A program made the translations under genes and the position numbers. Shown here one piece after another: positions 1 through 50,685 of a DNA stretch of 50,685 nucleotides. This stretch comes from Bdellovibrionota bacterium (GTDB lineage: Bacteria > Bdellovibrionota_C > UBA2361 > JBGSMV01). A model generated the notes under the pieces. It ran no database searches, had not been told where the DNA came from, and saw nothing but the letters and a program-made list of their open reading frames with translations. The stretch covers positions 1 to 50,685 of the forward strand of contig JBGSMV010000020.1 in NCBI GenBank assembly GCA_041739995.1, read 5' to 3'. How positions within the stretch are numbered: the first letter of the stretch is position 1; each line of letters starts with the position of its first letter.

Positions 1-1
1 G

Positions 2-223
2 ATAGACCCCTTCTATAGACCCCAGAGGTCAGGCAAGCGCATGTGCTGCCTGAGTGAAGACAGAGCTCAGAGGGTAGAGTTCATAAACTTTTTAAAGGAT
101 CTCTACGCACGAGCCAGTGAGGTGCTCCAGCGTTGGAGGCAGGGAGACTTCTCGGTTCCCTTTCCCCCAGGGCTTTATCCTCCGTCGTTTCCTAAGCTCG
201 TCGAGCCACTACTGGCTCGGTAG
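2..223 (+). CDS. C-terminal fragment of a protein running in from the left edge; possibly a RAYT/Y1-like (HUH) transposase
   Basis: The frame is open from base 2 (IDPFYRPQRSGKRMCC...). The tail RWRQGDFSVPFPPGLYPP resembles C-termini I recall from deltaproteobacterial REP-associated/Y1 transposase-like proteins. Catalytic HUH/Tyr motifs would lie outside the window. Confidence 0.4.
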   Translation: MDPFYRPQRSGKRMCCLSEDRAQRVEFINFLKDLYARASEVLQRWRQGDFSVPFPPGLYPPSFPKLVEPLLAR

Positions 224-236
224 CGAACCTCCACCA

Positions 237-821
237 TCACACCACACTCGATTCCCCGGTCGAGACGCACGGCGTGTGCCTGCAGTTCGGTGCAGCTGCG
301 CTGATGACGCTGCGCGTTTGGGTCTTTATGCTCTGAGGGCTGGTGCTTCCTTTAGTTCGCTTGATGTCCCTTCGGGGCGTCTGGGGTGTAGCCCCGGTAC
401 AGAGGAGCTTCCGGAAGCCGAGCCTGAAGTGCCCGGCAGGGAAGTCTGGGAACCGAGCAAACTCTTCGTAGTCTAATCGCTTGTAGAACTCAGCGGCCTG
501 CCAGCTCTGAGTCCAAAGCCAAATTCCAGTGAGATGCTGAGACGAAGCATAGTCTTCGACCTGACTCATTAACTGAAGACCTAAGCCTTGACCCCGCTGC
601 GTCTTATCGACCCAGAGCTCATCGAGGTAGATCCAATCCCAAAGCAGATCGGCGGTTGCCGCTCCGATTAAATTTTGTTCGCTGTCGTATGCTAACCAAT
701 TGAGGCGCGTTTTTTTAAATGGTGGCGCTGAGTGCTCAGAGGAGTGCTGCTCAAATCCTCCTGATATTACTTCTTGTTCTTCCGCCGTCAGATCTTCGGC
801 TTTAAACTTAATTTCACTCAT
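237..821 (-). CDS. GNAT family N-acetyltransferase with an unusual ~55 aa C-terminal extension
   Basis: WIYLDELWVDKTQRGQGLGLQLM (acetyl-CoA motif A) and WLWTQSWQAAEFYKRLDY. ATG at 821 is preferred over the upstream TTG, which lies in a repeat. Confidence 0.85.
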   Translation of the reverse strand: MSEIKFKAEDLTAEEQEVISGGFEQHSSEHSAPPFKKTRLNWLAYDSEQNLIGAATADLLWDWIYLDELWVDKTQRGQGLGLQLMSQVEDYASSQHLTGIWLWTQSWQAAEFYKRLDYEEFARFPDFPAGHFRLGFRKLLCTGATPQTPRRDIKRTKGSTSPQSIKTQTRSVISAAAPNCRHTPCVSTGESSVV

Positions 822-850
822 GAAGTGTCTCCAAGGCGTAGTGTGACTAA

Positions 851-989
851 CTAAGCTACCTCTCAATAACCCGTGTTTCTATCTTCGTGCGCTTTGTGGT
901 CTTGGTGTTTTAATCAAATTTAGGCCAAATTCTAGAGTTTGTTTGCACCGCCAAGACCACTAAGATTTAGTTTTTCAGCGGTTCCCTAA
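851..989. mobile_element. MITE-like element, family A copy 1 (IS5-like ends, CTAA target duplication)
   Basis: Near-identical to 23572-23702. CTAA at 851-854 and 986-989 flanks imperfect terminal inverted repeats (gctacctctcaataac / gtttttcagcggttcc). Confidence 0.75.
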
Positions 990-1043
990 GAAGCAGGAAA
1001 GCTTCGCGGCGCTACAGACATTTGCAAGAAATTGCTGACGCAG

Positions 1044-1086
1044 AAAGGCGCCTGCACAATGCGGGTGCATTGGTGCAGGCGCCTTT
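1044..1086. terminator. Strong hairpin, probable terminator downstream of the DeaD-like gene
   Basis: aaaggcgcctgcac...gtgcaggcgccttt inverted repeat about 60 nt after the stop codon; the U-tract is short. Confidence 0.6.
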
Positions 1087-1118
1087 GTAGCTAGCTAGAT
1101 TGTAGCTAGCTAGATTGT
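1085..1118. repeat. 15-bp tandem duplication
   Basis: ttgtagctagctaga x2 plus ttgt. Confidence 0.9.
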
Positions 1119-1143
1119 GGGGGAACCCAAATGCCAACAAAGG

Positions 1144-2784
1144 CTATCTGTACGAATCCTCTAGCGTTTGAGGGGAATCGGAGGATTCCTCACCTTCCGC
1201 TTCTGAGGTCCCATGTTCGCCTGTATCACCAGAACCGTGGGCTTGTTCGCCTTCTCCCTGGTCATCAGCGAAGCCTTCTTCAGGAGGAAGCTCTATCGTG
1301 GTTGTAAGGGTTACTGCTTTAGTAATGAAAAGTTTCTTTCCACCGACTTCTTTTTCCTTCAAGGCCTCGAGCACTTTGGCGCTTTGCTCTTCAGGAAGAT
1401 CTGCGAATGAATAGTTCTCTCTAAGAGAAAACTTCTTAAGCAGGTCTGGGGTTACACCCTCTTGCTGGATGAGATCAACGAACTGCTCCTGAGTGAATCC
1501 GTCACGTGCCCCAAGGCCGATATAAATTCGGTCGTCCTTGATGCGAGTGATGTTTCTTGGAGGACGAGAGTCTTCACGATCACGGCGATCGTCTCTTCTG
1601 TCGTTGCGTCGATCGTCTCTTCGGCTGTCATCTCGTCGACTGTCGCCTCTTCTGTCATCACGTCGATCGTCACGACGTGGGCCACTGTCCCCTCGTCCAC
1701 CACCGCCGCGTGCTGATCGATCGCCGTCATTGAAGTTGCTGCGGTTGTCATCCGAGCCACCCGAACGGTTGTAGCCGCCTTCATTTGAATCAAAGTTCCG
1801 ATCGTCAAAGCGCTGGTTACTCCCGCGCGAGTCGCGTGATTGACCACCGCCGCGTCCGCCGTCAAAGTTGCCACCGCCTTCGCGTGGACCACGTCCGCGT
1901 CCGCCGCGACCATCGTCACGACCACCGCGTTGTCCTTGTCCCCCGCCGCGTCGGTCATCGTCTCCGCCCTGCCAGCGTTGGCCGGGCTGGAACGCGCCTG
2001 GTTGTACCCCATCATCCATAGAGAAAGCGTCTCGCTCGGAGATCGCTTTCTCAAGGTCAGACGAGAGTTGGGGAACCAGCTCAACGGCACTCTGAAGCAG
2101 GAACGCAACCATCGCTTCGCGTTGTTCGTGTTCCAAAACTTGTTGCGCCATTGCTCGGTAGTTCTCGTCCGAAGCAATCTGAGAAGTGGCTGCCTTTTGT
2201 CCAATATGGCGTACTCGCGCCGCAAGAATTTCTTGCTTGCTTGGTGGATCAAGCTTGGTGAACTCAACGTTTGCCGCTTTCTTTAGAAAGTGGAAATTGG
2301 CGATATCAAGGGGTCCTACCAGCGAAACGATTCGCTTTGCGGGGAATCTGGCAGGTGGTGCTTCAGCACCAGCCGTTGTTTCGTTGTTGTTTCCTTGGGA
2401 TACGCCGGCACGTTGTAGATATATCTCGCCGTCGTTTTGAATCGAGTAGTTCACTACGATGTCAAATTCGGCCAGGTTAATATTGCGAGCCGCAATGTCG
2501 GTTACTACGACAGTTGAAATCTCCTTGGCGTGCAAACGCTCTAGCGTGCGTTCGAGCTTTTGGGGTGGAACGTAGCCGATCAACTTGGTGGCAGGAATGC
2601 CACGCTTCTTAAGTAGCACCTCAAGCAGATCTGTGTCTGACGGGGTATTGCAGAAGATGATTGCAGTGGGGAACCCAAGCTGCTCTAGAAAGTCGCTCAA
2701 GCTACTGGGCTTGGAGAGTAAATCTCCCCCAACTTCAACGTAGCAATGTTCAGTTTCATGGTTTTCTTGCGTCGTATTCGACAT
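1144..2784 (-). CDS. DeaD/CsdA-like protein lacking the N-terminal DEAD domain: degenerate helicase C domain, RGG/RD-rich region, DbpA-type RNA-binding domain, acidic tail
   Basis: AIIFCNT (motif IV), TDIAARNIN (degenerate motif V), YLQRAGVSQG (degenerate motif VI), RIYIGLGARDGFT...ENYSFADLP (DbpA-like RBD). AAGGGA RBS lies before ATG 2784. Confidence 0.75.
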   Translation of the reverse strand: MSNTTQENHETEHCYVEVGGDLLSKPSSLSDFLEQLGFPTAIIFCNTPSDTDLLEVLLKKRGIPATKLIGYVPPQKLERTLERLHAKEISTVVVTDIAARNINLAEFDIVVNYSIQNDGEIYLQRAGVSQGNNNETTAGAEAPPARFPAKRIVSLVGPLDIANFHFLKKAANVEFTKLDPPSKQEILAARVRHIGQKAATSQIASDENYRAMAQQVLEHEQREAMVAFLLQSAVELVPQLSSDLEKAISERDAFSMDDGVQPGAFQPGQRWQGGDDDRRGGGQGQRGGRDDGRGGRGRGPREGGGNFDGGRGGGQSRDSRGSNQRFDDRNFDSNEGGYNRSGGSDDNRSNFNDGDRSARGGGGRGDSGPRRDDRRDDRRGDSRRDDSRRDDRRNDRRDDRRDREDSRPPRNITRIKDDRIYIGLGARDGFTQEQFVDLIQQEGVTPDLLKKFSLRENYSFADLPEEQSAKVLEALKEKEVGGKKLFITKAVTLTTTIELPPEEGFADDQGEGEQAHGSGDTGEHGTSEAEGEESSDSPQTLEDSYR

Positions 2785-3095
2785 GTTCTATTTCCCTTTA
2801 ACGAGGGGAGATTATTTCTCCCCGAAAAATATAATGAATATACTAAGCTTCTCAGAGAACGACCGTTAAGGAAGTTGTAAGAGAGGCGGGTATCAATTGT
2901 TTCGGTTCCAATCCTTGCGCTCTCGTCGCGATCCCGGCACGCTTCCCCCTCATCGAGGTCGGATCGTGTACGTGAAAGTTTTAGAAGAACGAAATGTGAA
3001 CTTCTGGTTCTCTGGCGGTGCCTTTCGGAACGCCGGCTCCCTGATTAGGACTCATGGAGCACGAGACTCATGACTAGATACTTTGTGGCTCGATA

Positions 3096-4730
3096 ATGGT
3101 TTGTTTCCTACATCTACTTAAAGGCCTAAAGGCGCGTTGCTTTAACTGTTCGCCAATTCATGCCACGGCCGTTACTGACCAGGCACACGAAAAAACTGCT
3201 CTTTTCACCACCGTTTCCAGCGGTTCTTCGCGCAAGCCCCGTGCTTTACTGGCCTGCCTATCGGCTTTCGCCGTCACATTCATGACACTGTCTGCTTGCA
3301 CGCCCTTCCAGAATTATTCTGGCCAGAGTTCAGAAGAGCAGAGTTCAGGTGGACAGACTTCTGCATCGCAAAATTCCCTCGCACTCGATACCGAGCCCCT
3401 CGATACCGAGCGTGGTGCTCCTGGACGCGGCGCTCCTGAACGCGGTGCTCCTGAACGCGGTGCTCCTGAACGAAGCTTACTTATCGATAAGTCGAATAGT
3501 GCCAACAACGTTCCTGGATATGGAGTTCCTGAATACGGGGAACCGCGAAAATCCGCCGACGCTGGCTCTTCTGAGGATATGCGCTTGGAATTGCAAAGAC
3601 AAGCAGCCAAGGCGCCGGGGCATGGTTCAGGCTCAGCTCACCCTGGCGATTTTGCTCTATATATTCAGAAAGTTACCTCCACAACGAGTTCGAGACCGCT
3701 CAAACGCTCGATTCTTTCCGTTGTACGCGTGGGGAGTGGTCCCCGCTTGGTTGTTGCTCTAGCGGGCGGCGAGGTTGGTCTCGTCACCGAGTCACAGAAA
3801 GAATACCTCCCACTGGCAGCTTTCCAGATGGATGTAGAGAAGGTGGTGCTGGACGGGGAGCGGGGCTTGGCGGCAGGGTGGCGGGGAAGTTCAATTGAGA
3901 TTGTCGATCTCATTGAGGGCGCTACTTTGGGAACTCTCGAGAACCTAGGTACCCGGGCTACCTCAGTGCAGTTTCAGTCGGGAAACGATGCGCTTTTCCT
4001 GGGTGGGGCGGACGGAAGAGTATATAGGTGGAAGTACACCGAGTCGGGGAAACGCTCAGCAATCGAGCGTTATATAGGCCCTGCCTCTATCGTCAGCAGC
4101 GTAGCCGCGCACCCGGGAGGCAGAGTGTTCTTCTCGGGCGACTGGGCCGGAGGCTTGAATGCTTGGCTTCCGTACGATCAAGATGCGTTTAAGGGAGTCT
4201 ATGATCGCAATGCGTTCTTGAGTGGTTTGTTCTCAGAGAAAGTTACCAGGCAAAATGCAGGGCGGAGCGACGCTACGGGCATTACCCAGCTACTCCCGAC
4301 TTCTGATGGACAGGGGCTGGTGGTGGTGCTGCAAGACGGACGCCTTGAGTGGTGGATGCTTAGAGGGCTCATGAAGATCGGCGAGGTTCAGGCCCATAAG
4401 GGCTTAATTTATGACGCGAGCTTAAGCGCGGACGGTAAACTAATCGCTACGGTTGGCCGTGATGGCTTTGCGCGAGCATTCTTGATGGAATTTGATGATG
4501 GGATGCCCCCTGCTGTTGCTTTTACAGAGCGTTGGCATGCAGAAATGGAAGGAAAGGGGACGCACGGGAATGGGCATGTGGTTGTAGCTGCTCCAGAGGA
4601 AGTTGCGATCGCAAACTCCGGCAAGAGTCGCCTGTTGTCGTACCGCTTTGAATCAGAGACAGTGCAGCCCGAAAATGAAAAAACTCCTCTTGGCGCAAGC
4701 GAGAGTAGTGAGGTTAATGAGGAAGTATGA
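3096..4730 (+). CDS. Putative lipoprotein with WD40 beta-propeller repeats (true start probably downstream of 3096)
   Basis: Hydrophobic stretch ending LSAC, then a low-complexity linker. WD40-like units LFLGGADGRVYRW, FFSGDWAGGLNAW and AHKGLIYDASLSADGKLIATVGRDG. Confidence 0.75.
   Translation: MVCFLHLLKGLKARCFNCSPIHATAVTDQAHEKTALFTTVSSGSSRKPRALLACLSAFAVTFMTLSACTPFQNYSGQSSEEQSSGGQTSASQNSLALDTEPLDTERGAPGRGAPERGAPERGAPERSLLIDKSNSANNVPGYGVPEYGEPRKSADAGSSEDMRLELQRQAAKAPGHGSGSAHPGDFALYIQKVTSTTSSRPLKRSILSVVRVGSGPRLVVALAGGEVGLVTESQKEYLPLAAFQMDVEKVVLDGERGLAAGWRGSSIEIVDLIEGATLGTLENLGTRATSVQFQSGNDALFLGGADGRVYRWKYTESGKRSAIERYIGPASIVSSVAAHPGGRVFFSGDWAGGLNAWLPYDQDAFKGVYDRNAFLSGLFSEKVTRQNAGRSDATGITQLLPTSDGQGLVVVLQDGRLEWWMLRGLMKIGEVQAHKGLIYDASLSADGKLIATVGRDGFARAFLMEFDDGMPPAVAFTERWHAEMEGKGTHGNGHVVVAAPEEVAIANSGKSRLLSYRFESETVQPENEKTPLGASESSEVNEEV
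3384..3473 (+). repeat. In-frame 15-bp tandem repeats (LDTEP/LDTER, then RGAP[G/E] x4)
   Basis: ctcgataccgag x2 with 15-nt period; cgcggtgctcctgaa-type unit x4 at 3411-3470. Confidence 0.9.
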
Positions 4731-5377
4731 GTGTAGCGCGACATGAAGAGGTGGTTAGGTCCTTGCAGTGGAGATATGCGACCAAAGGCTTCGATCCGAT
4801 TAAGAAAATCTCCGAATCAGACTGGGCAGCTTTGGAGCAGTCACTGGTTCTTGCACCGTCATCGTTTGGCTTGCAGCCTTGGAAATTCGTCGTGGTGCAA
4901 GATCTGGCGCTTAGAAAGGAGATTCGAGCGGCTGCGTGGGACCAATCCCAGGTGGAAGACGCCTCGCATCTCGTGGTTCTCTGCGCGAAAGAGCAAGTGG
5001 TGAGGGCTGATGTCGAGGCATTCATTGCACGAACGGCAGCGGTTCGTGGTGTAACACCCGAGTCTCTCTTGGGCTACCGAGATATGATCCTGGGATTTAT
5101 TGCTTCACCTCCACCAGGTTTTGAGCTCTCCCAGTGGGCTGTGCGACAAGTGTACATCGCGCTTGGGTTCTTCCTCTCTACCGCAGCTTACTTAGGACTT
5201 GATGCGTGTCCTATGGAGGGCTTCTCTCCTCAGCGAGTGACCGAGATTCTTGGCCTTGAGAAAGAAGGGTTCCAAGCGGTGGTGATGGCTGCGGCTGGAT
5301 ATCGTTCATCGGAAGATGCGTATGCCACTGCTGCTAAGGTACGATTTTCATGCGAGCAGGTGATGGTTGTTCGATAA
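4727..5377 (+). CDS. NAD(P)H nitroreductase (NfsB-like)
   Basis: WRYATKGFD, LAPSSFGLQPWKF, LGLDACPMEGF, KVRF; ATGA overlap with the upstream gene. Confidence 0.92.
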   Translation: MSVARHEEVVRSLQWRYATKGFDPIKKISESDWAALEQSLVLAPSSFGLQPWKFVVVQDLALRKEIRAAAWDQSQVEDASHLVVLCAKEQVVRADVEAFIARTAAVRGVTPESLLGYRDMILGFIASPPPGFELSQWAVRQVYIALGFFLSTAAYLGLDACPMEGFSPQRVTEILGLEKEGFQAVVMAAAGYRSSEDAYATAAKVRFSCEQVMVVR

Positions 5378-5423
5378 AGTTGTGCTTTATTTGAGTGGTC
5401 TCTTCGACCAGAGAGTTTGTAGT

Positions 5424-5448
5424 TTGAGTTGAGTTGAGTTGAGTTGAG
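5424..5448 (+). repeat. (TTGAG)5 simple sequence repeat directly upstream of lspA
   Basis: ttgagttgagttgagttgagttgag followed by gtgag. Confidence 0.9.
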
Positions 5449-6042
5449 GTGAGCTGCGTGCCTGATACCCGAAGGATTCTTGTATTGGTTGCTGGCATCG
5501 CACTGACCGTGGCCGTTCTCGATCAGATCAGCAAATACTTCATGCTTTCGTTGCTGCAACCGGGGGAGGTCTTAGTTGTTATCCCCGGATTTTTTAACCT
5601 GACGCTTCATTTTAATCCTGGTGTAGCTTTTGGGCTGTTTTCAGGACTCGAGGCCGGGATTCGCTCAGCCGTGCTTATTGCCACTACTTCGGTGGCGGTT
5701 TCTTTCGTGCTCTTTTTCCTATTTACCGAGTACCGCAGTGACCGGATTGGACAGTCTGCGCTCGCGCTTATTTTGGGAGGCGCGGTAGGAAACGTAATCG
5801 ATCGTCTAACGGTTGGCGAGGTCGTGGATTTCTTAGATGTGTATCTGGGAGACGCACATTGGCCGACCTTCAATGTTGCTGATAGCGCGATTTGTATAGG
5901 GGTGGGCATTCTATTGCTGCATGGTGTTCTTTCTCGACCTGGAAAAACAGCAGAGCCGCAGGCGTTGGTACCTGGTGACATACCACAGACGCCACAGGCC
6001 ATAGCGCAAGAGGACATCGGAACGCCGGATGCTACTCCGTAA
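5449..6042 (+). CDS. lspA: Lipoprotein signal peptidase II
   Basis: LDQISK, NPGVAFG, GGAVGNVIDRL, VVDFLD, WPTFNVADSAI. Confidence 0.95.
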   Translation: MSCVPDTRRILVLVAGIALTVAVLDQISKYFMLSLLQPGEVLVVIPGFFNLTLHFNPGVAFGLFSGLEAGIRSAVLIATTSVAVSFVLFFLFTEYRSDRIGQSALALILGGAVGNVIDRLTVGEVVDFLDVYLGDAHWPTFNVADSAICIGVGILLLHGVLSRPGKTAEPQALVPGDIPQTPQAIAQEDIGTPDATP

Positions 6043-6265
6043 AAATCTTTAAGAAGGCCCCATTCGGTGCCCTATTGGATTCGAAAAGCTGTTTTGCGAT
6101 GGGCGGCTCTGTACTAGCATGGCGCCCAGAAAGGGCTCTACGCCGAACCGTGGAAGTTCGTTTTATGCCGCCTCACTGGAAACAGGGTGTCGCACGGCTG
6201 AAATTTGAGCTTTTTTTAAGGGCTGCCAGTTCGGAAGTTTTTCCCAGGGTAATTCGCGAACATAT

Positions 6266-6601
6266 ATGCAAACTAGCTACCTCCCAAACCCTCGTTTTTT
6301 AAAAGCTCGTTGCTGGGCTCTTCGACTTGGACTTGTCGCTCTCGTTACGAGTGCTTGCGGGTGTTCGAGTGCTTCGAGCGATGCTTCTCCTGATCCCGAG
6401 GAACAACAAGTGATTTTTGAGACCTCGGCTGGTGAGATTGTATTGGACCACGAAGTTAAGGTGAATACGGACGAGAAGCTTGCCGCGGAAAATCGCCGCA
6501 AAAAGGTGCAGCGGGAGCGGGCGCGTGAGGTCAGAGAAATAGAAGACGCAGAGCGGCAGATTTTACACGATCAATTACTGCAGGAATACAAACCTAATTA
6601 A
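6266..6601 (+). CDS. Hypothetical lipoprotein with a charged coiled-coil C-terminus
   Basis: Hydrophobic stretch LGLVALVTSACGC (lipobox-like) followed by a charged helical tail. Confidence 0.55.
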   Translation: MQTSYLPNPRFLKARCWALRLGLVALVTSACGCSSASSDASPDPEEQQVIFETSAGEIVLDHEVKVNTDEKLAAENRRKKVQRERAREVREIEDAERQILHDQLLQEYKPN

Positions 6602-6706
6602 CCGGCCTAATTAACCGGCCTGATTAAGTGACCTGATTGAGTGGTATGCGATTAGGAGGACGAGCTGTGGATACAAGAGCTGTGAGTATAAGAACTGTGG
6701 AAACAA
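6593..6706. repeat. 13-bp (x4, decaying) and 15-bp (x3) tandem repeats at a gene junction
   Basis: cctaattaaccgg x2, cctgattaagtga, cctgattgagtgg; gagctgtggatacaa / gagctgtgagtataa / gaactgtggaaacaa. Confidence 0.8.
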
Positions 6707-6711
6707 GAAGC

Positions 6712-7707
6712 ATGATACGTGGAATTTTAGTTTGTTGGTGTGTATTGAGCTTAGGCGCATGCGCTTGGGTTCAGGAGCAAACCGGTGCGGGTGAAACCAC
6801 GACCGTGTCAGCTGCAACTGGCGGCGCGATCGGAGCTGGGTTAGGGGCGATCGTGGGAAGTCAAACCGGAGACGCGGGAGCAGGTTTGGTGATTGGCGGA
6901 TTGGCAGGAACCGCGGCAGGCGCTGCGATCGGCAATGTTCTTGAAGGCCAAGAAGAAGCCATTCAGACCCAGGAAGAGGCGATTGAGCGACAAGAGCGCG
7001 TGATTCGCGCTCAGAGCGAAGAACTACAGGAGCTTCGTCGAGGCCGAACAGATCTTGCAGGTGCCGATGTCAGGGGCGATAGAAGTTCTGGATATGAGAT
7101 ATCCCGAGTCCCGCAAGCTCGCTTTAGTGATAGCGGGGGAGTCTCTCAGTCGGGAATGGTGACCCAGCGAGATTTCGGTTCGCAGCGCGATATCTCTCAG
7201 CGCGACGCAGGAATGGCGGGTCGAGATGTGATGCCACGCGCCGGGTCGCCAGATGCGAGAGCTGCATATGTACCGCAGCCACTTACTGGCAGAGATGTTG
7301 GTGCTCCTGATTCTGCAACGAATGCTCGCCTTAAGATGGCCGAAGAAAGCCTAACGGAACCTTCACCACGGCAGGCAGAGTTCCCCTCAGCTCAAGCAAT
7401 CAACAGTGATTCAGTCAGCGACTGCGTGCAGGCCGAAGGTGAGTTTCGAACAGCGCTGCGATCAGAAGAAGCGCCTGAGCAGCTTTTCCACTTACGGCGA
7501 GCGCTTCGTTTGTGTCCTGAGCGCGCCGAGTTTCATAATGCGCTTGGTGAAGTTTACGTAAAACTTAGTCGGGACAGTGATGCAACCTTCGAGTTCGGCG
7601 AGGCGCTTCGCATTGAGCCATCGAATACGACCGCGCGTGCCAATCTGCAGGAACTTCAGGCCAAGTCGACTGGAGCCGTTGATCAGCTCGCAGCGCAGCG
7701 CTATTGA
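6712..7707 (+). CDS. Glycine-zipper lipoprotein with coiled coil and C-terminal TPR
   Basis: LGAC lipobox; GGAIGAGLGAIVGSQTG glycine zipper; TPR-like LRRALRLCPERAEFHNALGEVYVKL. ATG 6712 chosen because upstream codons are tandem-repeat DNA. Confidence 0.8.
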   Translation: MIRGILVCWCVLSLGACAWVQEQTGAGETTTVSAATGGAIGAGLGAIVGSQTGDAGAGLVIGGLAGTAAGAAIGNVLEGQEEAIQTQEEAIERQERVIRAQSEELQELRRGRTDLAGADVRGDRSSGYEISRVPQARFSDSGGVSQSGMVTQRDFGSQRDISQRDAGMAGRDVMPRAGSPDARAAYVPQPLTGRDVGAPDSATNARLKMAEESLTEPSPRQAEFPSAQAINSDSVSDCVQAEGEFRTALRSEEAPEQLFHLRRALRLCPERAEFHNALGEVYVKLSRDSDATFEFGEALRIEPSNTTARANLQELQAKSTGAVDQLAAQRY

Positions 7708-7897
7708 TTCCTTCGTGCGAGGATAGGGTGCAGAGAAAAGGTCCTGTGCGGCCGGCCGATTTTTTTAGCTCCGACTGGTGCCCTAAGCCAAGCCGTGAGA
7801 TCGCTTAGCTGGGCGGCGTCTTACCTGAGCAGGGTTTAACGATGAAGCGTTGTGCGTGCGCCCCAGGGTCTGGTTCGCAAAGGAACAAAAGGTGCAT

Positions 7898-8629
7898 ATG
7901 AGACAGTTAATGGCTGAACATTCGGAAAAAAATGTAGCGCGGAAGGCTGTGCTTACTGCATGTGTCATTTCAATTTTCTTGCTGGGCTGTGAGGCAGAGC
8001 GCTTAGGCGCTCGAGAGACTGGCGCCTTGACCGGAGGAGCTTTAGGCGCGGGACTTGGTGCCATTGTGGGAAATCAGTTTGGAAGCCCGGGAGCGGGGAT
8101 TGCAATTGGAGCTGGATTCGGAGCGCTTACGGGTGGATTGATAGGCAATGAAGTCCAAGGCCAAGAAGCAGTGTTGAGCGAACGCGACGAACGGTTGCGT
8201 GCACAAGAAGCGCAGCTTGAGGAGAATCGTCGCTTGATTGCGGCTCTGCGAGGCAAAGGGGCCGATGTGCGATCTACCGATCGTGGCGTAGTCGTCAATC
8301 TTCCTGACGTCCTGTTTGAATTTAATAGTGCCCGACTAACCCGTGATTCGATTCGCACCATTCGTGAAATTGGTGAGATTGCAGGAACGGTAGGGGACCG
8401 TCGCATCTCGGTGGAGGGTCATACTGATTCGATTGGTTCTATCGCCTACAATAAAAGACTTTCTATCGATCGGGCCAGTTCTGTCGCTGATCAACTCGTG
8501 TCCGACGGAGTCTCGTCTAGAAATCTGATGGTCAAAGGTCTTGGCGAATCGACGCCCGTGGCTTCAAACGAATCCGCGGCAGGCAGAGCAAGAAATCGTC
8601 GAGTGGAAGTGATCATCGAAAATCGCTAG
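7898..8629 (+). CDS. OmpA-family peptidoglycan-binding lipoprotein with glycine zipper
   Basis: LLGC lipobox, glycine zipper, DVLFEFNSARL, VEGHTDSIG, NRRVEVII; start uncertain (7898 or 7910). Confidence 0.9.
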   Translation: MRQLMAEHSEKNVARKAVLTACVISIFLLGCEAERLGARETGALTGGALGAGLGAIVGNQFGSPGAGIAIGAGFGALTGGLIGNEVQGQEAVLSERDERLRAQEAQLEENRRLIAALRGKGADVRSTDRGVVVNLPDVLFEFNSARLTRDSIRTIREIGEIAGTVGDRRISVEGHTDSIGSIAYNKRLSIDRASSVADQLVSDGVSSRNLMVKGLGESTPVASNESAAGRARNRRVEVIIENR

Positions 8630-8735
8630 GATTTATTCCCTAGCCAGATAGTTGCTCAGGCTGAATCTCAAGCTCCGTAACACTACGCATGTGCATGGTG
8701 AGTGACAGCACCGCAGAGAATTTTCGCAACCGACC

Positions 8736-10259
8736 ATGGTGGGCAAAGTGATGAATTTTGGTCGTGCGCTGCCGTATGTGGCGAAGTTGGCCATCATCTC
8801 TGTGGCCTGGGCGTTCGTGTTCGCCGCAGTTTTGACCCCTTCCAAACTCAATAGTCTATTTAACTCTGACTTGCTGCATCCCCAAGCGCTTCTCGACGAC
8901 GTGTTTGAGCGAGGCGGAAGTATTAGCGATTGGACTCTGCCGCCTAACCCGAGCCTGTTTCCCGATGGGCTTATGTTTCTTAGCGCATGGAGCATTTCGC
9001 AGAATTTTCGCTGGAGTTTTCTTTGGTACGTGGCTCTTTCGGTGTTCATTATCCTGTTGGTGCTAGGCCCTCTTGTGCAGGGCGGGAGTAGTGCCGGTCC
9101 CCGCTCCGTATCTGAGAAGTCGCGAACTGGTAAGGACGGCGCACCGTCAATCGCACTATTGTTGTTGATCGCAGGCACTCTGCTTTTCCCGTTACTTTGG
9201 GAGCTTTCACCCCTTAACGCCAGTTCATTTCTTTACATGAGTGTTTTGGTTCTTCCGATTTCGCATGGCAGCGTGTTTGTTCTCGCGATTCTCGCATGGA
9301 TTCTTGTTCGCAAGGCACTTCCCCGCGAAGGTCTCAAAACTGAGCTGATATTGGCCGGTATACTGACCGCGGCCACCGCCTCCGACCGACTAGTTCAGGT
9401 AGTGGTGGGAATGCCGTTGCTGCTTGTCTTGTTGGTGGAATGGCGCTCAGGGAACACTCGAGCACTACGAGTCGGGCTCGTTGTGGTGAGCAGTCTTTTT
9501 GCAGGCGAGGCGCTGTTACGCATTATAAATGAAATGATTCCTTCTGGAATCGTTCCGCCGGCGATCGGCTCGTCTTGGACTGAGCGGGTGTGGTTGTCGG
9601 CGCAGGCACTTGGCCGAGATATCTTTCGAGCCCCTCATATCGCATTTATTACGCTGGGACTGTTTGGCTGGATTGTCCACAAAATGCCTCAACTGAGAAC
9701 ACTTTCGAATCAGGAAATGTTTCTCATGCTGGCGTTCCTCGCTTCCTTGACCGCGCCCGTCCTGACGGGGGTCTATCGTTCCGGCGCGATGAGATATGTA
9801 ACTCCCGGTATCGCCCTAGGGATGTTGTGCGTTCTTCTTGCGAATATCGATACACTTAAAGTGTTTCGAAGCACTTTGTTGGTGGGAACCGTGGGTGTGT
9901 TATCGGTTGCCGTCATGGCGGGGGCGCAGGGAGCTTATTTTTGGTATCGCCCTCAATTAGTCAGATGCCTCGATGGTTCCATTAGTACGCTGGGATCTAG
10001 GGAAGGAGTTGCTGATTTTTGGAACGCAAGTCGAGTTTCCTATTTGAGTACCGAGAGGCTGTCTTTGGTTCCATTAGACAATCGCGGCCGAATCTTTGAT
10101 TTTGCGGTAAATCGTCGACGAGCAAAAATGCAACTTGAGCGCGTGACTTTTGCGGTAATGGATCGCTTGAATCCTAAAGCAATTCGCAGAAAGTTTGGGC
10201 CGCCTGAATCCATTCTTGACTGCTCAGGCGCCAAGGTTTGGATATTTTCAGAGAGCTGA
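8736..10259 (+). CDS. Polytopic membrane protein, possibly a GT-C-type glycosyltransferase or surface-glycan modifier
   Basis: About 11-12 hydrophobic segments. Loop after TM1 FNSDLL...WTLPPNPSLFPD, ASDRL motif, and a C-terminal soluble domain with ADFWNA. Confidence 0.5.
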   Translation: MVGKVMNFGRALPYVAKLAIISVAWAFVFAAVLTPSKLNSLFNSDLLHPQALLDDVFERGGSISDWTLPPNPSLFPDGLMFLSAWSISQNFRWSFLWYVALSVFIILLVLGPLVQGGSSAGPRSVSEKSRTGKDGAPSIALLLLIAGTLLFPLLWELSPLNASSFLYMSVLVLPISHGSVFVLAILAWILVRKALPREGLKTELILAGILTAATASDRLVQVVVGMPLLLVLLVEWRSGNTRALRVGLVVVSSLFAGEALLRIINEMIPSGIVPPAIGSSWTERVWLSAQALGRDIFRAPHIAFITLGLFGWIVHKMPQLRTLSNQEMFLMLAFLASLTAPVLTGVYRSGAMRYVTPGIALGMLCVLLANIDTLKVFRSTLLVGTVGVLSVAVMAGAQGAYFWYRPQLVRCLDGSISTLGSREGVADFWNASRVSYLSTERLSLVPLDNRGRIFDFAVNRRRAKMQLERVTFAVMDRLNPKAIRRKFGPPESILDCSGAKVWIFSES

Positions 10260-10283
10260 TGCAGGGGCATTGCTTAAGCACGC

Positions 10284-11276
10284 TTAATCAGGTGCGATGA
10301 ATTGCTCGATCGGAAATGGCCGCGGATCGTGGACCTTTCTCGCGAGGTCTTCAAGGGCTGCGGCTGCCTCCCTATAGCGTCGTTGCTCGTTTTCGGGGAG
10401 CACGGTGAGGCCTCGGCGCAACTGTTGCGCAGGGTCAGCCCAGTCGGAAGCCCAAACGTCGAAGGGTCCGTTAAGCATTTCACGCGAAACGCAGTATAGG
10501 AGTTCTACCGCTTTCCCTTGTCGCGCACGATCTTCCTTAGTGCCAGAAGAGGCGGTTCTCTCGAAATCAATTCTGGAACAGTAGTCACTAATCCACTCGA
10601 GCGAGCTCTTGCCCAAGCTCTCCACAAGGTACATCACGCGGGCGTCAACTTCTGGATTTCCCGCAGGAGTCTCGTCATTTGACGGACGTTGCGGTCGGCA
10701 CCAAAGACGAACGGCGTCCTCCAGCATAATGCAGTCGAGTTCTTGTTCGAGTTTTTGTCTATGTGGCTCCAATAGTGCGTTGCTTTCGCGACTGCGCACG
10801 AATTGCACGGCATGATCGAGTGCGGCGATGTTTTCGTCGATATCGAACGAAAGGAGTCCTGCGGAGATTTGAAACCTCTCTTCGTCTTCGGGAGCTGCAT
10901 GTAGACCTGATACGTCAAGAGCCGCAACTGCATCATTTACTGATTGGCATTCAATCCTAGTGGAAATCTCTTGCAGAGCTCCGCCAAGGCGTTCTAGAAG
11001 TTCGCGACGGCTGGAGTCAATCGACACAGGACGTTTTGTGTTAGAGTCAAGAAATTTTCCAGATTGAGAGAGAAATCCATCCGAATCCCCCAGCTTAAAA
11101 TAAACTAAGTGTTCGCCGGTTGAAGGCTCTTCAGAATTGAGCATCAGCACCCCTTTGGCGGTAAGGAAGCTCGGCATTCCGAAGTGTTCTTGGTGAGCGT
11201 GATGAGTGAGTGCCTCAGCAGCCTGCTTAGTCATGAGCGAGATGCGGGGAGCGAGGTCGTTTGAGAAGTGCTGCAT
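10284..11276 (-). CDS. Hypothetical protein
   Basis: 330-aa ORF with protein-like composition; no motif recognised. Confidence 0.6.
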   Translation of the reverse strand: MQHFSNDLAPRISLMTKQAAEALTHHAHQEHFGMPSFLTAKGVLMLNSEEPSTGEHLVYFKLGDSDGFLSQSGKFLDSNTKRPVSIDSSRRELLERLGGALQEISTRIECQSVNDAVAALDVSGLHAAPEDEERFQISAGLLSFDIDENIAALDHAVQFVRSRESNALLEPHRQKLEQELDCIMLEDAVRLWCRPQRPSNDETPAGNPEVDARVMYLVESLGKSSLEWISDYCSRIDFERTASSGTKEDRARQGKAVELLYCVSREMLNGPFDVWASDWADPAQQLRRGLTVLPENEQRRYREAAAALEDLARKVHDPRPFPIEQFIAPD

Positions 11277-11484
11277 GGGCTTGGGTTTCGTCTACTCACT
11301 TATCGGGGCCGCGGGGCACCCTTGTCCACTGATCCTGCGGAAAGCAGGAGGTGCTTCAGTAAACCTCGTTACTACGTAAAAGCATCATTATTACAAATAG
11401 TTAGTCGTCTTGTAGGGGTGTTCCCAGGCTAAGCCAATTAGTCAACTACGCGGCAAGGGCGAGAAATTGAAGGGGGGGGCTGGA

Positions 11485-12561
11485 TCACTGAGCAATGCAC
11501 AGAGTGCGCAGTCCGTTCATGTCTTCAAGGATTTTGCCTACACCACGAACGACGCAACTCAGTGGATCGTGAGCGCGATGAAACCTTATACCAGTCTCTC
11601 GTTCAAGGCGCAGAGAAAGGCCTTTGAGAAGTGAGCCGCCGCCAGCTAGATAAATTCCCCTTGCGGCAATGTCGTGCGCAATTTCTGGTCCGGTTTGCTC
11701 TAGCGCGGTTGAAATGGAGGCAACGATAGCAGAAATAGGATCTTCAAGTGAGCCACGGATGAACTCATCGGAGATTTCAATTTGGCGCGGTCGGCCTGTG
11801 GCCAAGTCTCGTCCGAAGGCACTGACTGATCGTGGTTGTCCAAAAGGGACAGCGGATCCCGCTAAAAGTTTAATTCGCTCGGCCTCAAAAATTCCAATAA
11901 GGACACCAAAGCTACGTTGTACTGCTCGCTGAATCGCCTCGTCCATTTCGTCGCCGGCAACTCGTATCGAATGCGAATAAATAGTGGAATTCATACAAAT
12001 GACGGCCACGTCGGTAGTGCCGCCACCTACATCAACAACTACGTTACCGACTGCTTTATTGATGGGAAGCTCCAATCCGAGGGCTGCCGCCATGGGCTCT
12101 TCTACTAGCAGCACTTTACCACAGCCTGACGCCAGAGCGGCGTCGATAACTGCGCGCTTTTCAACCTGGGTGATCTCCGGAGGGACTCCAATCACAATGC
12201 GGGGGCGTCGAAGCGCCCAGCCGGAATAGACCCGCGCAAGCATGTGCTTGATCATGACGGTGCTAATCGCGAAGTCAGCGATGACACCATCTTTCATAGG
12301 TCGTACGCAGCGAATTGCCTGAGAGGTTTTACCAAACATTCGTTTAGCTTCGGACCCCACCGCCAGAGGAGTTCCAGAAGCTTCTTCGATAGCGACCATC
12401 GAAGGTTCGTTTACCACGATGCCAAAGCCACTGAGGTAGATGAGAGTGTTCGCGGTCCCAAGATCCATAGCGAGATCTGCTGGCGCGAGCATTGAGCGCA
12501 CTCTCGAGAGAAACGAGTTGTGCCGAACAAGTGCGGGGAGGTTAGCTACGGCTGTTGCCAT
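11485..12561 (-). CDS. mreB: Rod shape-determining actin-like protein MreB (paralog without adjacent mreC/mreD)
   Basis: DLGTANT, VVNEPS, PMKDGVIADF, EEPMAAA, DVGGGTT, AGDEMD, LAGGGSLL. Confidence 0.93.
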   Translation of the reverse strand: MATAVANLPALVRHNSFLSRVRSMLAPADLAMDLGTANTLIYLSGFGIVVNEPSMVAIEEASGTPLAVGSEAKRMFGKTSQAIRCVRPMKDGVIADFAISTVMIKHMLARVYSGWALRRPRIVIGVPPEITQVEKRAVIDAALASGCGKVLLVEEPMAAALGLELPINKAVGNVVVDVGGGTTDVAVICMNSTIYSHSIRVAGDEMDEAIQRAVQRSFGVLIGIFEAERIKLLAGSAVPFGQPRSVSAFGRDLATGRPRQIEISDEFIRGSLEDPISAIVASISTALEQTGPEIAHDIAARGIYLAGGGSLLKGLSLRLERETGIRFHRAHDPLSCVVRGVGKILEDMNGLRTLCIAQ

Positions 12562-13954
12562 ATCCTACTGCTTTCTCCAAGCGAACGATGCCGCCACGTG
12601 GTTGTTGATGTGAGGAGCTGCCCAGTGGGGCCCCACTCTGCGGGGCGAGAGTAAGAGTCCCCGCTTGCCGAGGCGCTTCTCGCTCTGTGTCTTCGATACT
12701 GGTCATTTGCACTAGCTCTTCGATGGTCAGGTCCTTGCGGCGCTTGTCACGAGAGGACGCGCGAATGAAGTCAAATTGCAGAGATTCAGCATGAGGACTC
12801 TGCCTGGTCTGGTTGTGAGTGTTCACTGCCTTAATTCTACTCTCGTAAAAAGAGGTCATCATGTTGTCGAGCACAATCAGAACGTCGCCGTTAATGAGGC
12901 GCACTGAAGGGAAATGTGGAGGCAGAATCTGACGAATTATGCGGTGGAGCTGCTCGCTGGCAGTGAGCGCCGCGCTAGTGCCATTTCGCCGTTCAAGTGC
13001 CCGAAAGTTTGTAGTGACAATGCGAACTACTTCTATCGAGGACATGCGAACTGATCGTGCTAGCTCCGAAGCTCGACGAAGAAATAAGTGCCACGCGACA
13101 TCGGGGTGTGCTCGTCCTTGCTGTTCAACCAGCAGCTCGACGGTTTCGGCAATCTCGCGCGAAAGGTCCTCAAGCAATTTGCCTTGAAGTTTTGAAAAAG
13201 CGAACGACTTCTTGCTGTCACAGGCAAGTACGCCAGTCAGCTGTCCCGAAGCGACTCCTGCGGCCCCTAACATTTCGTAGGGATCTTGTAGGAGAATCGG
13301 GATTCCGATGAAGCTCTTTAGTTGTTGATCGGCCGAGTAGATTCCTAGGGTGCGGCTGTCTAGCTCAAATGGCGACACATGAATGGAGCGACGGTGAGAG
13401 GCTACCCAGCCAATCAGGCCGCTATCGGCTGAAACCACGCAATGTGGAAGAATCTCTGGACTCAGCGAGTGGAATCCGGCGAGTACCATTTGGTTCATTC
13501 CACCAGGAGGTACGATTCCTGGGTCCAGCGCGCTTACGAGCGCACCATGAAAAAAGAGAAAGCAAGAATGCGCATCGGCAAGGTTCGCTCCAAAGCGCGC
13601 CAAGCGGCACAAAGTCGTATAGCCACGCAAAGATCCGCCTTCTGAGGAGACCTCTCGCATGCCTTGAGCGTTTGGTGATTGGTGCCCGGAGATCATGCTT
13701 CTAGAAGGTGTAGCGCCTCTGGCGGCCACTGAGTCAGCGGTAAAAACCTGAGATCCGCTAGAATCATGCAGGTTTGCATCAAGCGGCGAATAGCGTCCGT
13801 AAACATTCTGAGTGTCGTGCGACGAAGACGAGTCGCCCATGATTTCGTCATGGCGTTCCCAGTGGTGATGCCCCTCTGGGGCACGCGTGTCGGGTTGGTC
13901 CCGAAGTAGCGGGATAAAACGGCGCCAGCCAGATGACATAAAAGAGCTCCTCAT
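12542..13954 (-). CDS. GAF-domain protein with a degenerate GGDEF-like C-terminal domain (start uncertain)
   Basis: GLIGWVA...LKSFIGIPI...GVLACDSKKSFAFS (GAF); RLINGDVLIVL occupies the GGDEF position; overlaps mreB by 20 nt. Confidence 0.7.
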   Translation of the reverse strand: MRSSFMSSGWRRFIPLLRDQPDTRAPEGHHHWERHDEIMGDSSSSHDTQNVYGRYSPLDANLHDSSGSQVFTADSVAARGATPSRSMISGHQSPNAQGMREVSSEGGSLRGYTTLCRLARFGANLADAHSCFLFFHGALVSALDPGIVPPGGMNQMVLAGFHSLSPEILPHCVVSADSGLIGWVASHRRSIHVSPFELDSRTLGIYSADQQLKSFIGIPILLQDPYEMLGAAGVASGQLTGVLACDSKKSFAFSKLQGKLLEDLSREIAETVELLVEQQGRAHPDVAWHLFLRRASELARSVRMSSIEVVRIVTTNFRALERRNGTSAALTASEQLHRIIRQILPPHFPSVRLINGDVLIVLDNMMTSFYESRIKAVNTHNQTRQSPHAESLQFDFIRASSRDKRRKDLTIEELVQMTSIEDTEREAPRQAGTLTLAPQSGAPLGSSSHQQPRGGIVRLEKAVGYGNSRS

Positions 13955-14316
13955 GGGAACAAGAACTTAGCCAGGTGGGCAAAACGTATCCGTTCACAAA
14001 ATGCAGTCGTCCGGGATCGGGGGATGACCACGGAATTGCCACCACTCAAGTATTTTTCAGCCCAATAATTACCTAACACCACCAGTTAAAGTTACCCGGT
14101 GAACGGATATGGCAAAACAGCAGCTCAGAGAAAAAGCTAACAGAGTGAGGTAGTTCCAGCAATTCAATTTCTTCGAGGGTCAATCCGCGTTCTTCAAAAA
14201 GTTCTCGTCACGCGGGGCGTCAATCCGCTCGGGTGTTCGTTTCGATATGAACGATGCCAGGACAGAGCCCGTCGCATAAAGCGAGTGGGTACTTCACCTG
14301 ATGATCTATGCGGACT

Positions 14317-15963
14317 TTAGGCCCCAGACGGCGAATCTGGCGACTTTCCCTCGCTATGAGGCGGCTCTATCGCTAGATCACTTGGAGTCGACGCAACTTC
14401 GACGATCTGCTTAGCTTTCACCGCAGGTGCTGCCTCTGGAGCGACGCGCTTTGGAGCGGTTGTTCCTGCTTGCGGCCGTGTTGCTTCGATCTCCAAATCG
14501 TACTCATCAATGCTCAAGCGTCCGTCGGCGAGGACAAACACCCGTACGTGATGGTTAGTTTCGAGGGCAACCAACTCGCTTTTCTTGTTATTCAACAAGA
14601 ACATGGCAGCAGTGGGGGACATGCGCGCCTTTACCAGTGCAAGGTGCCCGGCGGATACGGCAGTCTGAATTTTTCTCAATACTTCCAGTGCGACAAGTTC
14701 TGGGTTTCGAATAGTTCCTACCCCTTGGCAGTGCGAGCATTTGAGGTGGCTCTGGCTTGAGAGCGAGGCTCGTAAGCGTTGACGAGACATTTCAAGCAGT
14801 CCAAAGCGTGACAGGCGTCCTACTTCGATTCTTGCTTTGTCGCCCTTCACCGCATCACGCATTTTTCGCTCGATAGCGGCTTTGTGTCGACGGTCCATCA
14901 TGTCGATAAAATCGACGACAATAAGACCTCCTAAGTCGCGCAGACGAAGTTGCCGAGAGATTTCATCGGCGGCTTCTAAATTAGTCCGATACGCAGTTTC
15001 CTCGATGTTATCTCCTCCGGTGGATTTCCCGGAGTTCACATCAATCGCTACCAATGCTTCGAGGGTATCAACCACCAGAGCTCCCCCCGAGGGCAGTTTT
15101 ACTTCTCGGCGCATGGTGCTGAGCACCTGCTCTTCGATACTAAACGCTGCAAAGAGTGGGCGCTCTTCTTCGTAGCGCTTCACACGCGAACGGTAACGCG
15201 GCATCACCTCGCCCACAAACTGTTTCACTTGTTCAAAGGTTTCGGGGTTATCGATTAGAATCTCGCGCACATCTGGGGTGAAGTAATCGCGGATAACTCG
15301 CTTTGAAAGGTCACTCTCCTCATAGAGGCAAGTCGGGGAGGGGGCCTGTTGTGCATCACGAACTACTCCTTCCCACACCTTGAGTTGGAGTGAAACGTCA
15401 CGAGACAGTTCGCTCAAGGAGCGATCAAGCCCCGCGGTGCGAATAATCATGCCGATACCAATCGGCATTTCGAGCTCTTCCGCTAAGCTACGAAGGCGTT
15501 TCCGCTGTTCGGCGTCGCTTATCTTTCTAGAGATTCCTCCGCGGTCACTTCCTGGCATGAGCACCACATAGCGTCCGGGGAGTGATAGGAACGTGGTCAG
15601 CGTAGCGCCCTTCATCTCGCGCTCTTCTTTGACCACTTGCACGATGATTTCTTGGCCTGCTTCTAGCGCATCCTGAATTCTTGGGCGTCCTGAGGGAGGC
15701 GTTCCATTGCGGCCTCTCGCCAAGCGAAAGTAGGACGGATGCACATCGTTGACCTGTAAGAAGCCGTTTCGAGAGGTGCCGATATCGATGAATGCGGCTT
15801 GAAGGCTTGGTTCTATTCTCGAGATGCGGGCTTTATAAATGTTACCCTTGAGCTTTTTTCCGGTCTCGGACTCAATCTCAAGCTCAACGAGTTGGCCGTC
15901 CTCGACGATGGCGATACGACACTCTTCCGAATGAGTGGCGTTGATAAGCATGCGGCGATCCAT
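14317..15963 (-). CDS. rne: Ribonuclease E/G family (RNase E-like N-terminus, short tail)
   Basis: RMLINAT, GNIYKARISRIEPSLQAAF, AIDVNSG, LRLRDLGGLIVVDFIDM, SRFGLLEMSRQR, CSHCQG Zn-link. Confidence 0.93.
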   Translation of the reverse strand: MDRRMLINATHSEECRIAIVEDGQLVELEIESETGKKLKGNIYKARISRIEPSLQAAFIDIGTSRNGFLQVNDVHPSYFRLARGRNGTPPSGRPRIQDALEAGQEIIVQVVKEEREMKGATLTTFLSLPGRYVVLMPGSDRGGISRKISDAEQRKRLRSLAEELEMPIGIGMIIRTAGLDRSLSELSRDVSLQLKVWEGVVRDAQQAPSPTCLYEESDLSKRVIRDYFTPDVREILIDNPETFEQVKQFVGEVMPRYRSRVKRYEEERPLFAAFSIEEQVLSTMRREVKLPSGGALVVDTLEALVAIDVNSGKSTGGDNIEETAYRTNLEAADEISRQLRLRDLGGLIVVDFIDMMDRRHKAAIERKMRDAVKGDKARIEVGRLSRFGLLEMSRQRLRASLSSQSHLKCSHCQGVGTIRNPELVALEVLRKIQTAVSAGHLALVKARMSPTAAMFLLNNKKSELVALETNHHVRVFVLADGRLSIDEYDLEIEATRPQAGTTAPKRVAPEAAPAVKAKQIVEVASTPSDLAIEPPHSEGKSPDSPSGA

Positions 15964-16820
15964 AAATCTTCTCCGATCTTTGGTGCCGCGTACTTGAGTG
16001 TCCTAAGCCCGATATTAAAGAAAAACAACTCAAGACTCGATTCTGATCATTTCCACCGACCTGGCCGAAGTCACGGATGGCGCTCACAGCAGAGCTGCGT
16101 TCGCATTCAACCGCTACGTTGGTTCGGGTGGGTGAAGAAACATAAGCCCGGCTCACAAGCGAGCGGGAAGATGATCGTCTTGGTGATGCAGCTTCAGTGG
16201 CTTCACCAAGTGACCAAGATTGAGCGACGAGAAAACTCATACGGTGTTCTCTCAACTGCCCCAATTTCGCATCGAAAACAGATGCACTCATGTCAGACCA
16301 ATTCTATTTCCACCTCGTCCGCTGCTATTCACTGGGCGTAATTTCTGCTCTACAGAAACGGGCCTCGTCGTGTGCTCGGACCGAGAAGTGTCTTGAGAAA
16401 GTTCAACTAAACATCGCGCCAAAGACTCCTCGTACGCGGCTTCAACATTTTCCGAGGCTCGTAATCAACCAAACCAAATGAAACTAAGTGGCTTAAGCTA
16501 ATACGAGTTTCAACTCGGGGTAATAAAAGCTGTGTAGAAAAATCATTCAGGTCAGCAATCTACCGACCATTCCTATGAGGTCTAGCCTAACACCCACCCG
16601 AGCTCTTGCTCCAGTCTAACCTTATTAGGCCAAACGGCGTTTGCCTAATAGGCGTAAATAGGTGAGTTCATAGGTACATTCTTGTGATTCCAGAGCGAGC
16701 GCTTCAGATTCATTCTTAGAACAAGGGGCGATATGGAGAATTTTGGACGCTTTCTGAGCTGTTGGATTTCTCTGATGCTGCCGATACTGCCCCTAGGGGC
16801 TTGCCTTGCCACAAGGGGGA

Positions 16821-16963
16821 GGAGCGTGCTGAGTTAAAAGTTCGATGAATAATTCTCACCGTGCTCGCTGGTCTCTTTGTGAATATATTTAATGAATTAC
16901 ACAACGAGCCCAGCGAGAACGGCGAGAAGGACCCTTAAATGAACTTCTAATCCAGGACAGTGG
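16821..16963 (+). mobile_element. MITE-like element, family B copy 1 (IS630-like ends, decayed)
   Basis: Shares the core gttcgatgaa...ctcgctg...tctttgtgaa...aatgaattacacaacgag...cggcgaga...atgaa(c/t)ttctaa with 25326-25455 and, in reverse, with 31057-31217. Confidence 0.75.
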
Positions 16964-17047
16964 CTATCCAGAGGACGAGGTCCTTCGCCATTAGTGCCTC
17001 GCAGTGTTTTTGCTGCTCAACGGTCAGGATTTTTTGGAATTTTACTT

Positions 17048-17380
17048 ATGCGGCTTCGATTGCTGAATGGACCATCTGAGGGGAAGGTTTTCGCCCTATC
17101 GCCAGGAAGTAACTTGATTGGCCGTTGGGACTCCGACGGAGGCGCATTTCCTGAAATCGATCTTGAGCAAGAGGATGTAGAAGCGAAGATCTCACGCAAA
17201 CATGCGGTGATATACGTCCAAGGGGACTCCGTTACCATCGAGGATGTGGGAAGTTTAAACGGCACATTCGTGAACAAAGTCACAAAGAGCGTTGCAGGAA
17301 AGAAGATACCGCTCTCTGTTGGCGATGAAGTGAACATTGGAGCGTTGGTATTCAAGTTTGAACTTGAAACGAGTTCCTAA
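17048..17380 (+). CDS. Single FHA-domain protein
   Basis: LIGRWD, ISRKHA, EDVGSLNGTFVN: the canonical pThr-binding residues are present. Confidence 0.9.
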   Translation: MRLRLLNGPSEGKVFALSPGSNLIGRWDSDGGAFPEIDLEQEDVEAKISRKHAVIYVQGDSVTIEDVGSLNGTFVNKVTKSVAGKKIPLSVGDEVNIGALVFKFELETSS

Positions 17381-17502
17381 GAGTCTGTGACACAGGCACA
17401 GACAACGCGTAATTCCAAATAAATCTCCCTCAGAAGTCAAAGTATATAAGCGGCAGAGGCTCGAGTACTCGACAAGGTCTAAGGTGTGAACTGAATCGCC
17501 GA

Positions 17503-17862
17503 CTAGGTCAGTAGATCTTCAATGTGTTTTACCAGAACTGCTGGCTTGCAAGGCTTGGTGAGTACCAAATTACAGCCTGCGTCGGTAGCTTCCTTGTGAA
17601 CTTCTGGATCATCGAGCGCCGTGAAGGCTACCACGGGAACGGTGATACCCTTGGCGCGGATGTGTCGCACGGTTTCTTGCCCGTTCATTTTGGGCATCAT
17701 CAGGTCTACTAGCACTGCATCAGGTTTCTCTTCTTCGATGCATTCGAGAGCCGAAAGACCGTCCGCGCGGCGCACCACTTCGAAGCCTTTGTCTTCAAAG
17801 AGGAAATCTACAATGTCGAGTGCGGTAACATCATCGTCGATAATGAGAATTTTCCTGGACAC
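17503..17862 (-). CDS. Single-domain response regulator (CheY-like receiver)
   Basis: ILIIDDD, VDLMMPKMNG (phospho-Asp), FTA, LTKP; GGAGG RBS before GTG. Confidence 0.93.
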   Translation of the reverse strand: MSRKILIIDDDVTALDIVDFLFEDKGFEVVRRADGLSALECIEEEKPDAVLVDLMMPKMNGQETVRHIRAKGITVPVVAFTALDDPEVHKEATDAGCNLVLTKPCKPAVLVKHIEDLLT

Positions 17863-18249
17863 GAATCCTCCTGTGTCGCGCGTGTGCGCTATTGCCCTTA
17901 TGTAACGTATCAGGGGCTATTACCCCTATACCTTACGATATTTGGCCCATTTCTAGAGATAGAACTTCTTTAGGTTTGATGCGAGGTCTTCAGAGCGGAT
18001 GCGAGAGCTTATGAAACACCGTTTCCAGACCAAGTCGTGCCTGCATTTAAATTGATGGAACTGTTCTATATCTTTTGATTCTAAACCTATGGCTACTCAT
18101 AGTTTGGGTTTTTTGCTTTTAGGCTTCGGTAGCCTGCGTTCACCTGTGCTCATGCTCATCGTCCTTGCATGAAGGCGAGATGAGGTTAGGAGCAGTTTAG
18201 CATGGGCGGCGAGTTCTCATAAAAGGTTTCTGTTCCACGATGGGTCGAC

Positions 18250-19602
18250 ATGTTTGCGCTTGAAGTTAGTTTCCAAGATGGCGTCTCGCAGCCCGAGATG
18301 ATCTTCATTCGACGCCCCCAAGGGGTGATCGGCTCCTCTGACTATGCGCATGTTGTTATTGAAGATCTTAAGGCGCTGGGCTGTCAGCTCCGACTGGTTC
18401 GTGATCTCGGACGAAAGTTTAAGTGCAAACCCTTGGCGAATGTTGAAGGAGCCGCTCTCCCGACTGCGTTTGAGGGAACCTACGATGGGCATGCGGACTT
18501 GGATCTTGGATCGGTCAAGCTGCATGTGACCACTCTCGATTTTGATTTGCTTCTTCGCGAGAGTGAGCCACCCGATCGCGCCGGTGTGCGTGTGCTTCGT
18601 CAATCTTGCGCGTTGCCCGGTCCGATGTTTCCCGCAGTGCTTGTGCGCGGTTCTCCGCCGATGGTTGTTTCGTTTGTCCCTGATCAACCAATTTATGTGG
18701 GCAGATCAAAGCAGTGCGCCCTTCGACTCGACAACGCTGATATTTCCGCTAAGCATGCGCGACTGGGATATGAAGCGGGCGAGTTCTGGATAGAAGATCT
18801 GGGTTCGACCAACGGCACGTTCGTTAATCATCAACAAATTTCAGGCCGAATGAACGTTGCGCCCGCGACAGCGATTATTCTTGGACGCGAAGTGACCCTG
18901 GTGGGGGTTACCTCACAGGATCAGCTCGATCAGGCAGCCAATGCGGGAGCGGAATTGAGCGCACGAGCGCCCGCTTCTGAGAAGCGCTACCCCGTGCTTG
19001 TCTCGGTGTCAGAAGTTGCCAGACCCGCAAGAGTCGCATTGTCCCCCGGAGTTTCGGTGGTGGTAGGGCGCGATCCTGGATGTGACATGTGGCTCGGTGC
19101 CCCGCACGTCTCTCGCCGACACTGTGTAGTCTCCATGAGCAAAACCGGAACGCTGCAAGTGCAAGACTCAAGCACGAACGGTACCGGGCATGAGGAGGGT
19201 GTGCTCAAACGTGGTGAGGTCATGGCAATCACCGGTGCTCCTCGAGTCTTCGATTTTGGCGGAGGGGTCACTTTGGCGATATGCTTTAGTGAGCAACAAG
19301 AGCGTGAGTTCTCTGGTGCCAGCGGCAGTTTGTTTACGTTTCGTCCGCCACCGGAAGGTCCGAGAGGACAAGCTTCCGCAGAGGTGCCGGGGCAACGACA
19401 GACGCCGGGCTCAATGGCGTTGTCGATGGCGCGAAGTTCTGCACACGTGCCCGCCCAAAAGGACCAAGGATTTACGGAGCAGCTTTTAGACTATTACCGT
19501 GCGCTTTCGCCAACGGGGCGAGTAATACTTACGTTACTATTTGTTCTGCTTGCGGTGTTGAGTGGAGTACTTTTAAGCCTGGTGTGGGGAATGATTCGCT
19601 AA
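18250..19602 (+). CDS. Tandem FHA-domain protein with a C-terminal membrane anchor (SctD-cytoplasmic-like position)
   Basis: FHA1 VGRSKQC...ISAKHA...DLGSTNGTFVN; FHA2 VGRDPGC...VSRRHC...SSTNGT; possible degenerate N-terminal FHA; TM helix at the extreme C-terminus. Confidence 0.85.
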   Translation: MFALEVSFQDGVSQPEMIFIRRPQGVIGSSDYAHVVIEDLKALGCQLRLVRDLGRKFKCKPLANVEGAALPTAFEGTYDGHADLDLGSVKLHVTTLDFDLLLRESEPPDRAGVRVLRQSCALPGPMFPAVLVRGSPPMVVSFVPDQPIYVGRSKQCALRLDNADISAKHARLGYEAGEFWIEDLGSTNGTFVNHQQISGRMNVAPATAIILGREVTLVGVTSQDQLDQAANAGAELSARAPASEKRYPVLVSVSEVARPARVALSPGVSVVVGRDPGCDMWLGAPHVSRRHCVVSMSKTGTLQVQDSSTNGTGHEEGVLKRGEVMAITGAPRVFDFGGGVTLAICFSEQQEREFSGASGSLFTFRPPPEGPRGQASAEVPGQRQTPGSMALSMARSSAHVPAQKDQGFTEQLLDYYRALSPTGRVILTLLFVLLAVLSGVLLSLVWGMIR

Positions 19603-19718
19603 GTAACGCGAGAGGTCAGCGAGAAATTTGAAGTTGAGGAAAACTTGTAGCAAGCCGGTTGTACCGAAGATTTGTTCAGGGGTTTTGAGAATAGCGTTTT
19701 TCACGGGAGTGGTAGCTT

Positions 19719-21014
19719 ATGTCTACAGATAGCACAGAGTTGGCGTTTGTTCGTTGTCCTTCTTGTCGGAGTCTTGTTCCCGCGGTCTCGACGCGCTGCC
19801 GTATGTGCGGTGAGACACTAGATCCTTCACAACAAAAACCGGAAGAGGGGTCAGGCGAATCTGCAAAGAGCGGACGTGTTCGCCAGAGAACCACCGCAAC
19901 CTCAAGCAGTGACTTGTCTGCTGCCGCTGGGCTCATTCGGCAGGAAATGGAGGGAACGCCCAAAGAGGCATTAAAAGTCAGTGCGGAGTCAGACGAGGAA
20001 GGCCTTCCTGAGCAATCGTCAGAAGGCCCGGCGGGCGCTGCCAAGCCTGAAGATACTAGTGCGCTGAGCGATGAAGATCCACTGAGTGCTTATATTCAAG
20101 AGGTAGATCTCGACGTGGAGGCACCGGCACCTAAGGGTTCCTCCAATGGTAGTGCGCACGCGGAGGCGGCTGTAGGTGCTGCGTCGACTGGGGCAGAGAG
20201 TTCCGGATCAACTGCTTCATCTTCTTCGGAGGGTAGCAAGCAGAGAGTGATTGTCGAGAGCGGATCGCGCAGAAACAAGCCTTCTGGGCTTTCATTCGGC
20301 GGTTCAAAACGAAGGGAAGATGTGCCTGAAGCTTCTGCGCGCGAGGAAGAGTGGAAGCCGGTTGGAGACCGTCCACGCCCCGCTAAGGAGCAGCAACCAG
20401 CTCGCGCGGACGATCGACGCGGCGGGGGCAATGATCGTCGGGAGAAGACGGACGATCGTCGAACGGCGCCACGTAGCCAGGAAAGAGGCCAGGAAAGACA
20501 GCAGGAGAGAAATCAAGAGAGAAGTCAGGAGCCTACAAGTCGACAGGAGCGCGCTATGGAACGCAATCAGGGGGAAAGAGGATCGGCCGAGCGAAATGAG
20601 AGACCACGTGATGGTGGGCGCAGCGAGTCGGGCCGTCGCTCAGACTCAGTAGAGTTTACTCAGCCGGGTACCGGAAAGTTGGTTGGATGGCTTGTAAACT
20701 ACTCTGATCCTAAAGGCGTTGCTGCTGAGTTACGTGAGGGACGGTTTTTTGTTTCTGGAACGAGTCTTAAACCTACTGACTTCGTGTTGAGTGACCCAAC
20801 AGTCTCAACTCCGCATGCGATGGTCGCTGCCGGAGCTCATGAGGGTTTGAGGGTGCAGGATCTCATGAGTGATCGTGGAGTCTGGGTGAAGCGTCGCTCG
20901 CATGAGAGCTTCCAACGGGTAAATGACGCGGTGAAGGTTGACCATGGGGATTGGCTGCGTTTTGGCGAAGTTGAATTTCTCGTGTGTCTAGTTGGCGCGG
21001 GAGCGGCTAAGTAA
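19719..21014 (+). CDS. Zinc-ribbon, disordered charged linker, degenerate FHA protein
   Basis: CPSC...CRMC; S/E/R/Q-rich middle; C-terminal LVGWLV...LSDPTVSTPHA...QDLMSDRGVWV...HGDWLRFGEV. Confidence 0.8.
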   Translation: MSTDSTELAFVRCPSCRSLVPAVSTRCRMCGETLDPSQQKPEEGSGESAKSGRVRQRTTATSSSDLSAAAGLIRQEMEGTPKEALKVSAESDEEGLPEQSSEGPAGAAKPEDTSALSDEDPLSAYIQEVDLDVEAPAPKGSSNGSAHAEAAVGAASTGAESSGSTASSSSEGSKQRVIVESGSRRNKPSGLSFGGSKRREDVPEASAREEEWKPVGDRPRPAKEQQPARADDRRGGGNDRREKTDDRRTAPRSQERGQERQQERNQERSQEPTSRQERAMERNQGERGSAERNERPRDGGRSESGRRSDSVEFTQPGTGKLVGWLVNYSDPKGVAAELREGRFFVSGTSLKPTDFVLSDPTVSTPHAMVAAGAHEGLRVQDLMSDRGVWVKRRSHESFQRVNDAVKVDHGDWLRFGEVEFLVCLVGAGAAK

Positions 21015-21038
21015 CAGTTAACCGGAGCGTATTGGCTA

Positions 21039-21953
21039 ATGGAGCGATTCAGGGTTTGGCGTTTGTTCGCCGTGGTCGTGTTAAGTTGCTGCTGCCTGAC
21101 AGGGTGCGGCGACGCGACCTTGCGCGATAGCCTCACCCAGGAACAAGCTAACGAGATCGTCGCTGCTTTGGTGGAGCGTGGAGTCCACGGTGTAGTTGAG
21201 CGTGAGACCGGGGGACGAGGGAAATATCGCGTCGGAGTTAAGCGCGGCAATTACTCTGAAGCAGTTTCGATTGTCCATGAACTGAAACTTCCTTCTGAAC
21301 CCCGTACTTCTTTCGCTGAGTTGATTGCACCGCGGGGATTGATGCCCGATCCGCGTGAAGTTGAGGCGCTAAGACTGGATCGCGCCATTGCGGCGGAAGT
21401 CGAGGAGGCATTACAAAGCGACCCATCAGTGGCTTCAGTTCGCGTGGTTGTGCGCCTTAACTCGGTCCTCTCAGCGAACTCAGAGAATTCAAATGGCACT
21501 GGTGCTGCGGTACTACTGCGGCTTCGAGACGGATCAAGTCTCAATAAAGAATCTCTGAAGACGATTCTTAAACAGACTTTGCCTGGCATTGAGGAAAGTC
21601 GCATCGTCTTAGAAGTCTTTCACGAAGCTGCCAAGAGCGTGGTGTCCAACGGGACCGAAGGGGTGGCTCGAATCGCGGGAGGACAGCTGCGCAAGGTGCC
21701 CCTGACTGAGTTTTTATGGCTTTGGCGCGTTCCTGAGGATGAATACAATAGTCTTGCTGGCTGGCTCATGCTGGGGATTATTGGAGTATTCGTACTTGGG
21801 ATCTCGCTGGGGTCCTTGCTGACATCAGCTCGCATTGCAGCGCGTGAGCCGAGTGCTGGAGTGAAGGGTTCTACTGCACGAGCACTTGGCAGCAGATCGG
21901 AGCGGAGCCGAAAAGAGCTTCCGGAAGCGCCTAAGGATGTAGGAGGCAATTAA
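21039..21953 (+). CDS. sctJ: T3SS inner-membrane ring lipoprotein (SctJ/YscJ family)
   Basis: LTGC lipobox; LTQEQANEIVAALVERG; LP...SFAELIAPRGLMP...AEVEEALQSDPSVASVRVVV; AVLLR; one C-terminal TM. Size and lipobox fit SctJ rather than FliF. Confidence 0.85.
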   Translation: MERFRVWRLFAVVVLSCCCLTGCGDATLRDSLTQEQANEIVAALVERGVHGVVERETGGRGKYRVGVKRGNYSEAVSIVHELKLPSEPRTSFAELIAPRGLMPDPREVEALRLDRAIAAEVEEALQSDPSVASVRVVVRLNSVLSANSENSNGTGAAVLLRLRDGSSLNKESLKTILKQTLPGIEESRIVLEVFHEAAKSVVSNGTEGVARIAGGQLRKVPLTEFLWLWRVPEDEYNSLAGWLMLGIIGVFVLGISLGSLLTSARIAAREPSAGVKGSTARALGSRSERSRKELPEAPKDVGGN

Positions 21954-22178
21954 GTGGTAGACACGCAACGATTTAGAAGTCTTAGTGCAGAGCACAGAGC
22001 GCTCGTCGCAGTGGCGGTACTGCTTGATGGTCGCGAAGCTGGAATGTATCTTGAGAATGATGCGGTCAATGGTGCGGGCCTAAAGCGAGCCGCTCTTGAT
22101 TTGGCGGGAGTCACTCCTGAGCTGCGTATGCCACTTGTGGGGACTTTGCTGCGTGATGCGCTTGAGGAGAAAGCGTGA
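21954..22178 (+). CDS. Small helical protein at the SctK position
   Basis: 74 aa, abuts sctJ and overlaps the next gene (GTGA); GGAGG RBS; function inferred from position only. Confidence 0.55.
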   Translation: MVDTQRFRSLSAEHRALVAVAVLLDGREAGMYLENDAVNGAGLKRAALDLAGVTPELRMPLVGTLLRDALEEKA

Positions 22179-22495
22179 GTGAGGCTTCAGGGGATCGGGA
22201 ATCCCTTGAGCGAGAATTTGCTCAGGTGATGAGGGAGTTAGAGCGGCGCGAGTATCAGCTGGCGCAGCTCGAGAAGAATTTAGGGGAATCTGAAGGAGTG
22301 CTCCGAGGGGTTGACCAGGAACACATGATACGGGTCGGGGATGTTATTGCATTGCAGCAGGCGGAAGTTCGTCGCAAGAGTGTGACGAAGGACATTGCTC
22401 AGTTTACCCGCAAGCTAGAAGAAGCGCGCGAAGATGTGCGTAGAGCACGTGAGAGGCGCGACGAGGTAGAAGCAGAACTTAAAGCCTTGCCATAG
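22175..22495 (+). CDS. Coiled-coil protein, SctO/FliJ-like
   Basis: Charged heptad-rich 106-aa sequence located just before sctQ. Confidence 0.55.
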   Translation: MSEASGDRESLEREFAQVMRELERREYQLAQLEKNLGESEGVLRGVDQEHMIRVGDVIALQQAEVRRKSVTKDIAQFTRKLEEAREDVRRARERRDEVEAELKALP

Positions 22496-22519
22496 AGGGC
22501 TATAGGAAAGGGAATACTA

Positions 22520-23575
22520 GTGCAGGAAGGCGGAGATTCATCTGGGGAGCAGTCGTCGGGGGGGCAATCTTCCTCTGACGGTCTTATACCCTGGGACCCG
22601 CGCAGGTCTCTGCGGAAGTTAGACCCTCACGAGGTGCGACTTTCGAGAGGATTCCTGCGTTGTAGACCAGAGAAATGGTTTCCTGCATTTCCGGCTCATT
22701 GGCTACCACTTGCCCATTCGCTGGGTATCGATTTTCGTCTTACCGAAGCAAAACCAGGCTTGGCGCTGCCTAAAGGACTAGCGACCGCCTTCGCGTGTAG
22801 TGTTGATGACGAACCGCTAGGCATTTTCCTTGATGATGTTGCCACTAACGTGGTGTTGGAAGCACTCATTCCAGGCGGATCTCCTCAGGCCAATCGGGTA
22901 GTGGGAGAATATCTAGCGCGCAGGCTTTTGGTCAGCCTCGAGTCATCATGGAGCGGTCCTGAGTCTTCAGTCGTTCGCTTCGAAAGTGAACGCTCTCCTT
23001 TCGACATCGACCCGCAGGGAGTCGTGAAATTATCCTTTGAGATTCAGCGTAATCCAGCGTCCGTGTGGTTGGCGCTCGGTAAGGGACTGGTCGATCGGCT
23101 TGATAGTTTGTGGCGCAGACAGGTGCGATCTGTCTCGCGTTTAGCCGAAAGTGAAGGTGATGTGCATCTCGAACTGGCTCAGCTGGCGGTGCCGCCGGCC
23201 ATGCTGGTTGATTACCTCAAGCCCGGTTCAGTGATAGATTTGGAAGTGCCTGCATCAGATCAGGTAGTGATACGTTTTGCAGGGAAGCCGTTTCTTCCTG
23301 GTCGTTTAGGCGACATTCAGGGCAGGATTGGCGTTGAAGTGCTTTCTGGGCCAGTTCCCCCATCTTCGATTCCAGAGGGAACTACGCGACTCTCTGTGGC
23401 CAGTGCGATTTTTAAAATGGAGGGCACCCAAATGGCAGAGCTCTCCCAGCCTGGGGCAGCCTGGGACACGGGCGTGAGCCTTGGCGATGTGGTCGCAGTC
23501 GTAATCAACGGCGAGAAGGTAGCCGACGCCAGACTGTGCTTGTTCGAAGGCCGGCTCGCCATCAGCGTTCTTTAG
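22520..23575 (+). CDS. sctQ: Sorting platform / C-ring protein with two SpoA domains (SctQ; FliM/FliN-like)
   Basis: SpoA1 LKPGSVIDL...VVIRFAGKPFLPGRLGDIQGRIGVEV; SpoA2 LSQPGAAWDTG...VVINGEKVADARLCLFEGRLAISV. Confidence 0.78.
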   Translation: MQEGGDSSGEQSSGGQSSSDGLIPWDPRRSLRKLDPHEVRLSRGFLRCRPEKWFPAFPAHWLPLAHSLGIDFRLTEAKPGLALPKGLATAFACSVDDEPLGIFLDDVATNVVLEALIPGGSPQANRVVGEYLARRLLVSLESSWSGPESSVVRFESERSPFDIDPQGVVKLSFEIQRNPASVWLALGKGLVDRLDSLWRRQVRSVSRLAESEGDVHLELAQLAVPPAMLVDYLKPGSVIDLEVPASDQVVIRFAGKPFLPGRLGDIQGRIGVEVLSGPVPPSSIPEGTTRLSVASAIFKMEGTQMAELSQPGAAWDTGVSLGDVVAVVINGEKVADARLCLFEGRLAISVL

Positions 23576-23702
23576 GGAACCTCTGAAATAACCCGTGTTT
23601 CTATCTTCGTGCGCTTTGTGGTCTTCGTGGTTTAATCAAATTTAGGCCAATTCCTGGAGCTTGCTTGCACCACTAAGATTTAGTTTTTCCGAGCTTCCTT
23701 AG
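23572..23702. mobile_element. MITE-like element, family A copy 2 (TTAG target duplication, inserted at the sctQ stop codon)
   Basis: TTAG at 23572-23575 and 23699-23702; TIRs ggaacctctgaaataac / gtttttccgagcttcc; interior nearly identical to 855-985. Confidence 0.8.
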
Positions 23703-23776
23703 CTTCGCACCTCCCTTAGTAGACTATCAGGGACAACTCCCGGCATTGGTGCCCTTCGACGGAGGGTTTCCCGGAT

Positions 23777-24430
23777 GTGGGGCTTGGCCATATAGTCTCA
23801 GGTATGGAGACCTTACCGGCCTTTATCGGTGGCCTATTTCTAATTCTATTACTGACTTCCTTTACCAAGGTTTTCACCGTCCTCAGTATCGTGCGCGTTG
23901 GCGTTGGGCTCGAGGGCCTCGGCATGGGGGCAATCGTGGCCGGATTCTCACTGTTGGTGACGTTCGTCGTTATGCAACCACAGCTAGAACCTATTGGAGG
24001 ACTGCAAGCATTGCTTGAGGGCAAGCTTCGAGCAGAAGACCGGGTAGTCACCACCCACCTTAAGCCCTTCTTAGAGAGAAACGCTGATGCTTCGGTGCGA
24101 GAGCGTCTTGCGAAGCTGCGCACTTCAAACGGTGTGAAACCAAAGGACGAGCCGAAATCGGACGGTGCTGCTGTTGAGAATCCACAGGACGACGATCTTT
24201 CGTTGGTCACACTTGCGTTCATGCTTACCGAGCTGCGTGAAGCCTTTGAGCTTGGGCTATTACTGCTGCTTCCTTTTGTGGTCATTGATTTGCTGGTGGT
24301 GAACATCATCACCGCGCTTGGGGTCACTGATTTTCCTGCACGCATTGCCAGCCTTCCGCTGAAACTTTTGCTTTTCGTAAGCATAGACGGGTGGACGCTC
24401 ATCACAGAGAAACTGCTGGGTGGTTACTGA
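23777..24430 (+). CDS. sctR: Export gate subunit SctR/FliP, divergent
   Basis: TSFTKVFTVLSIVR, AFMLTELREAFELG, LPFVVIDLLV, SLPLKLLLFVSIDGW; no FliP-type signal peptide; alternative start ATG 23804. Confidence 0.88.
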   Translation: MGLGHIVSGMETLPAFIGGLFLILLLTSFTKVFTVLSIVRVGVGLEGLGMGAIVAGFSLLVTFVVMQPQLEPIGGLQALLEGKLRAEDRVVTTHLKPFLERNADASVRERLAKLRTSNGVKPKDEPKSDGAAVENPQDDDLSLVTLAFMLTELREAFELGLLLLLPFVVIDLLVVNIITALGVTDFPARIASLPLKLLLFVSIDGWTLITEKLLGGY

Positions 24431-24446
24431 GGGGAGGCATGACGCT

Positions 24447-24695
24447 ATGGCATCGGCTGAATTGATAGAAGCATTCATTGATGCAATTCGAACCTTGGTG
24501 TTGCTGGGTTTGCCGCTGGTGTTGGCCTGTGTGGTGGGCGGCTCGCTGATGGGAATTATCCAATCAGCCACGTCAATCCATGAACCAGTGCTTGGATATG
24601 CCGCACGTCTTGGAGCAGTGGCGCTTGTTTTTTACCTGATGCTGCCGAGCTTTACTCAAAGCGTGCTCAGTCTGGCTGAGCGGGTATTCCGCTAG
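24447..24695 (+). CDS. sctS: Export gate subunit SctS/FliQ, divergent
   Basis: Two TM helices around MGIIQSATSIHEPVLGY (aligns to FQAxTQIQEQTLxF); follows sctR; GGAGG RBS. Confidence 0.8.
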   Translation: MASAELIEAFIDAIRTLVLLGLPLVLACVVGGSLMGIIQSATSIHEPVLGYAARLGAVALVFYLMLPSFTQSVLSLAERVFR

Positions 24696-24725
24696 AGACT
24701 TTGACGCCGAAGGGGAGAGAGTCTT

Positions 24726-25316
24726 TTGTTAATTGCCTGCCTTATAGTCCTGCTTCTTTTCTGGCCACTTGGCCTTGGGGCAATAGTGCTGCCGTGGATG
24801 GGGTTGTGTTGGGCACTGTGGGAATTTGCGCCTGAGCTTGTGCCAGAGCATGGCGAACCGGTGTGGTTGATGTTGTTCGTCGCCTCTGTTCCGCTTTGTG
24901 CCGGTATTGCAGCAATTCTTGTCGAAAGAATTTCAGGGTTGGTGGAAGGAATTCGCTCGCTTCGGCAAGTCGCCGCGCTTTCGAGCCTCGTGCTGCTCGC
25001 TTCTCATGCCGTTTGGAGTGATTTTCTTTTCCGCGGCATGATGCATACCGGTACGAACATAAGTCCTGCCGCCTCAGGAGCGTTGTTGCTGGCATTAGGA
25101 AATGCAGTGGTGTTCTGCAGTGTGCTTAGTGCGCTTGCAGTGACCGTTACCCAGTATGTGGTGCGCTGGGGGGTAGTGTGTGGGTTTCGGATGTCGGCGA
25201 TGAAGCTTACCTTACCATGGACTGCCATCACGTTGCTTGGGGCGGTGGTGATTGTGACTTTTTTGGGGCAGCAACTTTCGGCATTTTTTTGGCAAGAGTT
25301 TAGCGCGGTGAATTAA
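24726..25316 (+). CDS. Polytopic membrane protein at the SctT/FliR position, highly divergent
   Basis: 5-6 hydrophobic segments between sctS and sctU; shorter than typical SctT; motif similarity weak. Confidence 0.5.
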   Translation: MLIACLIVLLLFWPLGLGAIVLPWMGLCWALWEFAPELVPEHGEPVWLMLFVASVPLCAGIAAILVERISGLVEGIRSLRQVAALSSLVLLASHAVWSDFLFRGMMHTGTNISPAASGALLLALGNAVVFCSVLSALAVTVTQYVVRWGVVCGFRMSAMKLTLPWTAITLLGAVVIVTFLGQQLSAFFWQEFSAVN

Positions 25317-25325
25317 CGCGGTGCG

Positions 25326-25455
25326 CTAGTGTTCTAAGGAGAGAGTTCGATGAACTATTCTCGCCGCGCTCGCTGATCTCTTTGTGAAATTAATGAATTA
25401 CACAACGAGAACGGCGAGAGAAACACAAAAATGAATTTCTAACTCAAGGCACTAG
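25326..25455 (+). mobile_element. MITE-like element, family B copy 2
   Basis: Bounded by CTAG at both ends (ctagtgttctaag...aactcaaggcactag); core shared with copies 1 and 3. Confidence 0.8.
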
Positions 25456-25479
25456 AATTAGCAGAGATTGAGGCAAACT

Positions 25480-26157
25480 ATGGTAGGCGGAGACGAAACC
25501 GAGTGGCCAACAGCTCGAAAGCTTGAGCACCTTCGTTCGCAAGGAATTGTACCGCACTCGCGTTCTGCGGCGTTTTTGATGGTAGCGGCCGCTGCGGCTC
25601 TCACCTTGTGGGGTTTAACGGGCGAACTTTCAGCTTGGTGGGGCGAGTATCGCGGATTGATTTCAACCAGTGCAGAGTCAGGTGCGCAGTCGCTCGGTGC
25701 CTCTCGAGTTGAGACGGCGCTAGCGCCTTTCTTGGGCTTTTTTCTGCTTCCAGCCATAGCTGGTGCGCTTGGAGTACTGGTCCTTGGTATGTTTCAGAGT
25801 AGATTTTTGGTGCGCCTCGGTGCTTGTGGTTTCGACCTTTCACGGGTGATGTCGGGAAAGCAATTGCGGGGGTTTTCTGGGCGAAGTCTTGGAATGCTTC
25901 TGCGAGGGTACGCGGTGATTGCCGTGGTAGCGCTCTTAGGCTTCATGTTCTGGCCGCTCAGCACCTCGTTGACGGCGGTGGACCGCAGTGGCATCTCGCG
26001 CATTCCAGAGTTGGTACTTAGGGTGGCGGCGTTTGGGTTTGGGGTCATTGGAACCGCAATAGCGGTGATAGCTCTGGTGTGGAGCCATATTGAGTTTCGA
26101 CGTACTCATCGCATGACTCGGGCTGAGCTTCTCAGTGAAGCGCAGGATGATGGGTAG
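25480..26157 (+). CDS. sctU: SctU/FlhB membrane domain only (no NPTH cytoplasmic domain)
   Basis: ETEWPTARKLEHLRSQGIVPHS (the KTExPTxKKL...GQV motif), four TM segments, ends EFRRTHRMTRAELLSEAQDDG-stop. Confidence 0.8.
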   Translation: MVGGDETEWPTARKLEHLRSQGIVPHSRSAAFLMVAAAAALTLWGLTGELSAWWGEYRGLISTSAESGAQSLGASRVETALAPFLGFFLLPAIAGALGVLVLGMFQSRFLVRLGACGFDLSRVMSGKQLRGFSGRSLGMLLRGYAVIAVVALLGFMFWPLSTSLTAVDRSGISRIPELVLRVAAFGFGVIGTAIAVIALVWSHIEFRRTHRMTRAELLSEAQDDG

Positions 26158-26231
26158 TGAGGGAGCCTTTCAGATGTAGAGGGCTGATTTTGATCGAGCA
26201 GGCTCAGTGCACGTCTTCTGTACCATTCTTT

Positions 26232-26314
26232 TATTAACGCGGGGGTCGCGGTGGACACGGAGGGGGAAGTTCTTGCGGTTCTTCTCCGTGCCCTCTGCGT
26301 CCGCCGCGTTAATA
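26232..26314. repeat. REP-like long inverted repeat, family C copy 1, between convergent genes
   Basis: tattaacgcgggggtcgcggtggacacggag ... ctccgtgccctctgcgtccgccgcgttaata; the left arm recurs at 49594. Confidence 0.8.
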
Positions 26315-26350
26315 TATCTGCTATTACCTAAGAGAGAAACGTTCTCTCGT

Positions 26351-27013
26351 TCACTGATTCGGGTTGAAGCGGTTGAGATACGCCGTGAGATCGGAAATCG
26401 CATCAGAAGTGAAGGCCCCGATATAGAGATTCATTTCTGGAACGTCAGAGAAAGCTACCTCAATCTCCGAATAGGTCTTATCGCGAGGTTCGGCTTGAAT
26501 TGATCCGTTGTGGCACCCCGCACATGATGAACCAAACAATATCAGACCCTCATCCTCGTTTCCTACTTGTCCATTTGGAATGCCAAAACATGAAGTATTT
26601 CGGTTCATGTCGTAACAGCCTTGCGACTGAGGAGTCGGAGTGGCCGTCGGAAGGGTAGGAGTAGGAGTTGGCGGTGGGCCATTGGTACAAGAACTGGCTT
26701 CCCTACGTTGAGTCTTTTTTATCTTTGCAAGCTTCTTGTCCACCTTAGCCTGATCTGCATCGGAGGACGCGAGCCGTTTATCTTTTTTGAGAGCGCGTAT
26801 CTGAGCCGCACGGCTAGTAAATACCCCAGGCGTGCTGAGCTTAGTGACTCCAGGAATCCATTTTCCGCCTACCATGCCGCACGAAGTAGTACCGGACTGA
26901 AAGATATCAGAGAGCGGTAGCGTCACCTTCTTAGGACGCGTAGCCGCAGATGCGGTTGCTATAGAGAAAATCACGCTGCACAGAGTCAATGCGGTCAGAA
27001 ATTTAGTCTTCAT
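26351..27013 (-). CDS. Secreted monoheme c-type cytochrome with an N-terminal Lys-rich module and PT linker
   Basis: Signal peptide ending ASA; CAGCH heme motif; candidate distal Met in VPEM; DLTAYL C-terminal helix. Confidence 0.78.
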   Translation of the reverse strand: MKTKFLTALTLCSVIFSIATASAATRPKKVTLPLSDIFQSGTTSCGMVGGKWIPGVTKLSTPGVFTSRAAQIRALKKDKRLASSDADQAKVDKKLAKIKKTQRREASSCTNGPPPTPTPTLPTATPTPQSQGCYDMNRNTSCFGIPNGQVGNEDEGLILFGSSCAGCHNGSIQAEPRDKTYSEIEVAFSDVPEMNLYIGAFTSDAISDLTAYLNRFNPNQ

Positions 27014-27031
27014 GCCGTAGTATTCCCTTCA

Positions 27032-28387
27032 CTATGCCGGCCGAATGATACCAAGTGGAGTGCGGGTGAAGCCCGGGAAAACGGCAGAGGGATTCAAGGA
27101 GAGGCCCTGAATGATGTCGCAGTACACATCTCGAATTTTTATCTGTGCATCGATGCCGTTTTGAGGCCTTTGAAGCTCGGCGACCGTAAAGTCTTGGCCA
27201 TACATTCCGCCTGCAACAGCTCCTCCAAGCAAAAACACTATTGAGGCATCAGCATGGTCAAGCCCCTTGGTCACGTTCTCATAATTCGTTCTTCCGAATT
27301 CAGAATTTATCACAATGATCATGTCGCTCCATATGCCCGCATTCTCGCAGTTCAGACGAAAGGCATTCAGGGCCAAATTAAGGTCTCGAAGCCGAGCAGA
27401 CATCCCCATTCGTGCGTTTGGATTCTGGCCCTGTGGGTCGGAATTCTCGTGGACGTCGTATCCACCTGTCTCGGCGTATCCGAATTGAGTGGGGAGCTGT
27501 CGAAAGCTGATATAGATATCCCTCAGTTGTCGGCCAATACCCGTGTTAGGAAACTGAGCTGTGAGTAACGAACATGTACCGTTATTCGAATTGTAGGTCC
27601 CGCATCCCGTCGTGAAAGCGGTTCCAACGGCGGCCACGGTTTGATTTAGCTGCGCCCAATTCTGTTTGATAGCCGCCGGTAAAGCGCCAGTGCCGTTTGC
27701 GGATGAGATGATTGATTGAGCGGTGGCCATTCTGAAGCCATACTCGCCGGTCGAGGTGGTTCCCAGCTCGGCTCGGTACCCAAAGTCAGCCAAGGAATTG
27801 AGAGCCGTTGGTCTAAATTGCGCACTCTGAACCGTGGCGCCGGTGGCTATTCCGCCACCGGTTAGATCTATTACACGGTAACTATCTGAGATGGCATTAG
27901 CCTCCATGATTTTTTGAATCCAGCCCGTATCATCAACGGTGTTTCCGCTATCTACCCCAGTTTGGTGGTCCTTTTGAGCCTCCTCATGTGAGCCGGTGTT
28001 GTTCGTAACTATGCCGCCCTTAAGTAAGATCGCACACTCACTAGGCGAACGGTTAAAGAGCGTTTGGAACTCGGTCATCTGATCATGCAGGGTGTAGTTT
28101 GAACCGTTGAGGGACAGGCGGGTGAAGGGCGCCCCCACGTTGTTCAAGAGCGGCGCTCCAATGGTCGGCCTATTAGTCAAGAGTTGACTCATCACGCTCC
28201 CGAATCCCGTTGGCTGAACGGGGATAAACATGTCACAGCCACCATTTAAAAAGACGTTCACCACCTTTCGCCCTGCGATCGGCGCGGCACTCGCGTCTCT
28301 TAAGAAGAGGCGTGACATCCCGAGGGTTGATGCGGTCGCCCCGGCACTTACTATCTTAAGAAATCCTCGTCTACTTACCTTGCTCAT
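27032..28387 (-). CDS. DUF1501 family protein, Tat-exported
   Basis: SRRGFLK twin-arginine signal; FLNGGCD, GSHEEA, GGYDVH, SEFGRT, GLDH, LGGAVAGGMYG. Confidence 0.85.
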   Translation of the reverse strand: MSKVSRRGFLKIVSAGATASTLGMSRLFLRDASAAPIAGRKVVNVFLNGGCDMFIPVQPTGFGSVMSQLLTNRPTIGAPLLNNVGAPFTRLSLNGSNYTLHDQMTEFQTLFNRSPSECAILLKGGIVTNNTGSHEEAQKDHQTGVDSGNTVDDTGWIQKIMEANAISDSYRVIDLTGGGIATGATVQSAQFRPTALNSLADFGYRAELGTTSTGEYGFRMATAQSIISSANGTGALPAAIKQNWAQLNQTVAAVGTAFTTGCGTYNSNNGTCSLLTAQFPNTGIGRQLRDIYISFRQLPTQFGYAETGGYDVHENSDPQGQNPNARMGMSARLRDLNLALNAFRLNCENAGIWSDMIIVINSEFGRTNYENVTKGLDHADASIVFLLGGAVAGGMYGQDFTVAELQRPQNGIDAQIKIRDVYCDIIQGLSLNPSAVFPGFTRTPLGIIRPA

Positions 28388-28426
28388 ACCCGCCTCTCCT
28401 ATTTAGGATTGTCTTTTCCCTCAAAT

Positions 28427-30556
28427 CTATTTGCTCAGAAAATGAGGGTGCATCGCCATAAACACATACAGATAGCGCGCTTTATTATTTTGATGATTGG
28501 TGTTTGAAAAGCCATTTGCTTCGCTTGGAATTCCGTTCAGTAGGTTGTCGTACTTGGCTCTCGTGTACTGGATGCCATTATTGGGATTATAGTTGTAATC
28601 CATGTAGTAGACCAACTGATCAACGTCGTCGTTACTGAGCGTCACCCCAAGTTTGTTAGCGACGAATTGAATCACTTCTGCTGCGGTGTAGTCGCCCTCT
28701 GGGAGCACGCGCTGCGGCATCCATCCGAGGCCATTTCCGTCCACTAGCCGAGCGAGTTCGGTGCTACCAAGGAGATACGCCGTAGTTAAGTTCGCAGTCT
28801 CCATAAGTGTGTAAGGCCGAGACCAGTTCGCATCAGGGAAGAAGAACACTCCTTCTGAGGGAAGGGTCGTGGTATATCCCATTCGAGCCACACTCCCCTG
28901 AGTGTAGGCTACGACGAATTCCTGGTCGGGAGTTCCTTCACGCTGATTGATATTGATTCCTACCTCCAGAGTCTGTGAACCGATGTCATGGCGTGCCATC
29001 TCCAAAGTACGCGCAAGCTCAACCGCAACCTGGAACGAGTTCTTCGCTACGGTATTCTTATAGTTGCCATGATAGAACGCCTTAGATAGCAAGAGTGTTC
29101 GAAGGCTCGCGTCCAAATCGTAGTTATTCGCTACCAGCACTTGCGAAAAGGTTTTGATCAGCTCCTGAGGCGGAGCGGCGGTGACATACCAGCGCAGGAT
29201 TTCTTTGGAGATAAAGAGCGGCGCTCCGGGATGTTTCTCGAGGATGCCGAACACCACCTCTGAATCGGAAGACGAGCTAAACTGGTGGGGCTCTCCCTCG
29301 AAGATTGGAAGAATCGCTGGATCATGATCTTCGGGGCTAAATACTCCCCGCCATCTTTGGATGCCTCCTCCGTCGGTAAAGGGGGACACTCTCCATCCGC
29401 TGATGTTGCGCGCGATACGGTAGATATCACCAAGCGTACGGTTTCCCCCATTTCGGAATTCCACATAGTTGTCGACCAACACTCCCGTGGCTTCATCAAA
29501 TCTCTGGGTTCCGACAGTAAAGAGCTCTTGGAGTTCGCGGGCGTAGTTCTCATTTACATTTCCCAAAACATTCTGGTTGTTGCTGAGCCACAGCAGCATC
29601 ATAGGAGAGCGCTGTGCGCGCACCAGTTGAACCGCAAACTTTGACTTTCCCGGAAACGCTTGGGCAAAATCTGTGGGAAGTGGAAGATTGTAGGCGATTT
29701 CGCCAAGCAAATTGAAATAATCCCACCACAGCACGAACTGTGGGTTTCCAGCAGTCGAATTGCTTAATACGTCGTGCCCAACCGTCCAAAGCCCGAGCAA
29801 GAAGTGCCGGAGATTCTCTCGGAAGGGGTTTCTGGTGTTGATGGCGAGCTCCAGGGCAGCTTGTCGAAATCCTCGAAAACGAAAGCTGTCTCTCGTTTGA
29901 GTCAGGAGGTCACCAAGACCCGACCCGCCTCCGACACCATTTGAAGCATTTTTTCTGTCCTCAATGCGATCCGCCAAGGTCGCATCCTCAGCTTTGACCA
30001 GCATCAACTCATCCACTGCAGTTGCAAGCCCGGTGGAGAGTGCTTTATCAACAACCGCTTGTTCACCCGAACTTCGGCCGTAAGCTGCCTTCTCGAGGAG
30101 ATACCGCACCGTTTCCTCAGATACCGGACCGGAATAGGCCTCCATGGAGAACTCGTCAGGTATTACCGTGGGAGTAGGAGTAGGCTGTATTGGCCCGGCG
30201 GTGCAGGTTTGCTTCGCATTAGATTGGTAACGCTTGAGGGACTTCTTTTCCTTGTTGAGCTTCTTAATCAGCTTTGCATCATCCTCCGCGTCGAGGCCCT
30301 TAAGCTGCTTTAGAATCTCCTTAAGTCGGACGCCTACTTTCTGAAACTTGTTTCTCTTGGCGCGGATAGGGATCCACTTGTTCTTTACAAGGGCGCAGGT
30401 GATCGGGTTTCCATCGGTCCCGGTTCCCTCAAACATATTTTCTGGACTGGGGGAGAAAAGCGATCGAGTCTTGGGTCCATTGGCTGCATGGGCAGAGTCT
30501 CCTAAGAGTAGGGAGAATGAGAAAATTGTAACCGCTATAATCGTTGAATACTTCAT
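28427..30556 (-). CDS. DUF1800 family protein, secreted, with an N-terminal Lys-rich module
   Basis: Signal peptide ending AHA; SPMMLLWLSN...NENYARELQELFTVG; upstream of DUF1501 as is typical. Confidence 0.85.
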   Translation of the reverse strand: MKYSTIIAVTIFSFSLLLGDSAHAANGPKTRSLFSPSPENMFEGTGTDGNPITCALVKNKWIPIRAKRNKFQKVGVRLKEILKQLKGLDAEDDAKLIKKLNKEKKSLKRYQSNAKQTCTAGPIQPTPTPTVIPDEFSMEAYSGPVSEETVRYLLEKAAYGRSSGEQAVVDKALSTGLATAVDELMLVKAEDATLADRIEDRKNASNGVGGGSGLGDLLTQTRDSFRFRGFRQAALELAINTRNPFRENLRHFLLGLWTVGHDVLSNSTAGNPQFVLWWDYFNLLGEIAYNLPLPTDFAQAFPGKSKFAVQLVRAQRSPMMLLWLSNNQNVLGNVNENYARELQELFTVGTQRFDEATGVLVDNYVEFRNGGNRTLGDIYRIARNISGWRVSPFTDGGGIQRWRGVFSPEDHDPAILPIFEGEPHQFSSSSDSEVVFGILEKHPGAPLFISKEILRWYVTAAPPQELIKTFSQVLVANNYDLDASLRTLLLSKAFYHGNYKNTVAKNSFQVAVELARTLEMARHDIGSQTLEVGININQREGTPDQEFVVAYTQGSVARMGYTTTLPSEGVFFFPDANWSRPYTLMETANLTTAYLLGSTELARLVDGNGLGWMPQRVLPEGDYTAAEVIQFVANKLGVTLSNDDVDQLVYYMDYNYNPNNGIQYTRAKYDNLLNGIPSEANGFSNTNHQNNKARYLYVFMAMHPHFLSK

Positions 30557-31056
30557 AACAACCCTTTGAATCTGGTCTCCGAAGAGCCGCCTCCAGCGAA
30601 CTCTCGCCCCACCGGTGTGTTTTCTCTTCCTTGGGCACACGCTGCCCCTAGGCCTTCAGAGCAAGATCTGCACCAACACAACCGGTCCTGGTCTGCCTCG
30701 TGGTACCTAGGGAATAAGTCCTGTTGGATTCGTCCTCTAGGTACCTGTACACCCACGTCCCATTCCACCTCTTCGTCCCTTAAGGACAGGATAATGGAAC
30801 GTTACTACCCTCGTCGGTGCACTAGTGCGGGAATCCATTAGAACAAGCTGCGACTTTGAACTAAGGCACCCTCCACCGATTGGTATCGGTTCGATCTTCA
30901 AAACGGTAAAGCGTTTGAAGGTCCCTAAAATCCTAGAGTGGGTCAAAAGGTTGGGTGTGCCGGTGCCACTGAATCCGAACTCCTTTCAGGCCATTATCCC
31001 GGTTGCAGAGGGCAAAACTGAGCGATATCCAGGTGCCACACAATTCGCTAGACTTC

Positions 31057-31217
31057 GTAGTGTGCTGAGTCAGAAGTTCATTCAAGTATTTTTCTCGCTG
31101 TTCTCGCTGTTCTCGCTGTTCTCGCTGTTCTCGTTGTGTAATTCATTAAATATATTCACAAAGAGAGCAGCGAGCTCGGCGAGAATTATTCATCGAACTC
31201 GTAACTCAGGACACTAG
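31057..31217 (-). mobile_element. MITE-like element, family B copy 3 (reverse orientation, expanded 9-nt array)
   Basis: TIRs gtagtgtgctgagtcagaagttc / gaactcgtaactcaggacactag (18 of 23 match); ttctcgctg x4 plus ttctcgttg at 31092-31136. Confidence 0.82.
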
Positions 31218-31224
31218 GCATCGT

Positions 31225-31539
31225 ATGAAGAAGTCACTTGTCGCCCCCCCAGACCCCTTTGGACTTTCGCCACTTGCCCTGTTGCTTCCGGTAATCGGGC
31301 AAGTCGGCGGCCTCACGCCTCTTACCTCTTCTCTGTTTGCTCGATTTGAAAAGGTGCAGGCGCTTAAAACTGAAGTTAGTTCCGGTGCGGGCGCTGATTC
31401 AGCGCGAACAGCGTTTCGTCGGCTTGCAGCCGAGGAGGCAATGCTCAAAGAGGTTCTCGATTGGCTCGCGGTGAAACCAGAGCAGTCCGGTGTTCCCTCT
31501 GAAAAGGCGCAGTTAGCCGAAGGGGGATCTGATCAATGA
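31225..31539 (+). CDS. Hypothetical helical protein, coupled to the TPR gene
   Basis: 104 aa; ATGA overlap with 31536. Confidence 0.6.
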   Translation: MKKSLVAPPDPFGLSPLALLLPVIGQVGGLTPLTSSLFARFEKVQALKTEVSSGAGADSARTAFRRLAAEEAMLKEVLDWLAVKPEQSGVPSEKAQLAEGGSDQ

Positions 31540-31970
31540 AAGCAGCAAGGCCAAGGCTCAGTTCAGAAGTTCTTAAGCGCGGCTATTCGGATGAAGAGAT
31601 AGCGCATATTTATGAGCTCGCCAGATTCTCGATTGAGATTGGAGAGTTTCGGCGCGGCGAATTAATCGCCTCTGGGCTTGTTGAGGTAGCTCCAGAGTTT
31701 GCCCCAGCGTGGTTGTGTGTGGCGTTTGTGCACTTACACAATCGTGCCTATGACCAGGCTATCCAGGCGGCTCAGCACGCCCTTAAGGTGGACTCTGGCT
31801 CAGAAGCGGCACTGCTGTACCTTGTAAGTGGCTACCTGGGGGCTGAAGACTATAATTCAGCCGGCACACACTTAGGGGAGCTGGGTGAGCTGTTTGAAAG
31901 TGGGGGGCTTGATGACCCACATGCACTGCGATTCTACCGGGCGCTTTTAGCGCGCTATCAGAATCGATAG
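31536..31970 (+). CDS. TPR protein resembling SycD/LcrH-class (or SctY) T3SS chaperones
   Basis: GYSDEEIAHIYELA...GEFRRGELIASGLVEVAPEFAPAWL...YDQAIQAAQHALKVD, a three-TPR pattern. Confidence 0.65.
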   Translation: MKAARPRLSSEVLKRGYSDEEIAHIYELARFSIEIGEFRRGELIASGLVEVAPEFAPAWLCVAFVHLHNRAYDQAIQAAQHALKVDSGSEAALLYLVSGYLGAEDYNSAGTHLGELGELFESGGLDDPHALRFYRALLARYQNR

Positions 31971-32082
31971 TCTGTGCGCCTCTGAGATGACTTCAGCTCA
32001 AGATCCGGGTACAAGTTCCCCAGCGATTCACCACTGATTTCGCTACGATTCTCTGAATTGCATCTATTGGGGTGTTACTATT

Positions 32083-33774
32083 ATGGCTCTGCCAAAGAGA
32101 GCGCTTATTACCGCGGCCCTTCCATATTCCAATGGGCGGCTGCACGTTGGCCACATTGTAGGGGCTTACCTGCCGTCTGATACCTACGTCAGGTTCCTAA
32201 GACTCAACGGTGTGCCCGTGCGCTTTATCTGCGGTTCCGATGACCACGGGGTGGCGATTATCCTCACCGCTCAGCGCGAGAATCGCACGCCCGCCGAAGT
32301 CTCTAAGCATTATCACGGCGTTCAGCTCGAGGCCTTTAAGGGACTTCGCATAGAGTTTGATATCTACAGCTCGACTAGCCGCAACCCATACCATGCTCCG
32401 TTAAGCCAAGAGTTTTTCACGCGCACTCTCGAAAAAGGATTCTTCGAGAAGAGAAGTACACGACAGTTTTATGATCCCAAATCCGCTCAATTTCTTCCCG
32501 ATCGTTTTGTACGCGGTACGTGTGGATTTTGTGGGACGCTGGATCAAAACGGTGACCAGTGCGAGCAGTGCGGCAAAATGCTCGATGTTGAATCGCTCAA
32601 AGACGCACGCAGTGTGATGAGCGGAGATCCTGCTACGGTGAAGGATACCGTGCACTGGTTTCTTGATCTGTCTCGGTTTCAAGCAGATGTGGCACGTTGG
32701 ATTGAGAAAGCTACGCTGCGTGATCACACCAAGAAATACGTGGAAGGCCTGATAGCGAATGGCTTCGTGCAGCGCTCCATGACCAGAGACCTGACTTGGG
32801 GCGTGCCGGTGCCTCTGTCTGACCCAGAAGCTCAGGGCAAAGTCTTGTACGTGTGGTTTGATGCACCGATTGGATACATTTCAAACACCAAAGAGCTTTG
32901 CGAAATCCAGGATGGAAACCCTGAGGGCTTTAGCGACTGGTGGCAATCTGAAGATTGCGACGTGTTCCATTTCATCGGCGAGGACAACACTATCTTTCAC
33001 TGCATGGTGTGGATAGCGATGTTGCAGGCGCATGGAGCGTATCAGCTTCCGCGCGGCGTAATCGTAAATCAATTCATGAACATTCAGTTTCCGGGCAAAG
33101 AAGAGACTAAAATCTCTAAGTCGCGCGGTACTGCGATTTGGATTGATGAATACCTCGCTGGTGGCGGTGATCCTGACGCGCTGCGTTACTACCTAACCAT
33201 GATTTCTACCGAGCGCTCAAAGAGCACCTATCAGCCGGCAGATTTGATACAGCGCCAGAACTCAGAGCTCGCCAATGTGCTCGGTAACTTTGTGAACCGA
33301 GTGCTTTCTTTTACTGTGAAAAATTACGGCCCAACCGTCCCAAGCGCCGAGGAGAAAAGCACCTCGGACGTTGACCATCAATTTAATGAGAAGCGTCTCG
33401 CGGCTGCAAAGCGTGTTGCTCAATCGCTTGAGGAGTTTAGCTTTAAGCAGGCACTTGAGCAGGTGATGGAGTTCGCCAGGGAATGCAATCGTTATATTGA
33501 TGAAAAGGCTCCTTGGGCTACGCGGAAAACTGACGAAGCACTTACCAAGACTACGCTAAACTTTGCGATTCAAGCGATTCGCTCCCTTGGCATTATGCTT
33601 TTGCCATTCATGCCGACCACAGGCGAGAAGATCCTTGGATTTCTTGCGCTGGATGCGAGTGCGGCTACTTGGGGCGATGCTTCGAGCCAGCTTCCGTCTG
33701 GGCATGCCATTGGAGAGCCAAAGATTCTTTTCCAGAAAATTGAAGCAGAGGCAGCAGCCTCACCGAAAGAGTAG
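32083..33774 (+). CDS. metG: Methionine--tRNA ligase (no C-terminal tRNA-binding appendix)
   Basis: ALPYSNGRLHVGH, CGSDDHG, Zn knuckle CGFC/CEQC, YVWFDAPIGY, KISKS. Confidence 0.96.
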   Translation: MALPKRALITAALPYSNGRLHVGHIVGAYLPSDTYVRFLRLNGVPVRFICGSDDHGVAIILTAQRENRTPAEVSKHYHGVQLEAFKGLRIEFDIYSSTSRNPYHAPLSQEFFTRTLEKGFFEKRSTRQFYDPKSAQFLPDRFVRGTCGFCGTLDQNGDQCEQCGKMLDVESLKDARSVMSGDPATVKDTVHWFLDLSRFQADVARWIEKATLRDHTKKYVEGLIANGFVQRSMTRDLTWGVPVPLSDPEAQGKVLYVWFDAPIGYISNTKELCEIQDGNPEGFSDWWQSEDCDVFHFIGEDNTIFHCMVWIAMLQAHGAYQLPRGVIVNQFMNIQFPGKEETKISKSRGTAIWIDEYLAGGGDPDALRYYLTMISTERSKSTYQPADLIQRQNSELANVLGNFVNRVLSFTVKNYGPTVPSAEEKSTSDVDHQFNEKRLAAAKRVAQSLEEFSFKQALEQVMEFARECNRYIDEKAPWATRKTDEALTKTTLNFAIQAIRSLGIMLLPFMPTTGEKILGFLALDASAATWGDASSQLPSGHAIGEPKILFQKIEAEAAASPKE

Positions 33775-33792
33775 GTCGTCAGGAGAAAAAAA

Positions 33793-35451
33793 ATGCGAAC
33801 TCGAACCGCGTTGTTAAGCGTCTCGGATAGAACCAACTTAGAAGTCCTTGCCAAGGGCTTGGCAGAGAGGGGGTTTGAGCTTCTTACTACCTCGGGCTCT
33901 GGAGCTTTTCTTAAAACTCATGGCATTAGCTCTCGATCGATTGAGGACTATACCGGGCAGGCTGAGATTTTTGGCGGACGAGTAAAAACGCTCCACCCCA
34001 AAATCTACGCGGGAATTCTGGCCAGGCGGGATGTCCCAGGCGATCTGCAAATGCTTGAGAAAGACGACATTTTGCCCATCGATGTCGTGGCGGTGAACTT
34101 ATACCCCTTCCGTGACGCCCTGCAGAGAGATCGCGCCGCTGCTGAAGGAGAATGCTCTGAAGAAGAGATGATTGAGTTAATCGACATTGGCGGCCCGAGC
34201 ATGATTCGTGCGGCGGCAAAGAATCATCAAGCGGTATTGCCGCTCATTGATCCTAAAGACTACGCACTTGGACTGGAAATTCTTGCGGGAAAGTTTGGCG
34301 AGCTTGAAGAGGAAGGGCTTCGTCGCCAGTTGGCCGCAAAAATATTTGCCCTGTTGTCTGATGATGGCATTGCGGTGGCGAGTTTTCTGTCGGGCGAGCG
34401 TCCGCTGAGCATGCCTCGCGCAAGGCAATTGTCGCTTGAAATGAGCCAAGCGGCAGAGCCGAGTAAGAATGTGATGGATCGATGGACTGGCGTGGTGCTG
34501 CACAGCAGTTCCGCGCTTCGTTATGGAGAGAATCCGCACCAGGCTGCCAGCTTTTTTCAAGGTGCTGGCACTAGTAGTGCAGAGGACAGCACTCACAGCG
34601 CAGTGAAGCCTGCCTGGCGCATCACCGGTGGCAAGGCGCTCTCTTACAATAACCTACTCGATGTCGACGCCATGGCGCGTATTCTGGAGACTTGTGGAGC
34701 TGAAACGACCACCGCCGTGGTGGTGAAACATCTTAACCCCTGCGGTGCAGCACGTGGTAGTTCTGCGCTTGATGCACTGCAGAGAGCTAAGCGCTCGGAT
34801 CCGCGCAGTCACTTCGGCGGTATCATAGGCTTTACTGTCCCAGTATCGGTCGAAGCGGCCCAAGAAATTCGCGAAGATTTTGCTGAGGTTGTGGTAGCTC
34901 CGGCCTATGAGCCAGGTGCCCTAGACGTGCTGGCCAAGAGTAAGAATCTTCGGGTAATTGAGATTGATTTGCAGGCCCTGGCCGGTCGGCGCGAGGTTCG
35001 TTCAGTACTAGATGGGTTTCTGGTTCAAGAGCGGGACGGAAAGCTCTCCTCATTTTCTGAGTGGCAATTAGCAACTCCCGGCTCGCCTTCCAAGGCTCAG
35101 CAAACTGATTTGAGCATGGCCTGGGCTTTGTGTGCTCACGTGAAGTCGAATGCCATTGTTATTGTTAAAGACGGGATGTTGGTAGGCGTGGGAGCAGGCC
35201 AGATGAGTCGCATCGATTCGGTCGAAGTGGCGCTGCTAAAAGCACGTACTCACGCACATGTGTTGGATGGCGCCGTTGCTGCTTCTGACGCATTTTTCCC
35301 GTTTCCAGACGGTGTTGAAGTGCTTGCCAAAGCTGGAGTGAAAGCGGTGGTAGCGCCTTCGGGTGCTAAGCGAGACGCCGAGATAGTGGCAACCGCGGCT
35401 GAGCACGGGGTCCTTCTTTTCTTGAGTGGCGATAGGCATTTTCGCCACTAG
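33793..35451 (+). CDS. purH: Bifunctional AICAR transformylase / IMP cyclohydrolase
   Basis: ALLSVSD, GGRVKTLHP, IDIGGPSM, LRYGENPHQ, KHLNPCG, GAGQMSR, ASDAFFPF, RHFRH. Confidence 0.96.
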   Translation: MRTRTALLSVSDRTNLEVLAKGLAERGFELLTTSGSGAFLKTHGISSRSIEDYTGQAEIFGGRVKTLHPKIYAGILARRDVPGDLQMLEKDDILPIDVVAVNLYPFRDALQRDRAAAEGECSEEEMIELIDIGGPSMIRAAAKNHQAVLPLIDPKDYALGLEILAGKFGELEEEGLRRQLAAKIFALLSDDGIAVASFLSGERPLSMPRARQLSLEMSQAAEPSKNVMDRWTGVVLHSSSALRYGENPHQAASFFQGAGTSSAEDSTHSAVKPAWRITGGKALSYNNLLDVDAMARILETCGAETTTAVVVKHLNPCGAARGSSALDALQRAKRSDPRSHFGGIIGFTVPVSVEAAQEIREDFAEVVVAPAYEPGALDVLAKSKNLRVIEIDLQALAGRREVRSVLDGFLVQERDGKLSSFSEWQLATPGSPSKAQQTDLSMAWALCAHVKSNAIVIVKDGMLVGVGAGQMSRIDSVEVALLKARTHAHVLDGAVAASDAFFPFPDGVEVLAKAGVKAVVAPSGAKRDAEIVATAAEHGVLLFLSGDRHFRH

Positions 35452-35527
35452 CCTGGGCTCTCTTGATCGCGAATTAACTTGACCGCAATGTGAATGCCGC
35501 TGAGCAAAAGTCTTTCGGAGTGATGAG

Positions 35528-36826
35528 ATGAAAGTTTTAGTGATTGGTCAGGGAGCTCGAGAACATGCCTTGTGTTGGAAGTTACGCCAATCCAGTCAGG
35601 TAACCCAGCTGTGGTGTGCTCCTGGAAATCCGGGCATTGGCACTGTGGCCAAGAATGTTCCTGTGCAGGCCGGAGACATCGAGGGGCTCGTTAGTTTTGC
35701 GGAAACTCAAGGTGTGGATCTGACGGTAGTTGGGCCAGAACTACCGCTGTCGCTTGGAGTGGTCGATGCATTCCGCGCCAAAGGGCTTAGGATTTTTGGT
35801 CCGAGCAAAGCCGCGGCAGAATTAGAGAGCTCAAAAATATTCGCCAAGAACATCATGGAACAGGCGGGGGTTCGCACCGCTAAGGCGCGCACCTTTGATT
35901 CAAAGCAGGCACTTTCTGACCACGTCGAGAGCGCTGAATTGCCATTCGTTCTCAAAGCTGACGGACTTGCCTCTGGTAAAGGCGTGGTGGTCTGTCACTC
36001 AAGAGACGATGTTGCAGAAGGCATAGAGCAGCTGTGTGATTCTCTCAAAGCTTCAACCATTATCGTCGAAGAGTTTCTTACCGGGCGTGAAGCCTCGTTC
36101 ATTGTGGCGACTGACGGAAGCCGCGTAGTTCCCCTAGCTACTTCACATGATTATAAGCGCCTTAAAGAGCGTGATCAGGGCCCCAACACGGGAGGCATGG
36201 GAAGCGTATCGCCCACGCCAGTGCTGAATGAAGGCTTGATTGCGCGGGCGGTGAAAGAGGTTGTTGAGCCAGTGCTTAAAACCATGCGCGATCGGGGCAC
36301 GCCGTTTTCTGGGTTTCTCTATGCGGGTCTTATGGTCAGAGGAGAAGAGATGGCGGTTTTGGAGTTTAATGCCCGACTAGGGGATCCTGAAACTCAGTCG
36401 ATTCTGCGGCGAATGGATAGTGATCTTTTTGAGTTACTGTTCGCGTTGAGTGACGTTTCAGGAAGTCCCTCGACCCTGTCGCCCGTTGAATGGACCTCAC
36501 AGACTGCGGTGTGCTTGGTGTTAGCGAGTCCTGGTTATCCGCATGCGCCAGAGCTTGGCGATCAGATTCATGGGGTGGAGTTAGCGAGCGATCGGCCCGG
36601 GGTCGTGGTGTTTCATGCAGGAACTACCCAAGATTCATCCGATGTTCGACCGACCGACCGACACCTTCGTACCAGTGGCGGGAGAGTCTTAAGTGTCACC
36701 TCAATGGCTGCATCGCTTGAGGAGGCTTCGCGGGTGGCTTATCAGGCTGCGGATCTCATACAGTTTCGAGGTCGCCAAGTGCGCCGTGATATCGGGGAGG
36801 ATATCGGGACAGCAGGCGAGTCTTGA
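35528..36826 (+). CDS. purD: Phosphoribosylamine--glycine ligase
   Basis: GAREHAL, APGNPG, VVGPE, LKADGLASGKGV, GPNTGGMG, EFNARLGDPE, GGRVL. Confidence 0.96.
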   Translation: MKVLVIGQGAREHALCWKLRQSSQVTQLWCAPGNPGIGTVAKNVPVQAGDIEGLVSFAETQGVDLTVVGPELPLSLGVVDAFRAKGLRIFGPSKAAAELESSKIFAKNIMEQAGVRTAKARTFDSKQALSDHVESAELPFVLKADGLASGKGVVVCHSRDDVAEGIEQLCDSLKASTIIVEEFLTGREASFIVATDGSRVVPLATSHDYKRLKERDQGPNTGGMGSVSPTPVLNEGLIARAVKEVVEPVLKTMRDRGTPFSGFLYAGLMVRGEEMAVLEFNARLGDPETQSILRRMDSDLFELLFALSDVSGSPSTLSPVEWTSQTAVCLVLASPGYPHAPELGDQIHGVELASDRPGVVVFHAGTTQDSSDVRPTDRHLRTSGGRVLSVTSMAASLEEASRVAYQAADLIQFRGRQVRRDIGEDIGTAGES

Positions 36827-36948
36827 GCCTTGAGGGCTGAAGCGCAGCAGAGTAAGCTAGCGCCATGGCCGCAAGGGATCGTTCACTACTGCGATATTCA
36901 TTCTGGGTTGATTCCGTTCCAGGGCGAGCGGGGTGTCGATCTTTGGCG

Positions 36949-37341
36949 ATGCGCTTCTCATTCTTATGCGCCGCCGTGTTCTCACTCTCAATTTTTAATT
37001 GTTTTTATTCTGTGACCCCGCTTCAAGCGCAAGCGCCCAACGCGAGCATTGCCAAGAACTCGGCCGAGCTGCGCATCGTCGATAGAGCTGGGCTGACCCG
37101 ATTTAGTGCGCAGATTCGAAATACAGAAATGCTTGAGGCCTCTATAACCGGCGGAGAAGTCGAAGCGATACTGACCCATGTTGACGGCCTCTCAGCACCG
37201 GTGCGTGGGCGTCGCTTGAATGAGAAAGTTTTTCGTTTTGATCAGGTTCCTCCTGGTACCTGGCGTATCTCAGTCATGACTGCAGGCACCGATCAAGAAG
37301 ACACTCGGGCTCGAGTTTTAATGATCAAGGCGGGTCAGTAA
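36949..37341 (+). CDS. Hypothetical secreted beta-rich protein
   Basis: Signal-like N-terminus; FRFDQVPPGTWRISV resembles prealbumin-like / carboxypeptidase-regulatory-like folds. Confidence 0.55.
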   Translation: MRFSFLCAAVFSLSIFNCFYSVTPLQAQAPNASIAKNSAELRIVDRAGLTRFSAQIRNTEMLEASITGGEVEAILTHVDGLSAPVRGRRLNEKVFRFDQVPPGTWRISVMTAGTDQEDTRARVLMIKAGQ

Positions 37342-37345
37342 TAGG

Positions 37346-39025
37346 ATGCCGCTGGTAGATAATCCCGCCGCACACGCCACACTACTTTCACGCGAAGACA
37401 GCTTTCGTCATCTTGCTGACAAGCCATGGTGCGATGTGTTGGTGGTGGGTGGAGGAATTCACGGAGCGACATTCGCTCAACTCGCCGCGCTGCATGGCAT
37501 GCGTACCGTATTGTTAGAGCGCGGAGACTTCGCTCAGGGGACTTCGTCTAGAAGTTCAAGGCTGGCACACGGCGGCATTCGCTATCTCGAACACTTTGAC
37601 TTTCGCCAGGTGTTTGAGGGCATTAGAGAACGAGAAAATCTTCTAAGAGTTGCGCCGCACCTAGTGCGTAGCCAAGAGTTTCAAGCACTTACTTTAGAGA
37701 ATGACTCGCTGCTTCGAATGCAGATGCGTCTCGGACTCAGCTTGTATGCATTGATGGCGCTCGGGCGCGCGGGCCTGCCAAAACAACGTGCAGTACCGCC
37801 GGGAATGAGCACCGCTTTTGGACCAGGATTTTTGTATCGAGACGGCATTCTTTCGGATACGCGCTTGGTGCTCGAAAGGGTACTTGCGGCGCGGCAAGAA
37901 GGTGCTCACTGCTTGAACTATACCGAAAGCTTGCTGTTTCTCCACAATCCTACTGGAGTCGATGTGCGCTTTGTTGACCGAGTTTCTGGAACTCAAGGCA
38001 GTATTCAAGCCGGTATTGTGGTGAATACTGCGGGGCCTTGGATTTCAACAGCGGGTGGAATGAAAACCCGCGAGCTCGAGCCGCTGCTTCGCTTCAGCAG
38101 AGGTTCACATGTGTTGTACTCGAAGCCGTGGCAAGGCCCGGCATTGGTGCTTCCGATTCGAGACGGGAGGACCCGCGTTAAAGGCCGCTATTATTTTGTG
38201 ACACCGCATCCGGGCGGAACACTCGTGGGAACTACTGAGCGGGAGGTTGACGCTCTTGAGCTCGACCCACTGCCATCGCCTGATGAGATTGAAGAGATTC
38301 AGAGCCGAGTAGAAGTTGACTTGCCCGGAATGGGTTTGAGTCGTGAGAGTGCTTTTTACTGTTTTGCCGGCTACCGCGCATTGCCTGCCGCATCGCCGGC
38401 TGGCGAATCTGAGGTTGACGCCTTGTCGCGGCGACATCGTTGGATATTTCGAAAGGGGGTGCTATCGCTGGTCGGAGGGAAGTACACCACCGCGGCCTGG
38501 GCCTGTGAGGAGGGATTTAGATTACTATTGAAAGTGTCCGGCGCAGATGTTCATCGCGCTTCTTTGCGAAGCCGCTTGCTTCCTGGCGCTGCTGATTTAT
38601 CGAATCGGGTTACGGCTTTTTCTCATGCCTGCCGCGATGCGGGTGTTCCCGAGCAGGTGAAAGTCCAGACCATCGCTCGCTTAGGGAGTAGGGTATCGAG
38701 TCTCCTTAATTATACGGAAGGACTTAAGGTACTCGGGGACTGCGTATTAAAGGGGGAGCTCCAGCTCGCTCTTGATGTGGAACAAGCTCTTAGTCTTGAG
38801 GACGTGATGCGTAGACGAGTGGAGCTTGAGCTTAAGCCCGGGCATGGCATCGGAACGCTTAGTCAGGCGGGAGAGGTGACGACTGAGTTGTGCGAGATGA
38901 TACCACGCTTAGAATTTACCGGTGCACCAGAGGCGCAGCGCGCTCGTTATGTGGAGCGCATGAGCATCATCGAACAGCTTCTTCGACCGTCCAGTGAGGT
39001 TGGGGCGTCTGTACGAAACAAATGA
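37346..39025 (+). CDS. glpD: FAD-dependent glycerol-3-phosphate dehydrogenase
   Basis: DVLVVGGGIHG, DFAQGTSSRSSRLAHGGIRYLE, VNTAGPW, GSH, VGTTE, GGKYTT. Confidence 0.88.
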   Translation: MPLVDNPAAHATLLSREDSFRHLADKPWCDVLVVGGGIHGATFAQLAALHGMRTVLLERGDFAQGTSSRSSRLAHGGIRYLEHFDFRQVFEGIRERENLLRVAPHLVRSQEFQALTLENDSLLRMQMRLGLSLYALMALGRAGLPKQRAVPPGMSTAFGPGFLYRDGILSDTRLVLERVLAARQEGAHCLNYTESLLFLHNPTGVDVRFVDRVSGTQGSIQAGIVVNTAGPWISTAGGMKTRELEPLLRFSRGSHVLYSKPWQGPALVLPIRDGRTRVKGRYYFVTPHPGGTLVGTTEREVDALELDPLPSPDEIEEIQSRVEVDLPGMGLSRESAFYCFAGYRALPAASPAGESEVDALSRRHRWIFRKGVLSLVGGKYTTAAWACEEGFRLLLKVSGADVHRASLRSRLLPGAADLSNRVTAFSHACRDAGVPEQVKVQTIARLGSRVSSLLNYTEGLKVLGDCVLKGELQLALDVEQALSLEDVMRRRVELELKPGHGIGTLSQAGEVTTELCEMIPRLEFTGAPEAQRARYVERMSIIEQLLRPSSEVGASVRNK

Positions 39026-39513
39026 TTTTTAACTTTCTTGATTCCCATCAGATCGAGTACCAACAAGTGGATCATCCACCAGTGTACACGTGCGAAGAAG
39101 CCAAACGGCTGGTTCCCGATTTGCCCGGTGCTGAAACAAAGAATCTGTTTCTCCGTGATGGCAAAGGTCAGCGGCATTTCCTATTGGCGGTCGCCCCAGA
39201 GAAGAACGTTGATCTAAAAACCCTCTCAAAGTCGCTGGAAGTGTCTGGTTTAAGTTTTGCATCGCCTGAGAGATTGGCAAAATACCTGAGATTATCCCCG
39301 GGATCGGTCACTTTGCTTGCCGTGGTAAATGACAGCGAGAAACAGGTAGAAGTTTTGATTGACGAGGAGCTTTGGTCGAATGAGGCATTTCTATGCCACC
39401 CACTGGTGAACACCAGTACGCTCTCATTGAATAAGCAATCGCTGAGCAGATTCTTTGAACTGACTGGGCATTCACCGAAGATTATTTCAGTGCCTTCGAG
39501 GGGGAGCCACTAA
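39022..39513 (+). CDS. YbaK/ProX-family aminoacyl-tRNA deacylase (ProXp-ala/PrdX-like)
   Basis: HPPVYTCEEA, TKNLFLRD, LSFASPE, PGSVT, HPLVNT. Confidence 0.9.
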   Translation: MIFNFLDSHQIEYQQVDHPPVYTCEEAKRLVPDLPGAETKNLFLRDGKGQRHFLLAVAPEKNVDLKTLSKSLEVSGLSFASPERLAKYLRLSPGSVTLLAVVNDSEKQVEVLIDEELWSNEAFLCHPLVNTSTLSLNKQSLSRFFELTGHSPKIISVPSRGSH

Positions 39514-39516
39514 ACT

Positions 39517-39795
39517 ATGAAACGAGCAATAAGAATATTTTTCGGACTTGTGTTGCTTTTGGCCTCAGTGCCGTTGTGGAAGCAGTTTGTTGTCTTTCCC
39601 ATTGGTCTCTACACGTCGGTGGAGTTAATTGCATCGAACAATGGGTGGGGCGATATCTCAACCTTGTTGGGCCGGCTGACTGGAGATTTCCTTTTGCTGG
39701 TCGTTTGTTGCGGTTTGCTCTACTTTGGCGTGAGGCCCTTGAGAGGGAAGCGCCCACTGCGCTTGGACCCTAGCGAGGCCAGCAAGATCAGCTAG
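39517..39795 (+). CDS. Small membrane protein
   Basis: 92 aa with two to three hydrophobic segments; starts 3 nt after the upstream stop. Confidence 0.6.
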   Translation: MKRAIRIFFGLVLLLASVPLWKQFVVFPIGLYTSVELIASNNGWGDISTLLGRLTGDFLLLVVCCGLLYFGVRPLRGKRPLRLDPSEASKIS

Positions 39796-39799
39796 GCGT

Positions 39800-39829
39800 T
39801 TGTGCACAGTTCTGTTGTGCACAGTTCTG
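39800..39829. repeat. 15-bp tandem duplication just after a stop codon
   Basis: ttgtgcacagttctg x2. Confidence 0.9.
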
Positions 39830-39972
39830 TTTATTAGGGTCCGCCTTCGCTCACATGTGTCTGTGCCGCCATTCAAGTCGATTAGGCTTCCTCTTCCGCC
39901 AAGGCTACCGAGGACAAGTCGGCGGGACGTCGTCGTCTGTGCCACAGACTCCTAGAACGGTTTCACGGTGAA

Positions 39973-41001
39973 CTAGGGGGTGAGCACAATTTTACCAAAC
40001 TGTTGTCCCTGCTCCAAATGTTGGAGCATTTCGATGCCTTTAGAGAGTGGTTCCACGCAATCAATCACCGGCTTAATGTCGTTCTTCCACATGAAGTTCA
40101 GTACATCAATGAAATCTTGAGAATTTCCCATGGTGGATCCAAGCACACTGACCTGCTTGGTAAAGAGTACTCGATTGTCAAAATTAATTGAGTGACCACT
40201 GGTATTTCCTACCGTAACGATCCGACCGCCGCGACGGACAGCCCAAAGGCTATTCGCAAAAGTCGCGGCGCCTACATTGTCTATGACGACGTCAACTCCA
40301 CGACCCTTAGTGAGCCTAAGTATATCCACGTGCCACTTAGGATTTTTACTGTAATCAATTACGTGCTCAGCACCGAGTTCCATGGCGCGAGTAGCCTTTT
40401 GTGCTGATCCTGCAAGTGCGTAAACGGTAGCTCCTGCTGCCTTGGCAAGTTGAATGGAGAGAGAGTTCACACCGCCGCCGGCTCCTACGACAAGCACCGA
40501 CTGTCCTGGCAAGAGTTCTGCGCGCTTAAACAGCATGCGCCAGCACGTCATGCCTACTAACAAAGGAGCGCAGCCTTCCTCAAAGCTCACCGAGTCTGGT
40601 AGTTTAAAGACATTTTGAGTCGGTACGGTTACAAACTCCGCGAGGCCGCCAGGGATGTGTTCTCCCAAAATGCGGTACCCGGGACTCAAGCTCGCTTCGC
40701 CATTGCGAGTCCATTCGTCTTCTGCCGTGCTGATGCCAGGATTTATGATTACTCGGTCGCCAACACTCCAAGCCGAGGATGAGTTTACTGAGACGATTTC
40801 ACCTGCGACGTCGCTACCTGACACGTGCGGCATTTGAAGCTTGAGACCTTCCCAGCCGCGTCGAATCCAAATGTCGAGATGATTGAGGGCTACGGCACGC
40901 ACCCGGATTAGAGCTTCGCCTGGTGCTGGTTTTGGATCGGGCAGATCTCCGAACTTCAAAACTTCGATGTCTCCGTGTTGTTCAAAGAAAATGGCTTTCA
41001 T
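39973..41001 (-). CDS. MDR-family oxidoreductase (quinone reductase / Zn-ADH-like, without Zn-ligand cysteines)
   Basis: ALNHLD, PHVSGSDVAG, VLVVGAGGGV, GSTMG, QFGKIVL. Confidence 0.9.
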   Translation of the reverse strand: MKAIFFEQHGDIEVLKFGDLPDPKPAPGEALIRVRAVALNHLDIWIRRGWEGLKLQMPHVSGSDVAGEIVSVNSSSAWSVGDRVIINPGISTAEDEWTRNGEASLSPGYRILGEHIPGGLAEFVTVPTQNVFKLPDSVSFEEGCAPLLVGMTCWRMLFKRAELLPGQSVLVVGAGGGVNSLSIQLAKAAGATVYALAGSAQKATRAMELGAEHVIDYSKNPKWHVDILRLTKGRGVDVVIDNVGAATFANSLWAVRRGGRIVTVGNTSGHSINFDNRVLFTKQVSVLGSTMGNSQDFIDVLNFMWKNDIKPVIDCVEPLSKGIEMLQHLEQGQQFGKIVLTP

Positions 41002-41930
41002 TTCGGTTCCTCAATATTAGCTCTGATCACTTTCGGCCCCTTAAAACACAGCGCCGCCCACTCTCCGCTATGTCGTTCCGAAACTAGCACAAGTCCACAC
41101 CGAGAATAGAGGCTACGTATGCGCTGGGCCTCAGATAAGTACATTCCTGACAGAAGGAGAAGCCCCTCGGGCGCCACGAGAGCCGCAAGATCCTCTGCGA
41201 TAGTCTCAAGAATCGCGGCATACAGGTTTGCGGCGACCAAAGGAAAAGGCCCAGAGATCGAAGCGATATCCCCGCAAACCAGCGGTATGGAATAGACGCA
41301 GTGATTAATTCCTAAGTTTTCCTTTGCATTCTTAAGCGCTTCGAAATCAATATCGACCCCTAGTACCCGCATACGGAAAAGCTTGTGGATAGCAAGGGCC
41401 AGTAATCCGCTGCCTGTTCCTAAGTCGAGGGCATCGAAGCCCGTTGTTTCGTGACTTGGCCGAGTAGGGGGTGGCACCAGTGCGGGATCTTGTAGCATCT
41501 CGATAATCATTGCGGTGGTGGCGTGGTGCCCGGTCCCAAAACCAAAGCCGGGAACGATTCTCAGTTCATCCGCTTGTGGTGCGGTTGGTGGTGCTTGTTC
41601 TGTGGAAAGAAAGGGAATGATGTTTAATGCCCCGACGGTAAGCGGTTGCCAAACGTCGTGGCACTCCTGCACCCAGTTTCGCTCCTCCACTGAGATGCTA
41701 GAGATAATTTGAAAGCCCGCTTCAGTGGCTGCCGAGCAAAAGTTCAGAGCAGCGTGCGGGTCGCTCAGAAGGTAGGCACGCAGGGAGTCTGGTGAGTCGA
41801 TCACCGTTCCCGAGGCGCCGTGCTCAAGGCACCAAGCTCCTGCTGTCTCAGAATCGGGGGCTTTTAGGCTGTAGCAACGCCATTCAGGCCTGTTGCTCTT
41901 CTGCTCTGGGGAAAGGTCGGGTATGCTCAT
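40998..41930 (-). CDS. prmA: Ribosomal protein L11 methyltransferase
   Basis: PGFGFGTGHHATT, LDLGTGSGLLA, VDID, ANL, LLSGM, EWAAL; start 41930 chosen to avoid overlapping the divergent gene. Confidence 0.88.
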   Translation of the reverse strand: MSIPDLSPEQKSNRPEWRCYSLKAPDSETAGAWCLEHGASGTVIDSPDSLRAYLLSDPHAALNFCSAATEAGFQIISSISVEERNWVQECHDVWQPLTVGALNIIPFLSTEQAPPTAPQADELRIVPGFGFGTGHHATTAMIIEMLQDPALVPPPTRPSHETTGFDALDLGTGSGLLALAIHKLFRMRVLGVDIDFEALKNAKENLGINHCVYSIPLVCGDIASISGPFPLVAANLYAAILETIAEDLAALVAPEGLLLLSGMYLSEAQRIRSLYSRCGLVLVSERHSGEWAALCFKGPKVIRANIEEPK

Positions 41931-41956
41931 GGTTAATTTATTAGAGGTCATTACAG

Positions 41957-42424
41957 ATGGACAATAAAGCAAAGAATAAAGAAATCGTCGACGCCCTACT
42001 GACGGCATACTGGATGGAGATGGAAACTCTGATGAACTATCTCGCTCTGTCCGTCGACCTCAACGGAGTGAGAGCCGAAGAGATCAAGAAAGCCCTTCAG
42101 GCCGACTTAACGGTGGAGTTGGGCCATGCGCAGATGATTGCGAAGCGTGTCAGAGTACTCGGGGGCGTGGTGCCCGGCAGTTTGCATTTTAGGCCGAACC
42201 AAGAATCCTTGCAGCCTCCGGCAAAGAGCACAGACGTTGCGACCGTCATTAAAGGCGTCATAGACGCAGAGAATGCAGCGATCTCACAGTATCGAAAGAT
42301 TATCGGTCTATGCGAAGGCTATGACTATCCGACTCAGGATATGTGTACTTCTCTGCTTGGAGACGAAGAGGATCATCGCCGCGAGTTTCTAGGCTTTCTC
42401 ACTGAGTACGAAGGCGAGAAATAG
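41957..42424 (+). CDS. Ferritin-like di-iron four-helix-bundle protein
   Basis: YWMEMET, VELGHA, AENAAISQY, DEEDH ExxH-type ligands. Confidence 0.85.
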   Translation: MDNKAKNKEIVDALLTAYWMEMETLMNYLALSVDLNGVRAEEIKKALQADLTVELGHAQMIAKRVRVLGGVVPGSLHFRPNQESLQPPAKSTDVATVIKGVIDAENAAISQYRKIIGLCEGYDYPTQDMCTSLLGDEEDHRREFLGFLTEYEGEK

Positions 42425-42505
42425 GCGTCTCGTATTGAACGCTGTTGGAGATGCGGTCCTGAGAATTGCGCAAGAGGCGAGCACTACGTCTTAAGCTACG
42501 GTCTT

Positions 42506-44185
42506 CTAAGCCGCAGACTTCTGGCCCACATACCCACGCGCGAGGATCGAAGACCTCGTAGGTGCGGTGTAGTTGCAGAGTCCTCGTGCTTCAAGAAGTG
42601 CCAGCAAGTGATCTCGGCCATGTGAGGCGATCAGTTTAGCTTCGTCGGCAGTGATGCCGATGATATTCGCAAAGTGAAACGGACCGTCTTCCGCAAGTTG
42701 TTGCGCCTGAACATTGGGGCAGGGCACCGCCATAAGGGCATTAAGCTTGCAGTCCTTTGCGCCGGTGAGTGAGCGCCCAAAGGCGAGAGCGGAATTTGCC
42801 TTGAGCGGATTTGCTCGCTCAGAAGCCACCAGTAATGACCCGGCGGCAAGCACTTGAGCGACCCAGCTCGGTGGGCTGAAGGGGTTGGGCATCGAGGCGG
42901 ACGCGTCCACATTCCTTGGGGTGTGAAACTCGTGTTCGGCTACCTCAGGTCCAAAACTACTCGCAGGGATTCGAAAGACGAGCTCGTGTCTGAGGCGAGC
43001 CCCGTGGTGACTGAGCTCTTCAGAGGTCGTACCGCCTTGAGGGCATCTTGCCACGTTCCTGAGCCCATCGGTTACAATCACCACTTGAGCTTCTGAAGGT
43101 TGTCCTGTCGCAGCGGATTCCCCTGGCGCGCTGTTTGGAGTGCTATTTTGGTAAAAAATCGACACGGGAACTTCGTCAGGATCGAAGCAAAATTCCTCAA
43201 GAGTTCGCTCAGGAAATCCAATCTCGCGAAGTGAATGAGAGAAAGAAAAAGCACCCTGCCACTTTGGAGCGCCTAACATGGCCTCCCAGAGCTCGCTTGC
43301 ACACGAGAGCACGGGTCTCGGGAAACGGCGAACCGAGCGCAGAGAAAGCGGTCGAACCTGTCGCGGGACAATAAAAATGTCTGCGCCGGCAAACCAATCA
43401 TTGAGCCGCCCACCTTGGCGGTTGTGGGTTGCGTAGAGCTGTCCGACGGCGCGTAACTGTGACGAGAAGCCGTTTTCTATTACCTCATTTCTAACCTTTC
43501 GAAAGAAGGCGACGACAAGGCGGCGCAGCTCGCGTTCCGACCAGCGCACTTGAAGAGCCAGAGGAAATCTGGAGTAAACCGATTGGACCAGCTCTCTGGT
43601 GTCTACCAGCCGAGTGAAGCGACTTTCAGGAAGACAAGAAGTGTCTTCGCACTTCTCGAAGGTAAGCGTTTGCAAGACTTCTTCGCGAAGCACACCCCAA
43701 GAACCCATCAGATGAGTCTGTGCGCTGAGTTTGCGCTTGGGGCAGAGAATGCCAAAGTTTTCTAAAACGACCGGACGTTCAGCTTGAACGAAATGGAGTA
43801 GGGCAGTGTTGAGTTCAAAACGTAAGAGCTCGTCAATCTCAGGATCGATCGCTGCATGATCGGTGGGGACGCTACTGTCTGACGAGCGTGCGCGGGTATG
43901 GGAGGTGTGGGTGGTGGAGCTGGGGTCAGCATCTGTCGAGCCCGCAGGGGATCGTCTGTTTCGCTCAGGCGGTGTCTCGGAGCTCATATCTTTTACCAAA
44001 TCATTCTGTGGGGCGTTTCTCGCAAGGTGCGCCTTTAGATTTGTCTTTAAATCTGACTGACCGTCGGGCTGAAAGGGGCGCGTAGCGAGTGGCTGAGTAA
44101 AGTTCTCACGGATCTTCCGCTCGTCATTTCTTGTCTCGCCTTCCTCATGTTCCGAAGCAGGTGTGCCGCCGGTGTTTGAATCCAT
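42506..44185 (-). CDS. Fusion protein: disordered N-terminus, tandem HU-like domains, C-terminal SUFU-like domain
   Basis: VVLENFGIL and QLRAVGQLY (HU-like beta-arm starts); VTDGL...HELVFRI...PPSW...GPFHFANIIGITADEA...TAPTRSSIL (Suppressor-of-fused-like). Confidence 0.6.
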   Translation of the reverse strand: MDSNTGGTPASEHEEGETRNDERKIRENFTQPLATRPFQPDGQSDLKTNLKAHLARNAPQNDLVKDMSSETPPERNRRSPAGSTDADPSSTTHTSHTRARSSDSSVPTDHAAIDPEIDELLRFELNTALLHFVQAERPVVLENFGILCPKRKLSAQTHLMGSWGVLREEVLQTLTFEKCEDTSCLPESRFTRLVDTRELVQSVYSRFPLALQVRWSERELRRLVVAFFRKVRNEVIENGFSSQLRAVGQLYATHNRQGGRLNDWFAGADIFIVPRQVRPLSLRSVRRFPRPVLSCASELWEAMLGAPKWQGAFSFSHSLREIGFPERTLEEFCFDPDEVPVSIFYQNSTPNSAPGESAATGQPSEAQVVIVTDGLRNVARCPQGGTTSEELSHHGARLRHELVFRIPASSFGPEVAEHEFHTPRNVDASASMPNPFSPPSWVAQVLAAGSLLVASERANPLKANSALAFGRSLTGAKDCKLNALMAVPCPNVQAQQLAEDGPFHFANIIGITADEAKLIASHGRDHLLALLEARGLCNYTAPTRSSILARGYVGQKSAA

Positions 44186-44685
44186 ATCTGGCCTGTAACG
44201 TTATGGGGCGTTCAATGCCTAGTTTTTTTAATCTCTCTCGTTCTCCGCTTTCTTCGAGTACCTTGTGCTCCGAGGATGTTAACCCAATCGGTTCTGGTCG
44301 CCGAATTACTCTCGTGTCAAACAACAGGGGAGCTGAAAAAGAGCACGTTGAGAGAGGGCGTCGAATGACTCAACTGTCACGATGGGCTCGGGTCTCAAGT
44401 ATCATGAACTTCTATCTGGACTTGTCTGCGGAATCAACTGCGTGACTCAAGCCCGCGACCCGAGCCATTGCGGAGATCGGAGCCTGAGAAGGGAATGCTT
44501 CGTACTACCTAATCGCCCAGACACGCGAGTCAGCCAGGAATGAATCGTAAGGCACCAGGCATAGCTATGATTTAGTCGTGACGCTAATGGGGACAGCAGC
44601 ACTTTAACCTAGGGAGCAGGAAAAGTGCGCAGCCGAAAATACGCCGCCGAAATCGCACAGCGAGATACGAGTGAGGGTCAAAAAA

Positions 44686-45012
44686 TCAAAGAGCTTTCTG
44701 AATTGCCGCCAAAAGAGTCTCTTTTGGCACTGCTCCGACGATCTGTTCGACGACCTTACCGCCCTTAAAGATTACGAGATTTGGGATCCCTCGCACGTTA
44801 TAGCCTGAGGGGGTGCGTGGATTGTCGTCCACGTTCATCTTTGTGATCTTAAAGCGCCCTGCGAACTCCTTAGCCAGTTCCTCTAGGACAGGGGCAATAC
44901 TCTTGCAGGGCCCACACCAAGGGGCCCAAAAATCCACCAAGGTCGGATTGGCCTCTTTGAGGACTTCTTCGTCAAAAGTAGCGTCAGAAATTTCTTTAAC
45001 ATTTTCAGACAT
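44686..45012 (-). CDS. trxA: Thioredoxin
   Basis: VDFWAPWCGPCK, VRGIPNL; GAGGA RBS. Confidence 0.96.
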   Translation of the reverse strand: MSENVKEISDATFDEEVLKEANPTLVDFWAPWCGPCKSIAPVLEELAKEFAGRFKITKMNVDDNPRTPSGYNVRGIPNLVIFKGGKVVEQIVGAVPKETLLAAIQKAL

Positions 45013-45433
45013 TTAATCCTCACGAGCGGTTAGGCGAGGTTTCAAGAGGGCAAGTATCACTAGACACTCGGCGACTGTCAACGCTTGGGGTATGAGCCCC
45101 GTCGTATCGTGACCGAACTCTAACTTTAAGTTTGTTGAACCTTCCAGGGTAGCGTGGCATCCTAAGTTTAACTTGATTGAAGTAAGAAGCGCTAGAAACT
45201 GTATCCCTTTCGCACGCAAGACCTCAACAACAGCTGTTCTGACAGAGGTCGGCAGCAGAAAGAAAGCTAGGGCGGCGAAAGGGATGCAGGGTCAAAAAGG
45301 ACGTAGGTCGCGCGGAGTAGGGCTCAGTTAAGGGTGCTTTGTAGTTGGATCACGCGAGCGAACTGAGCCGCGAGTCTGTCAAGCGAAGCCGGGTTTTGTC
45401 TCTTAGGATTGTACTGAAGGTGGAGGATGAGTC

Positions 45434-46348
45434 ATGAGCCAAGATGCTGTTCGTGGAGATGTTCTAAAAGGCAGTCTCGCTGAGCGTAACGGTACGGAAG
45501 GTGAACTGAGTCATGGGTATGCCTTCACGGTAGATTCCTTTGCTGATGGAATTGCCTTTGGACAACACCGGCTCCCCGTCGGTGAGGAACTGAGTGACCA
45601 GTACGACCTTAAAATATCATCAGAAGGCGAGGTCGCCCATCTTCGAAGCCGATATGCGCTTCATAAGACCAATCCGTTGTGGGAGCTGGAGCGGCATTTG
45701 ATGAGGCTCTCGCGTCAGGGAGTTCTCGGATCATCGACGATTTTCTTTGGAACCAGCACAGATCCATTCTTTCCATTCGAGGGAAAGTTCGACGCCAGCA
45801 TGAAGTTCTTGAGTTTGTTCGAGCGCTATACCCCTGGGTTGCTGGTGGTGCAGACTCGTTCTCCGTTGCTTGTCATTGCGATGCCAGTGCTTAAGAAACT
45901 TGGGAGCCGTGCCGCGGTTACTATTGCAATTGAAACTCCACTAGACGACATGGTGCGCAAGTACACCCCAGGCTTTACGCGAGTAGAGGAACGCTTGAGA
46001 GCGGCGACGGCACTTCGTCGCTTTGGTATCGAGGTGACGCTTCAGGTTTCTCCTATTCTGCCTTACGGCGATTGGAAGAAGGATGCGGACAGTTTTGCAG
46101 AGCTGCTCGATACCCACAGTGATAGAGTTACCGTACGGGCGCTTAATCGCGGGACACCTCAGTGCGATAGCAGAGTGCGAGCGTCTGAGGTGGCGAAGCG
46201 CCTTGCGCAGGATCGTAAGTTTCAGTGGCTGCGCCCAGATGCCGCCAATCCCTTGCTTAACGCCCTAGACGTGCGCTGTCCCAAGAAGCTAGATCCTCGG
46301 CAGGATTTAGTAGCGAAGAAGCGTCAGATGTCGATTTTTGCGGCTTGA
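45434..46348 (+). CDS. SPL/Rv2578c-like radical-SAM-fold protein lacking the CxxxCxxC motif
   Basis: GTSTDPFFPFE, VQTRSPL, AIET, ERLRAATALRRFGI, VSPILP; no Cys in the N-terminal two-thirds; ends QMSIFAA; GGAGG RBS. Confidence 0.72.
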   Translation: MSQDAVRGDVLKGSLAERNGTEGELSHGYAFTVDSFADGIAFGQHRLPVGEELSDQYDLKISSEGEVAHLRSRYALHKTNPLWELERHLMRLSRQGVLGSSTIFFGTSTDPFFPFEGKFDASMKFLSLFERYTPGLLVVQTRSPLLVIAMPVLKKLGSRAAVTIAIETPLDDMVRKYTPGFTRVEERLRAATALRRFGIEVTLQVSPILPYGDWKKDADSFAELLDTHSDRVTVRALNRGTPQCDSRVRASEVAKRLAQDRKFQWLRPDAANPLLNALDVRCPKKLDPRQDLVAKKRQMSIFAA

Positions 46349-46707
46349 TCATCGGCTATAACGGACGCGCGCGGCTGGATTTTACCTCCTTAGAGCGCTC
46401 CTGAGCGATGTTGAGCGGTTCCTTCACGTTAGGGCGTAGCACGCTATCGCTCCTGGATGATTCAGGTTCGCTAGAATGCGTCTTTTCCTCAGTCCGCTTA
46501 TATTGGCCGCGAGATAACTTGGTGGTAACTTCTGCAATGAAAGCACGCCTAACGTTCAGTCTAGAGCGGTAATGGACAGAAAATAGCGGTGCTATCAAAC
46601 GGAATCCAGGTCGTTGAAAAATTTCGAGGAACTTTTTTCTGGGGAATTCAGAGTAGGTTCAAATCCTTGGACGTTAAGGCCTAAGAGAGAAAGCTAAAGG
46701 GCGTTAA

Positions 46708-47646
46708 ATGATGGAATTTCGCAATATTCTTTTCGTAAGCCATGGAGTCGGAGACGAATCAGAGTCTCTCAAGCAAGCGATGAGTCTTGCGCGCAATAAT
46801 AAAGCTGCGCTTAAGGTGTTGGTGCTTTGTCCGGAGTTTGGACGTTTGCCACCGGAGTACCGAGAAAAGTACGAGAGTTCACTCGTTGAGCAGTTGAAGA
46901 GCTCAATCGATTCTGCTCGAGCCGCCCTCAGAATCGGTGAGATAGAACTGCCCATAGCTATTGAAGTAGAGAGCGGCAGTACTCCCGCGGTTCGCACTGT
47001 GCGGCAGGTCCTGCGTAATGGGCATGATCTAATCGTTAAAGAAGCGGAGCTTGGAGAAAATGGCAGGGGCTTTAAAGCAATTGATATGGAGCTGTTGCGA
47101 AAATGCCCGTGTCCGCTTTGGTTATGCCGAAAAATTATTCGCTCTCGTAGTGCTATGAATGTGGCGGTGGCGGTAGATCCAGAGAGTGAAGAAGTTGAGG
47201 CAAGGGATCTTTCACTCAGACTCCTGAAACTGTCTCGTGCGCTTGCAGATTCGTGCAGTGGTTCGTTAAGCGTGGTTTCCTGCTGGGAGTACGAGTTCGA
47301 GGAGTATCTACGTCACAACCCATGGACGAAAATGCCGGAAGACGAGATATCTCAATTAATACAGGAAACTTCCTCCATACATTATCAAGCACTGGAAGGT
47401 CTAATCGGCGAGTCCGGGATAGGTGGGAAGGTAAAAATAGATCATCTAAGAGGAGATCCAGGGATGATGATCCCTGAGTTTGTTCGGAACAATCAGGTCG
47501 ATGTTCTGGTAATGGGAACAGTGGCGCGTACGGGAATAGCTAGCTTTATAATTGGGAATACTTCGGAAAATATCCTCCAGAAGGTGAGCTGCTCCGTGTT
47601 AGCTTTAAAACCGAATGGTTTTGTCTCACCAATAAAAGCCTACTGA
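46708..47646 (+). CDS. Tandem-domain universal stress protein (UspE-like)
   Basis: HDLIVKEA, DMELLRKCPCPLW, VAVDP, DVLVMGTVARTGIASFIIGNTSENIL, SVLALKP. Confidence 0.92.
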   Translation: MMEFRNILFVSHGVGDESESLKQAMSLARNNKAALKVLVLCPEFGRLPPEYREKYESSLVEQLKSSIDSARAALRIGEIELPIAIEVESGSTPAVRTVRQVLRNGHDLIVKEAELGENGRGFKAIDMELLRKCPCPLWLCRKIIRSRSAMNVAVAVDPESEEVEARDLSLRLLKLSRALADSCSGSLSVVSCWEYEFEEYLRHNPWTKMPEDEISQLIQETSSIHYQALEGLIGESGIGGKVKIDHLRGDPGMMIPEFVRNNQVDVLVMGTVARTGIASFIIGNTSENILQKVSCSVLALKPNGFVSPIKAY

Positions 47647-48177
47647 GAACTAACAGAGGCGCAGTTTTTTTGACTACATTCTAGTTTGCTTTGGTTTGGT
47701 AGAAGAGAGATTGAGGCTATCGGTTGCGGAAACCCGCTATAAATGGTGTCAGATTTTAGGCCGCGATGTTGTGTGGTGGTCGGCAACAAAGGGAGCAGCG
47801 TAGCCGCCATCTTCCCGTGAGATATTTCCTTTCGTTCCAGTGAAGCAAAACTCATCGTCATGCGCGCAATGTTATATTTTCATCGTTTTAAGTTTAAGCG
47901 GCACCACATGCCCTCGGAAGCAGGCGATTCCGAATCTACCGTTTGATTCCTGCTCGCAGCGACAATTTGAGTGGATCTTATCATTCGTCGAGCCTGTGGT
48001 TAAATCCTGCCTTGAATACGTTGGAGCGCCTTTCTAGACTGGGGCCAGTCAGAACTAGGTAGGTCTCGGAATTATAGAATCGAGCATAGGGGCGCGATCC
48101 GCTTAGTAAATGTTCGTCTTGCAACCATCGGTTGGTGAGCAAGCTTGCTAGTGTGGCTTTTGGTGAAGAGGTGTTTC

Positions 48178-49431
48178 ATGGCACGAGTAGCAGTAGTCGG
48201 TGGTTGTCGAACTCCCTTTGTGAGGGCGGGTGGCGCTTTCGGGCGACTTTCGTTCATGGACCTTGGGGTGCATGTCACCAAGGGCATAGTGCGACGCCTT
48301 GCGCTCAACCCGAGTGACATAGACGAATTTATATTCAGTACCGTACTGGTTGATCCGCGGGCCTCGAACTTTGCGCGCGAAATCGTGTTTCGTAGCGGGT
48401 TGCCGCGGACCTTACCTGCCCATGCCATTTCAAATAATTGCATCAGCGGATTAGTAGCGACCACCATGCTGGCCGAGGGGATTCAAGCAGGGCGCATTCG
48501 GTGTGGTCTTGCAGGCGGTAGTGAGTCCATGTCTCGGCCTGCCCTGAGCTTGCAACCGAAGGCGGAAGCTTGGTTTTTGTCGCTCGCACGAACGCGCAGC
48601 TTTCAGTCTAAGCTGGCTTTGCTCGCGAAGTTTCGACCAGGCTACGTGTTTCCGCTTGCACCGAGTCCTAAAGAGCCTTCGACCGGTCTTACTATGGGGG
48701 AGCACTGCGAGTTGACTGCCAAAGAGTTTGCGATTTCACGTGCACAACAAGATCAGATTGCCTTTCGAAGTCATCAAAACGCAGCGCGAGCGCAAAAGGC
48801 CGGGTTTCTCGCGGAGGAAATCGAGCCTCTCGGAGAAACGAAAGCAGATAATTTTATTCGCGGCGATACTTCGGTCGAAAAACTGGGTTCGCTGAAACCA
48901 GTATTTGATAGGTCCAGTGCGGGAACAATTACCGCAGGCAATGCAAGCGGGCTAACCGACGGCGCGTCGGTGGTGTGCTTGATGTCTGAAGAAATGGCCA
49001 GAGCTGAAGGGCGGGATATCCTGGGCTTTCTAACCGCGACCGAATACGCAGCGATTGACCCTGACGCAGGGTTACTAATGGCGCCTGCAGTGGCGCTGCC
49101 GAAGTTACTTCGTAAGCAAGGCCTCAATATTTCTGATATCGACGTGTTTGAGATCCACGAAGCCTTTGCTGCCCAGGTAGCGGCGAATATGCACTCGTGG
49201 AAAAACGGGTGGCCTAAAGTTGCGGGTGCCGAGGCCATTGGCGAGATTCCAGACGAGCGTTGGAACATCAACGGGGGCTCGGTGGCGATTGGTCACCCAT
49301 TCGCGGCTACAGGCGGAAGGCTCATTCTCTCTGCGCTCAATGAGCTTCGGCGAAGTCAAAAAAAGAGGGCAGTGCTGAGCGTCTGTGCGGCGGGCTCAAT
49401 GGCATGCGCTATGTTGCTTGAGCGGGAGTAG
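48178..49431 (+). CDS. Acetyl-CoA C-acyltransferase (thiolase, FadI/HADHB-like)
   Basis: RTPF, NNCISG (catalytic Cys), GNASGLTDGAS, HEAFAAQ, GHPFAATG, CAAG. Confidence 0.93.
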   Translation: MARVAVVGGCRTPFVRAGGAFGRLSFMDLGVHVTKGIVRRLALNPSDIDEFIFSTVLVDPRASNFAREIVFRSGLPRTLPAHAISNNCISGLVATTMLAEGIQAGRIRCGLAGGSESMSRPALSLQPKAEAWFLSLARTRSFQSKLALLAKFRPGYVFPLAPSPKEPSTGLTMGEHCELTAKEFAISRAQQDQIAFRSHQNAARAQKAGFLAEEIEPLGETKADNFIRGDTSVEKLGSLKPVFDRSSAGTITAGNASGLTDGASVVCLMSEEMARAEGRDILGFLTATEYAAIDPDAGLLMAPAVALPKLLRKQGLNISDIDVFEIHEAFAAQVAANMHSWKNGWPKVAGAEAIGEIPDERWNINGGSVAIGHPFAATGGRLILSALNELRRSQKKRAVLSVCAAGSMACAMLLERE

Positions 49432-49460
49432 CTCTAGGGTGATGGGTCTGTCCCGATTCT

Positions 49461-49668
49461 TCCCCGAGACATCTGCGTCTCCCGCGTTATTAAATGATCA
49501 GCAACTTTTACCAAGGACTGCCCGCAGTATGCCTCTATACGTGCATTCCGGTACTGCGCACACCTACGGGTAGAATTGGGGGGAGGGAGACTCTTAACGC
49601 GGAGGGCGCGGTGGACACGGAGGAGGAAGCTTCCGTCCTGCTTTTCCGAGACTCCGCGGAGCTGCGGA
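49461..49668. repeat. REP-like family C arms between convergent genes
   Basis: ttaacgcggagggcgcggtggacacggaggaggaag at 49594 matches 26234 with 3 mismatches over 36 nt; complementary decayed arms at about 49461-49492 and 49643-49668. Confidence 0.7.
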
Positions 49669-49733
49669 GGCGAAATAGAATTAGTTACCACGCGGGGTTT
49701 TGGCTACGCCGTCAACTGGCATCGCCGCCAAGC

Positions 49734-50147
49734 CTAGTACTTCGGATCGTTGTTACGATTTCTGTCGTCGTAGTAGTACGAATCGCTGTTGCCTTGTTGG
49801 CGGCGCAGATCGTTGATTTCGCGTCGTTGCCTATCGAGCTCTTCCTGCTGTCTACGCATGCGCTCGTCTTGGGCTTGTTGCTCCGAGCTGATGTTGTCTT
49901 GAGAATTTCCGATTAGTCCTCCGGCAATTGCTCCGGCTGCTGCACCAATCGCAATACCTGCCCCGGTATTGCCTGCTTGGTTACCAACTATTGCTCCGAG
50001 CCCAGACCCTAATGCGCCACCCGTAAGAGCACCTTTCTCTCTACCACTTAAGGGCTGACTACAGGCGCTCAGGCCTGCGACCAGCAGCGCGACAGCTATA
50101 TATTTTGAAAAGTGAGCGGTACGGGGCGTTACGGAGGTGATTTTCAT
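49734..50147 (-). CDS. Glycine-zipper lipoprotein with coiled coil
   Basis: LSAC lipobox; REKGALTGGALGSGLGAIVGNQAG; Q/R-rich coiled coil. Confidence 0.85.
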   Translation of the reverse strand: MKITSVTPRTAHFSKYIAVALLVAGLSACSQPLSGREKGALTGGALGSGLGAIVGNQAGNTGAGIAIGAAAGAIAGGLIGNSQDNISSEQQAQDERMRRQQEELDRQRREINDLRRQQGNSDSYYYDDRNRNNDPKY

Positions 50148-50422
50148 CTCGGCATCCAAAGAAATGTTTACTGCCCCATTATTTCATATTCAGCATATCT
50201 GCGCAAAGTCTCAGATTCTCTAGGTATTTTTCGATTTTTCCGGCACTTAAAAAAGAGCTTAAGGGGAACGCACAACGTGCCGCTACGCACTCTAGAAGTT
50301 AGCGAAATACATCAAGCGGCACATCAGAGGAACTCATGCTTCGCCCAAGCGTGTGAACCACTGAGAACCGTGGAACAAGAGACCTAACCTCGGGGATTTC
50401 CCTCGAGAGCGTATGCTCATGA

Positions 50423-50467
50423 GCCGAAGGATTGGCGAATGGTGGGGCCTCTATTATTCAAGGAGGA
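50423..50467 (+). promoter_or_regulatory. Putative CsrA/RsmA sites in the flagellin 5' leader
   Basis: gccga-AGGA-ttggc hairpin with GGA in the loop (50423-50436), plus AAGGA overlapping the AGGAGG RBS. Confidence 0.55.
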
Positions 50468-50474
50468 ATAGACC

Positions 50475-50685
50475 ATGGCTGTTACTATTGGGTCCAATAT
50501 TGCGTCTTTGCAGGCGCAACGTAGATTAGGTATTGCTACCGAGTCCCTCGGTAAAACATTCGAAAAACTCAGTTCAGGACAACGCATTAACCGAGCATCA
50601 GACGATGCGGCCGGACTTGCGATTGCCGACTCGTTACGAGCTGATCAACGTGTAGCGACGGTTGCTATACGAAATGCCAATGACG
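50475..50685 (+). CDS. fliC: Flagellin, N-terminal part (runs off the right edge; absent from the ORF track)
   Basis: MAVTIGSNIASLQAQRRL...EKLSSGQRINRASDDAAGLAIADSLRAD...AIRNAND. Confidence 0.93.
   Translation, partial: MAVTIGSNIASLQAQRRLGIATESLGKTFEKLSSGQRINRASDDAAGLAIADSLRADQRVATVAIRNAND

Follow-up and report, generated by a model that had tools for sequence, protein, structure and literature searches.

A stripped-down, FHA-associated type III secretion gate as the probable partner of a Tad pilus in a Bdellovibrionota bacterium

The Kil apparatus and the needle-less T3SS* of Myxococcus xanthus (PMC8460266, PMC12075869, PMC10433427) form the closest known system to the one analyzed here, which we call system A. 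Kil and T3SS* co-localize and are mutually dependent (PMC12075869), and many FHA proteins are encoded in Kil clusters (PMC8460266); a 2025 review restricts the co-occurrence of Kil and T3SS* to Cystobacterineae. Kil/T3SS* and system A share a Tad-like pilus module with many FHA proteins, LcrH-like TPR proteins and a T3SS-like basal body lacking secretin, needle and translocon. The link to Myxococcus drawn in the original prediction was apt. In both cases the two parts are proposed to act jointly at cell contacts. The Myxococcus systems lie in separate clusters, whereas in system A SctV is part of the Tad operon and the two halves often form one cluster. The T3SS* locus holds SctD, SctI, SctN, SctL and SctRSTUV together, but the system A loci lack SctD, SctI, SctN, SctL and the C-terminal domain of SctU. 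The system A locus has no Kil-type secretin gene and, unlike Kil/T3SS*, has a built-in Ser/Thr kinase, a PP2C phosphatase and a membrane pseudokinase.

Classical injectisomes (Ysc, Mxi-Spa, Hrp, Rhc) resemble system A in having a lipoprotein SctJ, a SpoA protein SctQ, SctR, SctS (and SctT), SctV and a TPR chaperone-like protein. They differ in that the system A loci lack secretin, needle, inner rod, translocon, SctD ring, SctK, SctL, SctN and the SctU C-domain, and that system A forms a clade outside NF-T3SS in SctV and SctR trees. The flagellar export apparatus has homologous gate proteins and a FliJ-like coiled coil, but the genome keeps a separate flagellar set, and the system A loci contain none of the genes for rod, hook, FliF, FliG or Mot proteins. 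Type VI secretion in Pseudomonas aeruginosa is controlled by threonine phosphorylation through PpkA, PppA and Fha1 (cited in PMC8460266). There, as in system A, the secretion cluster itself encodes a Hanks-type kinase, its PP2C counterpart and FHA proteins that read the marks, but the type VI machine is unrelated, and system A has at least four FHA proteins plus a membrane pseudokinase. We found no paper describing a composite Tad/T3SS cluster such as system A.

The window, a stretch of 50,685 nucleotides, carries the following features.

16994..17380, + strand: free single-domain FHA protein (PF00498 E 6e-14; 128 aa from GTG 16994, 110 aa from ATG 17048)
17503..17862, − strand: single-domain response-regulator receiver, divergently transcribed (PF00072 E 3e-27, 95 bits)
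18250..19602, + strand: tail-anchored cytoplasmic FHA-FHA protein, 450 aa (PF00498 E 4e-28, two stretches)
19719..21014, + strand: Zn-ribbon-like/FHA protein, 431 aa (PF00498 E 2.5e-5)
21039..21953, + strand: SctJ inner-membrane ring lipoprotein (PF01514; TIGR02544 86.8 bits, not reaching the cut-off of 162)
21954..22178, + strand: 74-aa four-helix protein of a small dedicated family, its start abutting the sctJ stop
22175..22495, + strand: 106-aa coiled coil, candidate SctO/FliJ-like stalk (PF02050 E 4.5e-5, TIGR02473 E 3.9e-4, each below cut-off)
22520..23575, + strand: SctQ-like cytoplasmic ring protein with SpoA domain(s) (PF01052 E 2.6e-11, residues 212-275)
23777..24430, + strand: SctR (FliP family) export-gate subunit (PF00813, 132 bits)
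24420..24695, + strand: SctS (FliQ family) (PF01313, 45 bits)
24726..25316, + strand: probable SctT, multi-TM, 196 aa (conserved position; hhalign to SctT/FliR Prob 51%, E 1.5e-4)
25468..26157, + strand: SctU, membrane domain only (matches PF01312 positions 2-220 of 335)
26351..30640, − strand: interrupting block of cytochrome-c-like lipoprotein, DUF1501 and DUF1800 genes, outside the system
31225..31539, + strand: 104-aa conserved protein of no known family (invariant P16, L20, P22 and W80 in an alignment of 13)
31536..31970, + strand: TPR protein resembling T3SS class II/SctY chaperones (NCBIfam SctY 27 bits, LcrH_SycD 26 bits, both below cut-off)

The genes from FHA-FHA to SctU (18.2-26.2 kb) are co-oriented and intact. 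Neither they nor the free FHA, receiver and TPR genes contain an internal stop, and lengths agree with those of the orthologues. Open reading frames and domains bear out the predicted set, namely the FHA, sctJ, 74-aa, coiled-coil, sctQ, sctR, sctS, SctT-like and truncated sctU genes, with genes for a free FHA protein, a receiver and a chaperone-like TPR protein close by. The receiver is present as described, but on the minus strand. Domains and synteny also show that the cluster is a genuine, conserved module with FHA proteins around it, derived from a T3SS but non-flagellar and needle-less. The window ORFs of at least 80 aa gave no match to a SctV, SctN, SctL, secretin, needle, rod or hook family, as originally noted.

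Of 19 loci from relatives, 16 have the receiver as a conserved neighbor of the cluster (47-87% identity), 9 have an orthologue of the free FHA protein beside it (37-60% identity), and 18 carry the 431-aa protein. The latter has an N-terminal CxxC...CxxC, a long low-complexity or disordered linker and a partly degenerate C-terminal FHA domain. The 450-aa protein has a degenerate FHA-like stretch at its N-terminus and two canonical FHA domains; its sole TM helix is its C-terminal end, and it therefore has no periplasmic domain.

The lipobox Cys23 of SctJ is invariant in an alignment of 11 sequences (11/11), and the protein ends in a TM helix and a conserved cytoplasmic tail. In SctQ one SpoA domain is clear and the second (residues 320-350) is weak here (fliN E 0.0012). 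In the G005 orthologue it is the second that Pfam matches. The coiled-coil slot is filled in relatives by an ORF of 98-140 aa. The probable SctT is shorter than the references (260-283 aa) and gave no match in a Pfam search and no specific match in fold searches. SctU lacks the autocleaving cytoplasmic domain, and its orthologues are 202-242 aa long in all 14 loci that cover this part of the cluster, thus truncated in every one; no spare FlhB C-domain was found in G010, G022, G024 or G035.

Two small proteins accompany these genes. The 74-aa protein has a mean column identity of 50% over 13 aligned orthologues and an AF2 model with pLDDT 92.6. Family searches gave no match. A search of 1.84 billion representatives at E ≤ 1e-3 returned 121 members of its own family, nearly all of 52-104 aa. 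The 104-aa gene always lies immediately upstream of the TPR gene, overlapping it by 4 bp in the window. Its product shows no similarity to YscX and is a candidate chaperoned substrate or partner; the TPR protein aligns with Yersinia LcrH (hhalign Prob 90%, E 1.5e-6) and YscY (Prob 86.5%). Among the compared loci, the cytochrome-c-like/DUF1501/DUF1800 block separates this pair from sctU only in the window genome, and it is missing in all 13 relatives' loci that show this junction.

The idea of a machine without SctV did not survive the genome-wide search. A dedicated SctV is encoded on contig C47, directly after tadC in a Tad-pilus operon, and it is the missing gate subunit of the window cluster; system A is not SctV-less. 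The operon runs receiver proteins, PP2C, FHA protein, Ser/Thr kinase, TadZ-like ATPase, Flp pilin, CpaB, TadA, TadB, TadC, SctV and a membrane pseudokinase-HEAT protein. In all 18 fetched loci of the same order sctV is the next gene after tadC, followed by the pseudokinase gene in 17 of the 18. The tadC-sctV-pseudokinase order recurs in G026 and in 8/8 loci of other orders where sctV was found.

At least 16 related genomes, G005 and G036 of the same order plus 14 of other orders, have both halves in a single uninterrupted cluster. The run Tad-SctV-pseudokinase-FHA-FHA-SctJ and onward is continuous in G005, G036, G064, G053, G054 and G067, with the 450-aa FHA gene directly 3′ of the pseudokinase-HEAT gene in fused loci. 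For G045, G047, G049, G050, G051, G058, G062, G065, G070 and G071 continuity was judged from the positions of TadZ and SctJ, which are 12-18 kb from each other and share a strand. In most of the window's order the halves are unlinked (the window genome G000, G013, G017, G022, G010, G012), and co-transcription is therefore not required. Of the 124 genomes of the class, 107 have SctJ-A in a profile search at E ≤ 1e-20 (85/91 of the order, 22/33 of other orders) and 117 have TadZ-A, including 73/73 high-quality ones. G026, 94% complete, keeps Tad-SctV and gave no SctJ-A match; the fetched G012 and G021 loci have no SctRSTU after sctQ. The window probably holds the type III half of a conserved two-part machine of uncultured Bdellovibrio-like bacteria, made up of a stripped-down gate, a Tad pilus and a phosphorylation switch.

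The window genome has three FHIPEP genes (C36, C47, C5), three FliP genes (C60, C74, C55) and three FlhB membrane domains. A complete flagellar export set (C36, C53, C60) with its own fliPQR and flhBA genes is separate from the window cluster, and a third set, system B (C5, C74), is a different atypical T3SS-like one. The predicted lack of an ATPase holds for the system A loci but not for the genome, which carries an orphan FliH-like/SctN-like pair. Both genomes of genus g24 (97% and 94% complete) have systems A and B, and no T3SS-type ATPase was found in either. In both the SctV tree and the SctR tree system A makes up a clade of its own (100/99 support in each), outside the flagellar and injectisome clades (Flag+NF, 92/95 and 94/91 respectively), and these genes do not branch inside the flagellar clades. 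Grouping A with the FlhA of the same genome is rejected by an AU test (p = 5.6e-7).

We think it rather probable that the type III gate and the Tad pilus are joined in a composite envelope machine. Counted against this are the unlinked halves in most of the order, the incomplete sets of G026, G012 and G021, the ATPase-free genus g24, the absence of a secretin from both system A loci, the T2SS-like and T4aP-like contexts of the genome's two secretins, and the failure to identify an effector. One alternative is autonomous, periplasm-directed type III export, for instance of envelope-remodelling or lytic enzymes, with Tad sharing only regulation (kinase, phosphatase, FHA) and ancestral linkage and not being part of one machine. 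The unlinked halves in most genomes of the order fit this, as do the ring, gate, C-ring-like and chaperone-like proteins that the T3SS half has of its own. Yet the obligatory gate subunit SctV stays right after tadC in 18/18 loci of the order, even when the rest has moved, and the membrane pseudokinase and tail-anchored FHA protein bridge the halves in all fused loci. We regard autonomous export as unlikely. Less likely still, and improbable, is that the T3SS-derived proteins have given up export and act for the pilus in sensing or energy transduction, for example as an SctV-based ion-conducting module that drives or gates the dynamics of the Tad pilus. The loss of the SctU substrate-switch domain from all orthologues, the short, divergent SctT and the lack of an ATPase (in the loci, and genome-wide in g24) would suit such a role, but the retention of SctR, SctS, SctQ, a stalk-like coiled coil and the TPR protein with its small partner is hard to explain without export.

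The window lacks several canonical genes and NCBIfam scores fall below equivalog cut-offs, as would be expected of a decaying flagellar or injectisome remnant, or of spare parts for the flagellum or system B. Against this, all frames are undamaged and the genes keep their order and lengths over 21 families of the order and beyond, which with the spread of SctJ orthologues through the class speaks against neutral decay. Moreover, J/F, V, P, Q, R and B genes are present separately in the flagellar set and in system B, G022 and G024 keep system A without flagellar FlhA/FliF matches, and A forms its own clade. A remnant or a store of spare parts is very improbable indeed.

For the composite machine, we infer contact-triggered, phosphorylation-gated export, likely used in predation or other contact-dependent antagonism. 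Cell contact or envelope stress would lead the kinase/phosphatase pair to set phosphothreonine marks, and the FHA proteins might read these and so assemble or open the gate beside the Tad platform. Powered by the proton-motive force, whether or not the orphan SctN-like ATPase contributes, the gate would pass unfolded lytic or toxic proteins or pilus-tip factors into the periplasm, possibly including the 104-aa protein bound to its TPR chaperone. The Tad pilus would then present or push the cargo outward, as the pseudopilus does in type II secretion. The same model has been put forward for Kil and T3SS* in Myxococcus. It is gene linkage that suggests physical contact between Tad and T3SS, and NCBI taxon labels of relatives that suggest a predatory lifestyle; threonine phosphorylation would be the putative switch.

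A further genome, G328 (9.0 Mb, 68% G+C), presumably Myxococcus-like, carries 'long' and 'short' non-flagellar loci whose SctV and SctR do not group with clade A. Its SctR falls among the flagellar and injectisome groups without a resolved position, and its SctV joins the injectisome side.

The analysis established the parts list, linkage, conservation and separate ancestry of a type III-related machine, here called system A. Its genes lie in two places in the source genome G000: a T3SS half in the window (contig C55), and an operon on contig C47 in which the genes of a Tad pilus run into sctV. ORF listing and HMM scans of the window gave the genes below, and the original prediction had correctly described the row of FHA, sctJ, sctQ, sctR, sctS, sctT-like and truncated sctU genes.

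Genes of the T3SS half in the window and their neighbors (position, strand where assigned, description, basis)
16994/17048-17380, free FHA protein (FHA128), upstream of the row; ORF listing and HMM scans
17503-17862, minus, single-domain receiver, upstream of the row; ORF listing and HMM scans
18250-19602, plus, 450-aa protein, two canonical FHA domains followed by a TM helix at the extreme C-terminus; ORF listing and HMM scans
19719-21014, plus, 431-aa protein with Zn-ribbon-like N-terminus, low-complexity linker and C-terminal FHA domain; ORF listing and HMM scans
21039-21953, plus, SctJ; TIGR02544 and PF01514 matches
21954-22178, plus, 74-aa ORF; ORF listing
22175-22495, plus, 106-aa coiled coil, weakly FliJ-like; HMM scans
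22520-23575, plus, SctQ; HMM scans
23777-24430, plus, SctR; HMM scans
24420-24695, plus, SctS; HMM scans
24726-25316, plus, 196-aa membrane protein in the SctT slot; position
25468-26157, plus, SctU, membrane part of the family only; positions 2-220 of 335 in PF01312
31225-31970, 104-aa ORF and TPR protein, downstream of the row; ORF listing and HMM scans

The genes of the T3SS row overlap or are separated by 0-30 bp, with exceptions of 116, 201, 151 and 24 bp. At 26351-31217 a minus-strand block, together with a 130-aa ORF without relatives, parts sctU from the 104-aa/TPR pair. The block encodes a cytochrome-c-like lipoprotein (CxxCH) and DUF1501 and DUF1800 proteins, and among the loci compared this interruption is found in G000 only. 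Elsewhere the window carries housekeeping genes (MreB, RNase G, MetRS, PurH, PurD and LspA), and its G+C content is uniform. Amid the housekeeping genes are also a WD40 beta-propeller protein (3096-4730) and a protein of 559 aa whose C-terminal domain is SUFU-like (PF05076; 42506-44185). HMM scans of the window's ORFs found no member of the SctV, ATPase, SctL, secretin, needle, rod or hook families.

The lack of SctV that the original prediction noted holds for the ORFs of the window but not for the system, which has a dedicated SctV after tadC on C47 (C47:35774-37876, the third FHIPEP gene of the genome). In the C47 gene order a 199-aa receiver is followed by a protein of 732 aa with a receiver domain at its C-terminus, an ORF of 145 aa, a PP2C phosphatase and an FHA protein. 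Next are a Ser/Thr kinase of the Hanks type, an ATPase resembling TadZ/CpaE, a Flp pilin of 64 aa, CpaB/RcpC, TadA/CpaF, TadB and TadC, and then SctV (700 aa, a full-length FHIPEP protein), an 834-aa protein with a degenerate kinase domain and HEAT repeats, and a thioredoxin-like protein. Tad/Flp parts like those of Kil, the Tad-like system of Myxococcus xanthus, are thus all present on C47 (PF00437, PF00482 twice, TIGR03177 with 144 bits, PF13614 and the FHA protein); the pilin scored 31.4 bits with Flp_Fap, for which the cut-off is 32.2. Neither an RcpA/CpaC/KilC secretin nor a prepilin peptidase was recognized in the C47 locus or in the Tad loci of 18 relatives.

In 18/18 loci fetched from other genomes of the order tadC is directly followed by sctV, and in 17 of these the pseudokinase comes next, the contig of the remaining genome (G003) stopping before that point. 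In G005, from another family of the same order, the whole of system A is a single co-oriented cluster of ~26 kb, running through receivers, Tad, SctV, the HEAT protein, two FHA proteins, SctJ, a 76-aa gene, SctQ, R, S, T, SctU-N, an 83-aa gene and the TPR gene. G036 has the same Tad-T3SS junction at a contig end. The continuous arrangement is the form seen outside the order, where it occurs in 14/33 genomes: four as fetched loci (G064, G053, G054 and G067) and ten by having TadZ and SctJ 12-18 kb apart on one strand (G045, G047, G049, G050, G051, G058, G062, G065, G070 and G071). The remaining 19 have TadZ and SctJ on different contigs, or one of them below thresholds, or (G042) no recognized sctV on an 11.6-kb contig. 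The split form, in which RNase G, FHA and receiver genes precede the T3SS half, is kept across many families of the order, and therefore looks like the result of one old translocation of that half, in which SctV and the pseudokinase were left among the pilus genes. The best case for the halves working together is that the pilus operon retains an obligatory subunit of the gate.

System A is widely conserved. The class, which in the taxonomy used makes up the entire phylum, was sampled as 124 species genomes, 91 in the order and 33 in other orders, and searched with a profile of 11 SctJ-A sequences, using a threshold (E<=1e-20) chosen after a bimodal distribution of scores appeared. SctJ-A matched at this level in 85/91 genomes of the order and 22/33 of the other orders; outside the phylum only three of 277 sampled genomes reached it. 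Some of the misses are diverged and not absent, since G053, G054 and G067 have the fused cluster. TadZ-A was found in 117/124 genomes, and in all 73 of high quality. Gene order and lengths are conserved in the T3SS half (SctU has 202-242 aa, the SctT-slot protein 188-220 aa), and two small proteins of 72-84 and 74-96 aa are present in every complete locus. Exceptions are G026 (94% complete), which keeps Tad, SctV and the pseudokinase with no SctJ-A match, G006, with a short SctJ-like ORF, and G012 and G021, whose fetched loci lack SctRSTU downstream of sctQ. Insertions of unrelated genes (with ORFs as long as 615 aa) separate sctQ from sctR in five loci (G014, L089; G011, L092; G015, L088; G040, L091; G029, L087). 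From the conserved order and lengths and the wide distribution of orthologs, system A is not under neutral decay, an objection that the original prediction had raised against itself.

With R, S and the membrane domain of U in the window and V on C47, the injectisome gate set is divided between the two loci. A probable SctT is supported by position and an hhalign Prob of 51%; fold searches were unspecific, and neither Foldseek nor VIA-align matched an AF2 model of the protein (pLDDT 71) to a FliR/SctT structure. The autocleaving (NPTH) cytoplasmic domain of SctU is absent from every ortholog. An orphan 93-aa FlhB C-domain gene lies on contig C42 (C42:68850-69131, minus; L017:8850-9131; PF01312 positions 262-334) and has a counterpart in G017. 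It was rejected as a regular partner of system A, being absent from G010 and G022, where the only copy is that of another T3SS-like set (system B), and from G024 and G035, which have no copy. SctJ is a lipoprotein inner ring with an invariant lipobox Cys. The TM helix is the last element of the 450-aa FHA protein, which has no periplasmic part and is therefore not an SctD ring protein; it matched TIGR02500 with only 15.9 bits. No secretin SctC, needle SctF or translocon was found among the ORFs of the window or C47, where very small needle-like genes could escape HMMs. The only two PF00263 secretin genes of G000 are in T2SS-like and T4aP-like contexts.

SctN and SctL are likewise missing from both loci of system A. 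The absence of an SctN ATPase, which the original prediction noted for the window, holds for these loci but not for the genome, which encodes an orphan FliH-like/SctN-like pair on C36 (C36:17394-19518, minus; L041:9394-11518). The pair is below all NCBIfam equivalog cut-offs (TIGR02546 390 bits, cut-off 605); G000 also has a flagellar FliI. Orthologs in 38/41 relatives form a stand-alone two-gene module with variable surroundings, which do not tie it to A or to B. The pair is kept in G022, which has no matches to flagellar FlhA, FliF or FliI, and it therefore probably serves system A and/or system B. A dedicated ATPase is thus not universal: in the two genomes of genus g24 (97% and 94% complete) both systems occur with F1-like ATPase pairs only.

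It could be asked whether the genes in the window are simply the flagellar export genes of this bacterium, or ordinary parts of an injectisome. The G000 assembly (3.8 Mb, 91% complete) contains three FHIPEP genes, three FliP genes and three FlhB membrane domains. One set is flagellar, with flhB-flhA-flhF-flhG on C36, fliP on C60 and flgC-fliE-fliF-fliH-fliI-fliJ on C53, so the separate flagellar set that the original prediction had proposed looking for does exist. System B is another set, atypical and different from A, and is kept across the order. On contig C5 (C5:11541-18180, L014) it comprises genes for a sigma factor, SctJ2, a weakly SctQ-like protein, SctV2, whose C-terminal half is diverged, and a TPR protein; on C74 (C74:41677-52786, L015) are FliO, P, Q and R, a 262-aa FlhB membrane domain and a 486-aa FHA/SctD-like protein. 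Its FlhB is split, a 1176-aa GAF histidine kinase lying between the 262-aa membrane part and a 99-aa C-domain. The fliPQR/flhB genes of the window are thus not the only ones in the genome, and by the genome-wide inventory they do not belong as ordinary components to a canonical injectisome at another site, so that two objections the original prediction had raised against itself fail.

Nor do they branch inside the flagellar clades. In a tree of 28 SctV sequences (24 in an earlier version; the named injectisome references are Ysc, Rhc, Mxi and Hrp) all Tad-linked SctVs form clade A (support 100/99), and those of system B form clade B (100/100). FlhA of G000 falls with those of Thermomicrobium, Ralstonia and Azospirillum in the flagellar clade (100/100). 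On the injectisome side these four references are a clade (100/99), joined by the long SctV of genome G328 and those of G254 and G160 at 98/97 and adjoined by the short SctV of G328 at 80/67. A and B lie outside the flagellar plus NF-T3SS sequences (92/95). The SctR trees recover A (100/99) and agree in placing B outside (94/91); A is outside there too (94/91), and thus not within the NF-T3SS clade. An AU test rejected the grouping of A with the FlhA of its own genome (p = 5.6e-7), so that system A, with a separate flagellar set elsewhere in G000, is not a flagellar T3SS. Grouping A with the short G328 sequence (p = 0.03) or with the long one plus G254 (p = 0.02) was rejected weakly, these groups having been named after the tree was seen. 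SctV-A scored 564 bits with the NCBIfam SctV model (cut-off 692) and 519 with that of FlhA (cut-off 772), which agrees in kind with the trees. The deep position of A and B should be regarded as provisional, because branches are long and several rows deviate in composition. In two genomes, G012 (L097) and G021 (L100), a fliPQR set lies directly upstream of the Tad-SctV operon. These were considered as relocated A genes and rejected, as they are flagellar by the SctR tree.

From these parts a working scheme can be proposed. The SctJ ring and SctR/S/(T)/U-N/V gate would constitute an export channel in the inner membrane, opening on the periplasm, with no needle, rod or secretin to carry substrates beyond it. 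Loss of SctU-C fits a system without a hook or needle to measure, and there would then be no substrate switch. The G-R, S-x-x-H and N-G signatures, the phosphothreonine-binding residues of FHA domains, are intact in FHA128 and in two domains of the 450-aa protein; in the 431-aa protein the FHA domain is degenerate in part. Together with kinase, PP2C and pseudokinase, these putative FHA readers suggest that system A may be assembled or gated by Thr phosphorylation. Such control is exerted by the PpkA/PppA/Fha1 pathway of the T6SS, which is cited for Kil in PMC8460266. The receiver proteins would provide a His-Asp input. For the outward step the pilus might carry or push T3SS-exported cargo as a T2SS pseudopilus does, a model that PMC12075869 proposes for Myxococcus.

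The closest comparison is with T3SS*, the needle-less T3SS of Myxococcus xanthus. PMC10433427 describes homologs of SctD, J, I, Q, RSTUV, N, L and LcrH in one cluster, with Kil in two others; T3SS* lacks secretin, needle and translocon. Kil and T3SS* co-localize and are mutually dependent (PMC12075869), and according to a 2025 review (PMC12428579) their co-occurrence seems restricted to Cystobacterineae, one suborder of the myxobacteria. System A resembles T3SS* in having neither secretin nor needle. Unlike T3SS*, it lacks SctD, I, N, L and the SctU C-domain in its loci, and it differs further in the physical fusion of the Tad and T3SS genes, the smaller parts list and a built-in kinase/phosphatase/pseudokinase circuit. 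It also appears to belong to a separate gate lineage, where the Myxococcus side is represented by G328. This genome (9.0 Mb, 68% G+C) has two non-flagellar loci and no flagellar one, the pattern given for Cystobacterineae by Abby and Rocha (PMC3459982), and it is a stand-in for Myxococcus by inference only. The literature searched contained no description of a fused Tad/T3SS cluster; the supplementary distribution tables of PMC8460266 and PMC12075869 may list kil homologs in this lineage.

A whole class of uncultured Bdellovibrio-like bacteria carries both modules in one cluster, or in two parts over which the gate is still divided. The arrangement offers independent genetic evidence for a Tad pilus and a type III gate being able to make up a single functional unit, and it provides a minimal parts list, with no SctD, SctI, SctU-C, secretin or needle. 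The natural variants (fused, split, with and without ATPase) make the cooperation testable. The SctV and SctR trees suggest that the dichotomy of flagellum and injectisome is incomplete for type III export gates. A bolder reading, to which we give somewhat less than even weight, is that A and B are two unrecognized deep lineages of export gate, on a par with 'flagellar' and 'injectisome'. System A would have arisen inside a Tad machine as one of its integral parts, its gate, without SctU-C, SctD or a dedicated ATPase, feeding cargo to the periplasm and thence to the pilus under the control of kinase, phosphatase, FHA proteins and pseudokinase, and the Tad-T3SS partnership would be independent here and in Myxococcus. 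If true, this partnership would be a general solution for contact-dependent attack.

The two small proteins of the T3SS half were also examined. Relatives of the 74-aa protein number 121 representatives (E<=1e-3) among 1.84 billion proteins, nearly all of them stand-alone small proteins. The idea that it is a FliG-N-like adaptor found no support: there were no Pfam or PDB sequence matches, the Atlas search was empty, Foldseek listed the FliFc:FliGn entry 5tdy only at E of about 5.6, and the 121 relatives in the representative library all differ from FliG in length. A predicted complex with the cytoplasmic tail of SctJ (262-304) returned 'no answer' with a score of 0.00, which is evidence neither way. 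The 104-aa protein has no similarity to YscX. Its gene always directly precedes the TPR gene, with a 4-bp overlap in G000. By hhalign the TPR protein is similar to chaperones of class II (Prob 90%) and SctY type (86.5%), a similarity that for TPR proteins is not very specific. The 104-aa protein is a candidate chaperoned substrate, and its invariant SPLxxLLP stretch recalls the P-x-L-x-x-P chaperone-binding motif of translocators.

Follow-up and report, generated by a model that had tools for sequence, protein, structure and literature searches.

The closest known system to the locus described here is T3SS* of Myxococcus xanthus, a type III basal and export apparatus with a functional link to Kil, a Tad-like pilus (PMC12075869, PMC12428579). 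As these papers describe it, T3SS* has no secretin, needle or translocon, its gene cluster comprises all sorting-platform components, and the needle-less apparatus is functional in prey lysis (PMC12075869). According to a review, the co-occurrence of Kil and T3SS* is seemingly restricted to Cystobacterineae. An early-branching non-flagellar locus, the ‘Myxo’ NF-T3SS, was likewise described as having neither secretin nor SctF, and has been argued to translocate proteins without contact-dependent injection (Abby and Rocha 2012, PMC3459982); the word ‘Bdellovibrio’ does not occur in that article.

In the canonical gates, FliPQR and SctRST (6f2d, 6s3l, 6r6b, 6pep, 7ah9), FliP/SctR carries a conserved Met-Met-Met loop, the M-gasket or M-gate, which has been presented as a near-universal seal for type III channels during fast export. 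A study covering about 2500 FliP homologs gives the frequency of Met at successive triplet positions as 99%, 87% and 99% (PMC8239009). The same study describes position 1 as buried and accepting only medium-sized hydrophobic residues, and reports that Salmonella FliP retains secretion and motility with most of the exchanges made at positions 2 and 3. Polar M-loop residues are reported to mainly weaken ion sealing and gating, while a net charge in the loop abolished flagellar export; rare natural polar variants exist among FliP homologs and are paired with FliQ D46 (PMC8239009). The glutamines of the Q1-belt are described as a feature of injectisome SctS, with SpaQ Gln43 named among them, and the Q-Q belt of SctR (Q2) is given an ancillary role, with poor conservation in FliP (PMC7943601). 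Our literature searches turned up no description of a natural Met-free gate in a needle-less system.

We analysed a window of 50,685 nucleotides from a Bdellovibrionota genome (contig JBGSMV010000020.1) that encodes a gate of this kind. The sctR gene (23777-24430, + strand) specifies a 217-residue SctR/FliP-family gate subunit that matches PF00813 with 132 bits (cut-off 26.9), residues 21-213 covering positions 10-191 of the 191 in the profile. A first-pass annotation, whose open reading frames and translations we confirm, had pointed out that this protein has GVTD in place of the GMMM-type loop and GLEGLGMG in place of GxQQxPPN, and that its scaffold motifs are kept while the lumen-facing loops are replaced. 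These observations are borne out. Aligned with five solved FliP/SpaP chains using HMMER, SctR shows no gaps from LPF..IDL through the loop to SLP.KL..FV..DGW. Its G182-V183-T184-D185 (24320-24331) lies where solved FliP/SctR chains have G-M-M-M, so that V183-T184-D185 (24323-24331) faces the M-M-M of Vibrio FliP, Pseudomonas FliP and Shigella SpaP, and the M-I-M of 12du. Similarly, G44-G51 (GLEGLGMG, 23906-23929), the Q2-loop equivalent, lies where solved chains have G-L-Q-Q-x-P-S/P-N, with E46-G47 opposite Q-Q. The possibility that equivalents of MMM or QQ occur in a shifted register is excluded by these ungapped alignments. The translation retains the scaffold motifs TSFTK, ELREAF, LPFVVID and LPLKLLLFVSIDGW. 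An AlphaFold2 model of SctR (pLDDT 81) places L181-P187 and G44-G47 in helix-helix loops, and Foldseek matches the model to FliP chains with TM 0.62-0.74, and to FliP and SpaP chains taken together with TM 0.54-0.74, at a probability of 1.00 in both cases. The conserved Met loop is thus absent from a protein whose family membership is clear; the Met triplet is a functional hallmark of FliP/SctR and not a criterion of homology.

The first-pass annotation had proposed checking whether orthologs conserve the replacements, and they do. A single-protein scan of genome contigs gave only distant relatives, and an alignment-based scan was needed. At least 35 of 40 relatives of the same order have an intact ortholog, as a third, short SctR paralog, and 34 of 35 related genomes lack Met at triplet positions 2 and 3, the exception being V-P-M in G007. 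Searched with a profile, 1.84 billion representatives yielded 4045 proteins at E<=1e-3, 481 of them at E<=1e-30. In the best 150 of these 4045 (representatives at 50% identity), from which we counted triplets, Met is absent from the triplet in 138; position 1 is V in 63 and I in 49, position 2 is T in 80, and position 3 is Q in 95. The clade consensus is thus [V/I]-T-Q, and a Gly-rich GLxGxGFG turn replaces the Q-Q hairpin tip, a GFG-type turn being present in 103 of 145 among the best representatives. The 22 best relatives have no internal stops in their SctR matches, the frames are open in 16 further relatives, and a 20-sequence SctR alignment contains 15 invariant columns. In an 81-row SctR tree, obtained by a quick search and rooted at the midpoint only, the window clade forms a monophyletic group (25 rows, SH-aLRT 100). 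Two branches with full support lie between it and every Myxococcota row, and it is parted by a long, fully supported branch from the flagellar, injectisome and Myxococcota SctR sequences. Since the replacement is conserved across orthologs, which argues for selection and against decay, these comparisons mark the Met-free polar loop as a selected alternative gate in the whole clade. Within that clade, the V-T-D of the present genome is itself odd as judged from the aligned triplets: D occupies position 3 in only five of the 150, and in four of these position 2 is K or R, making a neutral pair, while V-T-D has no such partner. With five SctR copies, as expected from solved FliPQR, the unpaired Asp would create a net negative ring.

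The adjoining sctS gene (24420-24695, + strand) encodes an SctS/FliQ-family gate subunit (PF01313, 45.2 bits against a cut-off of 25). Its motif QSATSIHEPVL (24561-24593) is present as the first-pass annotation read it, and by alignment S52, H54 and P56 lie opposite SpaQ Q41, Q43 and Q45; the Q1-belt glutamines of injectisome SctS are thus absent. However, the motif is less exceptional than that annotation had supposed. The solved flagellar FliQ chains read QAATSINEQTL (Vibrio), QAITSIQDQTL (12du) and QAATQINEMTL (Salmonella), and with S or N at belt positions in these proteins, the SctS stretch is only mildly unusual. In Sphingomonadales, the belt Gln is also absent from a FliQ (QTILSVSETSL) that occurs beside a GMMM FliP. 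Among 20 clade members, Q is found at the three SctS belt positions in 0, 5 and 1 cases. Other features of SctS are canonical: E55...R63 corresponds to the FliQ salt bridge E46...K54 in the alignment, and a pair of D/E and R/K is kept at these positions in 20 of 20 clade members. The residue at the FliQ-46-equivalent position is D in 11 of 20 clade SctS proteins, as with the natural polar M-loops, which favours compatibility with export.

The genes around sctR and sctS resemble a type III core, and their order recurs in four related loci (L056, L057, L060 and L137) across families of the order. The cluster opens with a small FHA-domain protein (16994..17380, + strand; PF00498, 52.6 bits), found in the same place in L057. 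It is followed on the opposite strand by a single-domain response regulator (17503..17862, - strand; PF00072, 95 bits), a conserved neighbour that also occurs in L056 and L057. The product of 18250..19602 (+ strand) has two FHA domains (PF00498, 98 bits in two stretches; Yop-YscD_cpl, 62 bits) and a single transmembrane helix at its extreme C-terminus, which appears in the translation as a hydrophobic tail; it is like the cytoplasmic part of SctD, without the periplasmic ring domain, and has orthologs in all four loci. The gene at 19719..21014 (+ strand), with orthologs among the relatives, encodes an N-terminal Cys4 zinc-ribbon-like element, a long, charged, disordered stretch and a C-terminal FHA domain (25.1 bits). 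It is followed by an SctJ-like inner-membrane ring lipoprotein (21039..21953, + strand; PF01514, 36.1 bits against a cut-off of 24.4), whose translation contains a lipobox-like LTGC, and by a conserved 74-residue frame with no Pfam match (21954..22178, + strand), at whose position the four loci have frames of 72-78 residues. The next gene (22175..22495, + strand) encodes a coiled-coil protein that we tentatively assign as SctO/FliJ-like from its position and a weak PF02050 match (24.1 bits, E 4.5e-5, below the cut-off of 28.4). An SctQ-like protein with a FliN/SpoA C-terminal domain (22520..23575, + strand; PF01052, 43.7 bits) precedes sctR.

At the position of SctT/FliR is a 196-residue polytopic membrane protein (24726..25316, + strand). 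Positional orthologs of 191-207 residues occur in 14 of 19 short loci, and also in L056, L057, L060 and L137. Nonetheless, homology of this protein to FliR is not demonstrable by sequence or fold: none of 15 members of the positional set has a FliR match in Pfam at E<=10, PF01311 has no match at E<=1 within the window, phmmer with this protein found only the ortholog of the same genus, an HMM of the 15 positional orthologs did not match the genome's own FliR proteins, and hhalign against FliR gave a probability of 4%. Structure searches agree, since Foldseek found nothing at E<=0.001, with export-apparatus chains matching only weakly (TM about 0.3), and a wide VIA-align search found only generic helical hairpins. 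As the protein is not tied to FliR, the R5S4T1 architecture and the plug are assumed here.

The following gene encodes only the membrane domain of SctU/FlhB (25468..26157, + strand; PF01312, 65 bits, profile positions 2-220 of 335). The protein ends at 229 residues, so that the autocleaving (NPTH) C-terminal switch domain is absent, and it is truncated likewise, at 206-230 residues, in the four related loci. A stand-alone gene for an FlhB C-domain lies on contig C42 of the same genome and could encode the partner of this SctU. In the present genome the cluster is then interrupted by genes for a 220-residue protein, a DUF1501 protein and a DUF1800 protein, identified from Pfam matches (26351..30640, - strand). 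Beyond these are a small conserved helical protein (31225..31539, + strand; no Pfam match) and a TPR protein of about 145 residues, the size of a type III chaperone (31536..31970, + strand). In five relatives these two genes directly follow sctU. The small protein is 30-52% identical to five positional orthologs, with 10 invariant columns; we considered whether it is the detached FlhB C-domain, and dropped this idea, as it has no Pfam match and no NPTH is seen in the alignment. The TPR_19 match of its neighbour (E 2e-4, 22.1 bits) is below the cut-off of 25, and TPR matches are also found in the orthologs of L056, L057, L060 and L137. Neither ATPase and SctL genes nor a FliO gene were found within the cluster, and the two non-flagellar cores of the genome are matched by just a single non-flagellar FliH-like/ATPase pair. 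In this genome, which is 91% complete, the needle protein SctF (PF09392) has no match at E<=1, a search that a very divergent needle could escape. A dedicated secretin, SctC, was also not found there: the two secretin matches belong to a T2SS-type locus and a PilMNOQ locus, and neither is near the type III genes. Judged by sequence and order, the genes thus form a conserved needle-less type III core consisting of FHA proteins, SctJ, SctO, SctQ, SctR, SctS, the SctT-position protein and an SctU without its switch.

The large gate protein of this core, SctV, is predicted from gene order to be encoded within a Tad/Flp pilus operon. On contig C47 of the present genome, genes for TadC, SctV and a HEAT protein form a block, and SctV directly follows tadC here and in the relatives G005 and G013; the Tad-linked SctV type occurs in 35 of 40 relatives. 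In one relative only, G005, the Tad and type III genes make up a single collinear array on the same strand: Flp pilin, CpaB, CpaF, TadB, TadC, SctV, a kinase-like/HEAT protein, two FHA proteins, SctJ and SctQ, then SctR, SctS, the SctT-position protein, SctU-N, the small frame and the TPR protein. The two blocks are 63 kb apart on one contig in G013 and on separate contigs in the present genome. Three relatives, G022, G024 and G035, have kept both non-flagellar sets, while searches found no flagellar-type FliP or FlhA in them. These loss patterns do not discriminate between the sets, so it is the array in G005 that links SctV to the core.

The system described here and T3SS* thus share a type III basal and export apparatus lacking secretin, needle and translocon, an association with a Tad-like apparatus, for which the evidence here is genetic, and a host among predatory delta-type bacteria. 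They differ in several respects. In contrast to the complete sorting platform of M. xanthus, SctV is here encoded in the Tad operon and the cluster contains no ATPase. Myxococcota SctR keeps the Q-Q-x-P-P loop (GTQQAPPT) and Myxococcota SctS keeps two belt Gln (QATTQLQESTL), whereas SctR here has lost both that loop and the Met residues, SctS reads QSATSIHEPVL, and SctR falls outside the Myxococcota sequences. The absence of secretin and SctF is also shared with the ‘Myxo’ NF-T3SS; the SctR tree sets the clade described here apart from that system, which is also less reduced. With canonical gates it has in common the Pfam families, the predicted SctR fold, the scaffold motifs, the FliQ-type salt-bridge pair and the R-S-T-U gene order, and it deviates from them in its V-T-D triplet, Gly-rich Q2 loop, unrecognisable third subunit, missing SctU C-domain and lack of FliO in the cluster.

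Several explanations could account for these deviations. That the cluster is a decaying remnant and its substitutions are pseudogene drift might be suggested by the Pfam score of this SctR, the lowest among the genome's three FliP/SctR paralogs (132 bits versus 175 and 243 bits), and by the three foreign-looking genes that interrupt the cluster in this genome. The open frames of the relatives, the gene order conserved across families of the order and the retention of the system in G022, G024 and G035, even though flagellar-type FliP/FlhA were not found there, make this extremely improbable, and random variation at these sites, which the first-pass annotation had named as the mark of decay, is contradicted by the specific V/I-T-Q consensus. 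We also think it quite unlikely that an otherwise ordinary gate, of the type III or flagellar kind, has simply tolerated these changes. This explanation would fit the Ser and Asn at FliQ belt positions, the Sphingomonadales pairing of QTILSVSETSL with a GMMM FliP and the ancillary status of Q2, and the genome's own flagellar FliP has an M-I-T triplet and the loop G-T-S-T-L-P-P-N. However, it is at odds with the near-invariance of Met in FliP homologs, with its absence from the triplets of 138 of the 150 best clade representatives, with the long and fully supported branch of the clade, and with the failure to find a needle gene, a dedicated secretin or an SctU C-domain.

The first-pass annotation had concluded that the gate has given up its usual threading of unfolded proteins. 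In this reading, the scaffold is kept but acts as an open or polar pore for ions or small molecules, or an assembly or signalling platform for Tad and the FHA/kinase module. It would explain why all three injectisome constrictions are altered (V-T-D at the M-gate, E-G at Q2, and S, H and P at Q1), and it agrees with the missing SctU switch domain, the unrecognisable protein at the SctT position, a cluster without an ATPase and a core whose surroundings include four FHA genes, one for a response regulator and, in related genomes, one for a kinase-like protein. Moreover, since flagellar export was lost once the M-loop carried a net charge (PMC8239009), the unpaired Asp is a point in favour of this reading, though for the present genome only. 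For the clade, the conclusion is unsupported: the consensus V/I-T-Q is uncharged and of the kind that kept secretion when positions 2 and 3 were changed by mutagenesis, and parts of the export pathway are conserved, namely SctJ, the SctO-like protein, SctQ, a dedicated SctV, and the chaperone-like TPR protein with its small partner. The needle-less T3SS* is, in addition, needed for prey lysis, and Myxococcaceae SctR M-loops are themselves reduced. None of our observations bears on the nanotube, membrane-remodelling or signalling-scaffold roles that the annotation had also named. We therefore regard a non-translocating pore or platform as unlikely, though it deserves more weight than an ordinary gate.

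We instead favour, as rather probable, the explanation that SctR and SctS are intact, selected subunits of a very divergent needle-less gate that still exports protein through a polar constriction and whose SctV is encoded in the Tad operon. In this lineage, the Met gasket of SctR has given way to a loop in which a medium-sized hydrophobic residue (V or I) would be buried and the next two, polar residues would face the channel, T-Q in the consensus and T-D here, and the Q-Q-x-P-P-N hairpin tip has become the Gly-rich GLxGxGFG turn. We infer that the complex remains protein-conducting, with a hydrophilic Gln/Thr constriction, that it probably delivers few substrates at a low rate, either into the periplasm or to Tad, much as has been suggested for Kil and T3SS* of Myxococcus, and that it would be sealed by something other than a Met gasket. 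The SctU without its switch domain and the lack of ATPase and SctL genes in the cluster weigh against export, as does, for this genome, the unpaired negative charge of V-T-D. A more speculative version, which we consider unlikely, is that the Gln/Thr ring (here with Asp) makes a hydrophilic channel, possibly cation-binding or ion-conducting, in place of a tight conduit through which unfolded proteins are exported fast, and that this channel, its third subunit unrecognisable and its switch domain missing, feeds or energises the Tad pilus; if true, this would be a hybrid secretion machine with a different gating principle.

With polar loops under selection throughout a large clade, nature has itself run an experiment on the function of the gasket: either the channel is sealed by other means, or no gasket is needed where a needle-less gate leads into the periplasm. 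The triplets form a graded series, from canonical M-M-M, through M-H-M and M-Q-T in the two SctR paralogs of Corallococcus and Myxococcus genomes (read per genome and not per T3SS* locus) and L-T-Q in an Anaeromyxobacteraceae genome, to V/I-T-Q here. The triplet also provides a molecular marker for the Kil/T3SS* model, and could help to spot Tad-coupled needle-less type III systems in metagenomes.

The second non-flagellar gate of the genome, on contig C74, is an order-wide paralog with the genes FliO-FliP-FliQ-FliR-FlhB-N. It resembles the gate described here in its split or truncated FlhB and its FHA neighbour, and differs from it in its recognisable FliO and FliR, its M-T-M triplet, its G-T-Q-H-T-P-S-G loop and its FliQ motif QAATQIQEQTV. 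The stretch coding for GVTD was also found in four runs, all of them DNA contig runs from one study, possibly of the source sample, with no RNA run among them, and its letters are identical in their contigs.

The first-pass annotation had reported that SctR lacks the methionine triplet of the M-loop, or gasket (canonically M-M-M), and the Q-Q of its belt loop (Q2), and that SctS is altered in its own glutamine belt. The residues it quoted are present in the translated ORFs, with GVTD at 24320-24331, and the GVTD codons are identical in contigs of four DNA runs (from a single study). SctR aligns without gaps to five solved FliP/SpaP sequences, from LPF..IDL through the loop to SLP.KL..FV..DGW. 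In these alignments, V183-T184-D185 faces M-M-M (M-I-M in the FliP/FliQ structure 12du), and E46-G47 faces Q-Q. An AlphaFold2 model of SctR (pLDDT 81) matches FliP chains at TM 0.62-0.74, and both altered stretches are helix-helix loops in this model. The ungapped alignments and the predicted fold and loops thus exclude a shifted register. In SctS, S52, H54 and P56 lie opposite Q41, Q43 and Q45 of SpaQ (numbering counted from the alignment), of which Gln43 is named in PMC7943601.

Such replacements could reflect either decay or an alternative that is itself conserved. The genome containing the window encodes three FliP paralogs (on contigs C60, C74 and C55) and three FlhA paralogs (C36, C47 and C5), as do nearly all of the 40 relatives searched. 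Orthologs of the window-type SctR (below, the clade) have open frames in at least 35 of the 40 relatives (19, plus 16 from weaker matches), including three from genus g6 whose Q2 loop contains P-S and which may represent an allied type. Met occurs at position 2 or 3 of the triplet in one of the 35 (V-P-M, in G007). When 1.84 billion representatives were searched with a profile built from 20 orthologs, 4045 proteins of the family matched at E<=1e-3, and 481 reached E<=1e-30. Among the best 150 representatives, whose lowest rows include a handful of canonical sequences, position 1 is mostly V (63) or I (49), then M (12), L (10) or A (9); position 2 is most often T (80), then Q (17); position 3 is most often Q (95), then N (13) or S (10); and 138 triplets lack any Met. 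The Q2 site has Q-Q in one of 145 sequences and a Gly-x-hydrophobic-Gly/Ser ('GFG'-type) turn in 103. The clade SctS consensus is Q-[SA]-A-T-[STA]-[IV]-x-[DE]-[P..]-[AV], and the FliQ salt-bridge pair (D/E with R/K) is retained in 20 of 20 clade SctS proteins. In an 81-row tree (a quick search with midpoint root only), the 25 clade rows form a monophyletic group (SH-aLRT 100) that excludes flagellar, injectisome and Myxococcota sequences as well as this genome's second non-flagellar paralog. The open frames, the Met-free majority and the recurrent V/I-T-Q motif thus argue against random decay, since orthologs keep the replacements. Judged by sequence, the altered gate loop is a conserved alternative motif.

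The changes are not equally unusual. Met frequencies at the three positions are reported as 99%, 87% and 99% in about 2500 FliP homologs (PMC8239009), which makes the SctR triplet a genuine exception. The flagellar FliP of the same genome (locus L011, C60, 3260-4027) has the gasket S-M-I-T-L-P-P, with triplet M-I-T, so all three FliP paralogs of this organism deviate from M-M-M. Its Q2 loop is G-T-S-T-L-P-P-N, and the Q2 belt is described as ancillary and less conserved in FliP (PMC7943601). In SctS, the altered stretch is close to what solved flagellar FliQ chains carry (QAATSINEQTL, QAITSIQDQTL and QAATQINEMTL), and in Sphingomonadales FliQ reads QTILSVSETSL alongside a FliP with GMMM. Strong conservation in canonical systems, which had been assumed for all these sites, therefore holds for the M-loop, but not for SctS, where such changes are ordinary, and only partly for Q2; the SctS and Q2 claims are weaker than that for the SctR triplet. 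The literature searched contained no account of needle-less systems with Met-free gates. Further environmental SctR lineages (public proteins P0026-P0079 and locus L086) are without a Met gasket, for instance G-L-S-S-T, G-L-T-S-T and G-L-Q-S-S with an A-P-E-A-P-S-G loop; one of these is named Kofleriaceae. A second Bdellovibrionota SctR clade has G-L-V-H-F, G-T-S-Q-L and G-M-P-Q-L.

Except for a response regulator on the opposite strand (17503-17862), second in order, the type III genes of the window form one run on the plus strand. This run begins with a small FHA protein (16994-17380), and continues with an SctD-like double-FHA protein (18250-19602), a zinc-ribbon/FHA protein (19719-21014), SctJ (21039-21953), a 74-aa ORF, a FliJ/SctO-like protein, SctQ (22520-23575), SctR (23777-24430; PF00813, 132 bits), SctS (24420-24695; PF01313, 45 bits), a 196-aa membrane protein without Pfam matches at the SctT position (24726-25316) and the membrane domain only of SctU (25468-26157; profile positions 2-220 of 335). 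In translation, the SctD-like protein ends in its sole transmembrane helix, at the extreme C-terminus, and so lacks a periplasmic ring domain through which it could reach a component in the outer membrane. The last two genes, a small ORF and a TPR gene (31225-31970), are cut off from sctU by three minus-strand genes (26351-30640: a 220-aa protein, DUF1501 and DUF1800). Since the pair directly follows sctU in five relatives, the cluster looks interrupted by an insertion here. Similarity of the SctT-position protein to FliR is no longer detectable, and phmmer recovers only its same-genus ortholog, although across the order this position retains a protein of roughly 200 aa. The protein in the window is very fast-evolving.

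The window's cluster has no gene for SctV, the ATPase or SctL. In the genome, which is 91% complete, SctF has no match, and the only two secretins are in T2SS-type and PilQ-type loci. Four relatives' loci (L056, L057, L060 and L137) share with the window the order FHA, FHA, SctJ, small ORF, (SctO), SctQ, SctR, SctS, 200-aa protein, truncated SctU, small ORF, TPR protein. G005, from another family of the order, has one same-strand array in which Tad genes precede the whole type III core: Flp pilin, CpaB, CpaF, TadB, TadC, SctV and a kinase-like/HEAT protein, then the core. The TadC, SctV, HEAT block has the identical arrangement on contig C47 of the window's genome; in G013, block and core share a contig at a distance of 63 kb. 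This Tad-linked SctV type is present in 35 of the 40 relatives. Three relatives (G022, G024 and G035) keep both non-flagellar sets, and searches found no flagellar-type FliP or FlhA in them.

The first-pass annotation further proposed that the gate no longer threads unfolded proteins. A selective, conserved change is borne out, but loss of threading is not shown, and published mutational data speak against it for the clade consensus. According to PMC8239009, the buried position 1 of the Salmonella FliP triplet tolerates nothing but hydrophobic residues of medium size. Positions 2 and 3 face the channel, and secretion and motility survive most substitutions there, the exceptions being Pro, Gly, Trp and charged residues; polar residues at these two positions make the seal against ions weaker. 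Natural polar M-loop variants are accompanied by Asp at FliQ position 46. Position 1 of the clade (V or I) is within this rule, and the FliQ-46 equivalent is D in 11 of 20 clade SctS proteins. The clade motif fits these rules well, from which we infer that a gate with the V/I-T-Q consensus remains able to conduct unfolded protein, though canonical sealing would be poor. The parts that are retained point in the same direction: SctJ, SctQ, the SctO-like protein, a dedicated SctV, and a TPR protein of chaperone size together with its small partner. In the most economical picture, the gate would open into the periplasm or a Tad-associated structure rather than into a needle, and would pass few substrates through a hydrophilic Gln/Thr constriction. 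The window's own triplet, V-T-D, has an unpaired Asp at position 3. D occurs there in five of the best 150 representatives, and in four of these position 2 is K or R. Net charge in the FliP M-loop abolishes flagellar export (PMC8239009).

A needle-less type III system of Myxococcus, T3SS*, acts in prey lysis alongside the Tad-like pilus Kil (PMC12075869 and PMC12428579). Myxococcaceae genomes have two SctR paralogs, M-Q-T and M-H-M, either of which may be that of the T3SS* cluster, and an Anaeromyxobacteraceae genome has L-T-Q.

The window's genome has further type III genes. In its second non-flagellar system (L008, C74:40000-59999), FlhB is split into a 99-aa C-domain and a 262-aa membrane part (genes at 3181-3480 and 7019-7807), which flank a gene for a 1176-aa GAF histidine kinase; an additional stand-alone FlhB C-domain gene is on C42 (L134, 9851-10132). 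A second, non-flagellar FliH-like/ATPase pair (L012, C36:12000-31999, at 5395-7519, minus strand) is divergent from and adjoins flagellar flhB-flhA-flhF-flhG-fliA, and its ATPase has no match to T3SS_ATPase_C; the true flagellar FliH/FliI/FliJ are on C53. The region 5542-12181 of L010 (C5:6000-25999) encodes a third SctV, of 631 aa, which probably serves the C74-type core; its neighbours there are a sigma factor, a TPR protein, a second SctJ-like gene and several ORFs of unknown family.
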